64,000 nt of DNA, from positions 2,914,001 to 2,978,000 of the forward strand of contig JAGIQG010000023.1 of assembly GCA_024679065.1 (NCBI GenBank), given 5' to 3'. Below, in pieces: positions 1 to 64,000 of this stretch. Both the position numbers and the translations under genes were made by a program. Within the stretch, counting starts at the first letter, position 1, and each line of letters opens with the position of its first letter. Source of the DNA: Sphyrna mokarran. Its lineage: Eukaryota. A model generated the notes under the pieces. That model worked only from the letters and a program-made list of their open reading frames with translations. It ran no database searches and had not been told where the DNA came from.

Positions 1-84
1 TGACCAAGATACCAGAAAGGATTTCTGAAGTCCGATGCTCTGGCTTACATCCCCAGTCTCTGGTCATTTACCTCATTGCTATAA

Positions 85-457
85 GGGAGGTTTACAGTGT
101 GAAAATTAGACCTTCAGCCCAATTTGTCCATGTCGCTCTTTTTTTTTTTAAAGCCCCTGAGCTAGTCCCAGTTGCACTCATTTGGCCCATATTTCTCTAC
201 GCCCATCTTACCCACGTAACTGTCTAAGCATTTTTTAAAAGACAAAATTTTCTCGCCTCTATTACTACCTCTGGCAGCTTGCTCCAGTCACTCACCACCC
301 TGTGTGGAACAATTGTCTCTCTGGATCCTTTTGTATCTCTCGCCTCTCACCTTAAACCTATCCGCTCTAGTTTTAGACTCCTCTACCTTTGGGAAAAGAT
401 ATTGACTATCTAGCTGATCTATGCCCCTCATTATTTTATAGACCTCTGTAAGATCAC
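85..457 (-). mobile_element. CR1 3' fragment
   Basis: ORF 288..506 reads GDLTEVYKIMRGID..LFP..SKTR..FKVRG, followed by a CR1-type tail. Confidence 0.85.
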
Positions 458-458
458 C

Positions 459-487
459 TCTGTGTGTGTGTGTGTGCGTGCGTGCGT
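459..487 (+). repeat. (TG)n/(TGCG)n microsatellite
   Basis: tgtgtgtgtgtgtgtgtgcgtgcgtgcgt. Confidence 0.9.
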
Positions 488-644
488 GGGGAGTTTCTTG
501 TGTCAATTGGCTGTATTTCCCACATTACAAAAGTGATTGTACTTTAGGGACTCCACTGGCTGTGAAATGCCTTGGGATGTCTTGAGTTGATGAGACAATG
601 TATAGCATTGCGAGTTCTCTATTTTTGAATGTGGGTTCCTATAC

Positions 645-757
645 CTGGTCGTTGATCTCCATGCACCCCTCGCTGACTGTCCCGCTGAAGAATCAGCTGC
701 TTTTTCCGCTTTGCTTCAATGACAGGGTTCTCAAACTGAGTCCTCTGGTTTATGTGG
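645..757 (-). CDS. MAGI3: MAGI3 coding exon (~exon 8), second half of WW2: (D)HINQRTQFENPVIEAKRKKQLILQRDSQRGVHGDQRP
   Basis: 113 bp, acceptor tttgctacag|, donor CAG|gtatag, phase 2-1. HxNQxTQFENPVxEAKRKKQL matches MAGI3. The donor position is less certain. Confidence 0.9.
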
Positions 758-1522
758 CTGTAGCAAACGAGAGACAGAATGACAGGAGAGAGGGAAAGTT
801 AACTCAATGCGAGCAGCAGCATGCACCTCTACCAACAGTCCTCCCTCACCATCCCACCCAAGCACAGGAGTGCCAGAGTGAGTCAGGGACTCTGCTACCT
901 GGGTGGTCTTGTACAAGGACTAAATGGCTCTGGATCAAATTGCAATCAATCAGCATCAAAATAATCTGTTTATCCACCTGCTGCCAAGCAAGCCACGAAA
1001 AGCCACTTGGTCAGTTGGGCAAGTTGCCACAGGGTGGTTCAGAGTGATAAAACCATATTCTCAGTGTGCCAGATATGCACCCTGGGGGTGTAGGGAAGGG
1101 TATGTGATGGACAGGGTGGAAGTATGGAGGGTGTGAGGAAGCGGAGAAAGGACAATGGGGAGATGATGATTTTACTCGAGACAGAGGGGGTTTTAAAGAT
1201 AGGCTGATGCCATGAGTGCAGTCCAACAGGACTAGTTATTGTTCAAACATAGAAAGCAAAAGGTTTGACGCAAATTACACAGTAATTTGCGTAAAGAAAT
1301 TAATTAGAGAATAGAAATTAATTAATTAATACAAATCACTTAGAGAAAATCAGGAGCTATTTATTGACCAACTTGAGTAAACGACACATTCATCCCTTAC
1401 AGCAAGCACCAATGATTACATTGAGGAAAACTCCAGCAGAACGTTTAACGTAAAACACTGGGAAAAACCGAGCTATAAACTGATCTAGTTTTACCTTTCC
1501 TGGAGGGTGGGGGAGAACTTAC

Positions 1523-1580
1523 TCGATGTAGTAGAAACCATAGACTGGATCGCTGATCTTTTCCCAACCATATGGAAGCT
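1523..1580 (-). CDS. MAGI3: MAGI3 coding exon (~exon 7), first half of WW2: (E)LPYGWEKISDPVYGFYYI(D)
   Basis: 58 bp, acceptor attgtag|, donor |gtaagt, phase 1-2. ELPYGWEKIxDPxYGxYY is the WW motif. Confidence 0.95.
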
Positions 1581-1924
1581 CTACAATTTTAAAAATTAAA
1601 AACATTCTGATCAATACCATAACTGATGAGTCTCTAAGTATAGACAATAGCAGCATACAACAGCACACAGCAAGCAGAGGCTGTCTGATGGGAATTAGCT
1701 TTTCCATTTACAACGTTCAAGGTCAGGTAGCTGGTTTAACAGGCCAGGCTCGAGTAGGTACCATTTGATCAGAGAGATTCAAACTGCAAAAGCAAAGAGT
1801 GAAGGTCATTTCTGACCTAATGTTGTCTCAACTTTTCAAAGAAAAATGGTAGAAGACAGTGAAAGAAAAGTCAAGAGGAGAGTCGTAATGGAAGGGCATT
1901 TTTCAGAATGGCAATCTGTAGCTA

Positions 1925-2236
1925 ATGGTGGCAGCACCACAGTGCCAGAGGAGTTAGCACTGCTGCTACACAGCACCAGGGGCCCAGGTTTCATTCCCAG
2001 CTTGGGCGACTGTCTGTATGGAGTCTGCACGTTCTGCTCATATCTGTGAGAGTTCCCTCCGGATGCTCCGGTTTTCTCCCACATTCCAAAGATGTGCAGG
2101 TTAGGCAGATTGCTAAAATTCTTTCTCAGTGTAGCCAAACAGGCAGAGTATGGCAAGTAGAGAATTTGGACAGTAACTTTATTGCACTGTTAACGTAAGC
2201 CTATTTGTGACAGTAATAAACAAACTTTAAAACTTT
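1925..2236 (+). mobile_element. V-SINE, tail type B (copies also at ~5672-5930 +, 7325-7582 -, 8686-8975 +, 26958-27243 +, 38082-38362 +, 41041-42652 - (split), 47725-48003 +, 63310-63420 +)
   Basis: tRNA-like head (tggttagcactgctgc..ggttc.attcc), V-domain (gtttcctccgggtgctccggtttcctcccac), tail ...cagtaacttcattgcagtgttaatgtaagcctacttgtgac..taataaataaactt. Confidence 0.88.
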
Positions 2237-2254
2237 CTGTAGGAATCAGTCTGG

Positions 2255-4062
2255 GACACTTATTTATGGAATATATAAATAACTTGGAGGAAAATGTGGT
2301 GATCTGATTAGTAAGTTTGCAGATTATAAGAAGACTGGTGGAGTTGCTGATAGTGCCAGGAATCGTCAGGAAATACAAAAAAGGATATAGATAACTTAGA
2401 AACTTGGGCACAGACATGGCAGATGGAGTTTAATCTGGACAAATGCCAGGTGATGCATTTTGGAGGATTAAGTTTAGGTATAAATTATACTGTAAATAGC
2501 AGAATCCTTAGGAACATAGCATAGAGGAATCTGGGCGTGCAGGTTCACAGTTCCGTAAAAGTGGCAACAAGTGGCCAACATAATTAAGACGACATATGGC
2601 ATGCTTGCCTTTATCAACTGGTGCACTGAGTACAGAATTGGGAAATCACGTTGCAGCTATATAGAACTTTTGGTTAGGCCGCTTTTGGAGCATTACACGC
2701 ATTTCTGGTCACCACAGTATCAAAAGGATGTGGAAATTTTGGAAAGAGTGCAAAGGTGGTTCAGTAGGATGCTGCCTGGTCTCAAGAGTGTTGGCTATGA
2801 GGAGAAATTGAATAAACGAGTATTGTTTTCACTGGAAAGATGGAGGCTGAGGAGAGACCTGCTAGAAAATTATCTACAAAATTATGAGGGGCATGAACAG
2901 GATGGATAGTCAGAGGTTTTTCTCAGGGTGGAAGTGTCAATTACAAGAGGGCACAGGTTCAAGGTGCAAGGGGTGAGCTTAAGGGAGATGTGCAGGGTAA
3001 TCTTTTCATGCCAGAGTGCTGGGTGCCTGGAATGTGCTGCCAGAACAAATGGTGGAAAGCAGGCACATTAGCAATATTTAAGAGGCATCTGGGTGGGTAC
3101 ATGAAAAGGGAAGGAACAGAGGGATAAGGTCCAATTAAGGGCAGAAAGTTTTTTTTAAAAGTTTAGTTAAGGCATCATGATTGACACTGGCTTGGAGGGC
3201 TAACGGACCTATACCTGTGCTGTACTTCCCTTTGTTTTCCCATATATATTAATGATGGGTGAAGGAATAGGGAGTTATATATCCAAGCTTGTAAATTATG
3301 CTAGGTTAGGAGGTGCAGTAAGCAATGTAGATGGGAGAAGGAAGTTAAAAAGGAAATAAACAGCCTTAAGTGAGCAGACAAAACTGGGGCTTACACAGTG
3401 CAATGAGATCAACCACTTTGATTCTCAAAGACAATTCAGATATTGTCTGAATGATAAGGATGAGGTGTTGTGGAGGAGCAAACAAATTTGGGTGTTCAGG
3501 TACATAAACCACTATAAGTTACCACATTGAGCAGAGAACGTGACCAAAAAAGCTAATGGAGTATTGGCCTTTACTTCATGGGAGTTGGAATTTGATCGAG
3601 TATGTTTCAGTTGTACAGTCTTGCTCAGACCCCATTTGGAGCACTGTGCTCACTTATGAGTAATGCAAAAAGTGCAACATAATTGCCTTGGACAGGATAC
3701 AGGTTAAATTAAGCAAACAGTTTGCATAAACTTGGCCTGTATCCCCTAAAGTTCAGAAGATTCAAAGGTGACCCAATAAAGGTTTTCAAAATGATTAAGG
3801 GAAATCAAGAAGCTACATACTGTATTGCTTCTGATGTTCAGTTCAAGGGACATTATCTTAAAATTGGAACCAGATTATTGAAGAATCGTATTTTCACAAA
3901 GGCCAGATGAAATTGAATTCATGCTCCAAAAAAGCTGGTGCAGTTTTATCAAGAGCTCTGGAACATGCTGAAGGAAAAATTGAGTTAAATTACAATCAAA
4001 GGTATTTTAATTGAATGACAGAACAGATCTGAGTGGCTCAATGCCCTATTCCTGTTCCCATG
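2255..4062 (+). mobile_element. Two tandem degenerate CR1 3' portions (~2255-3238 and ~3240-4062)
   Basis: LVRPxLE..FWSP.YxKDV..LERVQR..RMLPG motifs, and CR1 tails at ~3200-3238 and ~4020-4062. Confidence 0.85.
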
Positions 4063-4383
4063 ACAGCTGGACCAGAGCGCACAGATTGTATACAGTCCCC
4101 ACTGTCATCCATTTTGATGTCTCTCTTTATTTCCATTATGAACATCAATGTCCTTATTTACAATTCAAAATGATGCAAACTATGTCGTAATTACAGACAC
4201 GATGCTGCTGTACTTCCACTGCCAGGAGGACTAGACAGAGTGACAAGTTTACACAGGCAGTTCCTGCTATAATATATGAACATTGCAATTTAAATGATCG
4301 CGATTGGCAAAAGAACCACAAGCAACACGAAGAAAAATTTCAAGCAGTAATGATTCCAGTCTGGAATGCACAGCCTGCAAAAC

Positions 4384-4667
4384 GATGTGAAGTTACCGAC
4401 ATTGAACAGGGGTAGGCACAATATGCAGTCTCACACCACCAAGTTAAACAACCAAGTTAAAGTCCAACAGGTTTATCTGATAGCATGAGTTTTCAAAGCA
4501 TTGCCCCCTCACTCTTCCAGACGCTAATGATCTTGTTTGCTGTTAGTCAAGGTCATTCATTCTTACCATTCACTCTTCACTCACCTAATCAAGGGGCAAT
4601 GCTCCGAAAGCTTATGCTATCAGATAAACCTGTTGGACTTGAAACTGGTGTTGTGAGACTATTTACT
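4384..4667 (-). mobile_element. Longer hairpin insertion, same family
   Basis: Arms 4461-4507 and 4593-4639 (4 mismatches in 47). A degenerate constant end lies in reverse orientation at 4384-4420. Confidence 0.78.
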
Positions 4668-6339
4668 CAACTTAAAAAGGATGGAGGTGCTGGGTTCAAT
4701 TGTGATTTTCTAAAGGAAATTGAACAAGACCAGAAGGGAAAAAAATGTCAGAGTTATAGTGAAAGGACAGGAGTGGGACTCCTGCAAGGATCCAGCAGAG
4801 ACTGGACAGGCTGAATGGCCTCCTCTGTGCTGGAAAGGGGAAAAGCTAGTGCAGAAAGTATTGGCAGATACGGGTCTTTTTGAACATTTGTGAGAGTGTA
4901 AGCATGTATCCATCATGCTTCTTCTGTTACCGAAACATAATTCCAAATTTGTAACACCTACGGTGATAAGAAAATGTCCTGGTTCTAGTCCAAGTAATCC
5001 AGAGATTGAGTTCAATTCTAACCATGACAATTTTTTGAAACGGGATTCAATAAATCTCGCAATTTGTAAAAACCTGAATTGTTCACAGATGCCCCTCATG
5101 AAAGTAAAACTGCCACTCCTATAATGGCTGGTCTGTATGTGAATCCAATCCCACATTTACCAGCTGTCTACTGATGTCCTCAGGATGGGCAATAATGCAG
5201 CCTTGCCAGCATCACCTGCTTCCAGAGAACAAATTCTTAAAAACTCTCACTGACTTGAGCATCTGCCAAGACCAATCAGCTTTTAAAAGACTGAAGGAAA
5301 GCACAGCAATTACACCTTGAAGCCTTATGAGACAGAGTTATAGACAGCCAACACATTGTGCAGAATAGTTACATACTCTGAAATGGTAAGAACGAATGAC
5401 CTTGACTAACAATGAGCAAGATCATTAGGGAAATCCACCAGTACAGATAAAGAGAAGTCAACAAGGCCACCACACTCCTTAATACTTACTTACCCGGTTG
5501 CTGAGCTAGAAGTCTCTTATTCTCAAGAAAGATAGGTAAGATAGAAGTAAAGAACCAAGCACAACCTACTTGTAGGACTCCAACAACCCTTGATCAAACT
5601 CTTGATTCTTTACAATCAGATCTATGTACTCACCTATCCCAGAGTCCTATGGCTTTTCTCTTCACGTACCAGGGGTGGCACAGTGGTTAGCATTGTTGCC
5701 TCACAGTGCAGGGACCTATATTTGATTCCCAGCTTGGGTCATTATGTGTGAAGTCTGCACATCTGCCCATTGTCTGTGTGGATATCCTCCAGGTGCTCTG
5801 GTTTCCTCCCATAGTCTGAAAGATTATGGGCTATGCTAAATGCTCCTAAATAGATGCCAGAGTATGATGACTAGGGGACTTGCAATGTTAATGTAAACCT
5901 ACTTATGACAGTAATAAATAAACATTAAATCCTAAGAGGGTGTTGGTGACCATAGACCTCCATGTTAATCTTGGTTTGAGGAGTGGATCAACTTCATTGG
6001 TAATATTCATCCAGTTTACGAGGCTCTTTAGAAAGGTCAGTCTTGGTCTATGTTAATCGCTTTTATCTCTTATAATCTTTCCCATCAGTGTCAGATTTTC
6101 AGAAACTATTTATTATTTTGTCCAAGAATCCAATGTCTCTTCCTGATCTTGATCAGCAGAGCTCTTTATTCTCAGATTTAGTCGCATCTCTTGATTGGCA
6201 GTGTGACTTGTCTAAGAAACCTTCATTATTTGCCTCAAAAAGCACAATTCTTCAGGCTTTCAGTTTGATTAACATTTTTCAGTGTGTAACACTTTTTGAT
6301 TTTCCAAATGAAGTACATTGAACCAAATGTAGTTTGGTT

Positions 6340-6720
6340 CATTGGTCAGAGTCTCATTTGGATTCAAGTCCCATATCAGTACAAAAAACCCAGACCAAAT
6401 CTCTTATGCAGTTCTGAAGGAATGTTACATTGTCAGAGGTGCCATCTTCTGAATGGAATGTGAAACAGATCTCATCTGTCTGTTTAGATAAATATAAAAG
6501 ATCCTCTGGTACTATTTGGGGAAGTTGTCCCCAAGTGGCAAGGACAATCTGCACCCTTTCACCACCAGCAACTTATTATCTGATTAGTAATCCCACTGTT
6601 AACTGTTGCGTACAAATTGGCTGTTATTATTGCATATATAACTGTAACCACACTTCAAAATAGCTTTTGCCTGTGAGACATCTCAAGGATATGAAAGACA
6701 TTATATAAACGCATGTGATT
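6340..6720 (+). mobile_element. Old Deu-domain SINE (SacSINE1/AmnSINE-like); further decayed copies ~8130-8500, 12180-13090 (split), 22950-23320 -, 23830-24170, 37800-38050, 39350-39660 -, 52470-52840 -, 59960-60120
   Basis: Recurrent motifs gtgctgcactg..gaggtgcc.tctt, aaagatcc.atggcactat..gaaga, tgtgc.caaattggctgc, and tail gaaaggc.ctatataaatgcaag. Confidence 0.7.
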
Positions 6721-9700
6721 TCACTGACAAAGGCAGCAAGACTTGTCAAACAAAACTTTCTGCTTATAACTTGGTAATGGCCATTAGTTAGTACTCCACA
6801 ACTTAACCTCCACTATGGCTCCTTGTTTAGTTTCCAATATTCATCTATTGCTGATATTAGATCAATGGACCTTTAGGTGTCTGGAACAGATTTGTCCCTC
6901 TAAACATAGATACTCTTCTTGATTGCTTGCAGTTCCAGAGAATTATCCCTGTCTAATCATTCTCTTACAAAATTAGGTATCCTGCAAATCTTCCCCTCAT
7001 TCCTTTCAGAATCTCAGGAAATGTAGAACCTGTCCCCATTAGTGAAACTATCACCCGTGCCCCGAGTTCTCTCAGCTTGACGTTTCCAATACAATCTTGG
7101 CTGCTTTCCCATATTCCACCCTCTGTAAACTTGAGTTCATCCCTAATTCTAGTGCATACATTCCATCTCATCACACACCAATTCCTACTGACCCTTCAAC
7201 ATCTCATGCTTACAGATTCACGTTATCTCCCAGTTAACAAGATCTTATCACAAAATTGCTACAGCACAGAAGCAGGCCATTCAGTTCATCCAGACGCTTT
7301 CCCGCATGCTATCCCCATAAAGTACTTATTTATTAGTCACAATTTAGACTTACATTAAAACCACAATGAAGTTACTGCGAAATTCACCTAGTCGCCACAG
7401 TCCGGTGCTGTTCAGGTCAATGTACTAATCAGCACGTGTTTCAGAACGTGTGAAGAAACCAGAGCACCCGGAAGACACCCACACGGGGGAGAATGTACAA
7501 ACTCCACACAGACAGTGACCAAAGTCAGGAATCAAACCTGAGTCCCTGGCGCTATGAAGCAGCAGTGCTAACCACTGCTACTGTGCATTTATCATGGCCA
7601 ATGCACCTAACCTGCGCATCTTTGGACCGTGCAAGGAAATTGGAGCACCCGGAGGAAATCTACAGACATCAGCAGAAGCTCCACAAATACAGTCACTCAA
7701 GGCCAGAATTGAAGCCGGGTTGCCTACACTATGAGGCAGCAGTGATAATTACTGCAACCACAAATCTTGATTTTAGAATTCTCATCCTTGATTTCAAATC
7801 TCTCCAAGGCCTTTCTCCTCTGTAATTTTGTTACCTCAAGCCACACAACCTTCCAAGAGTTCTGCGCTCCTCTAATTACAGCCTCTTCAGCAGCCTTAAT
7901 TTTAATTACTCCACCACTGATAGTGACTTCAGCCTTATATTCCTTACTTGATTCTCATCCTCTCTCCTAAAAACGCTTTTTAAATCTCAACTCTTAACCA
8001 AACTTTTGGCATCTACCTCGATATCTTATGCGGATCAGTGTCAAATCTGTGTTTTCTAACACTTTGAAGTGCCTCGAGAAATTTAACTACATTAACGGCA
8101 CCATTACAAGCTGTTGCCCTCTTCAGTCACACGTTAGTGTAGTAGGTTCAAGATCGATTCAGGAAAATGAAAGCTGACACCATCCCATAACTGTGGGAGA
8201 GCTACATCACTGGAGGTATAGTCTTTCTGACATGGTGTTGTACCAAAGTGGATGCAAAACAAAATTCCACGACATTGTTTAAAGAGCAGAATAGTTCACT
8301 GTAATGTCCCAGCCAACATATATCCCTCAAACAACATTGCCCAACAGATTAATTCACCATTTGCTTCATTTGTGACATCTTGCTGTGCAGAAATTGGCTG
8401 CTACATTTGCCAACAAGTGACTGCACTTTAAAAACTACACGATTGTAAAACAGTTTGGGATGTCCTGACAACATGAAAGATAATATACAAATGAGAGATT
8501 GCTTCCTACAGCGAGATCAAAGGAAATTTCTCTCCAAGGAAAATTTAAGCGTATCGGCAATTTAGCCGTGAAAATCAAATAAAAATACTTTAATTTATGT
8601 GGCTGCGTCATGCAAACCTTAGGATGCACAATGTACTGCAGAAGTTGGATAGTATATGACGCTGTGGTCAGTATTTGTAAACAACATGGTGGGAGTAATT
8701 AGCACTGCTGCTTCACAGCGCCAGGAACTCAGGTTCGATTCCCCGCTTGGGGTGACTATGAGCAGTCTGCACATTCTCCCTGTATCTGTGTGGGTTTCCT
8801 TTGGGTTCTCCGATTTTCTCCCATGGCCCGAAAGACATGCAGGTTAGCCGCATTGGCCATGCTAAATTCTCCATCAGTGTACCTGAACAGGCGCGAGAGT
8901 GTGGCGCCTAGGGGATTTTCACAGCGACTTAACTGCAGTGTAGACTTGTGACACCCACACAACAAACTTTAACATTTGAAAAGTATTTAGGGAGGAAGGG
9001 GAGGCTGGATTAAGCAGGCAGTTCCAATTGAAGCATGAACATGGTCACAGATTCAGGGAATTAATGACCTCCTTTGCGTTATGAATACATGATCTTAAGC
9101 AATGTTTATCTCTGGGTCCTTTTTTACAATGCTGATCTTCACTATTTCAGGAAATTAACACTTTTACAGTTCTACTCCCTTGCTTAATTTTACGATTCCC
9201 TATTTTTATTAGTCTATTCATTTTTCTTTTAAAAAAGTGTTTTGCTTCATTTACCTTTATTTTCTTTGGTTACGTTGCGGTTCCTCTTAAACAGAAATCA
9301 TTAGTAATTTAAATCCATTCCTTTGTGGTTTGTTCCTTAGATAATTTTTTTTTTACTCTTACATGGGACATGGACATTGCTAGCTGGCCTGCATTTATTG
9401 CCCAATCCTAGTTACCCTCGGAGGGCAGTTGATTCGACTACATTGCTGTGACTCTCAAGTCACATGTAAACCAGACCGGGTAAGGATGGCAGATTTCTGT
9501 CCCTATAAGGATATTAGTGAACCAGATAGGTTTTTCTGACAATTGACAGTGGTTTTATGGTCATCAGCAGATTAATTCCAGATTTTTTTGTTAGTTGAAT
9601 TCAAATTTCACCATCTATCAAGACAGGATCAATCCCAGGTCCCCAGAACATTAGCTCAGCTTCTGAATTGACAATCAAGCAACAATATCACAAGGCCAAT

Positions 9701-10421
9701 TTCTTGATCTTACATGGAGTCATTGTCTGTCACTCAATGTTCCTCCAGTCCTAAATTACAAAGGTTTTAACTGCTCACATAGCAACCAAAATCAAGATAA
9801 AACTCACTCCAAGTCATATCTGTAATGCATAGTTTCAGGAAGAATCTCACCCTTTTCTGCCTCCAGTTTTCTATTTCCAATTTGGATTGGATTTTTTTAT
9901 TATTAATTCATGGGATGTGGGCGTTGCCAGCTAGGTCACCATTTATTGTCCATTCCAAATTGTCCTCAAGGTGGTGGTAGTGAGCTGTCTCAAACTGCTG
10001 TAATTCATATGGTGTAGGTATAAAGTGTTACAGAGGAGTTCTAGGATTTTGCCCCAGCGACAGTGAAGGAATAGCCATATACTTCCAAATTAAGAAGGGT
10101 GAATAACTTGGAGGGGAATCTCCAGGTGATAGTGTTCCCATGTGTCTGCTGTCCTTATCCTTCTAGATGGTAGTGGTATGGAAGATGCTGGCTAAGGAGC
10201 CTTGATGAATTCCTGCAGTGCACCTAGTCATTGGTGCACATTGCTGCCACATCCTTCAAGGAGTGAATATTTGTGGAGGGAGTGCCAATCAAGCCAGCCA
10301 TTTTATCCTGCATGGAGTCAAGCTTTAGAGTGCTGTTGGAGCTGCACGCTTCCAGGCAAGAGGAGTGTATTCCATCACACTCCTGATTTGCAGATTGTGG
10401 ATGCAGGGCATGCTTTGGGGA

Positions 10422-10564
10422 AAACTCAGTAAAGTTTTACAACACCAATTTTAAATCCAACCAATTTATTTGATAGTAAACTATCAAATAAATTGGTTGG
10501 ATTTAAAATTGGTGTTGTAAAACTTTACTGAGTTTACCCCAGTCCAACGCCGGTATCTCTACAT
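10422..10564 (+). mobile_element. Short hairpin insertion (Penelope-like-derived): perfect 56-bp inverted repeat plus constant end
   Basis: 10422-10477 is the exact reverse complement of 10480-10535, followed by ccccagtccaacgccggtatctctacat. 13-bp TSD catgctttgggga at 10409-10421 and 10565-10577. Confidence 0.85.
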
Positions 10565-11240
10565 CATGCTTTGGGGAGTCAGATGATGAGTTACTCGATG
10601 CAGGATTCCTAATCTCCGAACTCCTTATGGTTGCAGGATTGATGTGGCAAATAGTCCAGTCCAGTTTCTGGTCAGCGGTAAGCCCCAGGATGTTGAAAGT
10701 GGGGATTTTGGCAATGGCAATACCATTGAATGTCATGTTAGAGATGGTTAGATTTTGTAATGTTGGAGATGGTTATTGTCTGACATTTGTGGCACAAATA
10801 TTACTTGCCTTTTGTCAGTCCAAGCCTGGATATTGTCCAGGTTTAGCTGCATCTGCACATGGGCTGCGTCAGTATCTGGGGAGTCACAAATTATGACAAC
10901 TATTGTGCAATCATCAACCAGCATTCCCATTCTGACCTTCTGAGAGCAGAAGTTGTTAAGGAAGTAGTCAATGGTGGTTAGGCCTGGGAGACCACCCTGA
11001 CGAACACCTGTAGTGATGTTCTACAGCAAAGAAGCACAACCATCTTCCTTTGTGCCAGATATCCTCGATTCCTAATGACTCCAATTTTGCTGAAGGGTCC
11101 TGACAACTACATTCGGTCAAATGTTGCTTGATATGAAAGGCAACAGCTCTCTCCTCAGCTGTGGATTTTAACTCTGGTCCCAGCTTGGACCAAGACTGCA
11201 GTGAAGTCAGGAGCCAAATGATCCTGGCTGAACACAAACA

Positions 11241-11422
11241 CAGTAAATCTCACAGCATCCTATTAAAATCCAACAGGTTTATTTGGTAGCACAAGCTTTC
11301 AGACTGTCGTTCCAGGAGTGAGACTCTGAAAGCTTGTACTACCAAATAAACCTGTTGGACTTTAACCTGGTGTTGAAAGACTGCTGTGCTTACCCTAGTC
11401 TAACACCAGCATCTCCACATCG
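11241..11422 (+). mobile_element. Short hairpin insertion, same family
   Basis: Arms 11263-11303 and 11325-11365 (2 mismatches in 41). End ccctagtctaacaccagcatctccacatc. 12-bp TSD tgaacacaaaca at 11229-11240 and 11423-11434. Confidence 0.85.
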
Positions 11423-13234
11423 TGAACACAAACAGAGCATCAGTGAGCAGATCATTGCTAAGTATGTCTCGTTTGATAACACTGTGCAGATGTACAGATT
11501 AGGAGAAGAAATAGGCCAGCCAACCCTTTGAAACTTCGCCGCCATTTAATACGATAACGACCAATCTGATGGTAACTTCAAATTTGCATCCTTTCACCCT
11601 TTAGTTCAATCCAAAATGTTTCACATGGTGTCTGCATCAGTTCAGCATCATGAATTTCCAAATTATCCTAATCAAACAGCCACCTCTCCTCATTTCCAGC
11701 TTAGCTTAATGGACGTTACTCTTCCCTCAGGACAAACTGGTCTACAGGTTGGAGACCATAACCGATAGTAGTGTTCCTCCTGGAAATGTGAAACTAAGGT
11801 CTTGTCTTTCTGGCAGCCCAGACATATACCAAAGATCCATGGCAGCATATGAAGAGTGCTCCTTGTGTACAAGCCAATACTTCACTCAAAACACACAAAA
11901 AAAGACTAATTGACTGCTCATTTATCTCATTGCAGTTTACTGGCATGGAGCATTTATATTTGCTTTTATCCTATCACCATAAAATTAATTGTTTCGGGCA
12001 CTCTAAAAGCTTTCAGCGAGAAGTGCAAAGTATACGATCTTTTCATTACTTCATTCTTGCTGAATCTCCTGTACCCAACATACTGAATTTAGTCTTGCTT
12101 ACTGTGATGATTATATTTTTGCAATCACTGCAACAGGGTCATGAAAGTTTGTAGTACTCTGAAGTTAACCAGAAGAGACAGCACAATCACTTGAATCAGA
12201 AGGTCACGGGTTCAAGCGCCACTGCAGGACTTTGGTGTATCTCCTAGGATGAGACTTCATCACAGCACTGAGGGAGTGCTGCACTGGAGTGCATCTTTTT
12301 TCAAGAAGTGTTTCAACAAAGACCTTGTCTGCCTGCTCAAGGTAGTGTGAAAGATTCCATGGCACTATCTGAAGAACAAGGCAGCTCTTCCCAATATCCC
12401 AACCACCATTTATCCCTCAGCCATCATCACAAGAAATAGATTAACTGGTAACTTATCCAGTTGCTGTTTACAGACCTTTGCTTTGTGCAGATAGGAACCA
12501 AAGGAGGAGTAGGCCATTTAGCCATCAAGCCTACTCCATCATTCAATACAATCATGACTGATCATCCACATCAATGCCTTCGTCCAACATTATCTTCATA
12601 TCCTTTCATGTCAATCTCTGTTTTAAATGTACTCAATGAAGGAGTTTCAACAAACCTCTTGGGTAGAGAATTCCAAATGTTCACAACACTAAAATTTCTC
12701 ATCTCAGTCCTAAGTGGCATCCTCTTTACTTTAAAATCATGCCCTCTGGTTCTAGATTCGCCAGCCAGGGGGAATATCTTATATTTGCTGACCTGCATTA
12801 TCCTTTAACTATTTTTACTGTGTGCTGCATTTATATATATATAAGTAACTTTGCCTCAACAGTAACGAACTGCCTGTGAAACACTTTGGAAAATAATAGG
12901 ACAAGGGGGAGGCCATTCAGCCCCAAACCATTCCATCATTGTATTTGATATTGGGTTAATCAGTACCCCATCTTAAATTATTCACCTTCTCCCTACGTTC
13001 CTTGATACCTTTACCTAACAAAAATTTGAATCTTGAAATTCAACAAAACCAACATGCCACAAGATCATGAAAGGCAATATAAATACAACTTCTTCCAATT
13101 CTGGTATCTCAGTGCATTGCAGATTTCATATATAGAGTACTCTCTGTTCATTTACAATAACTTGGATTTACTTCTTGCAACTTCCACTCCCTCCTCCTGA
13201 TCACTAAGCTACCTCTGTCACCTACATTTCAGTA

Positions 13235-13752
13235 TGAATGCCATCTCAATTGCAGGACATTGCTTCAAGAGGTCCTCAGGATAGTGTCCTAGGCTCAACC
13301 ATCTTCAGCTGCTTCAATGACCTTCCTTCTGTCACAAGGTCAGAAATGGGGATAGTGTCTGATGGCTACACAATGTTCATCACCATTCACAAGTCCTCAG
13401 GAATGGAAACAGTCCATGTCCAAATGCAGCAAGACCTGGAAAATATCCAGGCCTGGCCTGTTAAGTGGCCAATAATCCTCACACCAAACAAGTGCCAGGC
13501 ATTGACTATCTCCTGCAAAAGGATCTAAACATCGTCTGTTAACATTCCATGGCATTTTCATCATTAACTTGGAAACATATAATTGTTCCTTCACTGTCTC
13601 TGGATCAAAATCCTGGAACTTCCTCCCTTACAGCAACTATACAACATGGATGGCAGCAGTTCAAGAAGACAGCTCATCACCACCTTCTCAAGGTCAAGTA
13701 GAGATGGGTAATAAATCTGGCCTAACCCACATCCCATAAGTGAATTAAAAAA
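13235..13752 (+). mobile_element. Fragment of the same second LINE family
   Basis: PQDSVLGSTIFSCFNDLPS..RSEMG..HVQMQQDLENIQAW, with the same tail and poly-A. Confidence 0.8.
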
Positions 13753-15989
13753 AAGGAGAAACTGGATCCAATAGTCATCTTAAATACCTCAACTTAAAAT
13801 CATATTTTCTTACTATTACAACAGTAACAGCACTGAGCACCTGATTGCAAATCCACTTTGGGATGACCTTCTGCTGTGAAGAGTATTATATAAATTAATT
13901 TAACTACTTATTGTTACAAAAAAATAGTTATCAACGTATATGGGCCTTTTGTGAGCTACTGTAGCAAATTCAAACCAGGAAATCTATGGGTTTGATACCC
14001 CATTCTGTGCCCAGGTAGCTCTCCCTTCCCAGATGGTAGCACCATGAACACACACCAGTCATACCCAGAAACCTAAAAGTAGAGGACGAGTGCTGTCAGA
14101 ATTTCAAAGTGCGGCCAAGCGTGACCATGCAGATAACAGGGCGAGGATAAAATCACAGATGGACTGGCCTATAAAGACACTAGAGATGAAAAGGCTGCCG
14201 ACACTCACCGTATAGGCTCATGGATGTAGACTGGCCACTTGGGCGAGGTACTGGAGGGCAACCGGTGCCCGTGGAACCTTGCCTCAGCAAGGAGTCTGCT
14301 CCTTCAGGAAAGGAAGAGAGAAAACTGGTGGAAAAAGGAATAAAATAGATACGAGGGAGCAGCTTTAGGCTGTGATGTAATCTCAGGGTTCACCCGCAGG
14401 GCATTAGCTGCTTGGACGTTACCCTCGTGACTTGGAGTGTGGTTTCAGGCGCTTCAATGAAATTTCAGCGTACAAACATTTCACGTATCCATGATTCTCT
14501 CCACGTGACACCTTGTGCTAATCGCACAACTGTCTCATTTAGCAGCAAAGCAGCCGCTAGTAGAATGTCAGAATGTTATTGCAATACTTCTGATCAAGTC
14601 ATGGGTTATGTTTACTTTGGGAGCCAATAAAAAAATGAGAAAGGACAAGGCAGGTAACGCAGGACATCCAGAATCCTCTAGCCTCAGGTTTCACTGCTCT
14701 GCTATTGGGAAGTTGTTAGAACCCCTCAATCAAATGACAGCCACTGTCGCTCTCAGTCAATATCAGACTTTGTACGTAACAGAGCTTCTGCTTGTTAATC
14801 AACACAAGAGACAGTCTTGCAGTCTGACCGCCGAAAATAAACTGGAGAACAGAGATTTGGGAAAGAGACAAGTTGAGACCAATAGACGCAAAAGATTCTA
14901 GTTAGCATCTATCAAAAGAAGCACGCGCTGCCATAAACTCATGGCAAGGTTAGCCTTAGTTGGATATAGACATTGACGAGTATTAATCCTCATCCCATAA
15001 GATGTGGCACCACCATCACAAAGCCCTACACAGAGAACAGTCAGCCCTTCCAAACTATACAAACACTCCTCATTTCACTTCTCCCCACCAAAGGAATATT
15101 AAAATCCTTTGTGTCTTCTACTTTAGAGCATGGAACTCAATCTGATACAATTAGCTGTCAGATTGTGGCCTGAGCATCTCAATCTTTGGCTTATCTTCCT
15201 ATCCTGGTACTATTAACAGCATGGAAATAGGCCATTTGCACTAGCTGATGTATGTTGGAGTTTATGCTCCACCCGAGTAACAAGAGGTGTTGGTCACTAG
15301 TAATGGCAGAGAGAGGCTGCTATCAGATTTCTATAAAATAACTTCAAAATCTGATGGAAAGCAAGAGGTTAATAGGTTTGTGGGCTCACAATTGTGATAT
15401 GCTTCAATGCCTTATCTCTGAGATACATTTAGAAATTCAGGTTTAAGAAGATCTTAAAGCTAACTTCTCCACAAAGATGTCTATGTCAGTCATGTACCTT
15501 TGATTGTCAGTGGTGTGTTAGTCTTCATCAGAAGAGCAACACAATGATAGTAGCCTATGCTCTTCAACCTCAATACCTCTACAGATGCTGACTGCCTGCC
15601 AAGTACATTCAGCATTATTAGGCTCACAGGGTTCAGTTTTTCAGTTACACGGAGAGGTTTCTATCTAAAATAGTGTAAATGCACACCAGTAACACAGCTG
15701 CAGCAGGTTACCAAAGCAGGCGACTCGCACAACATTGAACATGGAAACATTGGCCAGTATTCACACAAGCACTTGCAGCCCAGACCTCCCCTCAGCCGAA
15801 TTGGATGGTCTGAAAAGTAGGATGGGTGGGTTGCTACGTACATATCTTTATCTCAATATAGTGCAGAGCGAGAGAGTGGTTCAGAGTGCCAAATTGCACT
15901 GAACTGCTCACTAACTAAATGGAAACACATTCACATCTTTGGTTGGAAATACTTATATTGAAAGAGTAAACTGTGACATTGCTACTTAC

Positions 15990-16069
15990 CCCCTTCACTG
16001 CATTCCTCTGGGGGTTTTGCTTTCTTAGCGAGACGAGGGTCCAGCCATGTAGTTGTCTTAGTGTTGTGA
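15990..16069 (-). CDS. MAGI3: MAGI3 coding exon (~exon 6), second half of WW1: (D)[26 protein letters not shown]
   Basis: 80 bp, acceptor cctttcacag|, donor |gtaagt, phase 2-1. [13 protein letters not shown] is the WW C-terminus. Confidence 0.96.
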
Positions 16070-16943
16070 CTGTGAAAGGGAAGAATGATTACTATAATAT
16101 AAAATAAAAGGTAACAAAGTACTGCAGGATATGTATAACTTGTGGGAGAGGATGTGAAACTGGAGGAAGAGGGGAAATTACTGTAAAATACAATGGTAAT
16201 ATAGCACTGGGAGCTGGGGAGGGACATGGGGATAAAGAGATGATACAGAGATATCCACATTAAAGCTTAGATAAGACTGGGAATTTTTGGCATATTTTCA
16301 ACATGGATTCTGTTGACTGCTACAGGCAGACATACTTAAGTAAAAAGTCATGAAATGGAATTGTGTTCACCACAACTATCAGAATACATGTTTCAGGCTG
16401 AATTCCCTCCCTAAAGTGCTTCACCTCTCTCATCTTGTTTAAGACGCACTTAAAACCCATCCTGTCCTGAATTCTCCTAATGCGGCTGAGTGCCATTTTT
16501 TCTGACAGCACTCTTGTGAAGCAACTAGAATGCTTTTTGACTTTGAATGTGCTATATAAATGCAAGTTGTTGTTGCTGAAGGTTAGAAAAAGACAAGAAT
16601 CATAGTCACTACAATGCAAAATGAGGCCATTCAGCCCATTGAGCCTGCACCGACCACAATCCACCCAGGCCCGATCTCTGTAAGCCCATGTATTTACCTC
16701 ACTAATCTCCCTGACTCCAAGGGGCAATTTACCATACACCTAATCCATATATCTTTGTCTGTGGGAGCAAAGTGGAGCACTCAGAGGTAACCAATGCAGA
16801 CACAGGATGAACATGCAAACTCCACACAGATACCAAAACGCCAAAATTGAATCTGGGTCTTTGGAGCTGTGACGCAGCAGTGCAAAGACTATTGACCCCT
16901 CAGTTTTACAAACAACTCTGCCCGTTTGGTGATGGATACTCAC

Positions 16944-17079
16944 TCGATGAAGTAAATCATCCCACTGTCAGTGTAGGCCATCTCCCAGTTATTTGGTAAC
17001 GGCTCCACCAAGTCTTCCCTGGTAACCGGATCCAAGTACCTAAATTCTGCGACCCCGTCAGTGTGGCTGGGCCCTGGCC
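16944..17079 (-). CDS. MAGI3: MAGI3 coding exon (~exon 5), first half of WW1: (G)PGPSHTDGVAEFRYLDPVTREDLVEPLPNNWEMAYTDSGMIYFI(D)
   Basis: 136 bp, acceptor ttcattcctcag| is phase-compatible, and an in-frame TAA lies just upstream. Donor |gtgagt. WW motif PLPxNWEMAYT...YFID. The 5' boundary is less certain than the 3'. Confidence 0.88.
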
Positions 17080-17558
17080 CTGAGGAATGAATACATCTAT
17101 TATATTATTGAGATTGGAACGTGAAAGCCACATTTGTAGATGTCTTGAATACTTTCATTTGACCTTGACAGATTTTTGTTATCCTGGGATAACCCAGACA
17201 AGTCTGTTCTACCACTATCTGTAAATACACACAATGAAATACTAGGATGCGTAGTTAGGACAATATAAAACAAGAAAGGATGAGGGCTGGCTCTGGATTC
17301 AGCCCATATGGAATACTGCATTCAGTTTTGGCTGCCTGATATGGTGACTGCAGCTATTTCAACTAATTGCTTTTCTCACCTTGCTTTGTTCCTTAAGGAA
17401 ATCCTGGCAGTAAGAGAAGCATCAGCTTTATTTTCCCTAGTGATGGATTACTGTATAGCATTCCAAGCCAGAGTGCACACAGAGCAGAATACAGAGTCTG
17501 AGCAGAGTCAAAGCTCCAGCTGATGTGAGAGCACGTCCATGCTTCTCATTCTTCCTAC

Positions 17559-17765
17559 CTGGGTAACCGGTCCCATTGGCAGTGGGTCGTTCTTCATCTT
17601 CCTCTTCATCTGGGACTGTGGTATCAGCTCGCTGCATCATGCTCACAGATGTCGTTCGTTTTCTTTGTGCCTCATCTGAGCCATCATCTAGAACAACCTG
17701 ATCCACTACATCCTGCTGAAAGGGACCAGGTTCTGCTGGAGGTTTTGGCGTTCCATAAAAATTAC
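17559..17765 (-). CDS. MAGI3: MAGI3 coding exon (~exon 4): (G)[68 protein letters not shown]
   Basis: 207 bp, acceptor tttgacag|, donor CAG|gtagga, phase 1-1. [12 protein letters not shown] and QRKRTTSVS are MAGI3-type motifs. Confidence 0.92.
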
Positions 17766-19025
17766 CTGTCAAATATCAGGAGGGGCACAAACAGTGTGAG
17801 CTTATATCCCACTTTTCACATTTCACTTCCTTTTAATTGTTATTTAATAAATAACAATCATTCATTCAATCACACATTTTTCACATGTTAATCAATCCTC
17901 AAAGCTAAAGTTCCCCCTTTGCTCATGGCCAGATTGCTGTGTCATCCTGAGTCTACGCAGAGTTCAATATCGGCCATAAGTAAAGCCAGCTACAGATGTG
18001 TAAAATTAACCAGGGCTAACACTGCAGCCTGTAATCTTAACCCTCGCTGGAGGCACCTGCATACAGAATGGGTGGGGCTCAGCTGAAACACTCAAATACT
18101 TCCTGTTAAATAGGCAAATAGCCAAAGGCAAGGTGAAGGAAGCTGAGCTGTAGTACAGAAAGCAGACATCTTCAGAAGACAACTGAACATACTCAGGAAT
18201 ATACAGAACTTTGCTAATATATATGCAGAAAAATGTTTCTATTTGTGGGGGACTTCAGAACCAGGAGCCATAAACATAACAGTCACCCATCAGTGCAATA
18301 GGGAATTTAGGAGAAACTTTTACCTTGAGTAGCAAGAATGTGGAACTCATTACACAAGTCGGGGTGAGGTGAATAATGTAGCTATAAATTAAGAAGCTAG
18401 AGAAGTAGATGAAGGAATAAGAAATGCTGATGTGAGGAGATGAGAAAGGATGAGAAGAGGCTTGGGTGAAGCATAGACAGAGACCAGCTGGAGCATATGG
18501 CATGTTATGGTATTGTGAATTTTATATAATACAAACTTTGGAATCAATAAAACTGAGGAAAATGGTCAATAGTTACAGTAACATCTTAACAATCATAAAT
18601 TACAAGAACATTAATGTTAGCCCATCTCATGTGACATTGCAGTATTCAGGTAAAATGTGATCAGAAGGGATAATTGGATGAGAGAACAATGATATAATTG
18701 TGTTCCTATTTCCAAACCATCTATTCTGACCTTATTGGAACTTCCTACATCCATATTTGTAATGGAAACTGATTAAGATGCAAAGTTGACCATGAGGTAG
18801 TATGGAGAAACACAGGGTGCTTTGTATAAGGACAAACAAAAAATATCCAACAGTGACTATTACAGCAATCTTAGTTAAACTCCTGATAGCTAACTGGTGA
18901 AGAACACCAGATGTCAATCTGTACTCCAGGTTTAGATTTTGTTGTGAAGCCATACTTTATGTTGAATATGACTTCATGTATTCACAGGCTGAAAACCATT
19001 GAGTTTTAAGAAAGTAAACAGCAGC

Positions 19026-19940
19026 TGTTAAGATGGCTGCCGCATGTCAGGTGACTTTTGCAATTTCTGCACAGACTCAGAATTCCTCAGGTCTACAGAA
19101 AGTTCATAATTCAATGGCTGTGGATGGGATGCCCTCCCTTGAATGGGCATGGAGATAAACCCACTTGTGGAACTTGTGCAGTATAACAGCCAATATGCAT
19201 TCCCCATTTTGTAGCTATGACTTCTAATTTTGAATTGTGTGTAGATAATAGAGTTGGTTACCATATGGTCACGAGATTAAAATGGACTTCAGATAACACA
19301 TCTCGTTACTCCGAGGAGCCAGGAAGAAACAAGCCAGTCTGAAAGCCAACTGCATAGAAAAGAGAGGGGACAGAAAGTCCCAAGAGGATAGTCCACTTCT
19401 CTCCATTCATCTTTCAAGCTTGAATTCTGTCTGTTGCTTAGCTATCATGTGCCAGAAATTTTTTTAAAATCAATCCAGCAGCTGTTGTCTCGAAAGAAAA
19501 TATACATTGATTGCCTCAAATAAACATTTATCTGCCTCAGCAACGAAAGCTTGCTGGTGGGTGGTGGTTTGGGGGGCAGCTTGAACCCATTCAAGTCATC
19601 AATCTACAAGACATATAAAATTGTAACTTTCATTGAGTTCTAAAAAAATCCTGTTTAATCAATCCTCCCACTCTAATACAATGGTGTTGCGTCATCTTGA
19701 AGTATGCATACATGCGTTAAAGTTGGAGTGTTTTTGATCATTTTAAAGTATAAAGGTTAAGTATAATAAATATAATCTTTTCTTTTTAAACACTCAAGGA
19801 AACCTATATTTCACAGTCACAACAATTAAACAGTTAAACACTCAAAGTGACTATCCTATCCTTTTAAAAGATCCTGTTACCATCAAACAAAGAGTGAGGA
19901 AAGTGGGGAGCCATAATACCTCCCCTCACCTGACTAACTT
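19026..19940 (+). mobile_element. Possible decayed solo LTR
   Basis: Begins tgttaaga, has an AT-rich taataaa region, and ends gtgaggaaagtggggagcca..cccctcacctgactaac, resembling recalled shark Gypsy-type LTR ends. No TSD confirmed. Confidence 0.3.
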
Positions 19941-22434
19941 ATTCACAAAGTGAGATATTATAAATGTAGAGTTTCCAATCTTCCAACGATTCACCAGTGG
20001 CAATGCCACTCTCTTTATACGTGCACAAGTCATTAGCGAATAATTGCTCCCCCACATGTTTGACTTAATTTACATAACAACTTGCAGTTACCCAGCATAC
20101 TCAGTGTAATAAAAAGCCCTGTGCTTCACAAGTATTATCCAATGAAACGTGACACCAAGCTACATAGAGATATTTGGGCAGCTGACCAAAAGCTTGGTCA
20201 TTTTTAAGAAACATGTTAGAGAAGATGACAAAAAGTAGAGATATTTGGACAGAGAATTCTAGAGGTTAGGACCAGGCCAGCAGTTGAGAACTGATTAAAA
20301 TTAGGGATGCGTAAGCAGCCTGAATTTGTAGGATTGAAGGCAGTTGTAGAGATGGTGAGAGACAAAACATGTTAGGATTTGAACGACAAGGGTGAGAATT
20401 TAAAAATTGAGGTATTGCTTAACTGGGATAGTTCAGAGAAGACTCCTGAGATGAAAGAACTTTCTTACAAGGAAGGGTTATGCATGTTGGACCTTCACTT
20501 GTTGAAGTGAATGAGGGCTTGACAGGGAAGATGCTGAAGGGGAATCTAAAACGAGGGAACAGTTTAAAAATAAAAGGCCTCTCATTTTAGATGGTAATGA
20601 GGAGAAACTTATTTTGCAGAGTCGTTAGTCTTTGGATTTCTCTTTCACAGAAAGTAGTGGAGATCAGGTCAGTGAATATATTCAAGGCAGTCAAGGATTA
20701 TATAGGGGAGGAGCAGGCAGAAAAATTGAGCTAAGGCCACAATCCTATTGAATGGTAGAGCAGGCTCGATGGGCCAGGTGGGCTGCTCATGCTATTTCTT
20801 ATCATCCTATGGGAGCCAATGCGCAACTGAGCACAGGAGTCACGAGGATCGTAAGACTGAAGGAAATTATAGATAGAGAGAGAGGAAATTACTTAAAATG
20901 GAAAGGGAGTAATATATGCATGGAAAATGAAAGATGAGAGTTCTGATTAACAAACTGAAAATATCACAACAATGCTAACTGGCAGCGAGTCATCAAATGT
21001 TAAGATATATTAGACGGTCACTACTCATAGTGACTGGAATAGTGTGGTAATCTTCCTAGTTTATGAATCATTGGTGCGACTATACTTAGAATTGTGTGTA
21101 CATAGAGGATATTGCAGTTACTGAAAGGGTACAGAGGAAAACCACTAGGATGCTTGAAGGATGGAGAAATTTGACAAGGATGTCAAGGGGTGATATGATT
21201 GCCTTTATTTTGGATTCTAAAGGGACTAGACATTATTGACCATAACAAGCTGTTACGCCTGGACCAGAACATTGTGACCAGAGTAAATGGACAGAGCTTA
21301 AAGCAGGTAAAAACACACAAGAATAACCATCTTACTAATGGAAAGTGCAATCTCCATGAAAAAAAATCTCAGAAACCTGGTTGTAAAGCAGAACGCAGTG
21401 TTGACCCAGGCAGATTAACATGGAAAAAACACTCTCGTCTTGACATCATTACCTTAGATCATGGTGTATAATCATCCTCTGAAGCTTTAAAATAATCCGT
21501 CAAAATGGATGCTGATTTTACACAGAGTATAAAACATGATCTACCAGCATTGCTGCACAAGGACCCATTTTCATCAGTCACCACGTGTGGTCTCTGTGAT
21601 AGTATCTCAAAAGCTTGTGCATCTTCTTGGCAAGATGGCCTCTCCCAACCACCTGACCTCATGCATCAACTTAGAGCCCCATGTACCTGAACAGACTGAC
21701 AACACCAAACATGTACCTCTGAGCTCAATAATTACAGCTAATTCCAAATCCAAGTACAGCCCTAAAAACACATTTCTCTAAAGAACAAGGGGATCAATTT
21801 ATACATCATTTTTATACCTAACCATTCATTTTGACATGAGAAAAATAGAGTAGCGTTATACACAAGGTCAATTTATAAGCCACATTCTTATCCTGTAATT
21901 TAAAGATTTACACATATTCATCTCATCTGTGTATTCTAATATTGCTGCATGTAAAGATGCACTGCACCAATTATCCTGACTTGCACGTAGTGCAGGTCAC
22001 ACATCACCTGCGTCCCTTGTCCCTGACCTACATTAGTTCCCAGTCCTGTAACAACTCAATTTTAAAATTCTCACCCTCAAATTCAAAACTCTCCATGGCC
22101 ATATCCCCTCCCTCCATCTCTCTAACCTCCTTAAATAAAAGGGGTGGCGGCGGCATGAACAAGTTGAGCCAAAGAGTCTGTTTCCATGTTGTAAACCTCT
22201 ATGATGCTATGATTCCTGCACAACCCGCTGAAATTTCTGCAGTCTAACTCTGGTTTCTTGCATACTTGTGATTTTAAATGGGCTTATTTTAAGAGCTCTG
22301 AAATTTTCTCCCCTAACCCACACCACCTTTCTCTACAATGCTTCTAAAAATCTACCTCTGACTGAGCTTTGGATAATAACTCAGTGTCAAGTTTTGTTTG
22401 ATGATGCTCCTATGATGTGTCTTGGGATGTCTTA

Positions 22435-22755
<321 letters not shown>

Positions 22756-24682
22756 TCAAACACTAAAAGGGTTCAGGTTCACTTTTGTTGCAATTCATGA
22801 TGTTTGTCTGGTTGCAGAGCAGAAAAATAATTTGGTGTTGAAGAACTGAAAACTCCAGATGAGCAGTAATAGAGCGAAAGAAAAATGTTTCCACAAAATC
22901 AATTAGAATATTAAAATGGAATTGGTCCAATAATTTAAAAACCAGATAAAGACAGGCTTGCATTTATAAAACACCTTTCAAGAATTTACAGCAATTAAAT
23001 CTTTTTGATGTGTAGTCACCGTTGCAAGCTCAGAAAATGTGGCAGTTAATTTTACACAGCAAACTCCCTAAAAACAGCAAGGTGCTAATGAAAAGATGAT
23101 CTGTTTTTAGGTATTGGTTGAAGACTGAATATTGACAGACAATAGTGAAATGTCTATACCGGATGACAGACAGGGTCACAGTTTAAGAGCCCATTTGCAA
23201 TATGGTATCACCAACACTACAAAAAATAATCCAGAATCTTGTACTCAAGTCAAGGCATGGAGCTTGAACACAAGTCCTTCTAACTTAAGAGACGGCAGTG
23301 ATAGCCACAAAGCACTGGCTGAGAGAAGATATGATGAATCAACAAGTAAATGGGGTTAGGGAAGAAAGCTTCAATTCATTAGAGTCCCTACAGTGCAGAA
23401 ACAGGTCAGCTGGCCCATCGAGTCTGCACCAATCACAATTCCTCCTAGGCTCACCGGTTTCCACCCGGTGGAAACCCATGCAGACATGGGGAGAATATGC
23501 AAATTCCACAGTCACCCAAGTGGGAATCGAACCCGGGTCCCTGGCGCTGTAAGGCAGCAGTGCTAATCACTGTGCCACCATGCTGCCCCAAATTGTGCTG
23601 CAAATTCTGCAATCGACTGTGAACTCCTGCTTTCGGGAATTGATCTCGTCATTTCTCCATTGGGGTGAATCTGGCTTTCTCTAATCAGGAGTCAAGTCAA
23701 AGCTTCCATCATATATGAGTGAGTTCCTGCAAACATGTAGCCAGAACAATCTATTCAAGGAACAACTCCATCCCGGCCAATTCTTTATTTCTGGCTTTAT
23801 GTTCAGTTCAAATAATGCTCCAGAGAGCTGCACTAAACCTGGACTGAATCTTATGTGATGCTAGGGGAGTGCTGCATTGTTAAGGGTGCCAATTTTTGGC
23901 ACAAGATGTCTATTCTCTCAAGTCAATGTAAAAGATGCCACAGCTGAATTCTGAAGAGAAGCAAGGGAGTTTTTCCCTCGTGCCCTGGCCAAGATTCATC
24001 TCCCAATCAATACGATATAGGCTATCTGATTACTATCACATTGCTGAATGCGGGATCGTGCTGTACAGAAACTGGCTGCTGCATTTCGTACATCGCAGCA
24101 GTGAATAGTCTTTGCAATGCTATGTGCCCTCAAAAGGTGCCATATAAATTCATAGCTTTCTTTTATTTCTTCAAGTCCTGAAGAATTCATTAGGAGCCAA
24201 TAAAGAAACTTTCACAGAGGCTGTTAAGTTCAGCAAATGCCCAACCTATCCTGTGGGGACTTGCACTGAAACGAACATTAGGAGGAAACCACTAGTGAAA
24301 TTAATCTTACCCTCTTCTGAAATATCGTTCCCGCACTTGAATTCTCCATCCACCGAGGCCCTCAGACTATGGTCATGATCAACCCCATACTCCTATCCTC
24401 TAATTTTTCATCTTCTTAACCCAGAGCACCAAGGTTAAAGGCACACCCACCAAAGTTGAAATCAGCTAGCCCTCCTGGTATTTCAGGCTCCGGGGTAGAC
24501 CAATGAACTTACTCATGAAGCCAATACACAGTTTACAGCACAGAAACAAACCATTCATTCTAACTGGCCCATGGCTAGTGTTTATGTTGCACCTGAACCA
24601 ACTTCTACCACTTTTTATCTAACTCCATTAGAGTAATCTGCTATTTCTTTCTCATGTTTATCCAGCTTTCCTCTGGAATAAA

Positions 24683-25128
24683 CAAAGATCGATCAAAGAA
24701 AAGTACAGAATAGGAACAGGCCCTTCAAGCCGATCATGTCTACCTAAACTAAAACTGTACAGACTTATGGCATCCGTATCCTTCCATTCCATTCTATTCA
24801 CATATTTGAGTTACTCCTTAAATGGCGCATTCATACCTTCTCCCACCACCTCCTGGAGTAGTGTGTTTCAGACATCCACCAGCCTCTGTTAAAAACCTTG
24901 CCTTGCACAACTCCTCTAAACTTTTCCCCATGCATCTAAAAATTGTGTCCCTTAGTACTTGACTTTTCTACCCTAGGAAAGAGCATCTGACTATCCACTG
25001 TCGATGCCACTCAATCTTGTAAACCTCTATCAAGTCACTCCTCAACCTCCATTGTTCTAATGAGAACAAACTGAATTTATCCGACCATTCCTCATAGATA
25101 ATACCCTCCAGGCAACATCCTGGTAAGA
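24683..25128 (-). mobile_element. CR1 3' fragment (similar fragments at 12490-12800, 32413-32712, 36798-37013, 63735-63850)
   Basis: Reverse-complement CR1 3' coding/UTR motifs (ggaacaggcccttc, aaaaacttgcc..ctctaaactt..cccctagta). Confidence 0.8.
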
Positions 25129-25297
25129 CTATTCCTTGCTCAGCACGTGTCTCTGAATTTATTGACTATCTTCTATTTATAGCCCTGAGTTTCTGACTCA
25201 TGGCTAGAACTGCTTGTTGGAAAACCAATCTTTGCTCTTCCAGCCAAATCCCGGGACACTGATCTTGACTCAAGCTGTATCCTTGCAATGTTACTCA

Positions 25298-25474
<177 letters not shown>

Positions 25475-26094
25475 TTAAAAAAAAATAATCAATGGTTTAA
25501 TTTTTTTTTACAACCTCATCCATCAGTAGAGCCTGTGTAAAGGAGCAACAGCAGGCACAGGAAGGACAATTTGCAGCAAGGACAATGATCATTTGCCACA
25601 GCGCAGAATCACCCGTCACCAGGGTCACTGGATTTATCTCACATGCTGAACAAATGATTCCATTTATAACATGACAGGAGCTTCTAAAAGCAATAAATAC
25701 TGCCACTAAAATGTCACAGGATTGAACAGAAGTCAAACCGAGCTCTGCTAGACTGTGATGCAGCAAGAAAATTGCTATAATGGGATTCGATTACACTGAG
25801 GACAGACCAGGCTTCCCCTGAAGCAGTAATAACACGTTCAGTTACACACATTTACTCCCTAAGCAGCCCATACACAGGTAGAAATATCAGCTATGGGAGA
25901 AGAGAAATGGTAAAGGGGCACCTTAATACCCACCAGCCAGATTCTCAAATACAGATTTCTTATCCCATGCTTACACTTCTGTGGCATTGCGCCCTTCCCA
26001 TCTCTATCCTCCTCTTGCCTAAGAAACCCCACCACCTCCTCAACTCATTTTCTTCAACCCCAGAGCGTGGTGCATCTCTACCCACTGCCTTTTC

Positions 26095-26398
26095 ATAGTT
26101 CATAGAATCCTTACAGTGCAGAGAGGCTATTCAGCCCATTGAGTCTGCATCGACTGAGAAAGAGTATCCCATCCAGGCCCTCCCTACACCCTGTCCCTGT
26201 AACTCTGCACATTTAGCATGGCCAATCCCCCTAACCTACACATCTTTGGACTGTGGGAGGAAACTGGAGAACCTGGAGGAAATCCACACAGACCCGGAGA
26301 GAATTTGCAAACTCCACACACAGTTATCCAAGGCTGGAATTGAACACAAGTCACTGTCACTGAAGTGGCAGTAGTAACCACTGCGCCACCGTGATGCC
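26095..26398 (-). mobile_element. HE1-like V-SINE, tail type A with CR1-like 3' end (copies also at ~16594-16890 -, 23375-23590 -, 33665-33962 -, 36757-37287 + (split), 43970-44175 -, 54755-55040 +, 55945-56240 -)
   Basis: Same head and V-domain, then ...ggtgcagactcgatgggccgaatggcctcc..tgcactgtaggattctatga, resembling the CR1 tail (HE1 SINE/HER1 LINE pairing described in sharks). Confidence 0.88.
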
Positions 26399-28119
26399 TA
26401 ACTTTGTAGCGTTTTCTATTTTACTAATTAGAAAGCTGCGCTTAAACATCTCCAGTGCTCCACCTTTCTTCAAACCTATTCCTCGGAGCAAGTTTAGACT
26501 CCTTTCAACATCACCTCATTTGGTTCTGCAACTATTTCAACTTTTGTGAAATACTACAAGACTTTTCCCCCACATTAGTTTAAATGGCAATACTTTTCTT
26601 TCCTAACTCCATACTTTCTTGTAATTGCCATGTGTTATCAGCTCATACAAACGTAACAGCAAGCAGCAGCCATTCAGCCTGTTGGGTTTGTTCCTCTACC
26701 ATTTCATGGCTCCTCTGTGACCCAACACCACAGAGTTTCTGGCCCACCAACATGCTGTTTGAAGCTGTGAGGGTATTGAGTGAGAGACAGGTCTCTTTGT
26801 ACAATGCATACCAAGCACGACAACTCAGAATCAGGTAGGTTTGGAAATGTGTTTATTTCCCTTTCAGGATGAGACTGCCACTTGCAAGGCCAGCATTTAT
26901 TGCAAGTTCCGAGATGCACTTGAACCTTGAGATGGTAGTCAATGTTCCTGAACTATTTATGGTAGCACAGTGCTTAGCTCTGCTGCCTCGGAGTGCCAGG
27001 GACCTGGGTTCAATTCTTGGTCAATGTCTGTGCAGAGTCTGCATGTCCTTTCCTTTTCTGCGTGGGTTTCCTCCGGGTGCTCCTCCCACAATCGGAAAGA
27101 CGTGCTGGTTAGGTACATTGGCCGTGCTAAGTTCTCCCTCAGTGTACGCAAACAGGTGCTGGAGTGTCGCAACTGAGGGATTTTCACAGTAACTTCTTTG
27201 CAGTGTTAACGTAAGCCTACTTGTGACATTGATAAATAAACTTCAAAATTTAAGTCTTTATGATAAAGGTACATCAAAAATGCTATCCTGTGTAAATGGC
27301 CTCCTTTTGTACTATGGATACCTAGTTGGTGACTATGTGGGGTGGTTCTAATAGCCACTACACATCCAGTCTGCTGGAGATCACAGAAATAAGGAAGGTT
27401 CAGGAGTTGAACAATGTATAGAAAGATAGGCTGTGGGTGATTCAAAGAAATTCAGTGCAGTGAATGGTGAAGCTAATCATTAACAGAAACCACCATTCTG
27501 CTCCCAACAAGAGACATGAACAGTAGGAGGTGGACTAAAGCAGGTTAGGGGACCCAATCCACTTTAAAAGTCCTGTTAAAAAAACTCACTCTTCAAGAAT
27601 TTTCTCCCTGCCATGCAACTGTCTATCTTTCTGACAGACCAGAGGCTGCCGTAAATTAGACTCCGATTTTGAGTCGCATGAGCCAAGCAACTCAGCCATC
27701 GGAAATCAATTCTGAGGCCTCCCTGAGTTAAGTGCTTTCTACAGCGGAAGGCATCTCAGCTGCTCACTAATTTCTCTGCGTGTCTCAGATCCAATTCTAC
27801 AGGTCGCAAAAGCAAGGATCACACAGAAATTTTTAAAAGCCCCCATAAGGAACTAGCTCATTGATCCAAACAAAGTCAGTAACACTGTTACACTTGATGG
27901 CAGTAAATATGCAATGCCACAGACAATCCCCTCCCCTTATGCACTCTAACTCAAACCTCTGGGGGTTTTTTCTTCTGTGTCATCTTATTCCTTTTTCCCC
28001 CGCTTTTAATAACTGATTGATATTTAACTTTCTCCCACACAGCGGCTGACAACTGACAAGGTAGCAATGATTGGAATGCAGCTCAGTGATAGGGAAATCC
28101 TTCTCCTCCTCCTGCCCCA

Positions 28120-31100
28120 TCGTTAAGGACAGGCAACAACACCTGCTCCATGATTATCCTCAACACTGGCGTCCCAGAAGGCTAACTTCTCAGCCCCCTA
28201 CTATAGCCCTTACACACCTATAGCTGAGGTGGGCTGAGATTAGAAACAAGAAAGGAGTGATCACACTGTTGGGAGTTTTTTATAGGCCTCCAAAAAGTTC
28301 CAGAGAAGTAGAGGAAGGGATTACAAAGTTGATCCTGGATAGGTGTGAAAGTAACAGGGTAGTTGTAATGGGGGACTTTAACTTTTCTAATATCGATTGG
28401 AAAAGCTATAGTTCAAGTACGTTAGAGGGGTCAGTTTTTGTTCAATGTGTGCAAGAAGGTTTCATGACTCAGTATATAGATAGACCAACAAGAGGTGAGG
28501 CTATATTGGATTTGGTACTGGGTAATGAACCAGACCAGGTGTTAGACTTGGAGGCGGGTGAACACTTTGGTGATAGTGACCACAATTCGGTTACGTTTAC
28601 CTTAGTGATGGAAAGGGATGGGCACATACCGAATAACAGTAGTTATAGCTGGGGGAAAGGTAATTATGAGGCTATTAGGAGAGATTTAGGATGCATAGAG
28701 TGGAGAAGGAAATTGCAGGGGCTGGGGACATCTGAAATGTGGAGCATATTTAAGGAACAGCTTCTGCATGTCCTTAATGAATATGTACCTGCCAGGCAGG
28801 GAGGAAGTGGTCGAGTGAGGGAACCACGGTGTACTAAGGAAGTTGAATCTCTGGTGAAGAGGAAGAAGGAGGCTTATATAATGATGAGACATGAAGGCTC
28901 AGTTAGGGCAATGGAGAGCTATAAATCAGCCAGGAAGGAGCTAAAGAGGGAGTTGAGAAGAGCTGGAGAGGACACGAGAAGACTTTGGCAGATAGGATTA
29001 AGGAGAATCCTAAAGCTTTTTACAGGTATATAAATAATAAAAGATTGGTTAGGGCAAGATTAGGGCCAGTCAGAGATAGCAGTGGGAAGTTGTGCGTGGA
29101 GCCTGAGGAGATAGGAGAGACACTGAATGAGTATTTTTCTTCAGTATTCACGCAGGAGAAAGACAATATTGTCGGGAAGAATACTGCGATACTAGGTTGT
29201 AGACTGGGCAGGATTGAGGTTCATAAGGAGGAGGTGTTAGCTAATCTTGAGGGTATGAAAATTGATAAGTCCCCTGGGCCAGATGGGATTTACCCTAGGA
29301 TTCTCTGGGAGGCTAGAGAGGAGATTGCAGAGCCTTTGGCTTTGATCTTCATGTCGTCGTTGGCTACAGGTATAGTGCCGGAAGACTGGAGGATGGCAAA
29401 TGTTGTCCCTTTGTTCAAAAAGGGAGTAGGGACCATCCTGGAAATTATAGACCGGTGAGCCTGACTTCTGTTGTGGGCAAAGTCTTGGAAAGAATTATAA
29501 GGGATAGGATTTATAAGCATCTAGAGAGAAAAAAATTGATTAGGGATAGTCAGCACGGTTTTGTGAAGGGTAGGTCGTGCCTCACAAACCTTATTGAGTT
29601 TTTTGAGGAGGTGACCAAAGAGGAAGATAAGGGTAAGGCAGTTGATGTAGTGTATATGGATTTTAGCAAAGCGTTTGATAAGGTTCCCATGGTAGGCTAC
29701 TGCAGAAAGTGCAGATGCATGGGATTGAAGGTGATTTAGCAGTTTGGATTAGGAATTGGCTAGCTGATAGAAGACAGAGGGTGGGGGTTGATGGGAAATA
29801 TTCAACCTGGAGTGCAGTTACAAGTGGTGTACCTCAAGGATCTGTTTTAGGGCCACTGCTGTTTGTCATTTTTATAAATGACCTAGATGAGGGTGTAGAG
29901 GGTTGGATTAGTAAATTTGCTGACGATACCAAAGTGGGGGAGTTGTAGACAGCGAGGATGGATGTTACAGTTTGCAGAGGGACATAGATAGGTTGCAGAG
30001 CTGGGCCGTGAGGTGGCAAATGGAATTCAATACGGATAAGTGTGAGGTGATTCACTTTGGTAGGAATAACAGGCATATGAAATATAGGGCTAATGGAAGG
30101 ACCCTTAATAGTTTTGTCGAGCAGAGGGATCTTGGGGTACAAGTACATAGCTCTTTGGAAGTTGGCACCCAGGTTGATAAAGTTGTTAAGAAGGCGTACG
30201 GTGTGTTAGCTTTTATTGGTAGAGGGATTGAATTTAGGAGCCTTGAGGTTATGTTACAACTGTACAAAACTCTGGTGCGGCCGCACTTGGAGTATTGCGT
30301 AAGTTCTGGTCGCCGCATTATAAGAAAGATGTGGAAGCATTGGAAAGGGTGCAGAGGAGGTTTACCAGGATGTTGCCTGATATGGTGGGAAGGCCTTATG
30401 AGGAAAGGCTGAGGGACCTGAGGTTATTTTCATTAGAGAGAAGAAGGTTACGCAGTGACCTAATTGAGGCGTATAGATGATCAAGGGATTGGATAGGGTG
30501 GATAGTGAGAGCCTTTTTCCTCGGATGGTGATGACCAACACGAGGGGACATAACTTTAAAGTAAGAGGTGGTAGTTATAGGACGGATGTCAGAGGCAGGC
30601 TCTTCATACAGAGGGTGGTGAGGGCGTGGAATGCCCTGCCTGCAGCAGTTGTGGACTCGCCTACTTTGGGGGCATTCAAATGTTTGGTGGATAGGCATAT
30701 GGATGACATTGGAATAGTTTAGGTTAGAGGGTCCACTGGCTGGCGCAACATCGAGGGCCGAAGGGCCTGTACTGCGCTGTAATGTTCTATGTTCTATATC
30801 TGTGTGGCCAAATTCCCCTCCAATTCAGTTTCCAAGGTTGCTGACACCACAACCGTACTGGATTGGATCTCAATGACGAGACAGAGCACAGGAATGAGAT
30901 AGAGAATCTGGTGAACTGGTGTGGTAACAATAATCTCTCACTCAATGTTAGGAAATGAAAAAAATCGTCATTGACTTCAGGAAGCATAAAAGAGGACATC
31001 ATTGGGGATGAAGTGGAAATGACCGAAAGCTTCAACTTTTTAGGTGTCCGGATCACGGTGCCCTGGTTCCCCTATGCCAACACTATAGATAAGAAAGTCC

Positions 31101-31624
31101 ACCAAGGCCTCTACTTTCTCAGAAGACTAAGGAAATTTGGCATGTCTGGTATGCTTTCAATAAAATTTACAGATGCAGCATAGAAAGCATTCTTTCTGGT
31201 TGTATCACAGCTTGGTATGGCTCCTGCTCTGCTCAAGAAACTATAAAAGGTCCTGAATGTAGTCCAATCCATCCATTGACTCTCTGCACTTCCTGCTGAC
31301 TCGGCAAAACAGCATAATTAAGGACTCCACAACACCACGGATATTCTCTCTTCCACCTTTTTCTGTCAGGAAAAAGATACAAAAGTCTGAGGTCACATAC
31401 CAACTGACTCAAGAACAGTTTCTTGCCTGCTGGCCTCAGACTTTTGAATGGGCTTACCTTGCATTAGGTTGATCTTTCCCTACATCCTTGCTAGGGCTGT
31501 AACATTACATCCTGCACTCTTTTGTTTCATTCTCTATGAATGGTATGCTGTGTCTATATAGAACACAAGAAACAATACTTTTCACTGTATGCAAACACGT
31601 GACACTACTCAAATCAAATCAAAT
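28120..31624 (+). mobile_element. Degenerate Rex1/Babar-like LINE (28120-28224 and 30798-31624) split by the CR1 insertion
   Basis: The left piece reads as degenerate ..ILNTG(A)PQG..LSPLLY.LYTY. The right piece continues CVAKFPSNS..ADxTT..NDETExRNEIENLVNWC..NNLSLNV and LYFLRRLRKFGM. Ends in (tcaaa)n. Confidence 0.75.
28225..30797 (+). mobile_element. CR1-clade LINE, 5'-truncated ORF2 (AP endonuclease C-part plus RT) with several frameshifts and 3' tail
   Basis: ORFs 28257-30722 carry YRPP, MGDFN, LDLVL, GDSDH (APE) and [17 protein letters not shown] (RT). 3' end ...gggccgaagggcctgtactgcgctgtaatgttctatgttctat. Confidence 0.95.
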
Positions 31625-33023
31625 CCATAGGTTGATATCATCTGGGCAAACTAAATCTTCTAAACACAAGGAAATACAAACCTAGTTCTCATGTCCTTGT
31701 AATGTACTCAACTCCAGCTGACGAACTTTCCCTCATTTCTCCCTCCACCCCCAGGCCTCCAAGGCCGATATGTCCAATCTGAGATGCAGTGCCCAGAACT
31801 GAACATGGAGAATGGTTATGGTAACATTTCAGAGGCTCAGATTCAAATCCCAGCATAGCAGTTAGAAAATTCAAATCCAATTAAATAAATCTGATTAAGA
31901 AGTTCACATCAGTAATGGTAACTGTGAAGTATTGAAGGAGATCTACCACACTTAACCTCGACATTTACTCCTGACCTAAATGTGGGTGGAGGTTTGCCAT
32001 CTTCTGATAGGGCCTTGTCAAAAAAGGCTACCAAAAAACCATGATCCATACGACTGCAGTCACTCAAGGCAATGGCTCACCAACACCAGCTCAACGGGAT
32101 GGGCAATAAATGCCAGCCTTGATAACAACACTCATATTCCAAGTATGATTGAAAAAAATACTTGGGTTGCGAGTTCTTATTTCACCTCTTCCTGGAAATT
32201 TGCCAATGATACTTGCTGCCGTTTTTGTCATTACACATTAGTAATGTTTACTTCACAAAATAAATAACATGCAAATCAAAGAAACTCAATATGGTTAACG
32301 TACATTTTTGCAGTTTCAAATGAAACAATTAACTATCTTTGATTTGGCAAATCAATAGATGTTGTTACTCAAGTTATGTAATTATGACTTTTTACAATTC
32401 ACAGCAAGTTAACAAAGAATAAAGAACAGTATAGTGCAAGAACAGGCCCTTCAGCCCTCCAAGCCTGCACTGATCATGACACCTGCCTAAACTAAATCCA
32501 TATCTTTCCATTCGCATCCTATTCATGTATTCATCTTGTTGCCTCTTAAATGTCGTTATCATACCCATTCCCTGGGCAGCTCACTTCAGACATTCTCGAT
32601 CTTCTGCGTAAAAAACTTGCCTTGCACATCTTCCTCTAAAAACTTTCTCCCACACACCTTAAACCTATACCCCTCAGTATTTGACTTTTCTACCCTAGGA
32701 AAGAGCATTCAACTAAAAGGTAAATAAAACCAAAACCAATTCATGGAAAATTGCTGCCAAGTCACCAATAGCAACACTTGGACATTAGACAGACCATTCC
32801 AAGGGATGCGTAGTGGAATCCTGAACTGTGTCCCAAATGCAGTCTAACCTTAGCTTTTATCCCTTTGCATTACAACCTCATTAAGGTAAAAGGTAACGTT
32901 CCATTAGACTTTTAAATTATTTTTTTCTATGGATCCATCAAGTTGAAGTAAATCATGTGCATAGATCCCTAAACCTCTGTTCCTCTACTGCTTTGTTGAA
33001 ATTATAAATCATTCCTCTCTCAC

Positions 33024-33075
33024 CATATGGAATGCCTGTGAGAGCACAGTCCAGGAGTGGAGAGTTCAGGGACAT
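33024..33075 (-). other. Candidate alternative first coding exon of MAGI3 (MSLNSPLLDCALTGIPY-G)
   Basis: ATG at 33075 with G at -3 and an in-frame TGA 10 codons upstream. 17 codons plus 1 nt, then donor TG|gtgaga. Phase 1 matches the exon at 25470. Sits in non-repetitive, GC-richer sequence. Confidence 0.4.
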
Positions 33076-34559
33076 TTCCTGCTGTGTCCAGGGAGGTCCC
33101 AGTCAGCTTCTCTCTGGCTCGGTACAGGAGCTGGTTCTCTACAAGCTCAAACACTCTGAACAGACACAGAAGCAGCCCTGTCTGGTGAACGCTGAAGCTT
33201 TCAAAGAGATTGCTCGGTCAGTCAACCGCAGAGATTGAACTTCCTGCAGATTTTCAGGAGGTATTCCGAGGAGACTGTCCTTGGAGCAAAACCACAACAC
33301 AAGAAATTTAAGTCTCAGGAAGGGAGTAGATGAGGGGAAAGGAACTCAGCGTTTGTTGGAAATAAACTTTAACTGAAGAAAGATGTGGAGGCATAATGAA
33401 CCCAAGTGTTGGATCTTGCCCATGTGTTTGCTTCATGCTTCAACAGCAGAACAGATGACGTACACACAAACCCAGGTTGGGAGAAGCACTAAGCATTTGT
33501 GTACTGTAAGACAAACTATTTTGCTAAATCACCTCCAGCCAGTTTCAGATTCTATAGCCCAATAATGAATGCCCAACCCATCCCTCTCCAAACACCAGGA
33601 CTGTGAGCAAATCCAAATGTACTGGCCATATCGGAGAAAAAGACTTGCATTTCTACAACATCTTTCATAGAATCCCTACAGTGCAGGAGGCTGCTACTTG
33701 GTCCATCGAGCCTATAACGACAACAGGCCCTATTCCCATAAATGTATCCTGCCGGTCCCCCTGACACTAAGGGGTAATTTAGCATGGCCAATGCACGTAA
33801 CCCATACATCTTTGGGCTGTGGGGGGGAAACCAGAGCATCTGGGAGAAACCCATGCAGACACAGGGAGAATGTGCAAACACTACACAGATAGCAACTCAA
33901 GGTCGGAATTGAACCTACATCCCTGTTGCTGTACGGCAGAAGTGCTAGTCATTGTGCCACCTTATTTCACAACCTTATGACATCCCAAAGCATTTTGTGG
34001 CCAATGAAGTTTCGAAGTGTAATTAGTGTTTTAATGTAGGAAACACAGCAGTCAATGTTTTTTCATGTGACTGGATCAGATTCCTAGGATGACCAAGCAT
34101 AAGAGCACTATAGGACTAACTTCACCACACAATGCACAGATGTTCTAGGAAGCTCAGTACTACTTTCTCCCAGGTTAACTAGGAATAGATAATAAAAACC
34201 AACATCGTCAGGCATATCTTATCTCAAGATTTTTTTAAAAAACAGCCTTGGTCTCGGAACATAGCAGAACTCCCTTTGAAATAGTGCCATGTGTGTTTTA
34301 CATTCACTTTAGGAACCAACTTGGTTTAACATCTAACCCAAAAAGCAGTGCCTCCAACATTTAAATTAAAATTGTTAGGTTACTGTGGAAACAGTGACGA
34401 GGGTTAGCCTTGCACAAGTCACGATGTTTTTAAACCAATTAATGGGGGCTGGGCTCTATAGAATCATAGAATTCTATGGTGCAGGAAGCCATTCAGCCCA
34501 TCAAGTCTGCAATGACTACATTCTCACCTGATGCATTTACTCTAACCACCTATGATGTG

Positions 34560-35890
34560 GGCATCATAGAGATGCTATCTATTTGGATTTCTGGAAAGCC
34601 CTTGACAAGGTGCCTTACAGGAGGCTGCTAAATAAGCTAAGACAAAATGGGGTTAGAAACAAAGTACTGGCATGGATAGAAGATTGGCTGACAGACAGAA
34701 GGTAGAGTAGAGATAAGGAGGTCCTTTCCAGATGTCAACTGGTGACTAGTGGTATTCCACAGGGGTCAGTGCTGAGTCTACAACTTTTTACTGTAAAAAT
34801 TAATAATCTGCAAGGTGGAACTGACAGCATTATTGCTAAATTTGCAGATGATACAAGAAATGTAGAGGGATAGGTAGTGGTGAGGAAATGGGGAGGCTGC
34901 AGAATGACTTGGACAGGCGAGGAGAACGGGCAAAAAAATGGCAGATGGAGTGCAATGTAGAGAAGTGTGAAGTTATGTACTTCGGAAGGAAAAATAGAGG
35001 CAGAGACTATTTTTAAATCTGAAGCACAAAGGGACTTGGGAGTCCTAATTAAGGACTCTCATGATTAAGGTGCAGGTTCAGTTGGCAGTTAGGAAGGCAA
35101 ATTCAATGTTAGCATTCATTTCTAGAGGGCTAGAATACAAGGAGTAGAGATGTACTGCTGAGGCTGGATAAGGCTCTGGTCAGACCCCATTTGGAACAGA
35201 GAGAGCAGTTTTGGGCCCCTTACTTATGGAAGGATGTGCTGGCCTTGGAAAGGATCCAGAGGGGATTCACAGGAATGATCCCAGGAATGCAGGATTTGTC
35301 ATATGAGGAGTGTGAGGAATCTGGGTCTAGACTCGACAGAGTTTGGAAGGATGAGGGGGGATATTATTGCAACTCTCAGAATACTGAAAGGCCTAAATAC
35401 AGCAGACATGGAAAGTACGTTTCCATTGGTGAAGAGACTAGAATTCGAGGGCACAATTTCAGAGTGAAGAGACATACCTTTAAAACTGAGATGAGGAGGA
35501 ATTTCTTCAGCTCGAGGGTGGTGAACCTGCAGATGTTCAGATTAGGTTGATTGGCTATGCTAAAATTGCCCCTTATTGTCCTGAGATGCGTCAGTTAGAG
35601 AGATTATATGTAGGGATATGGGAGTAGAGCCTGGGTGTGATTATGGTTGATGTGGACTTGATGGGCTGAATGGCCTCTTTCTGTACTGTATGCTTTCTAT
35701 GCTAAAGTTCTATGATAACTCATTGCCACAGAGGACTGTGAAGGCCAGGTTATTAAACGTCTTTAAGACAGAGATGGGTAGGTTCTTGATCAGTAAGGGA
35801 TCAAGGTTACAGGGAAAAGGCAGGAGAATGAGGATGAGAATCATATTAATCGTGATTGAATGGCCTAATTCTGCTCCTGTGCCTTATTGT
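34560..35890 (+). mobile_element. Degenerate CR1 RT/3' portion, interrupted by a V-SINE 3' half at ~35531-35715
   Basis: Remnants DF.KA.DKVP, SG.PQGSVL, KFADDT, FWAPYL.KDVLALERIQR. Confidence 0.85.
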
Positions 35891-38800
35891 CTTATTCATG
35901 CTTTCTGCTGGAGGATAGTGCTAGAATCCGAGCCACTGGTGCGTGTACGAAATGCCACAGACGGATTGCAGATTATCCATGCATACCCCACATGAAGGTG
36001 AGTGACTCTACTCTGCTGGGTGCCGAGGTGCCCAGAGGGCACAATTACAGTTCCTGAGTTGTTATAGGGTCAGGACTGTCACCAGAAAAGTACACAGAGC
36101 ACCTAAAGAGAATGAGTTACTAGGATTTATTTCTATAAACATAGGGGTCACATGGTAGTGGCACTCCCTCCAGTGACAAGTAGGATAATGCAAGGAATGC
36201 ATTTCATTGTGATATGTAACCGGTCAGTCTGGTATACGAGTAGCAAAAGCTCTTGTGTGAATTGCTCAATACATCAACTTACCCCTGTCACTCCACTCAC
36301 CTTCAGGCTTTCTGGAATTTGATCTACTTGTTTTTATTTACATACAGCCAAGAAACCTCAGGACCTGTGTAGTGGATCCACTCAGAGGCATTTATTTTAC
36401 TAATTGGCTCAGCACACAGAATTTATCAGTCCTTTACAAGTTTTCTAGCTTTCATTGTTAACAAAGTGAAATTTCCACAGGAGCTATTTGTTTGGCATCA
36501 GTCTGGATATTCTGAACTAGAACCCTCTATCTTACATTAATCGTAGAGTAAACCAAAGGTTAAAGCTATTTGCATACAAGACGTTGCACAAACACCACAG
36601 CCAAAAAGAGTTCAAAACACCCATTACACAACTCTGAAATTTAGAGTGGACAGGTTCTATGCTCAGAAAACACCTGTCACTACGTTATCACTATTTATTC
36701 TGTCGTTCTGACCAAAGATCTGAAACATTAACTCTGATTCTCTCCATAGATCCTATGGGGGTGGCATGGTGGCAGTAATTAGCATTGCTGCCTCACAAAG
36801 AACAAAGATCAAACAAAACTACAACACAGGAACACGTCTTTCAGCCCTCCAAGCCTGCATCGACCCCATGCTGCCCGACAGAGCTAAAATCCTCTATCCT
36901 TCTGGGGGCCATATCCCTCTATTCCCATCCTATTCATGTATTTGTCAAGACGCCCTTTAAAAATCATTACCATATCTGCTTCCACTACCTCCCCTGGCAG
37001 CAAGTTCTAGGCATTGCCAGAGACCAGTCTGGTCTCAGGTCACTGTCTGTGTGGAGTCTGAACATTCTCCCAGTATCTGCTTGTGTTTCCTCCAGGTGCT
37101 CCGGTTTCTTCCCACATTCCAAAGATGTGCAGGTTAGGTGTTTTGGCCATGCTAAATTGTCCCTTGGTGTCAGGGGGACTGGCTAGGGTAAATGTATGGG
37201 TTCATGGGGATAGGGCCTGGGGGCATTAAGATTGGTGCAGACTCAATGGACCAAATGACCTCCTTCTGCACTGTAGGATTCTACGATACTGTCCAATTTG
37301 CTGAATATGTCCATTTTTGCTTTTATTTCAGATTTCTAGCATCCGCAGTATTTTGCTTTTGCAACAGATCAATTTCCCCCGAGGATGCTTGGAAACGATG
37401 TTTAAAATAAATTGGGGAGGGGAGAAAGAAGGTTCTTTTGATAGAAAGAACCATAGTCAAGCCAGAAGAACTGATTCAAATACACACCTCAACAAAAATA
37501 CCAGTCATCAAATCACTAAGTGGCAGCTTTAAATACACATAAATTATAGGTTTCTGTGTTCACTACTGCAAGCCTAAGCAAACCTAGCATTTCCACACAT
37601 CAGTCACACAGCTGCTTACAAAACGAGAATTTGTGCTTGTATGGGAGGTTAAAATCAGAGCTTTTGCAATCACTGGTCTGTGAACATTGACACTTCAAAT
37701 TAAGACGTTAAAAAAAGCGAAGCATCCCACCATGAGCAGCAGAGGCGGCTCAATTGTTGTCACCCATGGATCTGCACTCCCTCCTTACAGACAAAAGGCT
37801 GTGGGTTCACTACACTTAACTAAGCACAAAATCCAGGTCAACACTCCAATGCAGTACTGAGGGAATGCTGCACTGCACCATCTTTCAAACAAGACATACA
37901 AGATCCCTTGACCCAATTTCAGAGATATATGGGAAGTTCTACTTAGTGGTCTCACCAATGTTTAATCCCTTAGCCAACAGTACCAAACCGATTATCCAAT
38001 CGCCATCAGATTGCTGTTTGTGGATGCTGATGTGCGCAAACTGGTTGCTAAATTTCTGACTTTACGATAATGAATAGACTTCATGGTAGCACAGTGGTTT
38101 GCACTGCTGCCTCATAGCTCCAGGGGCTTGGGTTACTGTTTGTATGGAGTTTGCACATTCTCCCCATGTCTGCATGGGTTTCATCCAGGTGCATCGATTC
38201 CCTTCCACAGTCTGAAAGATGTGCTGGTTAGGTGCACTGACCATGCTACAATCTCTCTGTGTACACGAATGGGCGTTGGAATGTGGTGACTAGGGGATTT
38301 TCACAGTAACTTCATTGCAGTATTAATTTAAGCCTACTTGTGACTAATAAATAAACATTAATTTTACTTCAGGGGGGCACTATGCTCTCGAGTTAACAAA
38401 AGGTTTATATAATAAAAGCCTTTTAAAAAAAGTGCCCTAAAACATATCAGCATCCTGACAACACTGGAAGTTGAGGAAGGTTAACATTCCAATTAGTTAG
38501 AGTATTTCACACATTTCAGAATCTGAGGGAAGTGCAAAATGGCTGGCCGCAGCATAACTGCTTACGGCATCTAGGAACAGCATATGGAACAGAGGAGCTA
38601 AAAGGAACATTTAAACATACTGGGGTCTAGGCAGCAGAAATGATCTTTGCCATCTCTTGCAAGATCAGCTGACTGGGAACTGATTCAAACATCACTTCCA
38701 GAAAAACTCTTGCAGCATTCCAGGGACAGCAAGATTGCTGAGGAGACAGGGCATGTCTGAGACAGTATCATGCACACCTGCCCTGCCTGACGGGACAAAA

Positions 38801-41070
38801 TTTGACCTGCCTCCCTAACATTATCCTCTCTTACTGCAGGCTCCAATCGTAGCAGGAGACCTTATGTATGGCAACAATTCAAGGCTTCAGCAACAGCAGC
38901 TGCTTTGCATAAATTGGCCCCGAGTGCCAGTAACCACACTAGCATGAGGCAACAGTCTTAAACCAGTTCAAAGTCTAATCCCAAGCATTTTTCATCAATC
39001 TAGGCCGCCTTAACACTTTGAATGTTTGAAGTCTTGCTTGAAATATTTCAGCTCAAAAGGGCATTTTGTCAGAATTGGCAATGAAATAGTTACATTTTGG
39101 AATGAGAGATTGTGTGTGCTACACACTCATGTTAAGTGCTGAATGAACTTGATGCACCAGTAGTCAGGGAACACTCAAGTCAACCAACAAACGGCTTGAG
39201 GCTGCAAATGAAAAATGCAACAAGCTCACTGCCATGGTGATGATGTCATTTGCGTTAATGGCTGCAGTAATGATAGGCAAATCTTTACTGCAAACAAATC
39301 TCAATGTACAGGGCTGGTCAGAGTGTTGGAATGTTGAAAATAAATGGGACAACAAGCTTACATTTATATTTATCCAATTCCTTTCCTGACCTCAATGCAT
39401 TCTAAAGCACTTCACAGCCAATAATGTACTTTAAGTGCAAACATCAATTTATGCACAGTCAGGTTTCACAAACAGCAACTGGATAATGACAATTCCAGAT
39501 TTAGTGATGATGGTTATGGGGAAATTAGCCAGGGCAATAGCGAGAGAACAGCTGCTACTCTTCTCATAGCTTACCTCCACTAGAGGCAGACAATGCTTTG
39601 TTTGCCTCATCTGAATGAAGGCACTCTGATGGTTTAATGCTCCCTTAGTGCTGTGCTGAGAGTCAGATTGTGAACTACCTGTTAAGTGTTCCTCACCATA
39701 CCAAGACAGGTATCTCATGTAGAAACCAAGAAAATAGAACGATACCCACAGACAGTGGTGTCTATCTGCTACAAAGGCACATGGAAACACAGAATAGCAC
39801 CTCTCTACGTGCAATCAGGTTTCAAATTTGTATGAATAACAGTGCAATAATCAGTAACAATGATAAATAACACCTGCAATTTTTATTGCTTATATACCCA
39901 TCTTTCATGTCTTCCAGAATGAAGAATCCGACTCCACCTTCTCTTTGGCCAGCCTTTCACTAAAAACAAAAATTCCTCAAATCGGATATTGGCCAACATA
40001 GCTGTGTACAGCAGCTGTGGGAAGCAAATGGACTCCAAGAAAATAACTAATGTTAATTACACTGGATTTGGGCAGCAGAACCTCAGCAGAAATTCTTGGA
40101 AAATATGCACACATTATTGCATTAAGCTTAGAAATAAAAAGTCATCCAGTCCAGAAGGGCAGGGTGTGCATGGAATGTACAATTATAAAAGGACAGCACA
40201 TTCCAACAAGCAGTCATCACTTCAGAAGTGCAGCATAAACATTCCATCCAACTGATGTTTATAGTCCTTAAAAGCCTCCTCCCAGTTTGTCTTCTCATTT
40301 CTTTCTCCCTCAAGTTCCCATCTAGATTTCTCTTAAATACATCTATGCTTTCATCAGAACTTTCTATGTGGTAGCGAGTATCACTTTCTCACCACTACCT
40401 TGGTGACAAAATCTCCCCCGAATTCCCTACTGGATTTATTACTGAATATCTTATATTTGGCCCCTAGTTTCCAAAAGTGGAAACGTCACTTCTTCAATTA
40501 GTTACGAATAATCTGTGTTGGATCATCCTTACAACAATGACAAAATGGAGTCTCAGTCAGGTAAGGGCACTCAGAAGGAAACGGGGTTTGCTAAATGAAG
40601 AGCCTACTGCCCATAATAGAAGTAGAAAAGCACCCCCTTTAAATCAAAAATACCATCGCCATCATACAGGGAGAAACAAAGGAGAAGGTGCCTGCAGCTG
40701 CACATCCCTCCGTTGCACAAGCTTGCTATTCCGAGCACAATCAATTGCTGTTGAAGTTAGGGAGACAAGTCAGCAAATGCAATTTATATACAGCGAGATC
40801 CCACTAACAGCAATAACACGAATACTCCGTTCACCTGATGTGACAGTAGCAGCTAAAGGATAACCGCTAGCTAGAGTTTCCCTGACTGGGTCAGTGCAAA
40901 CATTTACCTGAACAGTCAACCAGCAAGCAACGTGATGCCCCCTCCAACAATGTGGCACTCCCTTGTCACTACTCCCTCCAACATTCCCTTAGTGCTGGAA
41001 CATCCCCCATAGTACTGGACTAAACCAATAGCCTCGATAAAGGTTAAAGTTTATTTTTTAGTTACAAGTA

Positions 41071-42403
41071 TTGGAGAGAATTATTAGGGATAGGATTTAT
41101 AGTTATTTAGAGAGAAATGAATTGATTGGGGATAGTCAGCATGGTTTCGTGAAGGGTAGGTCATGCCTTACTAACCTCATTGAGTTTTTTGAGAAAGTGA
41201 CCAGAGAGGTGGATGGGGGTAAGGCGGTTGATGTAGTATATATGGACTTTAGTAAGGCTTTTGATAAGGTGGCCCATGGAAGACTTCTACAGAAAATGCA
41301 GATGTGTGGAATAGAGGGTGATTTAGCTAATTGGATTAGGAATTGGCTGGCAGATAGAAGACAGAGGGTGGTGGTTGATGGGAGATATTCATCGTGGAGT
41401 TCGGTGACGAGTGGTGTGCCTCAGGGGTCTGTTTTGGGGCCCCTGCTGTTTGTAATTTTTATAAATGATCTGGATGAGGGTATTGAGGGATGGATCAGTA
41501 AATTTGCAGATGACACTAAAGTTGGTGGAGTGGTAGATAGTGAAGAGGGGTGTTATAGTTTACAGAGTGACTTGGACAAGTTGCAGAGCTGGGCCGAGAG
41601 GTGGCAAATGGAGTTTAATGTGGAAAAGTGTGAGGTAATGCACTTTGGCAGGAACAATAAATGTGTAGAGTATAGGGCTAATGGTAGGGCTCTTAATAGT
41701 GTTGAGGAACAGAAGGATCTTGGTGTATGTGTCAATAGATCCCTGAAAGTAGGCAGTCAAGTGGATAAAGTTGTTAAGAAGGCATATGGAGTCTTAGCTT
41801 TTATTGGTAGGGGGATTGAATTTAGGAGCCGCAGCATCATGTTGCAACTGTACAAAACTCTAGTGCGGCCGCACTTGGAGTATTGTGTGCAGTTCTGGTC
41901 CCCACATTATAAGAAAGATGTGGAGGCATTGGAGAGGGTACAGAGGAGGTTTACCAGGATGTTGCCTGGTATGGAGGGCAGGTCCTATGAAGAGAGGTTG
42001 AAGGATTTGAGGTTGTTTTCGTTAGAAAGGAGGCGGCTAAGAGGGGATCTTATTGAAGCATATAAGATGATTAGAGGTTTAGATAGGGTGGACAGTGATA
42101 GCCTTTTTCCTAGGATGGAGAAAGCTAGCACGAGGGGACACAGCTTTAAATTAAGGGGTATGAGTTATAGGACGGATATCAGAGGTAGGTTCTTTACTCA
42201 AAGAGTGATTAGGGAGTGGAATGCCCTGCCTGCAGCTGTTGTAGATGCGCCAAGTTTGGTGGCGTTTAAGAGGTTAGTTGATAAGTATATGGATGAGAAG
42301 GGAATGGTTTAGTTAGGAGGGGCATTGCTTTTTATTTTGGTCGGCACAACATCGAAGGCCGAAGGGCCTGTTCTGTGCTGTATTGTTCTATGTTCTATGT
42401 TCT
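41071..42403 (+). mobile_element. Young 5'-truncated CR1 LINE, uninterrupted 413-codon RT/C-terminal ORF2 fragment plus 3'UTR
   Basis: RT motifs [25 protein letters not shown]. (tgttcta)n tail. aagta is duplicated at 41066-41070 and 42404-42408. Inserted in a minus-strand V-SINE. Confidence 0.96.
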
Positions 42404-42870
42404 AAGTATGCTTACATTAACATTGCAATGAAGTTACTGAAAATTCCCAAGTAGCCAACTTTGGGTTCACTGAGGGAGAATTTAATATGGCCAATGCGTC
42501 TAACCAGCATGGCTTACAGGCTGTAGGAAAATCAGAGCACTCGGAGAAAACCCACACAGCGAGAACATACAAACTCCAAAACAATGACTCAAGCCAAGAA
42601 TCAAACCCGAATCCCTGGCGCTGTGAGGCAGCAGTGCTAAACGCTGTGCCACTCCTATTATGTGCTTAAGTCCGGTGTAGAGGGTTGAAACCCATCCAGC
42701 TGATTCAGAGGGACGCAACCATTGGAAGAAGCTGAATCACCTCAATCCTTATCTTCCGCTTGTTGTTCTGATAATTTGTGTGCCTTTAAACTAGAGCACA
42801 CAGCAGTGGGGAAACTTGACTCTTTCAGGGGACACAGTGCTAATCAGACAAATAACCAATCAAACCAGAA

Positions 42871-42979
42871 ATAGAACATAGAACATTACAGCACAGAACA
42901 GGCCCTTCGGCCTTCGATGTTGCGCCGACCAATATAAAAAGCAATGACCCTCCAAACTAAACCATTCCCTTCTCTTCCA
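42871..42979 (-). mobile_element. Very short 3' fragment of the young CR1 subfamily
   Basis: Nearly identical to 57130-57238 (tagaacatagaacattacagcacagaacaggccc...aaactaaaccattccc). Confidence 0.9.
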
Positions 42980-43546
42980 AATGGAGACCAAAAGGAGTAA
43001 ATTGCATGGGAAAGCTGCATTGCTTATTCTGCGACAGTCATTTGCCTCAGACGCCAGGCTCACTAAATGTATATGGCCATGCTATCTCTAAATGACTCTA
43101 GCCACGCACTCCCACACTGGTCACCTGGCACTCCAAACCTTTCACAACTCATCACCTACACCAATGGAAAGGAAATGCAACTTTTCCTAGGCACAAATCA
43201 CATACTTGCTATTAAATTCTGAAACCCCATCCCCTCTAATTTTTGTCTACCTGCTCACAACATTACCAGGACATTCACTGAACAAGGAAGAAACCACGCC
43301 CGAGTTGCGTTGGGCTCAACAGACCAGTCAGAGTCAGAAGAAGATCAACACTGAACTATTCAATCTACTTTTACCAAGTCTATCTCCCCACTCAAAGCTT
43401 GTCAGGGTAGGATGAGCATTAAATCAAGTGTTAGAGTAATACATTCATTGAGTATATCTAAATAAAAGTGCACAGATTTTTGGATTGAGAGTCAGTCAGG
43501 TGGGAAGATAAAGTGGAGGTAAAAGATCAATCATTATCTTACTGAA

Positions 43547-43816
43547 TATAGAACATAGAACATTACAGCACAGAACAGGCCCTTTGGCCTTTGATGTTGC
43601 GCCGACCAATATAAAAAGCAATGCCCCTCCAAACTAAACCATTCCCTTCTCTTCCATATACTTATCAACTAACCTCTTAAACGCCACCAAACATGGCGCA
43701 TCTACAACTGCTGCAGGCAGGGCATTCCACTCCCGAACCACCCTTTGGGTAAAGAACCTGCCTCTGATATCCGTCCTATAACTATCACCCCTTAATTTAA
43801 AGCTGTGTCCCCTCAT
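43547..43816 (-). mobile_element. 3' fragment of the young CR1 subfamily
   Basis: RGHSFKLRGDSYRTDIRGRFFTQRVVREWNALP..KGMV plus tail. tgaata is duplicated at 43543 and 43816. Confidence 0.92.
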
Positions 43817-44519
43817 GAATAGGAGAGCATGCTTGAGGAACCAAATGATCTACCCCTACTCTGATCCATGCACAGAGCCTTCAGTTTCCCACAAGGAGAT
43901 CAATCCACTAGCTTGCTGAGACAGATTTACTGGACAGATAGAACACTGAGCTACGCATTGTGGGTGGTGATCATAGGATCATACAGCGCGGAAGGCAGCC
44001 ATTTGGCCCATTGAATCTGCACCAACTGTCTGACAGAGTATCTCACCCAGGCCCACCCTTATCCTATTGCTCTCAACCCCACACATTTATCCCATTAATC
44101 TCCCAACCTATGTATCTTAGGACACTAACGGACAACTTACTTTGGCAAATCCACCTAACCTGCACATCTTTGGATAACTTCAAGGTAAACGTTTATGATC
44201 CATTAAGTATCTCAACTATTCCCATCAGCCTTAATTTTGCACTTGTTCGAATCAAAAACTGGCCACTGAAGCAAGCAAGAATTAATCCCAACACTACAGC
44301 ATGGTGATATAATGGTTAGCACTGCTGTCTCACAGCACAGGACCTAGGTTCAATTCCCGTCTCAGGTGACAGTTTCTGTTGCACATTCACCCTATGTCTT
44401 TGTGAATTTTCTCCAGGTGTTCTGGTTCCTCCCACAAAATAAGATGTAATTAGATGGACTGACCATGTTAAATTGTCCTCAAAGTTGGTTAAGTGGATCA
44501 TCCATGGTCCTAGGTTAAT

Positions 44520-44870
44520 TGTCTAGCGATAATACAAATGGCTTGATGGTTTTAATTGGTAGACAATTAATCCAGAAACTCGGCTAGTGTTCTGCGGACC
44601 CAGGTTCAAATCCCACCATGGCAGATGCTGAATCTGAATTCAACAAAAAAATCTGGCATCAAGAATTTACTAATAAACACTGCCAGAAAGAACAATCTGG
44701 GCCACTCATGTCTTTTAGGGAAGGAAATCTGCCGTTTTACCTGGTCTGGCCTACATGTGATTCCAGAGCCTTAGCAATGTGGTTGACTTTCAATTGCCCT
44801 CTGAAATGGCACTCAGGGCAATTAAGGATGGGCAACAAACGTGGGCTAGCCAGCCTGCCTACGATGCTGG
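44520..44870 (+). mobile_element. tRNA-derived SINE sharing the second LINE family's tail (other copies ~4985-5240 +, 9350-9700 -, 31810-32160 +, 46750-46940 +)
   Basis: B-box-like ggttcaaatccca, body tttagggaaggaaatctgcc..cctacatgtgactccag..gcaatgtggttgact, and the shared ggatgggcaa.aaa.g tail. Confidence 0.7.
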
Positions 44871-45079
44871 AAGGGTTACAATGATAGGGCTTGGGGGAAA
44901 TGGTGGGTCTGGGGAAGATGCTCTTTCAGAGAGTCAGTGCAGATTCAATGAGCCAAATGGCCTCCTTCTACAGTGTAGGAATTTGATGGTTTCTACAATA
45001 GATGACATTGCATACAAAACGGATTCAAGATGGTGCTGGAGCAAATCGACTTCTTGCAAGCTGTACCCAGCGAACCACT

Positions 45080-45262
45080 GATTCTATCTTTTACTGTTGT
45101 TTTATACTTTAAAACTGTACTCTAACTCTTAACACTATATTCTACACTCTCTCCTTCCCTTTTCACCCTGTGTACTCTATGAACAATAGCTTTTGTCTGT
45201 ATAATGCTCAAGAAACAATACTTTTTATTGCATCCCAATACATGTGACAATAATAAATCAAG
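45080..45262 (+). mobile_element. Rex1/Babar-like 3'UTR fragment
   Basis: Matches 31500-31620 (ctatgaa...tgtctgtata...caagaaacaatacttttcactgtat...catgtgac..aatca). Confidence 0.6.
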
Positions 45263-48200
45263 AAATGACACAGCTTTCTCAGAAAAGAGAAACATTACAT
45301 GAACTTAGGTTAACAGTTAGACAGCGATTGCGTGATAGTTTGTGAAAAGATTTCTACATATGAATAGATGTGGTTGCCTCTCAAATGCCCTCTGAAATGA
45401 GCAGCACTTAGGAATGGACAATAAATGTTGACCCAGCCAGCAAAGCTCATCCTGTGAAATGTAAAAAATATTCCTTCAAGAGCACCATCTAAACCACAAG
45501 GAGACATCAGCACTTGCAAATTTCCTATTAAGCCACTCATTGCCATTCTTTCATTGCCACTGAATCAAAATCCTAGAAAACACTTCCTAAGAGCACCAAG
45601 ACTATACCTGCACTAAATGTGATAGTTCAAGAATGCAGCATCAAGAACATGGTTCATCATCAAGAGTAACGATAGGTGGCTGACAAATGCTGGTCTTGTC
45701 AGTGACACCCACATTCAGTGAATGAATTAAAAGGATGACTAAGGAAGAAACAAGAAAAACTCAACAGTTAATGAAAGCAAAAATCAAAAACATTGAATCA
45801 TTACTTCACTGCAGGGAGATTAGTTAGGCAAACGTGACATTAGAACAGATTAAAAGGATCTAAGGATATTTGTGTAGGAAGTGGGAGGGAATTGAGAAAC
45901 TAATCAAGCAGCGGGGATAAAACCCTGGTCTAGAGATTGCACCCAATCATATTAAAAGTTAGAGAAGAATTAGCAGAGGCACCATCACGTATATATAAAA
46001 ATTAATTAGAAAAGGGAATAGTGCCAAATAACTGGTGGACAGTTAATGTAATTCCTATAAAAGGAGAGAGAACACGTTCAGGGAACTACAAACCAATTAG
46101 CTTAATGGTTGCAGGCAATATAATTGAAGCATTAATCAAAGATACAACAGAAAAACACCTAGAAACTGAAAGTGGACAGGATGGAATTCCAACAATACGA
46201 TCATAATGCTGAAGCCCACATTCTGCCAATCCGGTGGGAATATCGCTACCACTGTGAGAAGCTAAATTATTTCCATCTGTATTGCATCTGCCAATGCTTT
46301 TGATAATTGACGTCCTTTTAAACTAGACCACACAACACAATAGAAAACTCTGCCCATCTGCAATATGAGGAGAATGGTGTTAATCAGACAAATGCTTGAT
46401 AAATTACAACATTATCAAGAGCAAAGGAGTAAACTGTATGGGAGGGCTGCATTCCTTGCTGCCCTAGAATTAACAGAGCTGCCTGGAACCAAAGAGTCAC
46501 CTGATGTGATCAATCACATTCCAGCTGATTCCGTTACAAAACTTCTGGCCTCTAATTCCCCCACCCTTCCACCAAAAATATTCCATTGGCTGTAAAGCAC
46601 TTTTGGGTGTCCAGTGATAAAGCACAACATCTAAAGGCAAGCTTTCCTTTCTTCTTCCCTTGCAATGCATCACTACCTGCACGAAATTAGAAGGCAAACA
46701 GATAATATTTGCCTCTCTCATTCTCCATTTTTACCTTACATCTAGTGATGATCACGAAACCACTGTTGTAAAATCCTTAATGTCCTTTAGAGAAGGAAAT
46801 CTGTCGTCATTACTTGGTCTGACCGACATGTGACTTCAGACCCATAAAAATGTGGTTGACTTTCAAATACCCTCTGAAATGGAGGGCAATTAGGAATGGG
46901 CAATGAATGCTAGCAATGCCCACATCCCATAAAACTAAAAGAAAACAATTCCACCAGTTTTTCCAGGCTGAGAAATGGTTTAGTTTACTCAATGAGTGCA
47001 ATACTGGGCTGTTGTGGCAATGCCAAAGGAGACATTTATAATCCCGTCGTCATGAGCAGCAAATCCATACCTGTTTGCTGTCAAAACCTGACCAGTAAAT
47101 CCAGAGAGAACTAATCCCCTCAGTATGACGGGTGACATTACATAGAAATGATTCAGTACTCGAGACACATGGTGCGAACCCTGGATTAACACAGGGCGGT
47201 ACAAACAGACATTGCATGACATTTTAAAGTTGCCTGCTCAGCTGAGAGGGGTGTGAAATGACAAATAAAACATCAAGTGAAATTGGACGATTGTTTTGCT
47301 CAGCTCAGACACTTGGAAGCACTGCACGAACAAATACAGGTAAGAGGGAAATCGAAGGAGCAACAGCAAGTGGACAAAGGCCGGGGTAACAAGGGGCAAG
47401 TTAATGTTTATACGTCACTGTATCTAAACAGCAATGTCTCACAGTGCTTTAAAAAAAAAATGCAGATACCAAGCAAGAGGTCTTCTGAGAGCAGGGAAGG
47501 AAGCTAAAGGTTCGCAGATGATGTAGGCAAAGGAGCTGAACATATATCCAACAATGAGGGACCAAGCATTGAATGAGGAGTAAGCAGGAGCCCATGGTTA
47601 AATGTCTTATCCATTATACAGCTCCTCAAACAGTCCAGCACTCCTTCAGGACACAGGGATGTCAGCCTGGATCATGAGCTCAAATCACTAGAGTGGGACA
47701 AGAACTTGTGACCCATGATTCAAGAGTGGTTAGCGCTGCTGCTGCCTCACAGCACCACGGACCTGGATTCGATTGCTGACTTAGGTCACTGTATGTGGAG
47801 CTTGCACATTCTCCCCATGACTGCATGGGATTCCTCGGGTGCTCCAGTTTTCTCCTACAGTCTGAAAGACGTCCTGATTAGGTGCATTGGCCATGCTAAA
47901 TTCTCCGTGTCCTCGAACAGACTTTTGACTGTGGAGAGTAGGGGATTTTCCACAGTAACTTCATTGCAGTGTTAACGTAAACTTATTTGTGACAAATAAA
48001 CTTTTAGAGGGGACACTACTACTGAATCGGAGTTCACATTTGAACTAGGTTTAAGATGGCAACCAAGGAATGATGATTGTCGAAGGATAATGGTACAGAG
48101 GACAGATAGGATCTCAGCTTAATATCTCATCCAAAAACTAAATTTTGATAGCACTTCCGAAACACTTCACTGGTAGTTTGCATGAATTACGTGCACAAGT

Positions 48201-48889
48201 CTCCAGAGTGGGACTTGAACCCACAATCAGGCGAGAGTGCTGCCCACTTGGCCTCAGTTGACTTAGGAATCATGATGCAGTAGAGTCCAAGCATTTAACC
48301 CCTTATCACCCACTCCCCTTTAATGAGATTTTGGGTCTTTGCTACTTAGCTAAACATAGCAACAAGAAACTAATGTCTATTCTTTTATTAATCATTCTAC
48401 ATTCCTCAGATCCACCCCCATCGTACATCTATCAAAAAATTCAGCAACAGATAAATATTAAAATAGAAATTCCATGCAAGATGGTCTCCAGAGTCTGACC
48501 CTCTAAAGACAAGGGCCACATTATTCCTCCCAAACCTGGAACTGTTCCAGTTTCTGAATCTCTCACTGTTGTGATTTATGGTGAAATGTGAGTCCTTTGA
48601 TTAGATTCCAGCCTGTAACTCTTCATGTAACACACTGATATATTCTACGGTCACAGTGAACACACTGCACTCAAATTCAGAACAAAACATTCATTCATTT
48701 AACAAGATAACAAAACTATTTGTTCTTTCTGAAAGCACTCAAGACTCACATTTGCCCCTTTGTTTAGAAGGTGTACTACAATTCAATATCCCTTTTCTCA
48801 TGAACATAATTTGCTAAATAAAATCTTCAACTGAAATTTGAGTCACGCAGATGCATGTCAGTTATCACATTTTCTTATTGTATGGGATC

Positions 48890-49594
48890 CTGCAGGTGCA
48901 TTCCTCCAACAAGAGAGAATCTAACCAACACCCCTTGATATTCATGATATTGTCACTGCTGAATCCCCCAGTATCAATATCCTGGGGGTTGAACTGGACT
49001 AGGCACATAAATACGAAGCTCACCAGAACAGATCAACGACTAGGAACTAGTAACTCCCTTTCTGCCTTCCCAAATCCTGTCCACAATCTACTAGGCACAA
49101 ATCAAGACTGAAATGGAATACTTTCCAATTGCCTGGCTGTGCGCAGTTCCAACAGTGTTCAAGTAGCTCGACACCATTCAGGACAAAGCAGCCCACTTGA
49201 CTAGTACCGCTTCCATAAACATCCACTCTCTCCACCACCAAAGAACAGTGACAGCCATGTGCATCACTTACAGGAAGCACTGTAGAAACTCACGAGGGCT
49301 CCTTATACTTCACCACCCAAACCCTCGACAAGTACAACCTAAAAGGACAAGAGCAGCAGGTACCTGGGGACACAAACATTTGCAAGTTCCCCTCCAAGTC
49401 ACTCACCATTTCTTCACTGTCGCAGGGTTAAAATCCTGGGACTCACTGCCCAATGGTGCCATAGGTGTCAGCACCTCAAAGGCTTTAGCAATTTAAGAGG
49501 AGAGCTCACCACCACCTTCTCAAGGGAAACTAGGGATGGGCAATAAATGCTGGCCCAGCCAGCGATGCTCATATCCATAAATAAATTCAAAAAA
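48890..49594 (+). mobile_element. 3' portion of the same second LINE family
   Basis: NIHSLHHQRTV.AMC..Y..HC.NS..L..HPNPR, tail gggatgggcaataaatgctggcccagccagcgatgc. Confidence 0.8.
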
Positions 49595-49869
49595 TGGCAA
49601 AAGCTCCCTTTTGTACTATAACTGGGATTTGATAGGTTAAAAGAGAGCCTTGAATTATGAGACCAAATTAAAGTCAGCAACCAGCACTTTCAGTAGCACG
49701 GACACAAGATACAATGAAGTGTGAACGAATATTCCAATGATAGGAGCGTTTTGCAGCAAAGTTTGGCACATTATGAGTCTCATGGTCACGCCTCGCACTG
49801 CGATTCGACAGCTAGGAACATGGCATTTTAAAAAGTTTTATTCCATAACTGCCTCAAAGAAATAATCAT

Positions 49870-51362
49870 TTAGAGTCATAGAGATTTACAGCAGGGAAAC
49901 AGGCCCTTCGGCCCAACTTGTTCATGCTGCCCTTTTTAAAAAAACCCTAAACTAATCCCAATTGCCCACATTTGGTCCATATCCCTCTATACCTATCTTA
50001 CCCATGTAATTATCTAAATGCTTTTAAAAAGATAAAATTGTACCTGCCTCTGCTGCTACCTCTGACAGCTTGTTCCAGACATTCACTACCCTTTGGACAC
50101 TTTTGTATCTTTCCCCTCTCACCTTAAACCCATGCCCTCTAGTTTTAGATTCCCCTACCTTTGGGAAAATATATTGACTATCTAGTTGATCTATGCCCCT
50201 CATTTTATAGATCTCTAAGATTGCACTTCAGCCTCCTACACTCCAGAGAATAAAGTTCCAGTCTATCTAGCCTCTCCTTATAACTTAAACCATCAAGTCC
50301 TGTGAGCATCCTTGTAAATCTTTTCTGCACTCTTTCTAGTTTAATAATATCCTTTCTATAATAGGGTGACCAGAACTGTAGTATTCCAAATGTGACCTTA
50401 TCAAGATCTTGTACAACTTCAATAAGATGTCCCAATTCCTATATTCAATGGTTCTGATCAATGAAATCAACCACGCTGAATGCCTTTTTCACCACTCTGT
50501 CCACCCGTGACTTCACTTTCAAGGAGCTACGAACACGTACCCCTAGATCTCTTTGTTCTGTAATTCTCCCCAGTGGCTTAGTGTTAACTGAAGTCCTGCC
50601 CTGGTTCAATCTACCAAAATACATTACCTCACATTTGTCTACATTAAACTCCATCTGCCATTTGTCAGCCCACTGGCCCAATTGATCAAGATCCCGCTTC
50701 AACTGGAGATAACTTTCCTCACTGTCCACAGGCCAATCTTGTCGTCATCTGCAAACTTATTAACCATGCCTCCCATACTCTCACCCAAATCATTTATGTT
50801 AATGACAAATAACAGTGGGGTCAGCACTGATCCCTGAGGCACCCCGCTGGTCACAGGCCTCCAGTTTGAAAAACAAGTCTCTACAATCACCCTCCGGCTT
50901 CTGTCAAGCAGCTAATTTTGTATCATTTAGATACCTCACCCTCGACCCCATGACATTTAACTTTACATAACAACCTACCATGTGGCACCTTTTCAAAGGC
51001 CCTGCTAAAGTCCATATAATCAACTGCACTGTCCTCATCTACCTTCTTGGTTACTCCTTCAAAAAACTCAATTAAATTTGTGAGACATGATTTTCCACTC
51101 TCAAAGCCATACTGACTGTCCCTAATCAGTCCTTATATCTCTAAACGTCCGCAGGTCCTGTCTCTCAAAATACCTTCCAACCACAGATGAGAGACTCATT
51201 GGCCTGTAGTTCCCAGACTTTTCCCTGCAGCCCTTTATGAACAAAGGCACTAACGTTTGCTGCTTTCCAATTTCAGGCACATCACCCGTGATTATCAATG
51301 ACTCAAATATCTCAGCTAGGGGACCCGCAATTTCCTCCCTAGCCTCCCACAAAGTCTTGGGA
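49870..51362 (-). mobile_element. Degenerate CR1 ORF2 3' portion
   Basis: ORFs 50205-51352 give [35 protein letters not shown], with the tail at 49870. Confidence 0.9.
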
Positions 51363-51369
51363 TGAACTT

Positions 51370-52025
51370 TACAATGCTACTAGCTTCACTATGGCTGAAA
51401 AAGAGAACCTGGTGGCATGAACCACAATAAGAACAGCCATAGAAAGGAGCAGCAGGGCTGCCCTCACAGCCAGAGAGAGAGAGGAACAGCAGGCACCTGA
51501 AAACATTAGAGAAGTGCCACCAGTGCTGCCACCGCCACAATATCCTGCAAATCTACTGGCAGGATAGGCACACCAACATCAGTTTTCTCACTCAAGACAA
51601 CATCGAAGCACTGATTCTGCCTGATCAGCTCTGCTGTGTGGGCCACATTGTCTCCATACCCGACACGCAACTCCCAAAGCAAGCATTCTACTTGGAACTT
51701 CAACACGGCTAGCAAACCCCAGGAAGGAAGAGAAAACACTTCAATGAAACCCTCACCATGAGAATCTCTGGGCCAAGACAATCTGAAAGGGAGGAAAAGC
51801 ATCCAGGAAGGAGCTGAACACCAAGTTTCATCACCAAGAATGAGCTAAAACCAAGCATCACCAGCACCCCAGACACACCACCAGGTGCCCACTATCCCAG
51901 CACCACCTACCCACCTGTAACCAAGACTCTGACTGTGTATTCAACTCCTCCATTAACTGAGAGCTCATTTTTTGTGTGGAAACAGATCATCCCCAATTCT
52001 GAGGGAATACCCAAGAAGGCAACGG
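51370..52025 (+). mobile_element. Degenerate RTE-clade LINE 3' portion
   Basis: Reads SRHLKTLEK.HQ.C...ILQI.WQDR.TNIS.L...QL...GH....PDT.LPKQ.FY.ELQHG...RK.F, the typical RTE C-terminal region. Confidence 0.7.
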
Positions 52026-53840
52026 ACATAGTTTTTGAAAAAAACATCCTTTAATGTTTCAAGTCTGAAACTAGCCCGGATGCTCTGCACATTAATAGTG
52101 ATGCCCTTTTCAGATCAGACTACGCCAAGTTTCTTAAGATTCTTCTTCAAAACTCTGGTGAATAGAATTTTGTGTTGGCACTTCCAGTGACAAACAGCAA
52201 ATCTGAGTAATTTCTTGGGGATGTGTTCTGAGCACAAATAGGAACTGGAGACCATTTAAATGCATTTTTTAAGTCATCAAACGAGGTGATTTGCCTCACG
52301 CTGACAAAGCCTAACTAGTTTTTTCAAACATGAGATCATGAGCTTATTCACTGAGCCCCCAGTGTTTCTTGAATACGACAATGCAGCGGGCATGGAGCAA
52401 GCTCAAACAGTTGGGATATAGAGAAAAAAGTAATTTGTTAACTGAAACAATAATAGGGCGCCTGCCAGCTTTGACCTCAGGACATTAAAGTTCTTTACAG
52501 CCAATGAAATAGCCTGGAAGTAAAAACATTGTAATAATGTAGGGAACACAGCAACAACTTGCGCACAGTCAGAAAGTCAACAACTTTCCCACAGACAGCA
52601 ATGACCAAGCAATGTGTTTGAGAGATAAACATTGGCCAGAATGCCCCATTTTCCTTCCAATAATACTGTGCCGTGGGATCTTTTATATTCTCCCATAGAG
52701 TGTAGACTGGGCTTTGAGTTAATGTCTCATTTACCTTCTAACAGTGCAGCACTCCCTCAGTACTCCCACTGAATGTCAGGCTGGATTTTGTTTTCTGTCC
52801 AGCAGTGGGGTTTGAATCCATAAACACATGACTGAGAAGATGAAGTGGAACCTAACCAGGCCAATAAGATAAGCCAATGGCCTCACTCGTACATACTAAG
52901 CTACCCACTGCCAGTTTCTAGTCCATCACCAGACAGCTTGTTAGAGCTACAATTTGTGAGCCAGTACACAAAGGGTTAAACGTAACACGTCTGCCAAATA
53001 GGAACCACAGGAAGAAAGCTCCTCGGCAAAATCTCCGCTGGTCTCAGCTGCAGCAGATTGTTTGACCTCTGTTCACTGAAGCGCACAGGACAAACCATCC
53101 CTGGACAGACCAACACCTAATACATCAAAGCCAAGTGCGTGCCTCTAACAAGAGAGGAAGGTTCCTGAAGGATAGAACACAGTCATAGCCTACGTCTTTA
53201 TAACAGCTGCACGATGACAAGAACACTAAAGTGACAAAGTGGATTATTCAACCTTACCATGTGCAAATTGCATGCATATTTGTCTAAAAATCAAGTCACC
53301 ACACTTCAAGAGTTTATCATGGGATTCAGTAGACCTTGCAACATTCCAAGGTAAAGAATGGCGCAATATAAATTCAAGTACATTCTTGCCATTAGGCAGA
53401 TAGGAAGTCATCTTAAGAGATTGAAAGGAAATACAACTGAGGAATTGGCAGAGTCAGATAGTTTGAATGAGATACAGCTTGGCAGCAGCAGGACTTGGTA
53501 GAAATTCTCTTTGGAAGAAATGATGCAAGAGGGAGAGCATCAGATGTCGGAGGCACTGAGAGCCATCTGGGGCAGAAGGGACCTTACAAGATGGGCAAGT
53601 TACACCTTAACAGAACCAGGAGTAATACTCTGGCAGAGACATGTTGTTGTTGTTGGGGAGGCTTGCCAGGAGGATCGGAACCTGAGGGCTAGGTCAAATG
53701 GGGAGGTAGAGCTGCTAACAGGATGTAGAAAATTAGAAAGCGAAATTAGAAAACAGGAGAAACAAAGCAAGCATCAACCAGGCTTAAAATGTGGAATAAT
53801 ATTAAAAAGACTAAGCCAAAGGCTATCTACCTGACTACAC

Positions 53841-53946
53841 GATGTGGAGTTGCCAGCGTTGGACTGGAGTAGGCACAGTAAGTAGAATCATACTCATCTG
53901 ATGGAGCTACATTCAAATACCTGATGTTGTGAGACAACTTACTGTG
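53841..53946 (-). mobile_element. Degenerate short hairpin insertion, same family
   Basis: gatgtggagttgccagcgttggactggagtaggcacagtaag...cttactgtg, with an imperfect ~15-bp TSD tctacctgactacac / tctatctaaatacac. Confidence 0.72.
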
Positions 53947-56736
53947 TCTATCTAAATACACACATTGGCAACAAGGTAAATGATTTAAAGCCACAAGCAA
54001 AGGTAAATGGGTATGATCTAATTGTCAGTACGGAAACATGACTACATGGGAACTGAATATTCGAGGATATTTGACTTTTAGGAAGAACAGGCCAAAAGGG
54101 GAAGGAAGTGGTGCTGATAACAAGGGCTTGGATCAGTACATTCATATGGGAATATCTCAGATCGGAAGAACAAAAAGTGGAATCTGTTCAGGTGGAGCTA
54201 AGAGACAGTAAGGGGTAATAAATATTGGCAGTTGTTTATAGGCTAAACAGTCGTGACAGTGCAGGGCACGGTATTAATCAGGAGATAAGAGAAGCCTTAG
54301 TACAATAATCATGGGTGACTACAACGTGTACATAGACTGGGTAAAGCTGATGAGACTAAAGAACAGGCTCTTTTAGCATTAGAGTTACGTCACAAGAAAG
54401 AGCCAATTGGTAATCTTGTTATGAAAGAACGTTTAGGAATGAGTGACCAAATAAAACATGATTGAATTTCACATTATGTGTGATAGTGAGGTAATTCTGA
54501 TGCCAGGGTGTGACATTTGAACAAAGAAACAATTGTGAAGCGCGTGTGCGGGGGGATAAATTTGCTGAGGTAGATTGGAAAAACACATTCAGAAATATGA
54601 TAGTTTACAGCAATTGTACATTCCTTCATGATAAAAACCCAAAATGTCAGTCAAATGTGATTAAAAGATTAAAGGCTAATAAATTTGCCAGATTGAATTG
54701 TAAACTTGGGGATCAGGATCATTTTATTATACAAAGGAGAACCAAGAAACCAGCACCAGGAACCCAGGTTTAATGCCTGGCCTCAAGTCAACATCTGTGT
54801 GGACTTTGCACATCCTCCTCATGTCTGAGTGGGTTTCCTCCAGGTGCTCCGGTTTCCTCCCACAACCCAAAGATGAGAGATTTACGTTGTTTGGCCATGC
54901 TACATGAACCCTCGTGTCAGGGGATTAGCAAGGCAAATATGTGGGGTTACGGGATCAGGGCCTTGGTGGGACTGTGGTCAATGCTGACTCAATGATCCAA
55001 ATGGCCTCCATCTGCACTGTGGGCATTCAATGATTCTATGAAACCGATCAGGGGGAATAACATAAATGTAAACAAGCAAAAACACTGTAAAAACTTCTAT
55101 AGGTATGTAAAAAAGAAACATTTGGCCAAGATAAATGTGGGCCCATTACAAAGCAAAAGTCAGGAGAATTCATAATGGCAAACAGAAAAATGGCAAAGAA
55201 GCTAAATACAAGATAGCTTCCAGAATTAGAGATCTAACGGACTATGGAGAATGAGGAATTGAAGGAAATATGCATGAGCAAGAGATTGTATTAGACAAAT
55301 TAATGGGACTGAAGATTGATAAATTCACAGGACCTGACATTTTCCATCCAACAGTGCTAAAAGAGGTAACTATGGAGATAGTGGATGCACTGGTGATCAC
55401 CTTCCAATAGTCTATAGATCCTGAAATGCTTCCTGAAGATTGGAATGCGGCAAATATCACTCCACTAGTTAAAATGAGAAGGAGAGAGAAAACGGAGAAC
55501 CACAAACCTGTTGAGCATTACATCAGCAGAATAAAGATGCTGGAATCTGTTACAAAGGATGTGACAAATGGGCACTTAGATAATAATGATACGATTAGGC
55601 ACAGTCAGCATGGATTTATGAATGGAAAATTGTGTTTGATGAATTTTTCAAGGATGTTAAAATATAAGTTGATAAAAGGGGAATCAGTTAGACTAATAGA
55701 TGTGGATTTTCAGAAAGCTTTTGACAAAGTTTCCCACAGGAGATTGGTTCCCAAATTAAGGCACATGGGAAAGGAAGCAATACACTGGCATAGATTAAGA
55801 GTTGGTTAACAGGCAGAAAAAAGTAGGAGTAAACAAGCCATTATTGCATTGACAGGCTGTGACTAGTGAGCTACCACAGAGATCAGCAGTTGGGCACCAG
55901 CGCTCACAATATACATCAATGATTTGTATGTGGGGACAAAACTGAGAATCACTACAGTGCAAAAGGAGGCCACTCAATCCATCCAGACTGCACCGCCAAC
56001 AGTCCCACCCAGGTTCTACTCTGTAACCATAAGTATTTACCCTGCCAATTCCCCAGGACAATAAGGCCCAATTTAGCACAGCTGATCAACTTAACCCACT
56101 CATCTTTTGGTCATTGGAGGAAATCAGAGCACCCAGAGGAAACTGACACAGATACAGGGAGACCATTCAAATTCCACACAGTCAGTTGAGGCCAGAATTG
56201 AACCCGAGTTCCTGGTGCTCTAAGGAAGCAAAGCTAAACTTTGTACCGTGGTGCTGCTCCCTAAAATATTTTATTTCCACGTTTGCAGATGACATAAAGC
56301 TTGGTGGAAACATTTATAAGGAAGATGCAAAGTGATTTAAGGACTGACTTATCGAGGGTACAAATATGCAGATGGAATATAATGTGAATAAATGTGAAGT
56401 TATAGTCATTGGTATTAGGAACAAGTGTGTAAAGTATTTAAATGGTGTAAGGTTAGAAAGTGTAGATGTACAAAGGGATCTTGTCAATAAGTTACTGGAA
56501 GCTAACATGCAGGTGCAGCATGTATTCAGGAAAGCTAATGGTATGTTAGTCTTTATTACAAGAGGATTGGAGTAGAGCAATAGCAAAATCTTGTTTCAAT
56601 TATACGGAACCTTAGTACTGGGTACAGTAAAAGCAAAATACTGCAGATGCTAAAAAATCTGAAAAGAAAATGCTGGAAAAATATAGCAGGTCTGGCAGCA
56701 GAGAAGAGAAATAGAACTCTGATGTTCTCAGATGCT

Positions 56737-56806
56737 ACAATGCAGAGATGCCGGCGTTAGACTGGAGTAAGCACAGGAAGAAGTCTCACACCAGGTGTTG
56801 TAAGAC
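56737..56806 (-). mobile_element. Minimal hairpin insertion, same family
   Basis: gagatgccggcgttagactggagtaagcacaggaagaagtctcacaccaggtgttgtaagact, with 12-bp TSD ttctcagatgct at 56725-56736 and 56807-56818. Confidence 0.78.
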
Positions 56807-57128
56807 TTCTCAGATGCTGCCAAACCAACGTTTTCTGGCTTTATAATCTAGGGTACTGTGTGCAGTTTTGGTCCCTGAGGAAGGGTATTATTGCCATTGG
56901 GAGTGCAATAAAGATTCACCACACCGGTTCCCAGGAAGGCATGACTGTCCTACGAAGAGAGATTGGGAAAACTGGGTTTGTATTCTCTTGAATCTGAAGT
57001 TGAAAGGTTACCTCATCGAAGCCTAAAAAATATTTCGGGGGATGGATGGAGTCAATGTAGGTAAGGTGACTCCTCAATTGGGGAATCTAGAACCAGAGAG
57101 GATAATTTCAAGATAATGGGGAAGCCAC

Positions 57129-58296
57129 TTAGAACATAGAACATTACAGCACAGAACAGGCCCTTTGGCCTTCGATGTTGCGCCGACCAATATAAAAAGC
57201 AATGCCCCTCCAAACTAAACCATTCCCTTCTCTTCCATATACTTATCAACTAACCTCTTAAACGCCACCAAACTTGGCGCATCTACAACTGCTGCAGGCA
57301 GGGCATTCCACTCCCGAACCACCCTTTGGGTAAAGAACCTACCTCTGATATCCGTCCTATAACTATCACCCCTTAATTTAAAGCTGTGTCCCCTCGTGCT
57401 AGCTTTCTCCATCCTAGGAAAAAGGCTATCACTGTCCACCCTATCTAAACCTCTAATCATCTTATATGTTTCGATTAGGTCCCCTCTTAGCCGCCTCCTT
57501 TCTAACGAAAACAACCTCAAATCCCTCAGCCTCTCCTCATAAGACCTGCCCTCCATACCAGGCAACATCCTGGTAAACCTCCTCTGTACCCTCTCCAATG
57601 CCTCCACATCTTTCTTATAATGTGGGGACCAGAACTGCACACAATACTCCAAGTGCGGCCGCACTAGAGTTTTGTACAGTTGCAACATGACGTTGCGGCT
57701 CCGAAATTCAATCCCCCTACCAATAAAAGCTAAGACTCCATATGCCTTCTTAACAACCTTATCGACTTGACTGCCTACTTTCAGGGATCTATGCACATAT
57801 ACACCAAGATCCCTCTGTTCATCAACACTATTAAGAATCCTACCATTAGCCCTATACTCTACACATTTATTATTCCTGCCAAAGTGCATTACCTCACACT
57901 TTTCCACATTAAACTCCATTTGCCACCTCTCGGCCCAGCTCTGCAACTTGTCCAAGTCTCTCTGCAAACTATAACACCCCTCTTCACTATCTACCACTCC
58001 ACCGACTTTAGTGTCATCTGCAAATTTACTAATCCATCCTTCAATACCCTCATCCAGATCATTTATAAAAATTACAAACAGCAGGGGCCCCAAAACAGAC
58101 CCCTGAGGTACACCACTTGTCACCGAACTCCACGATGAATATCTCCCATCAACCACCACCCTCTGTCTTCTATCTGCTAGCCAATTCCTAACCCAATTAG
58201 CTAAATCACCCTCTATCCCATACATCTGCATTTTCTGCAGAAGTCTTCCATGGGCCACCTTATCAAACGCCTCACTAAAGTCCTTACTAAAATCCA
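57129..58296 (-). mobile_element. Young 5'-truncated CR1 LINE, same subfamily as 41071-42403
   Basis: Uninterrupted 360-aa RT fragment nearly identical to the 413-aa ORF. ccacttagaa is duplicated at 57125-57134 and 58294-58303. Confidence 0.96.
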
Positions 58297-58334
58297 CTTA
58301 GAATTATGATGAGAATGTTTTTCAACAACTCATT

Positions 58335-58883
58335 AGTCTTCATTTGGAAAAATGTGTAAAATTTTGGTCACCATACTATCAAAAGGACGTGGGTGCTTTT
58401 GAAAGAGTACAAAAGAGGTTTACCAGTGTGTTGCCTGGTCTAGAGGGTATTAGCTATGAGGAGAGGTTGGATAACTCAGTTTGTTCTCACTTGAATGACA
58501 GAGGTTAAATGGTGACCTGATAAAGGTTTACAAAATTATGAGTGGCATGGAAAGAGTGGATAGCCAGATGCTCTGTCCTAGGGTAGAAAAGTCAAGTACT
58601 AGGGGACATAGGTTTAAGGTGCATGGGGAAAAGTTTAGAGGAGATGCGCAAGGCAAGCTTTTTTCTTACACAGAGGGTGGTGAATGTCTGGCACACACTG
58701 TCCAGGGAGTGATGGGAGAAGGTATAATAGCGGCATTTAAGGCGCATCTAGACAAATATAAAAATAGAATGGGAATGGAAGGATACGGACAAAGCAAGTG
58801 CATACAGTTTTAGTTTAGACAGGCATCATGACCGACATAGGCTTGGAGGGCCGAAGAGCCTGTTCCTGTACTGTAGTGTTCTT
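58335..58883 (+). mobile_element. CR1 3' fragment nested in the older CR1
   Basis: ERVDSQ..PRVE.S.TRGHRFKV.G plus tail ggagggccgaagagcctgttcctgtactgtagtgttctt. Confidence 0.85.
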
Positions 58884-59403
58884 TGTGGTTTGTGAATCTT
58901 TGGAATTCTCTGCTCCAGAGGGGTTTTGAAGCTCAGTCATTAAGTATGTTTACAGCAGAGATCGACAAGTTTCTAAATACTAGTGACAAAGGGATTTGGA
59001 TAGACATCATAATACAAATTTTTCTTCATTTCAGCAAAAGCTATCAGTCCTCCCATCCTAGTATGTATTAGCAAATTAGTTTAGGAAGCATGATGAGGCC
59101 ATTAGAGGGCAGAGAAGCTATTTACCAAGACCATTCATCAAGAATAAGACACTTTCAATAGGAAGAGATGGGAAAACTTAGCTTCTTTCCATTGTAACAG
59201 ATCTGGTGGGGATGTTCGAAATTGAGAAATCTGATGAAAATTTTAAACTGATTAACAAGCTAGTAAATAGTGGTCATCAATTTATCGCAATACAGAAGGA
59301 GTGTTTGGGTGATTTTTTAAAAGAAATCCCCTTTTAAATACATAAATGACTTTGGAAATCACAATAGCTTGTAAAAGTCATGCAGATAAATATTAGAAAC
59401 AAA

Positions 59404-59506
59404 TATAAAAAGAGAAAATGCTGGAAAATCTTAGCAGGTCTGACAGCATCTGTGGAGAGAGAATAGAGCCAATGTTTTGCGTCTGGATGACCCTTCGTCA
59501 GAGCTC
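59404..59506 (-). mobile_element. Penelope-like terminal fragment of a second family with hammerhead-like remnant (related pieces ~15520-15615, 36700-36752 plus 37286-37360, 56625-56845)
   Basis: The minus strand reads ctgacga-a-gggtc-atcca-gacgc-aaaac..tctctccacagatgctgtcagacctgct.ag.tttccagcattttc. tagaaacaaa is duplicated at 59394 and 59510. Confidence 0.6.
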
Positions 59507-60585
59507 AAATAGAAACAAAGTCTGGGGAAAGACAGAGAAAATTAGATTAATTGAATAGCTCTTTCAGTGATCAGCACAGGCACAACAGGCCAAATGGCCT
59601 CCTTCTGCACTGTAAAGTTCTACAATACTATTTGAAGAGATTTGGATTGTGAGGGCATTACTTCTAAAGCAGGTTTGTAGAAGGTGATGATCATTGGCAC
59701 AGGGATTAGGATTGCACAGAGGGTAGTTTCCCAGCAGGGGATATTGGACAGGATTGATACAGAGACAGGTAAGGAATGTGCATTATCTTTAAATAAGCTT
59801 ATAAATTTAAGTATGTCATTCACGTACAGCAGTAAAAGCAAAATGGCAATCATCTTTGGGATCAGATACTGACCTCAACCACTTCCATAGATAAATGTGA
59901 AAGATTCCACATCATTATTCCAAAAATAGGAGTGTTTGAGTGCTCACCGATATTAATAATGAAACAAATATCACTAAAAGCAGATCATTTGGTGAACTGT
60001 TTGCTGTGTGTAAATTGTCTGCTACAATGCAATAGTGACTAATACTAAGTATTTCATTGGCTGCAAAGTGCTTTGTGACATTCCTCGATTGTGCTAGAGA
60101 AATGCAAGATTTCCCTTTCCCAGCTAGGGTGAGGCAAAACGGAGCATGGGAAGATGCGCAACATGACAAAATGGTAACAAGAGGGAGAACAAGGGAGACC
60201 CCTCATGAATGGCTGACTTACACAGGTTCTATTTATCAGGTTAATATTTCCCCAGAGGGCGGATGTATTTATTCTTTTTAATTTGATATCAACAGAAAAG
60301 TAGCATAACAGGTTTTAAATTTCGAAAGCGTTTCATGGCGTTGTAATGAATCTCAGCTGGGATTGGATGGACGCCAAAGTCAATTCTAGAAATGCACTTA
60401 CAGATGTATTTCCTTCTCAATCTCTAGTTGCAGTATAAAAAAAACAGGAACCTGCAGAAACAGATCTAAGGTGGCACCCTTTCATTACAAATGTAATGAA
60501 AGATCTTACATTTACACAGGACCATTTACAATCTCAGGATATTGCAAAGGACTTCTGAAGTGCAGTCTCTTATCTGTTCATGAGA

Positions 60586-61368
60586 TAGAAACATAGAACA
60601 ATACAGCACAGTACAGGCCCTTCGACCCTCAATGTTGTGCTGAGCTATGTCCAAACTCAAGATCAAGTTATCTCACTCCCTATCATTCTGGAGTGCTCCA
60701 CATGCCTATCCAATAACTGCTTGGAAGCTCCTAAAGTGTCCAACTCCACTATCAGAGCAGGCAGTGCATTCCACACCCCAAAGAATCTACCCCGGACTTC
60801 CCTCCCATATCGCCCATCATGAACCTTAAAATTATGCCCCCTATTAACACCTACATCCACCCGAGGAAATAGTTACTAATGTCCACTCTATCTATCCCCC
60901 TCGTCATCTTATAAACTTCTATTAAGTCGCCTCTCATCTTCCTCCGCTCTAAAGAGAAAAGCCCCAGTTCCCTCAACCTTTCCACATAAAACCTACCCTC
61001 CAAACCAGACAGTATCCTGGTAAATCTCCTCTGCACTCTCTCCAATGCTTCCACATCTTATAGTGAAGTGACCAGAACTGAACATAATATTCCAAAATGT
61101 GGTCTCACCAAGTACAGTTGCAAGATAACCCCACGGCTCTTAAACTCAAACCCCTTGTTAATAAACGCTAATGCACTATAAGTGCCTTCTTCACGGCTCT
61201 ATCCATTCGAGTGGCAACCTTCAGAGATCTGTGGATATGGACCTCAAGATCTCTATTTCTCCACATTCCTCAGAACCCTGCTATCAGCATTTAAGTTTGT
61301 TCTACCAAAATGAATCACCTCGTACTTACCAAGCTTAAGCTCCATCTGCCACTTTTCTGCCCATCTCT
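60586..61368 (-). mobile_element. CR1 3' portion
   Basis: EALERVQRRFTRILSGLEG..LFSLERRKMRGDLIEVYK, tail tagaacaatacagcacagtacaggcccttcg. Confidence 0.9.
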
Positions 61369-64000
61369 ATCACTGTCTAGGTCTGCACTTACTCCCATCC
61401 CTGACTGCCGATGTGGTGATGGTAAGTCAGCTTCACAAATAGATTGCAGCCATGTGGTGTAGGTACACCTACAGTGCTGTTAGGAAGGGAGTTCCAGAAT
61501 TTTGGCCCAACCACAGTGAAGGAACACCAACATCATTCTAAGCCAGGAGTGTATAATTTGGTGGGGAACTTGCAGATGGTGGTATTCTCATGTTGCCCTT
61601 GTACTCCTGGGAAGTTGAATCTGTGGATTTAGAAGGTGCTGTCAAAGAAAGTGAGTTGCTGCCTCAAAAAACATCTTTTATTGCTTTCAACACTGATTTG
61701 ATCTCCCCTCAATCATCTAAATTCAAGAAAATCTTATGCAATAATAGCCCAATGTAACCCTTTAAGGCCTGGCATAATCGTCCTGACACTGTCCCACACT
61801 GCCTGCAACTAAATGAGAACTCAATGTAATTAAACAGAATAGAACTGAATGCATTTTCACCAAGAATTTCTGTAACTGATTTGACAACTCATCAGTGAAA
61901 CGGTATATGCACCACTGAGTCACTACTAAACTACAGCTCATAATGCAGACTGATTCTCCATTACAGAACTGTGGAAGCACTGCACAAAGGGGCTGTCTTC
62001 TGGATGAAGTATTAAAACAAAGCTTGACTGACGGCTAGGATGTACGCACGTAGAAGATATTAGAGCGCTATTTGATGGAGCAGAGACTAACCAATGTCCT
62101 GGTTATCATCCCACAGAAGACCATTGCATGTGCGAACAGGATTCTCAAGATCACCTGACATAACCAACATGAAAAGATTTTTCAAGAGCTGCAATTCGCT
62201 CTATGGGTTTCAAAGAGAGTTAGCATGGGAGGAGGGTTGGCGGAAGAAGTCTTTAAAGAGTGTAACAAGGTACTTGACAGAACAGAGAAAGCAAATGCAG
62301 TACAATTATTTTCAGCTATGCCAGAAGAACATAGGTTAATGATTGCAAATGAAAAACAAAGATTTCTAAAGTGAGAGCATGAGTGTGAGCAAACACGATC
62401 AACAGTTAACAGGTTGGCAGGGAGGTTTGCTGAGGCCAGGATTCTGAACTCATTTAAGAAATCAGCAGGATGGCATTAGGAAGGAGGCAGGGAATTCTGA
62501 AAGAATGAGGTCAAATGAAGCACAATTGGAAATATTGAATCCTACAATTTTCAATTACTCATCTTCTAACAAACGACTGAAAATAAACAAAGGATAGTTA
62601 GAATTTAAAAAACACACTGACTCACAATTGCACCAACTGAATTCAGTCCTCTGCGCCATTTCTGAGTCAGTTAGTCACCAAAAGCTAATCTTGTTTCTTC
62701 CTGTCCAATGTCTCCACTCCATGTGGATAGAAATTCTGATCTTTCACTACCCTCAGGCATTGTAATTCAGTGTCCATGCTGTGCCAGTATTCAGCAACCG
62801 TGCCAATTTCTTAAACCAACATCTTACATCCTCCAAACTAGCCAATACTGCAGTATAAACAGGTTACTCAATTAAACCATCTGCAATCAATATTTAACGG
62901 AATATTGATCACAACCTCCGTTATAATTGACAAAAATCAATTGCAATAACAGGCAGAGAGGACCAATCTCTCACACCTATTACTCTTCAATTACAGCTTG
63001 TCCCAATACACTGAGCACATTAGCCCAAAGCATCTCCACATACATTTCCCTCCCACTTTTGCCATCAGGTTATAAAGTGCTGAGAAGGCAGATGGTTGGT
63101 GCACATACTATCAGCAGTAGTTAACCAAACAGGTACAAGAGCCCACAAGACAACAGGCAATTTACAGCAAGTGTGAAACAGACATTTACTGGATGAGGAG
63201 CATCACTCTCAATATATCAACGACAAACCTCTGGAATTAAGTTACATAAATGAATATGAATAAACTTCAAGATCCCTGCTGATTTAGTACTCTATCCAGT
63301 CAGAAAGTAGTGCTGGTTAGGTGCATTGGCCATGCTAAATTCTCTTTCAGTTTTCCTCAACAGGCACTGGACTGTGGCAGCTAGGAGATTTTCACAGTAA
63401 CTTCATTGCAATGTTAAAGTCAAAGTAGGCTTACATTAGTCAACTTTTAAAAAAGGACTTTAAATTTTATCTTACTTGCACATACTTTGAGTTTCCGATA
63501 CAACTAAAAACATAAATATCCAAACTAGGTCATATTTAGGCTTTGCTGCTACCTAACTTCCATCCACCCATAACTAATTCCTTGTCATGTTATCCAAGAC
63601 CAATAACTGAATCTAGAAAAATCCCCTTTCTCAGTACGACAGAACACCCAGAGGAATGATAAATCTATTTAATAACAAGGCCCCTGAACCCAACGCTGCC
63701 TAGAATGTGAGAAATTTGAGATTGAACCAGGGACTCAGTCATAGAACCATAGAATTTTACAGCATGGAAACAGGCCCTCCAACTCAACTTGCCCATGCCG
63801 TCCTTTTGTTTTAAAGAATGACTAAGCTAGTCCCAATTGCCCGTGTTTGCGCAGAACTCGGATGTGGTTGCAGTGACAGCAGCTGAATATTCCAAGGTAT
63901 AAGTGTTTTAGGCACGACAGAGAAAGGGCTAGAAGAAGTGGGGGAGTAGCAATATTGGTTAGGGAGCATATTACAGTGGTACAGAGGGTGGATAATTTAG

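Follow-up and report, generated by a model that had tools for sequence, protein, structure and literature searches.

The window, a 64,000-nt stretch of Sphyrna mokarran DNA (contig JAGIQG010000023.1, positions 2,914,001 to 2,978,000), is part of a MAGI-family gene. It contains five short self-complementary insertions, c1 to c5 (Table 1), whose placement in introns is plausible. A profile built from natural copies recovers these five and no others in the window, the same set that an earlier sequence-only reading had listed. That reading had also described target site duplications (TSDs), which are exact in c2, c3 and c5 and decayed in c4, a fold point that differs among the copies, and a lack of poly-A; no poly-A was seen in the copies. 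The 29-nt end that it called constant has 1066 exact copies in the genome against 0 for the reversed control. However, the end is exact in none of the five window copies and is present with at most 3 mismatches in two of them, and it is not constant across the family, where 20 of 66 solo copies are tail-less.

Table 1. Positions of the five insertions, their arms and their TSDs in the window
Feature	Position	Strand	Description
c1	4384..4667		Old head-to-head insertion; TSD absent
c1 tailed arm	~4384-4510	-	Element sense on this strand
c1 tail-less arm	~4572-4667	+	
Captured host piece	4524..4570	-	47 nt, inverted, at the c1 arm junction
Host source of captured piece	5382..5428	+	
c2 left TSD	10409..10421	+	13 bp, exact
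c2	10422..10564		Young hairpin
c2 tail-less arm	~10422-10479	-	
c2 tailed arm	~10480-10564	+	
c2 right TSD	10565..10577	+	GTCAG half-site after
c3 left TSD	11229..11240	+	12 bp, exact; CTGGC half-site before
c3	11241..11422		Old hairpin; join within hammerhead stem II (about -118, both arms)
c3 right TSD	11423..11434	+	12 bp, exact
c4 left TSD	53826..53840	+	Decayed, 12/15 identical, ungapped
c4	53841..53946		Old short hairpin; left end carries tail
c4 right TSD	53947..53961	+	Decayed, 15 bp
c5 left TSD	56725..56736	+	12 bp, exact
c5	56737..56806		Minimal hairpin, left tail; join at the element's short internal near-palindrome (about -55/-57)
c5 right TSD	56807..56818	+	12 bp, exact

The arms of c2 are 98% complementary, followed by those of c1 (88%), c4 (81%, over 21 nt) and c3 (80%). 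RNA folding of c2 is far better than that of shuffled sequences (z -19), and c4 and c5 do not stand out from the shuffles (z -0.44 and -0.11). Over 85 nt, the tailed arm of c2 matches the pLTR of L231, a locus that bears an ORF, at 97.6% identity. A contig from another sequencing run joins 10408 to 10565 with a single TSD copy at ~90% identity, and this contig may be a paralogous repeat copy. The piece captured by c1 is an inverted copy of nearby host DNA (89% identity) and has no further match in the window or in loci L001-L225 beyond its source. The first bases of the right TSD of c5 also continue the element, which is a case of microhomology. Within the self-complementary hammerhead, a junction can be placed only to within 10-20 nt. 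A pattern search found an intact hammerhead core in none of the five copies, an Rfam scan of the window returned nothing at gathering score, and no tandem arrays were seen at the copies.

Judged by their sequence, c1 to c5 derive from an autonomous Penelope-like element (PLE), which inserted in truncated, head-to-head form. Intact copies of this element encode an 893-aa RT + GIY-YIG ORF between pLTRs, and the order pLTR-ORF-pLTR is found in L175, L181, L182, L230, L235, L236, L246, L247 and L259. The "fixed end" of the hairpins is the PLE tail, which stops at the ATG of this ORF, where the pLTR also ends. The short copies are thus linked to an RT + GIY-YIG ORF, which bears out the Penelope-like origin that had been proposed from the letters of the window. 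The window contains no parent copy, as tblastn with the PLE protein gave no match there. In the 893-aa ORF of L181, RVT_1 is detected with an E-value of 1.2e-9 and GIY-YIG with an E-value of 4e-4 (21.1 bits, under the Pfam cut-off of 22.6). P0012, in which GIY-YIG passes, shares 34% identity with the L181 protein over 728 aa. A PDB search with an RT fragment gave only two weak matches to group II intron-like RTs (E 0.26). In the translation, a C-x4-C-xx-C linker is visible by eye before the GIY-like core, and the endonuclease (EN) has two Cys and two His. The CX2-5CxxC linker and CCHH motif of Neptune elements are both present, and the linker appears to be of the Neptune type. A candidate hammerhead core (CUGAnGA-stem II-GAAA-GCU) was found by pattern search in 12 of 15 examined loci; it is a minimal motif within the pLTR. 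A TATA-like word lies 34-36 nt before the core in only 19 of 55 arms.

PLE insertions are abundant in this genome. In 400 random kb, 27 insertions make up ~2% of the sampled DNA, which by extrapolation would give a total of 120,000-270,000 in the genome. At ~1 per 15 kb this is close to the ~1 per 13 kb that had been counted in the window. The window is therefore not locally enriched; its density is the genome-wide one.

The two arms of a hairpin mostly differ in the tail. One tailed and one tail-less arm are paired in 121 of 136 hairpins. A set of 40 loci includes 15 young long insertions with two arms, and all 15 show the same mixed pairing. The tail is 30-40 nt long and present at one end only, with the tail-less ends at -32 to -38. 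When hairpins were collected irrespective of the tail (n=35), 4 had two tail-less arms and 4 were ambiguous.

The TSD score threshold was passed by 70 of 127 hairpins against 2 of 250 mismatched pairs. Lengths range from 8 to 19 bp with a mode of 13 bp and a peak at 12-13, and 53 of the 70 fall within 10-15 bp. The TSD is enclosed by a palindromic target, CTG-N16/17-CAG, in the form CTG(G/T)..TSD..(C/A)CAG. This motif holds 6.7 bits in 61 empty sites, and none of 30 null sets exceeds 4.1 bits. Half-sites recur in a second, independent set of young insertions, at 33 of 50 positions (background 6.8%) and both halves together at 10 of 25 (background 0.5%; p 3e-17). Half-sites are also enriched ~3-fold at 144 and 81 held-out ends. 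The motif is loose, as the CTG/CAG word is absent from 17 of the 50 young half-sites, and none of c2, c3 and c5 has both half-sites together. The full motif is absent inside the PLE itself. A simple-repeat TSD was found in 1 of 70 insertions (L017). Both outer ends share microhomology between target and element, with a mean of 1.98 nt against 0.50 at tailed ends and 1.04 nt against 0.54 at tail-less ends.

The hairpins are dead, 5'-truncated head-to-head PLE insertions, probably made by a dimer through a double cut and double priming. The steps of this process are read from old genomic scars. A dimeric RT-GIY-YIG enzyme would cut both strands of the palindromic site ~12-13 nt apart, and each 3' overhang would anneal to element RNA by 1-3 nt. 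The cDNA that carries the tail would begin at the ATG, the distal RT start site, and the other would start ~35 nt further in and yield the tail-less arm. The 3' ends of the cDNAs would then be joined head to head, through a template jump or host end joining, and the joining would sometimes capture local DNA, as in c1. More speculatively, the near-equal arms of many tiny copies might arise when both RTs run off one RNA 5' end, or are halted by one shared barrier, just upstream of the hammerhead core. A more specific version of this model is quite possible, though we stop short of calling it probable. Here the PLE would act as a symmetric dimer, with GIY-YIG domains that read CTG/CAG half-sites two helical turns apart, a nearly fixed 12-13-nt stagger, and two RTs with starts ~35 nt apart.

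The lengths of the two arms are coupled. In 40 of 99 hairpins they differ by no more than 10 nt, against 14.4 by permutation, and this equal-length peak is also predicted by fold-back. The tail-less arm is longer by at least 30 nt in 28 of the 99, with an excess of up to ~1000 nt, and the tailed arm in 5 (p 7e-5). Of the 15 long young insertions, 8 have a longer tail-less arm and 7 a longer tailed arm, so neither single direction of fold-back fits all of the insertions. Many arms end just upstream of the hammerhead motif, with the near-equal tiny ones at 120-149 nt from the tail end. A peak in the arm difference at +35 nt, which RTs moving in lock-step would give, was looked for and is absent.

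Where the subfamily of both arms is decidable (60 pairs), the two arms agree in 57, and the arms of c1 have private variants in common. Two different templates per insertion were considered and rejected; a crude first classifier gave 15 apparently discordant pairs, and likelihood clustering leaves 3 of 60, which resemble noise. On one RNA, fold-back and double priming yield identical sequence. Junction coordinates are common to 46 pairs among 132 hairpins, mostly within the hammerhead hot zone. In the one pair examined, L051 and L108, which have the same junction and a private variant, also share both flanks and were therefore duplicated passively.

The strongest competitor of double priming, which we consider unlikely, is a single priming at the tail-less start followed by fold-back of the cDNA, with a second, short priming from the distal start to supply the tail and resolve the hairpin. 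Such a process accounts for both the equal-length peak and the one-sided tail-less excess, and it fits the same-subfamily arms and the joins at internal palindromes (c2, c5 and L034). However, priming on both strands is still required, and the much longer tailed arms, found in those 5 short hairpins and 7 long young insertions, cannot be produced in this way. Internal deletions of at least 6 nt also argue against it, as they are mostly one-armed (16 of 104 pairs, against 5 pairs with the deletion in both arms, all on a subfamily indel), although the one-arm deletions may have arisen after insertion.

Less probable again is self-priming on an antisense transcript with subsequent endonuclease trimming of one end, as described in the accessible text of PMC3846280; in that of PMC8557442 the tail is a product of EN-mediated resolution. 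The head-to-head geometry and the palindromic joins would be explained, and the TATA-like word in older pLTRs is readable in both directions. The microhomology at both outer ends speaks against this route, as does the finding that sense RNA is copied in vitro from the nicked target, on both strands and from two starts (PMC11167929).

The sequence-only reading had itself proposed fold-back of a tailed cDNA, or a family of non-autonomous hairpins with mobility as a unit, and this now appears very improbable. Fold-back of a tailed cDNA fits the 5 hairpins with longer tailed arms and some equal-arm cases. It is ruled out in its simple form for the 28 with longer tail-less arms, which hold sequence that the tailed cDNA never contained. 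Unit movement was found for no hairpin; the pair that shares a junction was copied along with its flanks, and hairpin lengths are continuous from 76 to 1972 nt and onward to ~6 kb. As a general rule, both proposals are already refuted. DNA transposons typically have inverted arms and a palindromic target, and both are present here, but a MITE or other DNA transposon, which had been dismissed before, is hardly credible. The arms correspond to the 3' end of an RT-GIY-YIG element, and the link to the RT ORF refutes this reading; in addition, the tail is one-sided, the ends are unequal, the length is not fixed and the TSDs span 8-19 bp.

In L1 twin priming, both target strands prime cDNA and an inversion results, with the second primer lying upstream and the two segments mostly non-overlapping. 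The arms of the shark PLE instead both start no more than ~35 nt from one 3' end, with near-complete overlap.

The layout of an inverted pLTR, a one-sided tail and a TSD is already published and is not the novelty that had been suggested. In the accessible parts of PMC3846280 and of PMC8557442 (scheme in its Fig. 2), Pen2/Pen2a of Adineta vaga, an EN+ PLE, has an inverted 5'-truncated copy beside a sense copy, with a tail at one end. Pen2/Pen2a and the shark PLE are alike in the 30-40-nt one-end tail, the TSD, the palindromic joins and the lack of poly-A. They differ in the TSD, which as far as that text goes is 8-10 bp in a few copies of Pen2/Pen2a and in the shark has its mode at 12-13 bp within a symmetric motif. 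The same sections attribute the structure to self-priming or EN-mediated resolution and give no arm-length statistics.

Poseidon of Anolis carolinensis (PAc) encodes a protein that cleaves and extends both strands; two adjacent RT start sites bound its tail, and a dimer is predicted (PMC11167929). The shark PLE has the same RT with C-terminal GIY-YIG and the hammerhead in the pLTR, and would also have two RT starts bounding the tail, double-strand action and a dimer. PAc prefers an AT-rich ATT site and starts 111-118 nt inside the ORF, whereas the shark PLE uses CTG-N16/17-CAG and a distal start at the ATG. The PAc paper assigns no particular start site to each strand (PMC11167929), and its supplement text does not mention the target motif. 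The CX4CxxC linker of the shark PLE is lacking in Penelope/Poseidon. The Neptune clade shares the C-terminal EN, the CX2-5CxxC linker and the CCHH motif in the accessible text of PMC8557442, which ties Neptune to microsatellite targets, whereas the shark insertions lie outside microsatellites. Minimal hammerheads are common to the shark element and vertebrate PLEs, according to the available portion of PMC4209133. Animal non-LTR retrozymes are short, hammerhead-bearing and derived from PLE pLTRs, with one chondrichthyan case in the accessible text of bioRxiv 10.64898/2026.07.22.740005. They are described there as head-to-tail tandem units, whereas each shark hairpin is one head-to-head insertion flanked by TSDs, and no unit movement was seen. 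Neither the CTG-N16/17-CAG target nor a shark Neptune family was reported in the literature searched, which included few subscription journals.

The hairpins themselves are ordinary scars, and their relevance is mainly to repeat annotation. The family that left them is young and abundant and has intact ORFs. The origin of inverted one-tailed PLE insertions is named an open question in the accessible text of PMC8557442. A symmetric dimer, if true, would bring the inverted copy, the tail seen across the class and the tiny hairpins under one rule, with the hairpins arising by run-off of the RNA 5' leader. It would also depart from the view in those sections of PMC8557442, where nicking is monomeric and second-strand cleavage variable. 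The palindromic target and the rule of one start per strand are directly testable in vitro with the assay of PMC11167929. If this reading is true, the PLE would be a retrotransposon that cuts both strands and writes DNA on either side of the break.

The five hairpins of the window (c1 to c5) are head-to-head truncated insertions of a Penelope-like element (PLE), and a profile of natural copies matches exactly these five there. The proposed Penelope-type origin is borne out, as longer copies run on into the coding end and then the RT, and parents with a pLTR-ORF-pLTR structure exist (L175, L181 and L182 of the genomic census). The closest named relatives of the element's protein are uncharacterised shark proteins (66-74% identity), which suggests a shark-like host; one of these gave 69 scored matches in the genome, mostly stop-free. 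The fixed end of the hairpins is the pLTR tail, which stops at the ATG of the ORF. Long copies terminate at the ATG or ~35 nt earlier. The pLTR carries a candidate minimal hammerhead motif, of the class described in excerpts of PMC4209133. Because hammerhead stem II differs between the 5' and 3' pLTRs of one element in L182 (617-3690) and in L236, these pLTRs were probably copied from different templates. One protein match (P0006) is annotated as a shark epsin-2 isoform but includes the RT of this family, probably as exonised or mis-annotated element sequence. The family may already stand in Dfam or Repbase.

Exact TSDs in three window copies and a decayed one in a fourth were found as the sequence-only reading described (table below). 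None of the five matches the constant 29-nt end of that reading exactly, and two come within 3 mismatches of it, but the exact 29-mer occurs 1066 times in a search of the whole 2.77-Gb genome, compared with 0 for the reversed control. The tailed arm of c2 shares 97.6% identity with the pLTR of the ORF-bearing locus L231; the other four copies show 78-86% identity to older copies. In a contig from another run, c2 is missing and its 13-mer is present once; this contig may be a paralogous repeat copy. A contig from a more distant run (X2) spans the tail end and right flank of c3 (11402-11900) at ~90% identity, and c3 may be common to a relative. Forty random 10-kb stretches of the genome hold 27 insertions (8078 bp, 2.0%), and their reversed sequence holds 0. 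The density of five per 64 kb is therefore ordinary, and extrapolation from these stretches gives 123,000-272,000 insertions genome-wide.

Features of the window, with positions and strands
Feature	Position	Strand	Remarks
Hairpin c1	4384-4667		no TSD found
Captured host DNA, c1 central junction	4524-4570		47 nt, inverted copy of 5382-5428, source ~800 bp away
Hairpin c2	10422-10564		exact TSD, 13 bp
Hairpin c3	11241-11422		exact TSD, 12 bp
Hairpin c4	53841-53946		decayed TSD, 12/15 identical
Hairpin c5	56737-56806		exact TSD, 12 bp
MAGI-family exons	22435-22755 and 17440-17775	-	Guanylate_kin (E 4e-9), MAGI_u1 (E 3e-9)
LINE RT/endonuclease piece	28224-29455	+
LINE RT/endonuclease piece	41062-42309	+
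LINE RT/endonuclease piece	55411-55806	+
LINE RT/endonuclease piece	57218-58297	-

The gene in which the window lies belongs to the MAGI family and is on the minus strand; the exon domain scan covered 100 of 210 non-repeat frames. Of the insertions suggested to seed RNA hairpins into host pre-mRNA, c2 is predicted to fold strongly (z -19), whereas c4 and c5 are predicted to fold no better than shuffles. The LINE pieces are, we presume from their motifs, CR1/L2-like.

The hairpin layout itself is already known. The PLE inserts of PMC3846280 are accompanied by an adjoining inverted pLTR, one of them bears a 31-bp tail, the TSDs measure 8-10 bp, and self-priming is the interpretation given. For EN+ PLEs as a whole, PMC8557442 depicts this layout and terms its origin an open task. 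PMC11167929 shows that a Poseidon protein can cut both strands and extend each of them in vitro, with RT beginning at two sites bounding the tail.

The ends of the arms follow a pairing rule. Among 136 hairpins (window and L001-L225), one arm has the tail and the other lacks it in 121 (mixed), both arms lack it in 4, and the assignment is ambiguous in 9. The remaining 2 are scored as two tails; one of these is c2, whose alignment extends into the TSD. The 35 hairpins not selected by tail comprise 27 mixed, 4 ambiguous, 4 tail-less pairs and 0 double tails. Selection by protein score gave 40 young long loci, of which 15 are two-armed, every one of them mixed. L226, L240, L258, L259 and L260 are young 5-6-kb palindromes, each formed by a head-to-head pair of near-full-length copies and flanked by 12-13-bp TSDs.

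TSD scores reach at least 8 in 70 of 127 hairpins compared with 2 of 250 mismatched pairs. Lengths are 8-19 bp (mode 13), with 10-15 bp in 53 of the 70. In the 61 best empty sites, the TSD is flanked by CTG(G/T) on the left and (C/A)CAG on the right, each at a distance of two bases, with CTG and CAG spaced by 16 or 17 nt, and the signal is also seen without realignment. Positions were then fixed from this set. Among the 40 young loci, the 25 with an exact TSD of at least 10 bp carry the motif word in 33/50 half-sites (6.8% in random DNA) and both half-sites in 10/25 (0.5%). Held-out ends (144 tailed, 81 tail-less) show ~3-fold enrichment at the expected distance, in windows picked post hoc. 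The motif is a preference rather than a strict site; c2, c3 and c5 have at most one half-site apiece. Microhomology between TSD and element averages 1.98 nt at tailed ends (56/61; shuffled 0.50) and 1.04 nt at tail-less ends (48/61; shuffled 0.54). No CTG/CAG-type target site for any PLE was found in the literature searched.

Arm lengths come from split alignment of 132 hairpins, with 33 dropped (c3-like or selected for long arms) and 99 kept. Arm reach differs by at most 10 nt in 40/99 (permutation mean 14.4) and, outside the hammerhead zone, by at most 12 nt in 20/55 (permutation 5.1). A difference of at least 30 nt favors the tail-less arm in 28/99 and the tailed arm in 5/99 (p 7e-5). A tailed cDNA cannot yield a fold-back arm longer than itself, so the fold-back mechanism first proposed cannot account for those 28. 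Among the 15 long young insertions, 8 have the tail-less arm as the longer one and 7 the tailed arm; hence no single fold-back direction produces both. Of the 60 pairs that could be decided, 57 have arms of one subfamily (44/104 ambiguous; chance 0.28).

The most likely mechanism, which we favor with some confidence, is that a dimer cuts both strands with a 12-13 nt stagger. Both 3' overhangs would prime on element RNA, one per start site, and the cDNA ends would then be joined head to head. An open junction between cDNA ends fits with the host piece captured in c1. Against this model, which is read from sequence, stand the absence of a +35-nt peak in arm difference, the four tail-less pairs and the loose motif. 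The main rival, in which a tail-less cDNA folds back and the tail comes from a second, short round of priming, is unlikely and likewise requires priming on both strands. Antisense self-priming with trimming is a poorer fit and quite improbable. Hairpins as mobile units are less probable still; the shared-junction pair L051 (1360-1590) and L108 is a single hairpin duplicated passively with both flanks inside another repeat, which enters the census twice.

The copies are short in a recurrent way. Of 160 arms, 59 (17/66 solo, or one-armed, copies and 42/94 longer hairpin arms) stop 120-149 nt away from the tail end, at or just upstream of the putative hammerhead core (-125). The per-bin stop rate is 0.22 in that zone versus 0.06 elsewhere, with bins picked post hoc, and 19/55 arms have a TATA-like word 34-36 nt ahead of the core. 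Because PMC2377424 maps the D. virilis start within the pLTR and PMC11167929 reports that the initial 172 nt of the ORF are required in the RNA, we propose that RT may begin at the 5' pLTR and run off the RNA 5' end, leaving short stubs. The stubs would also fit a barrier to RT at the ribozyme.

The value of these insertions rests on the target motif and the pairing of tailed with tail-less arms, not on the hairpins themselves.
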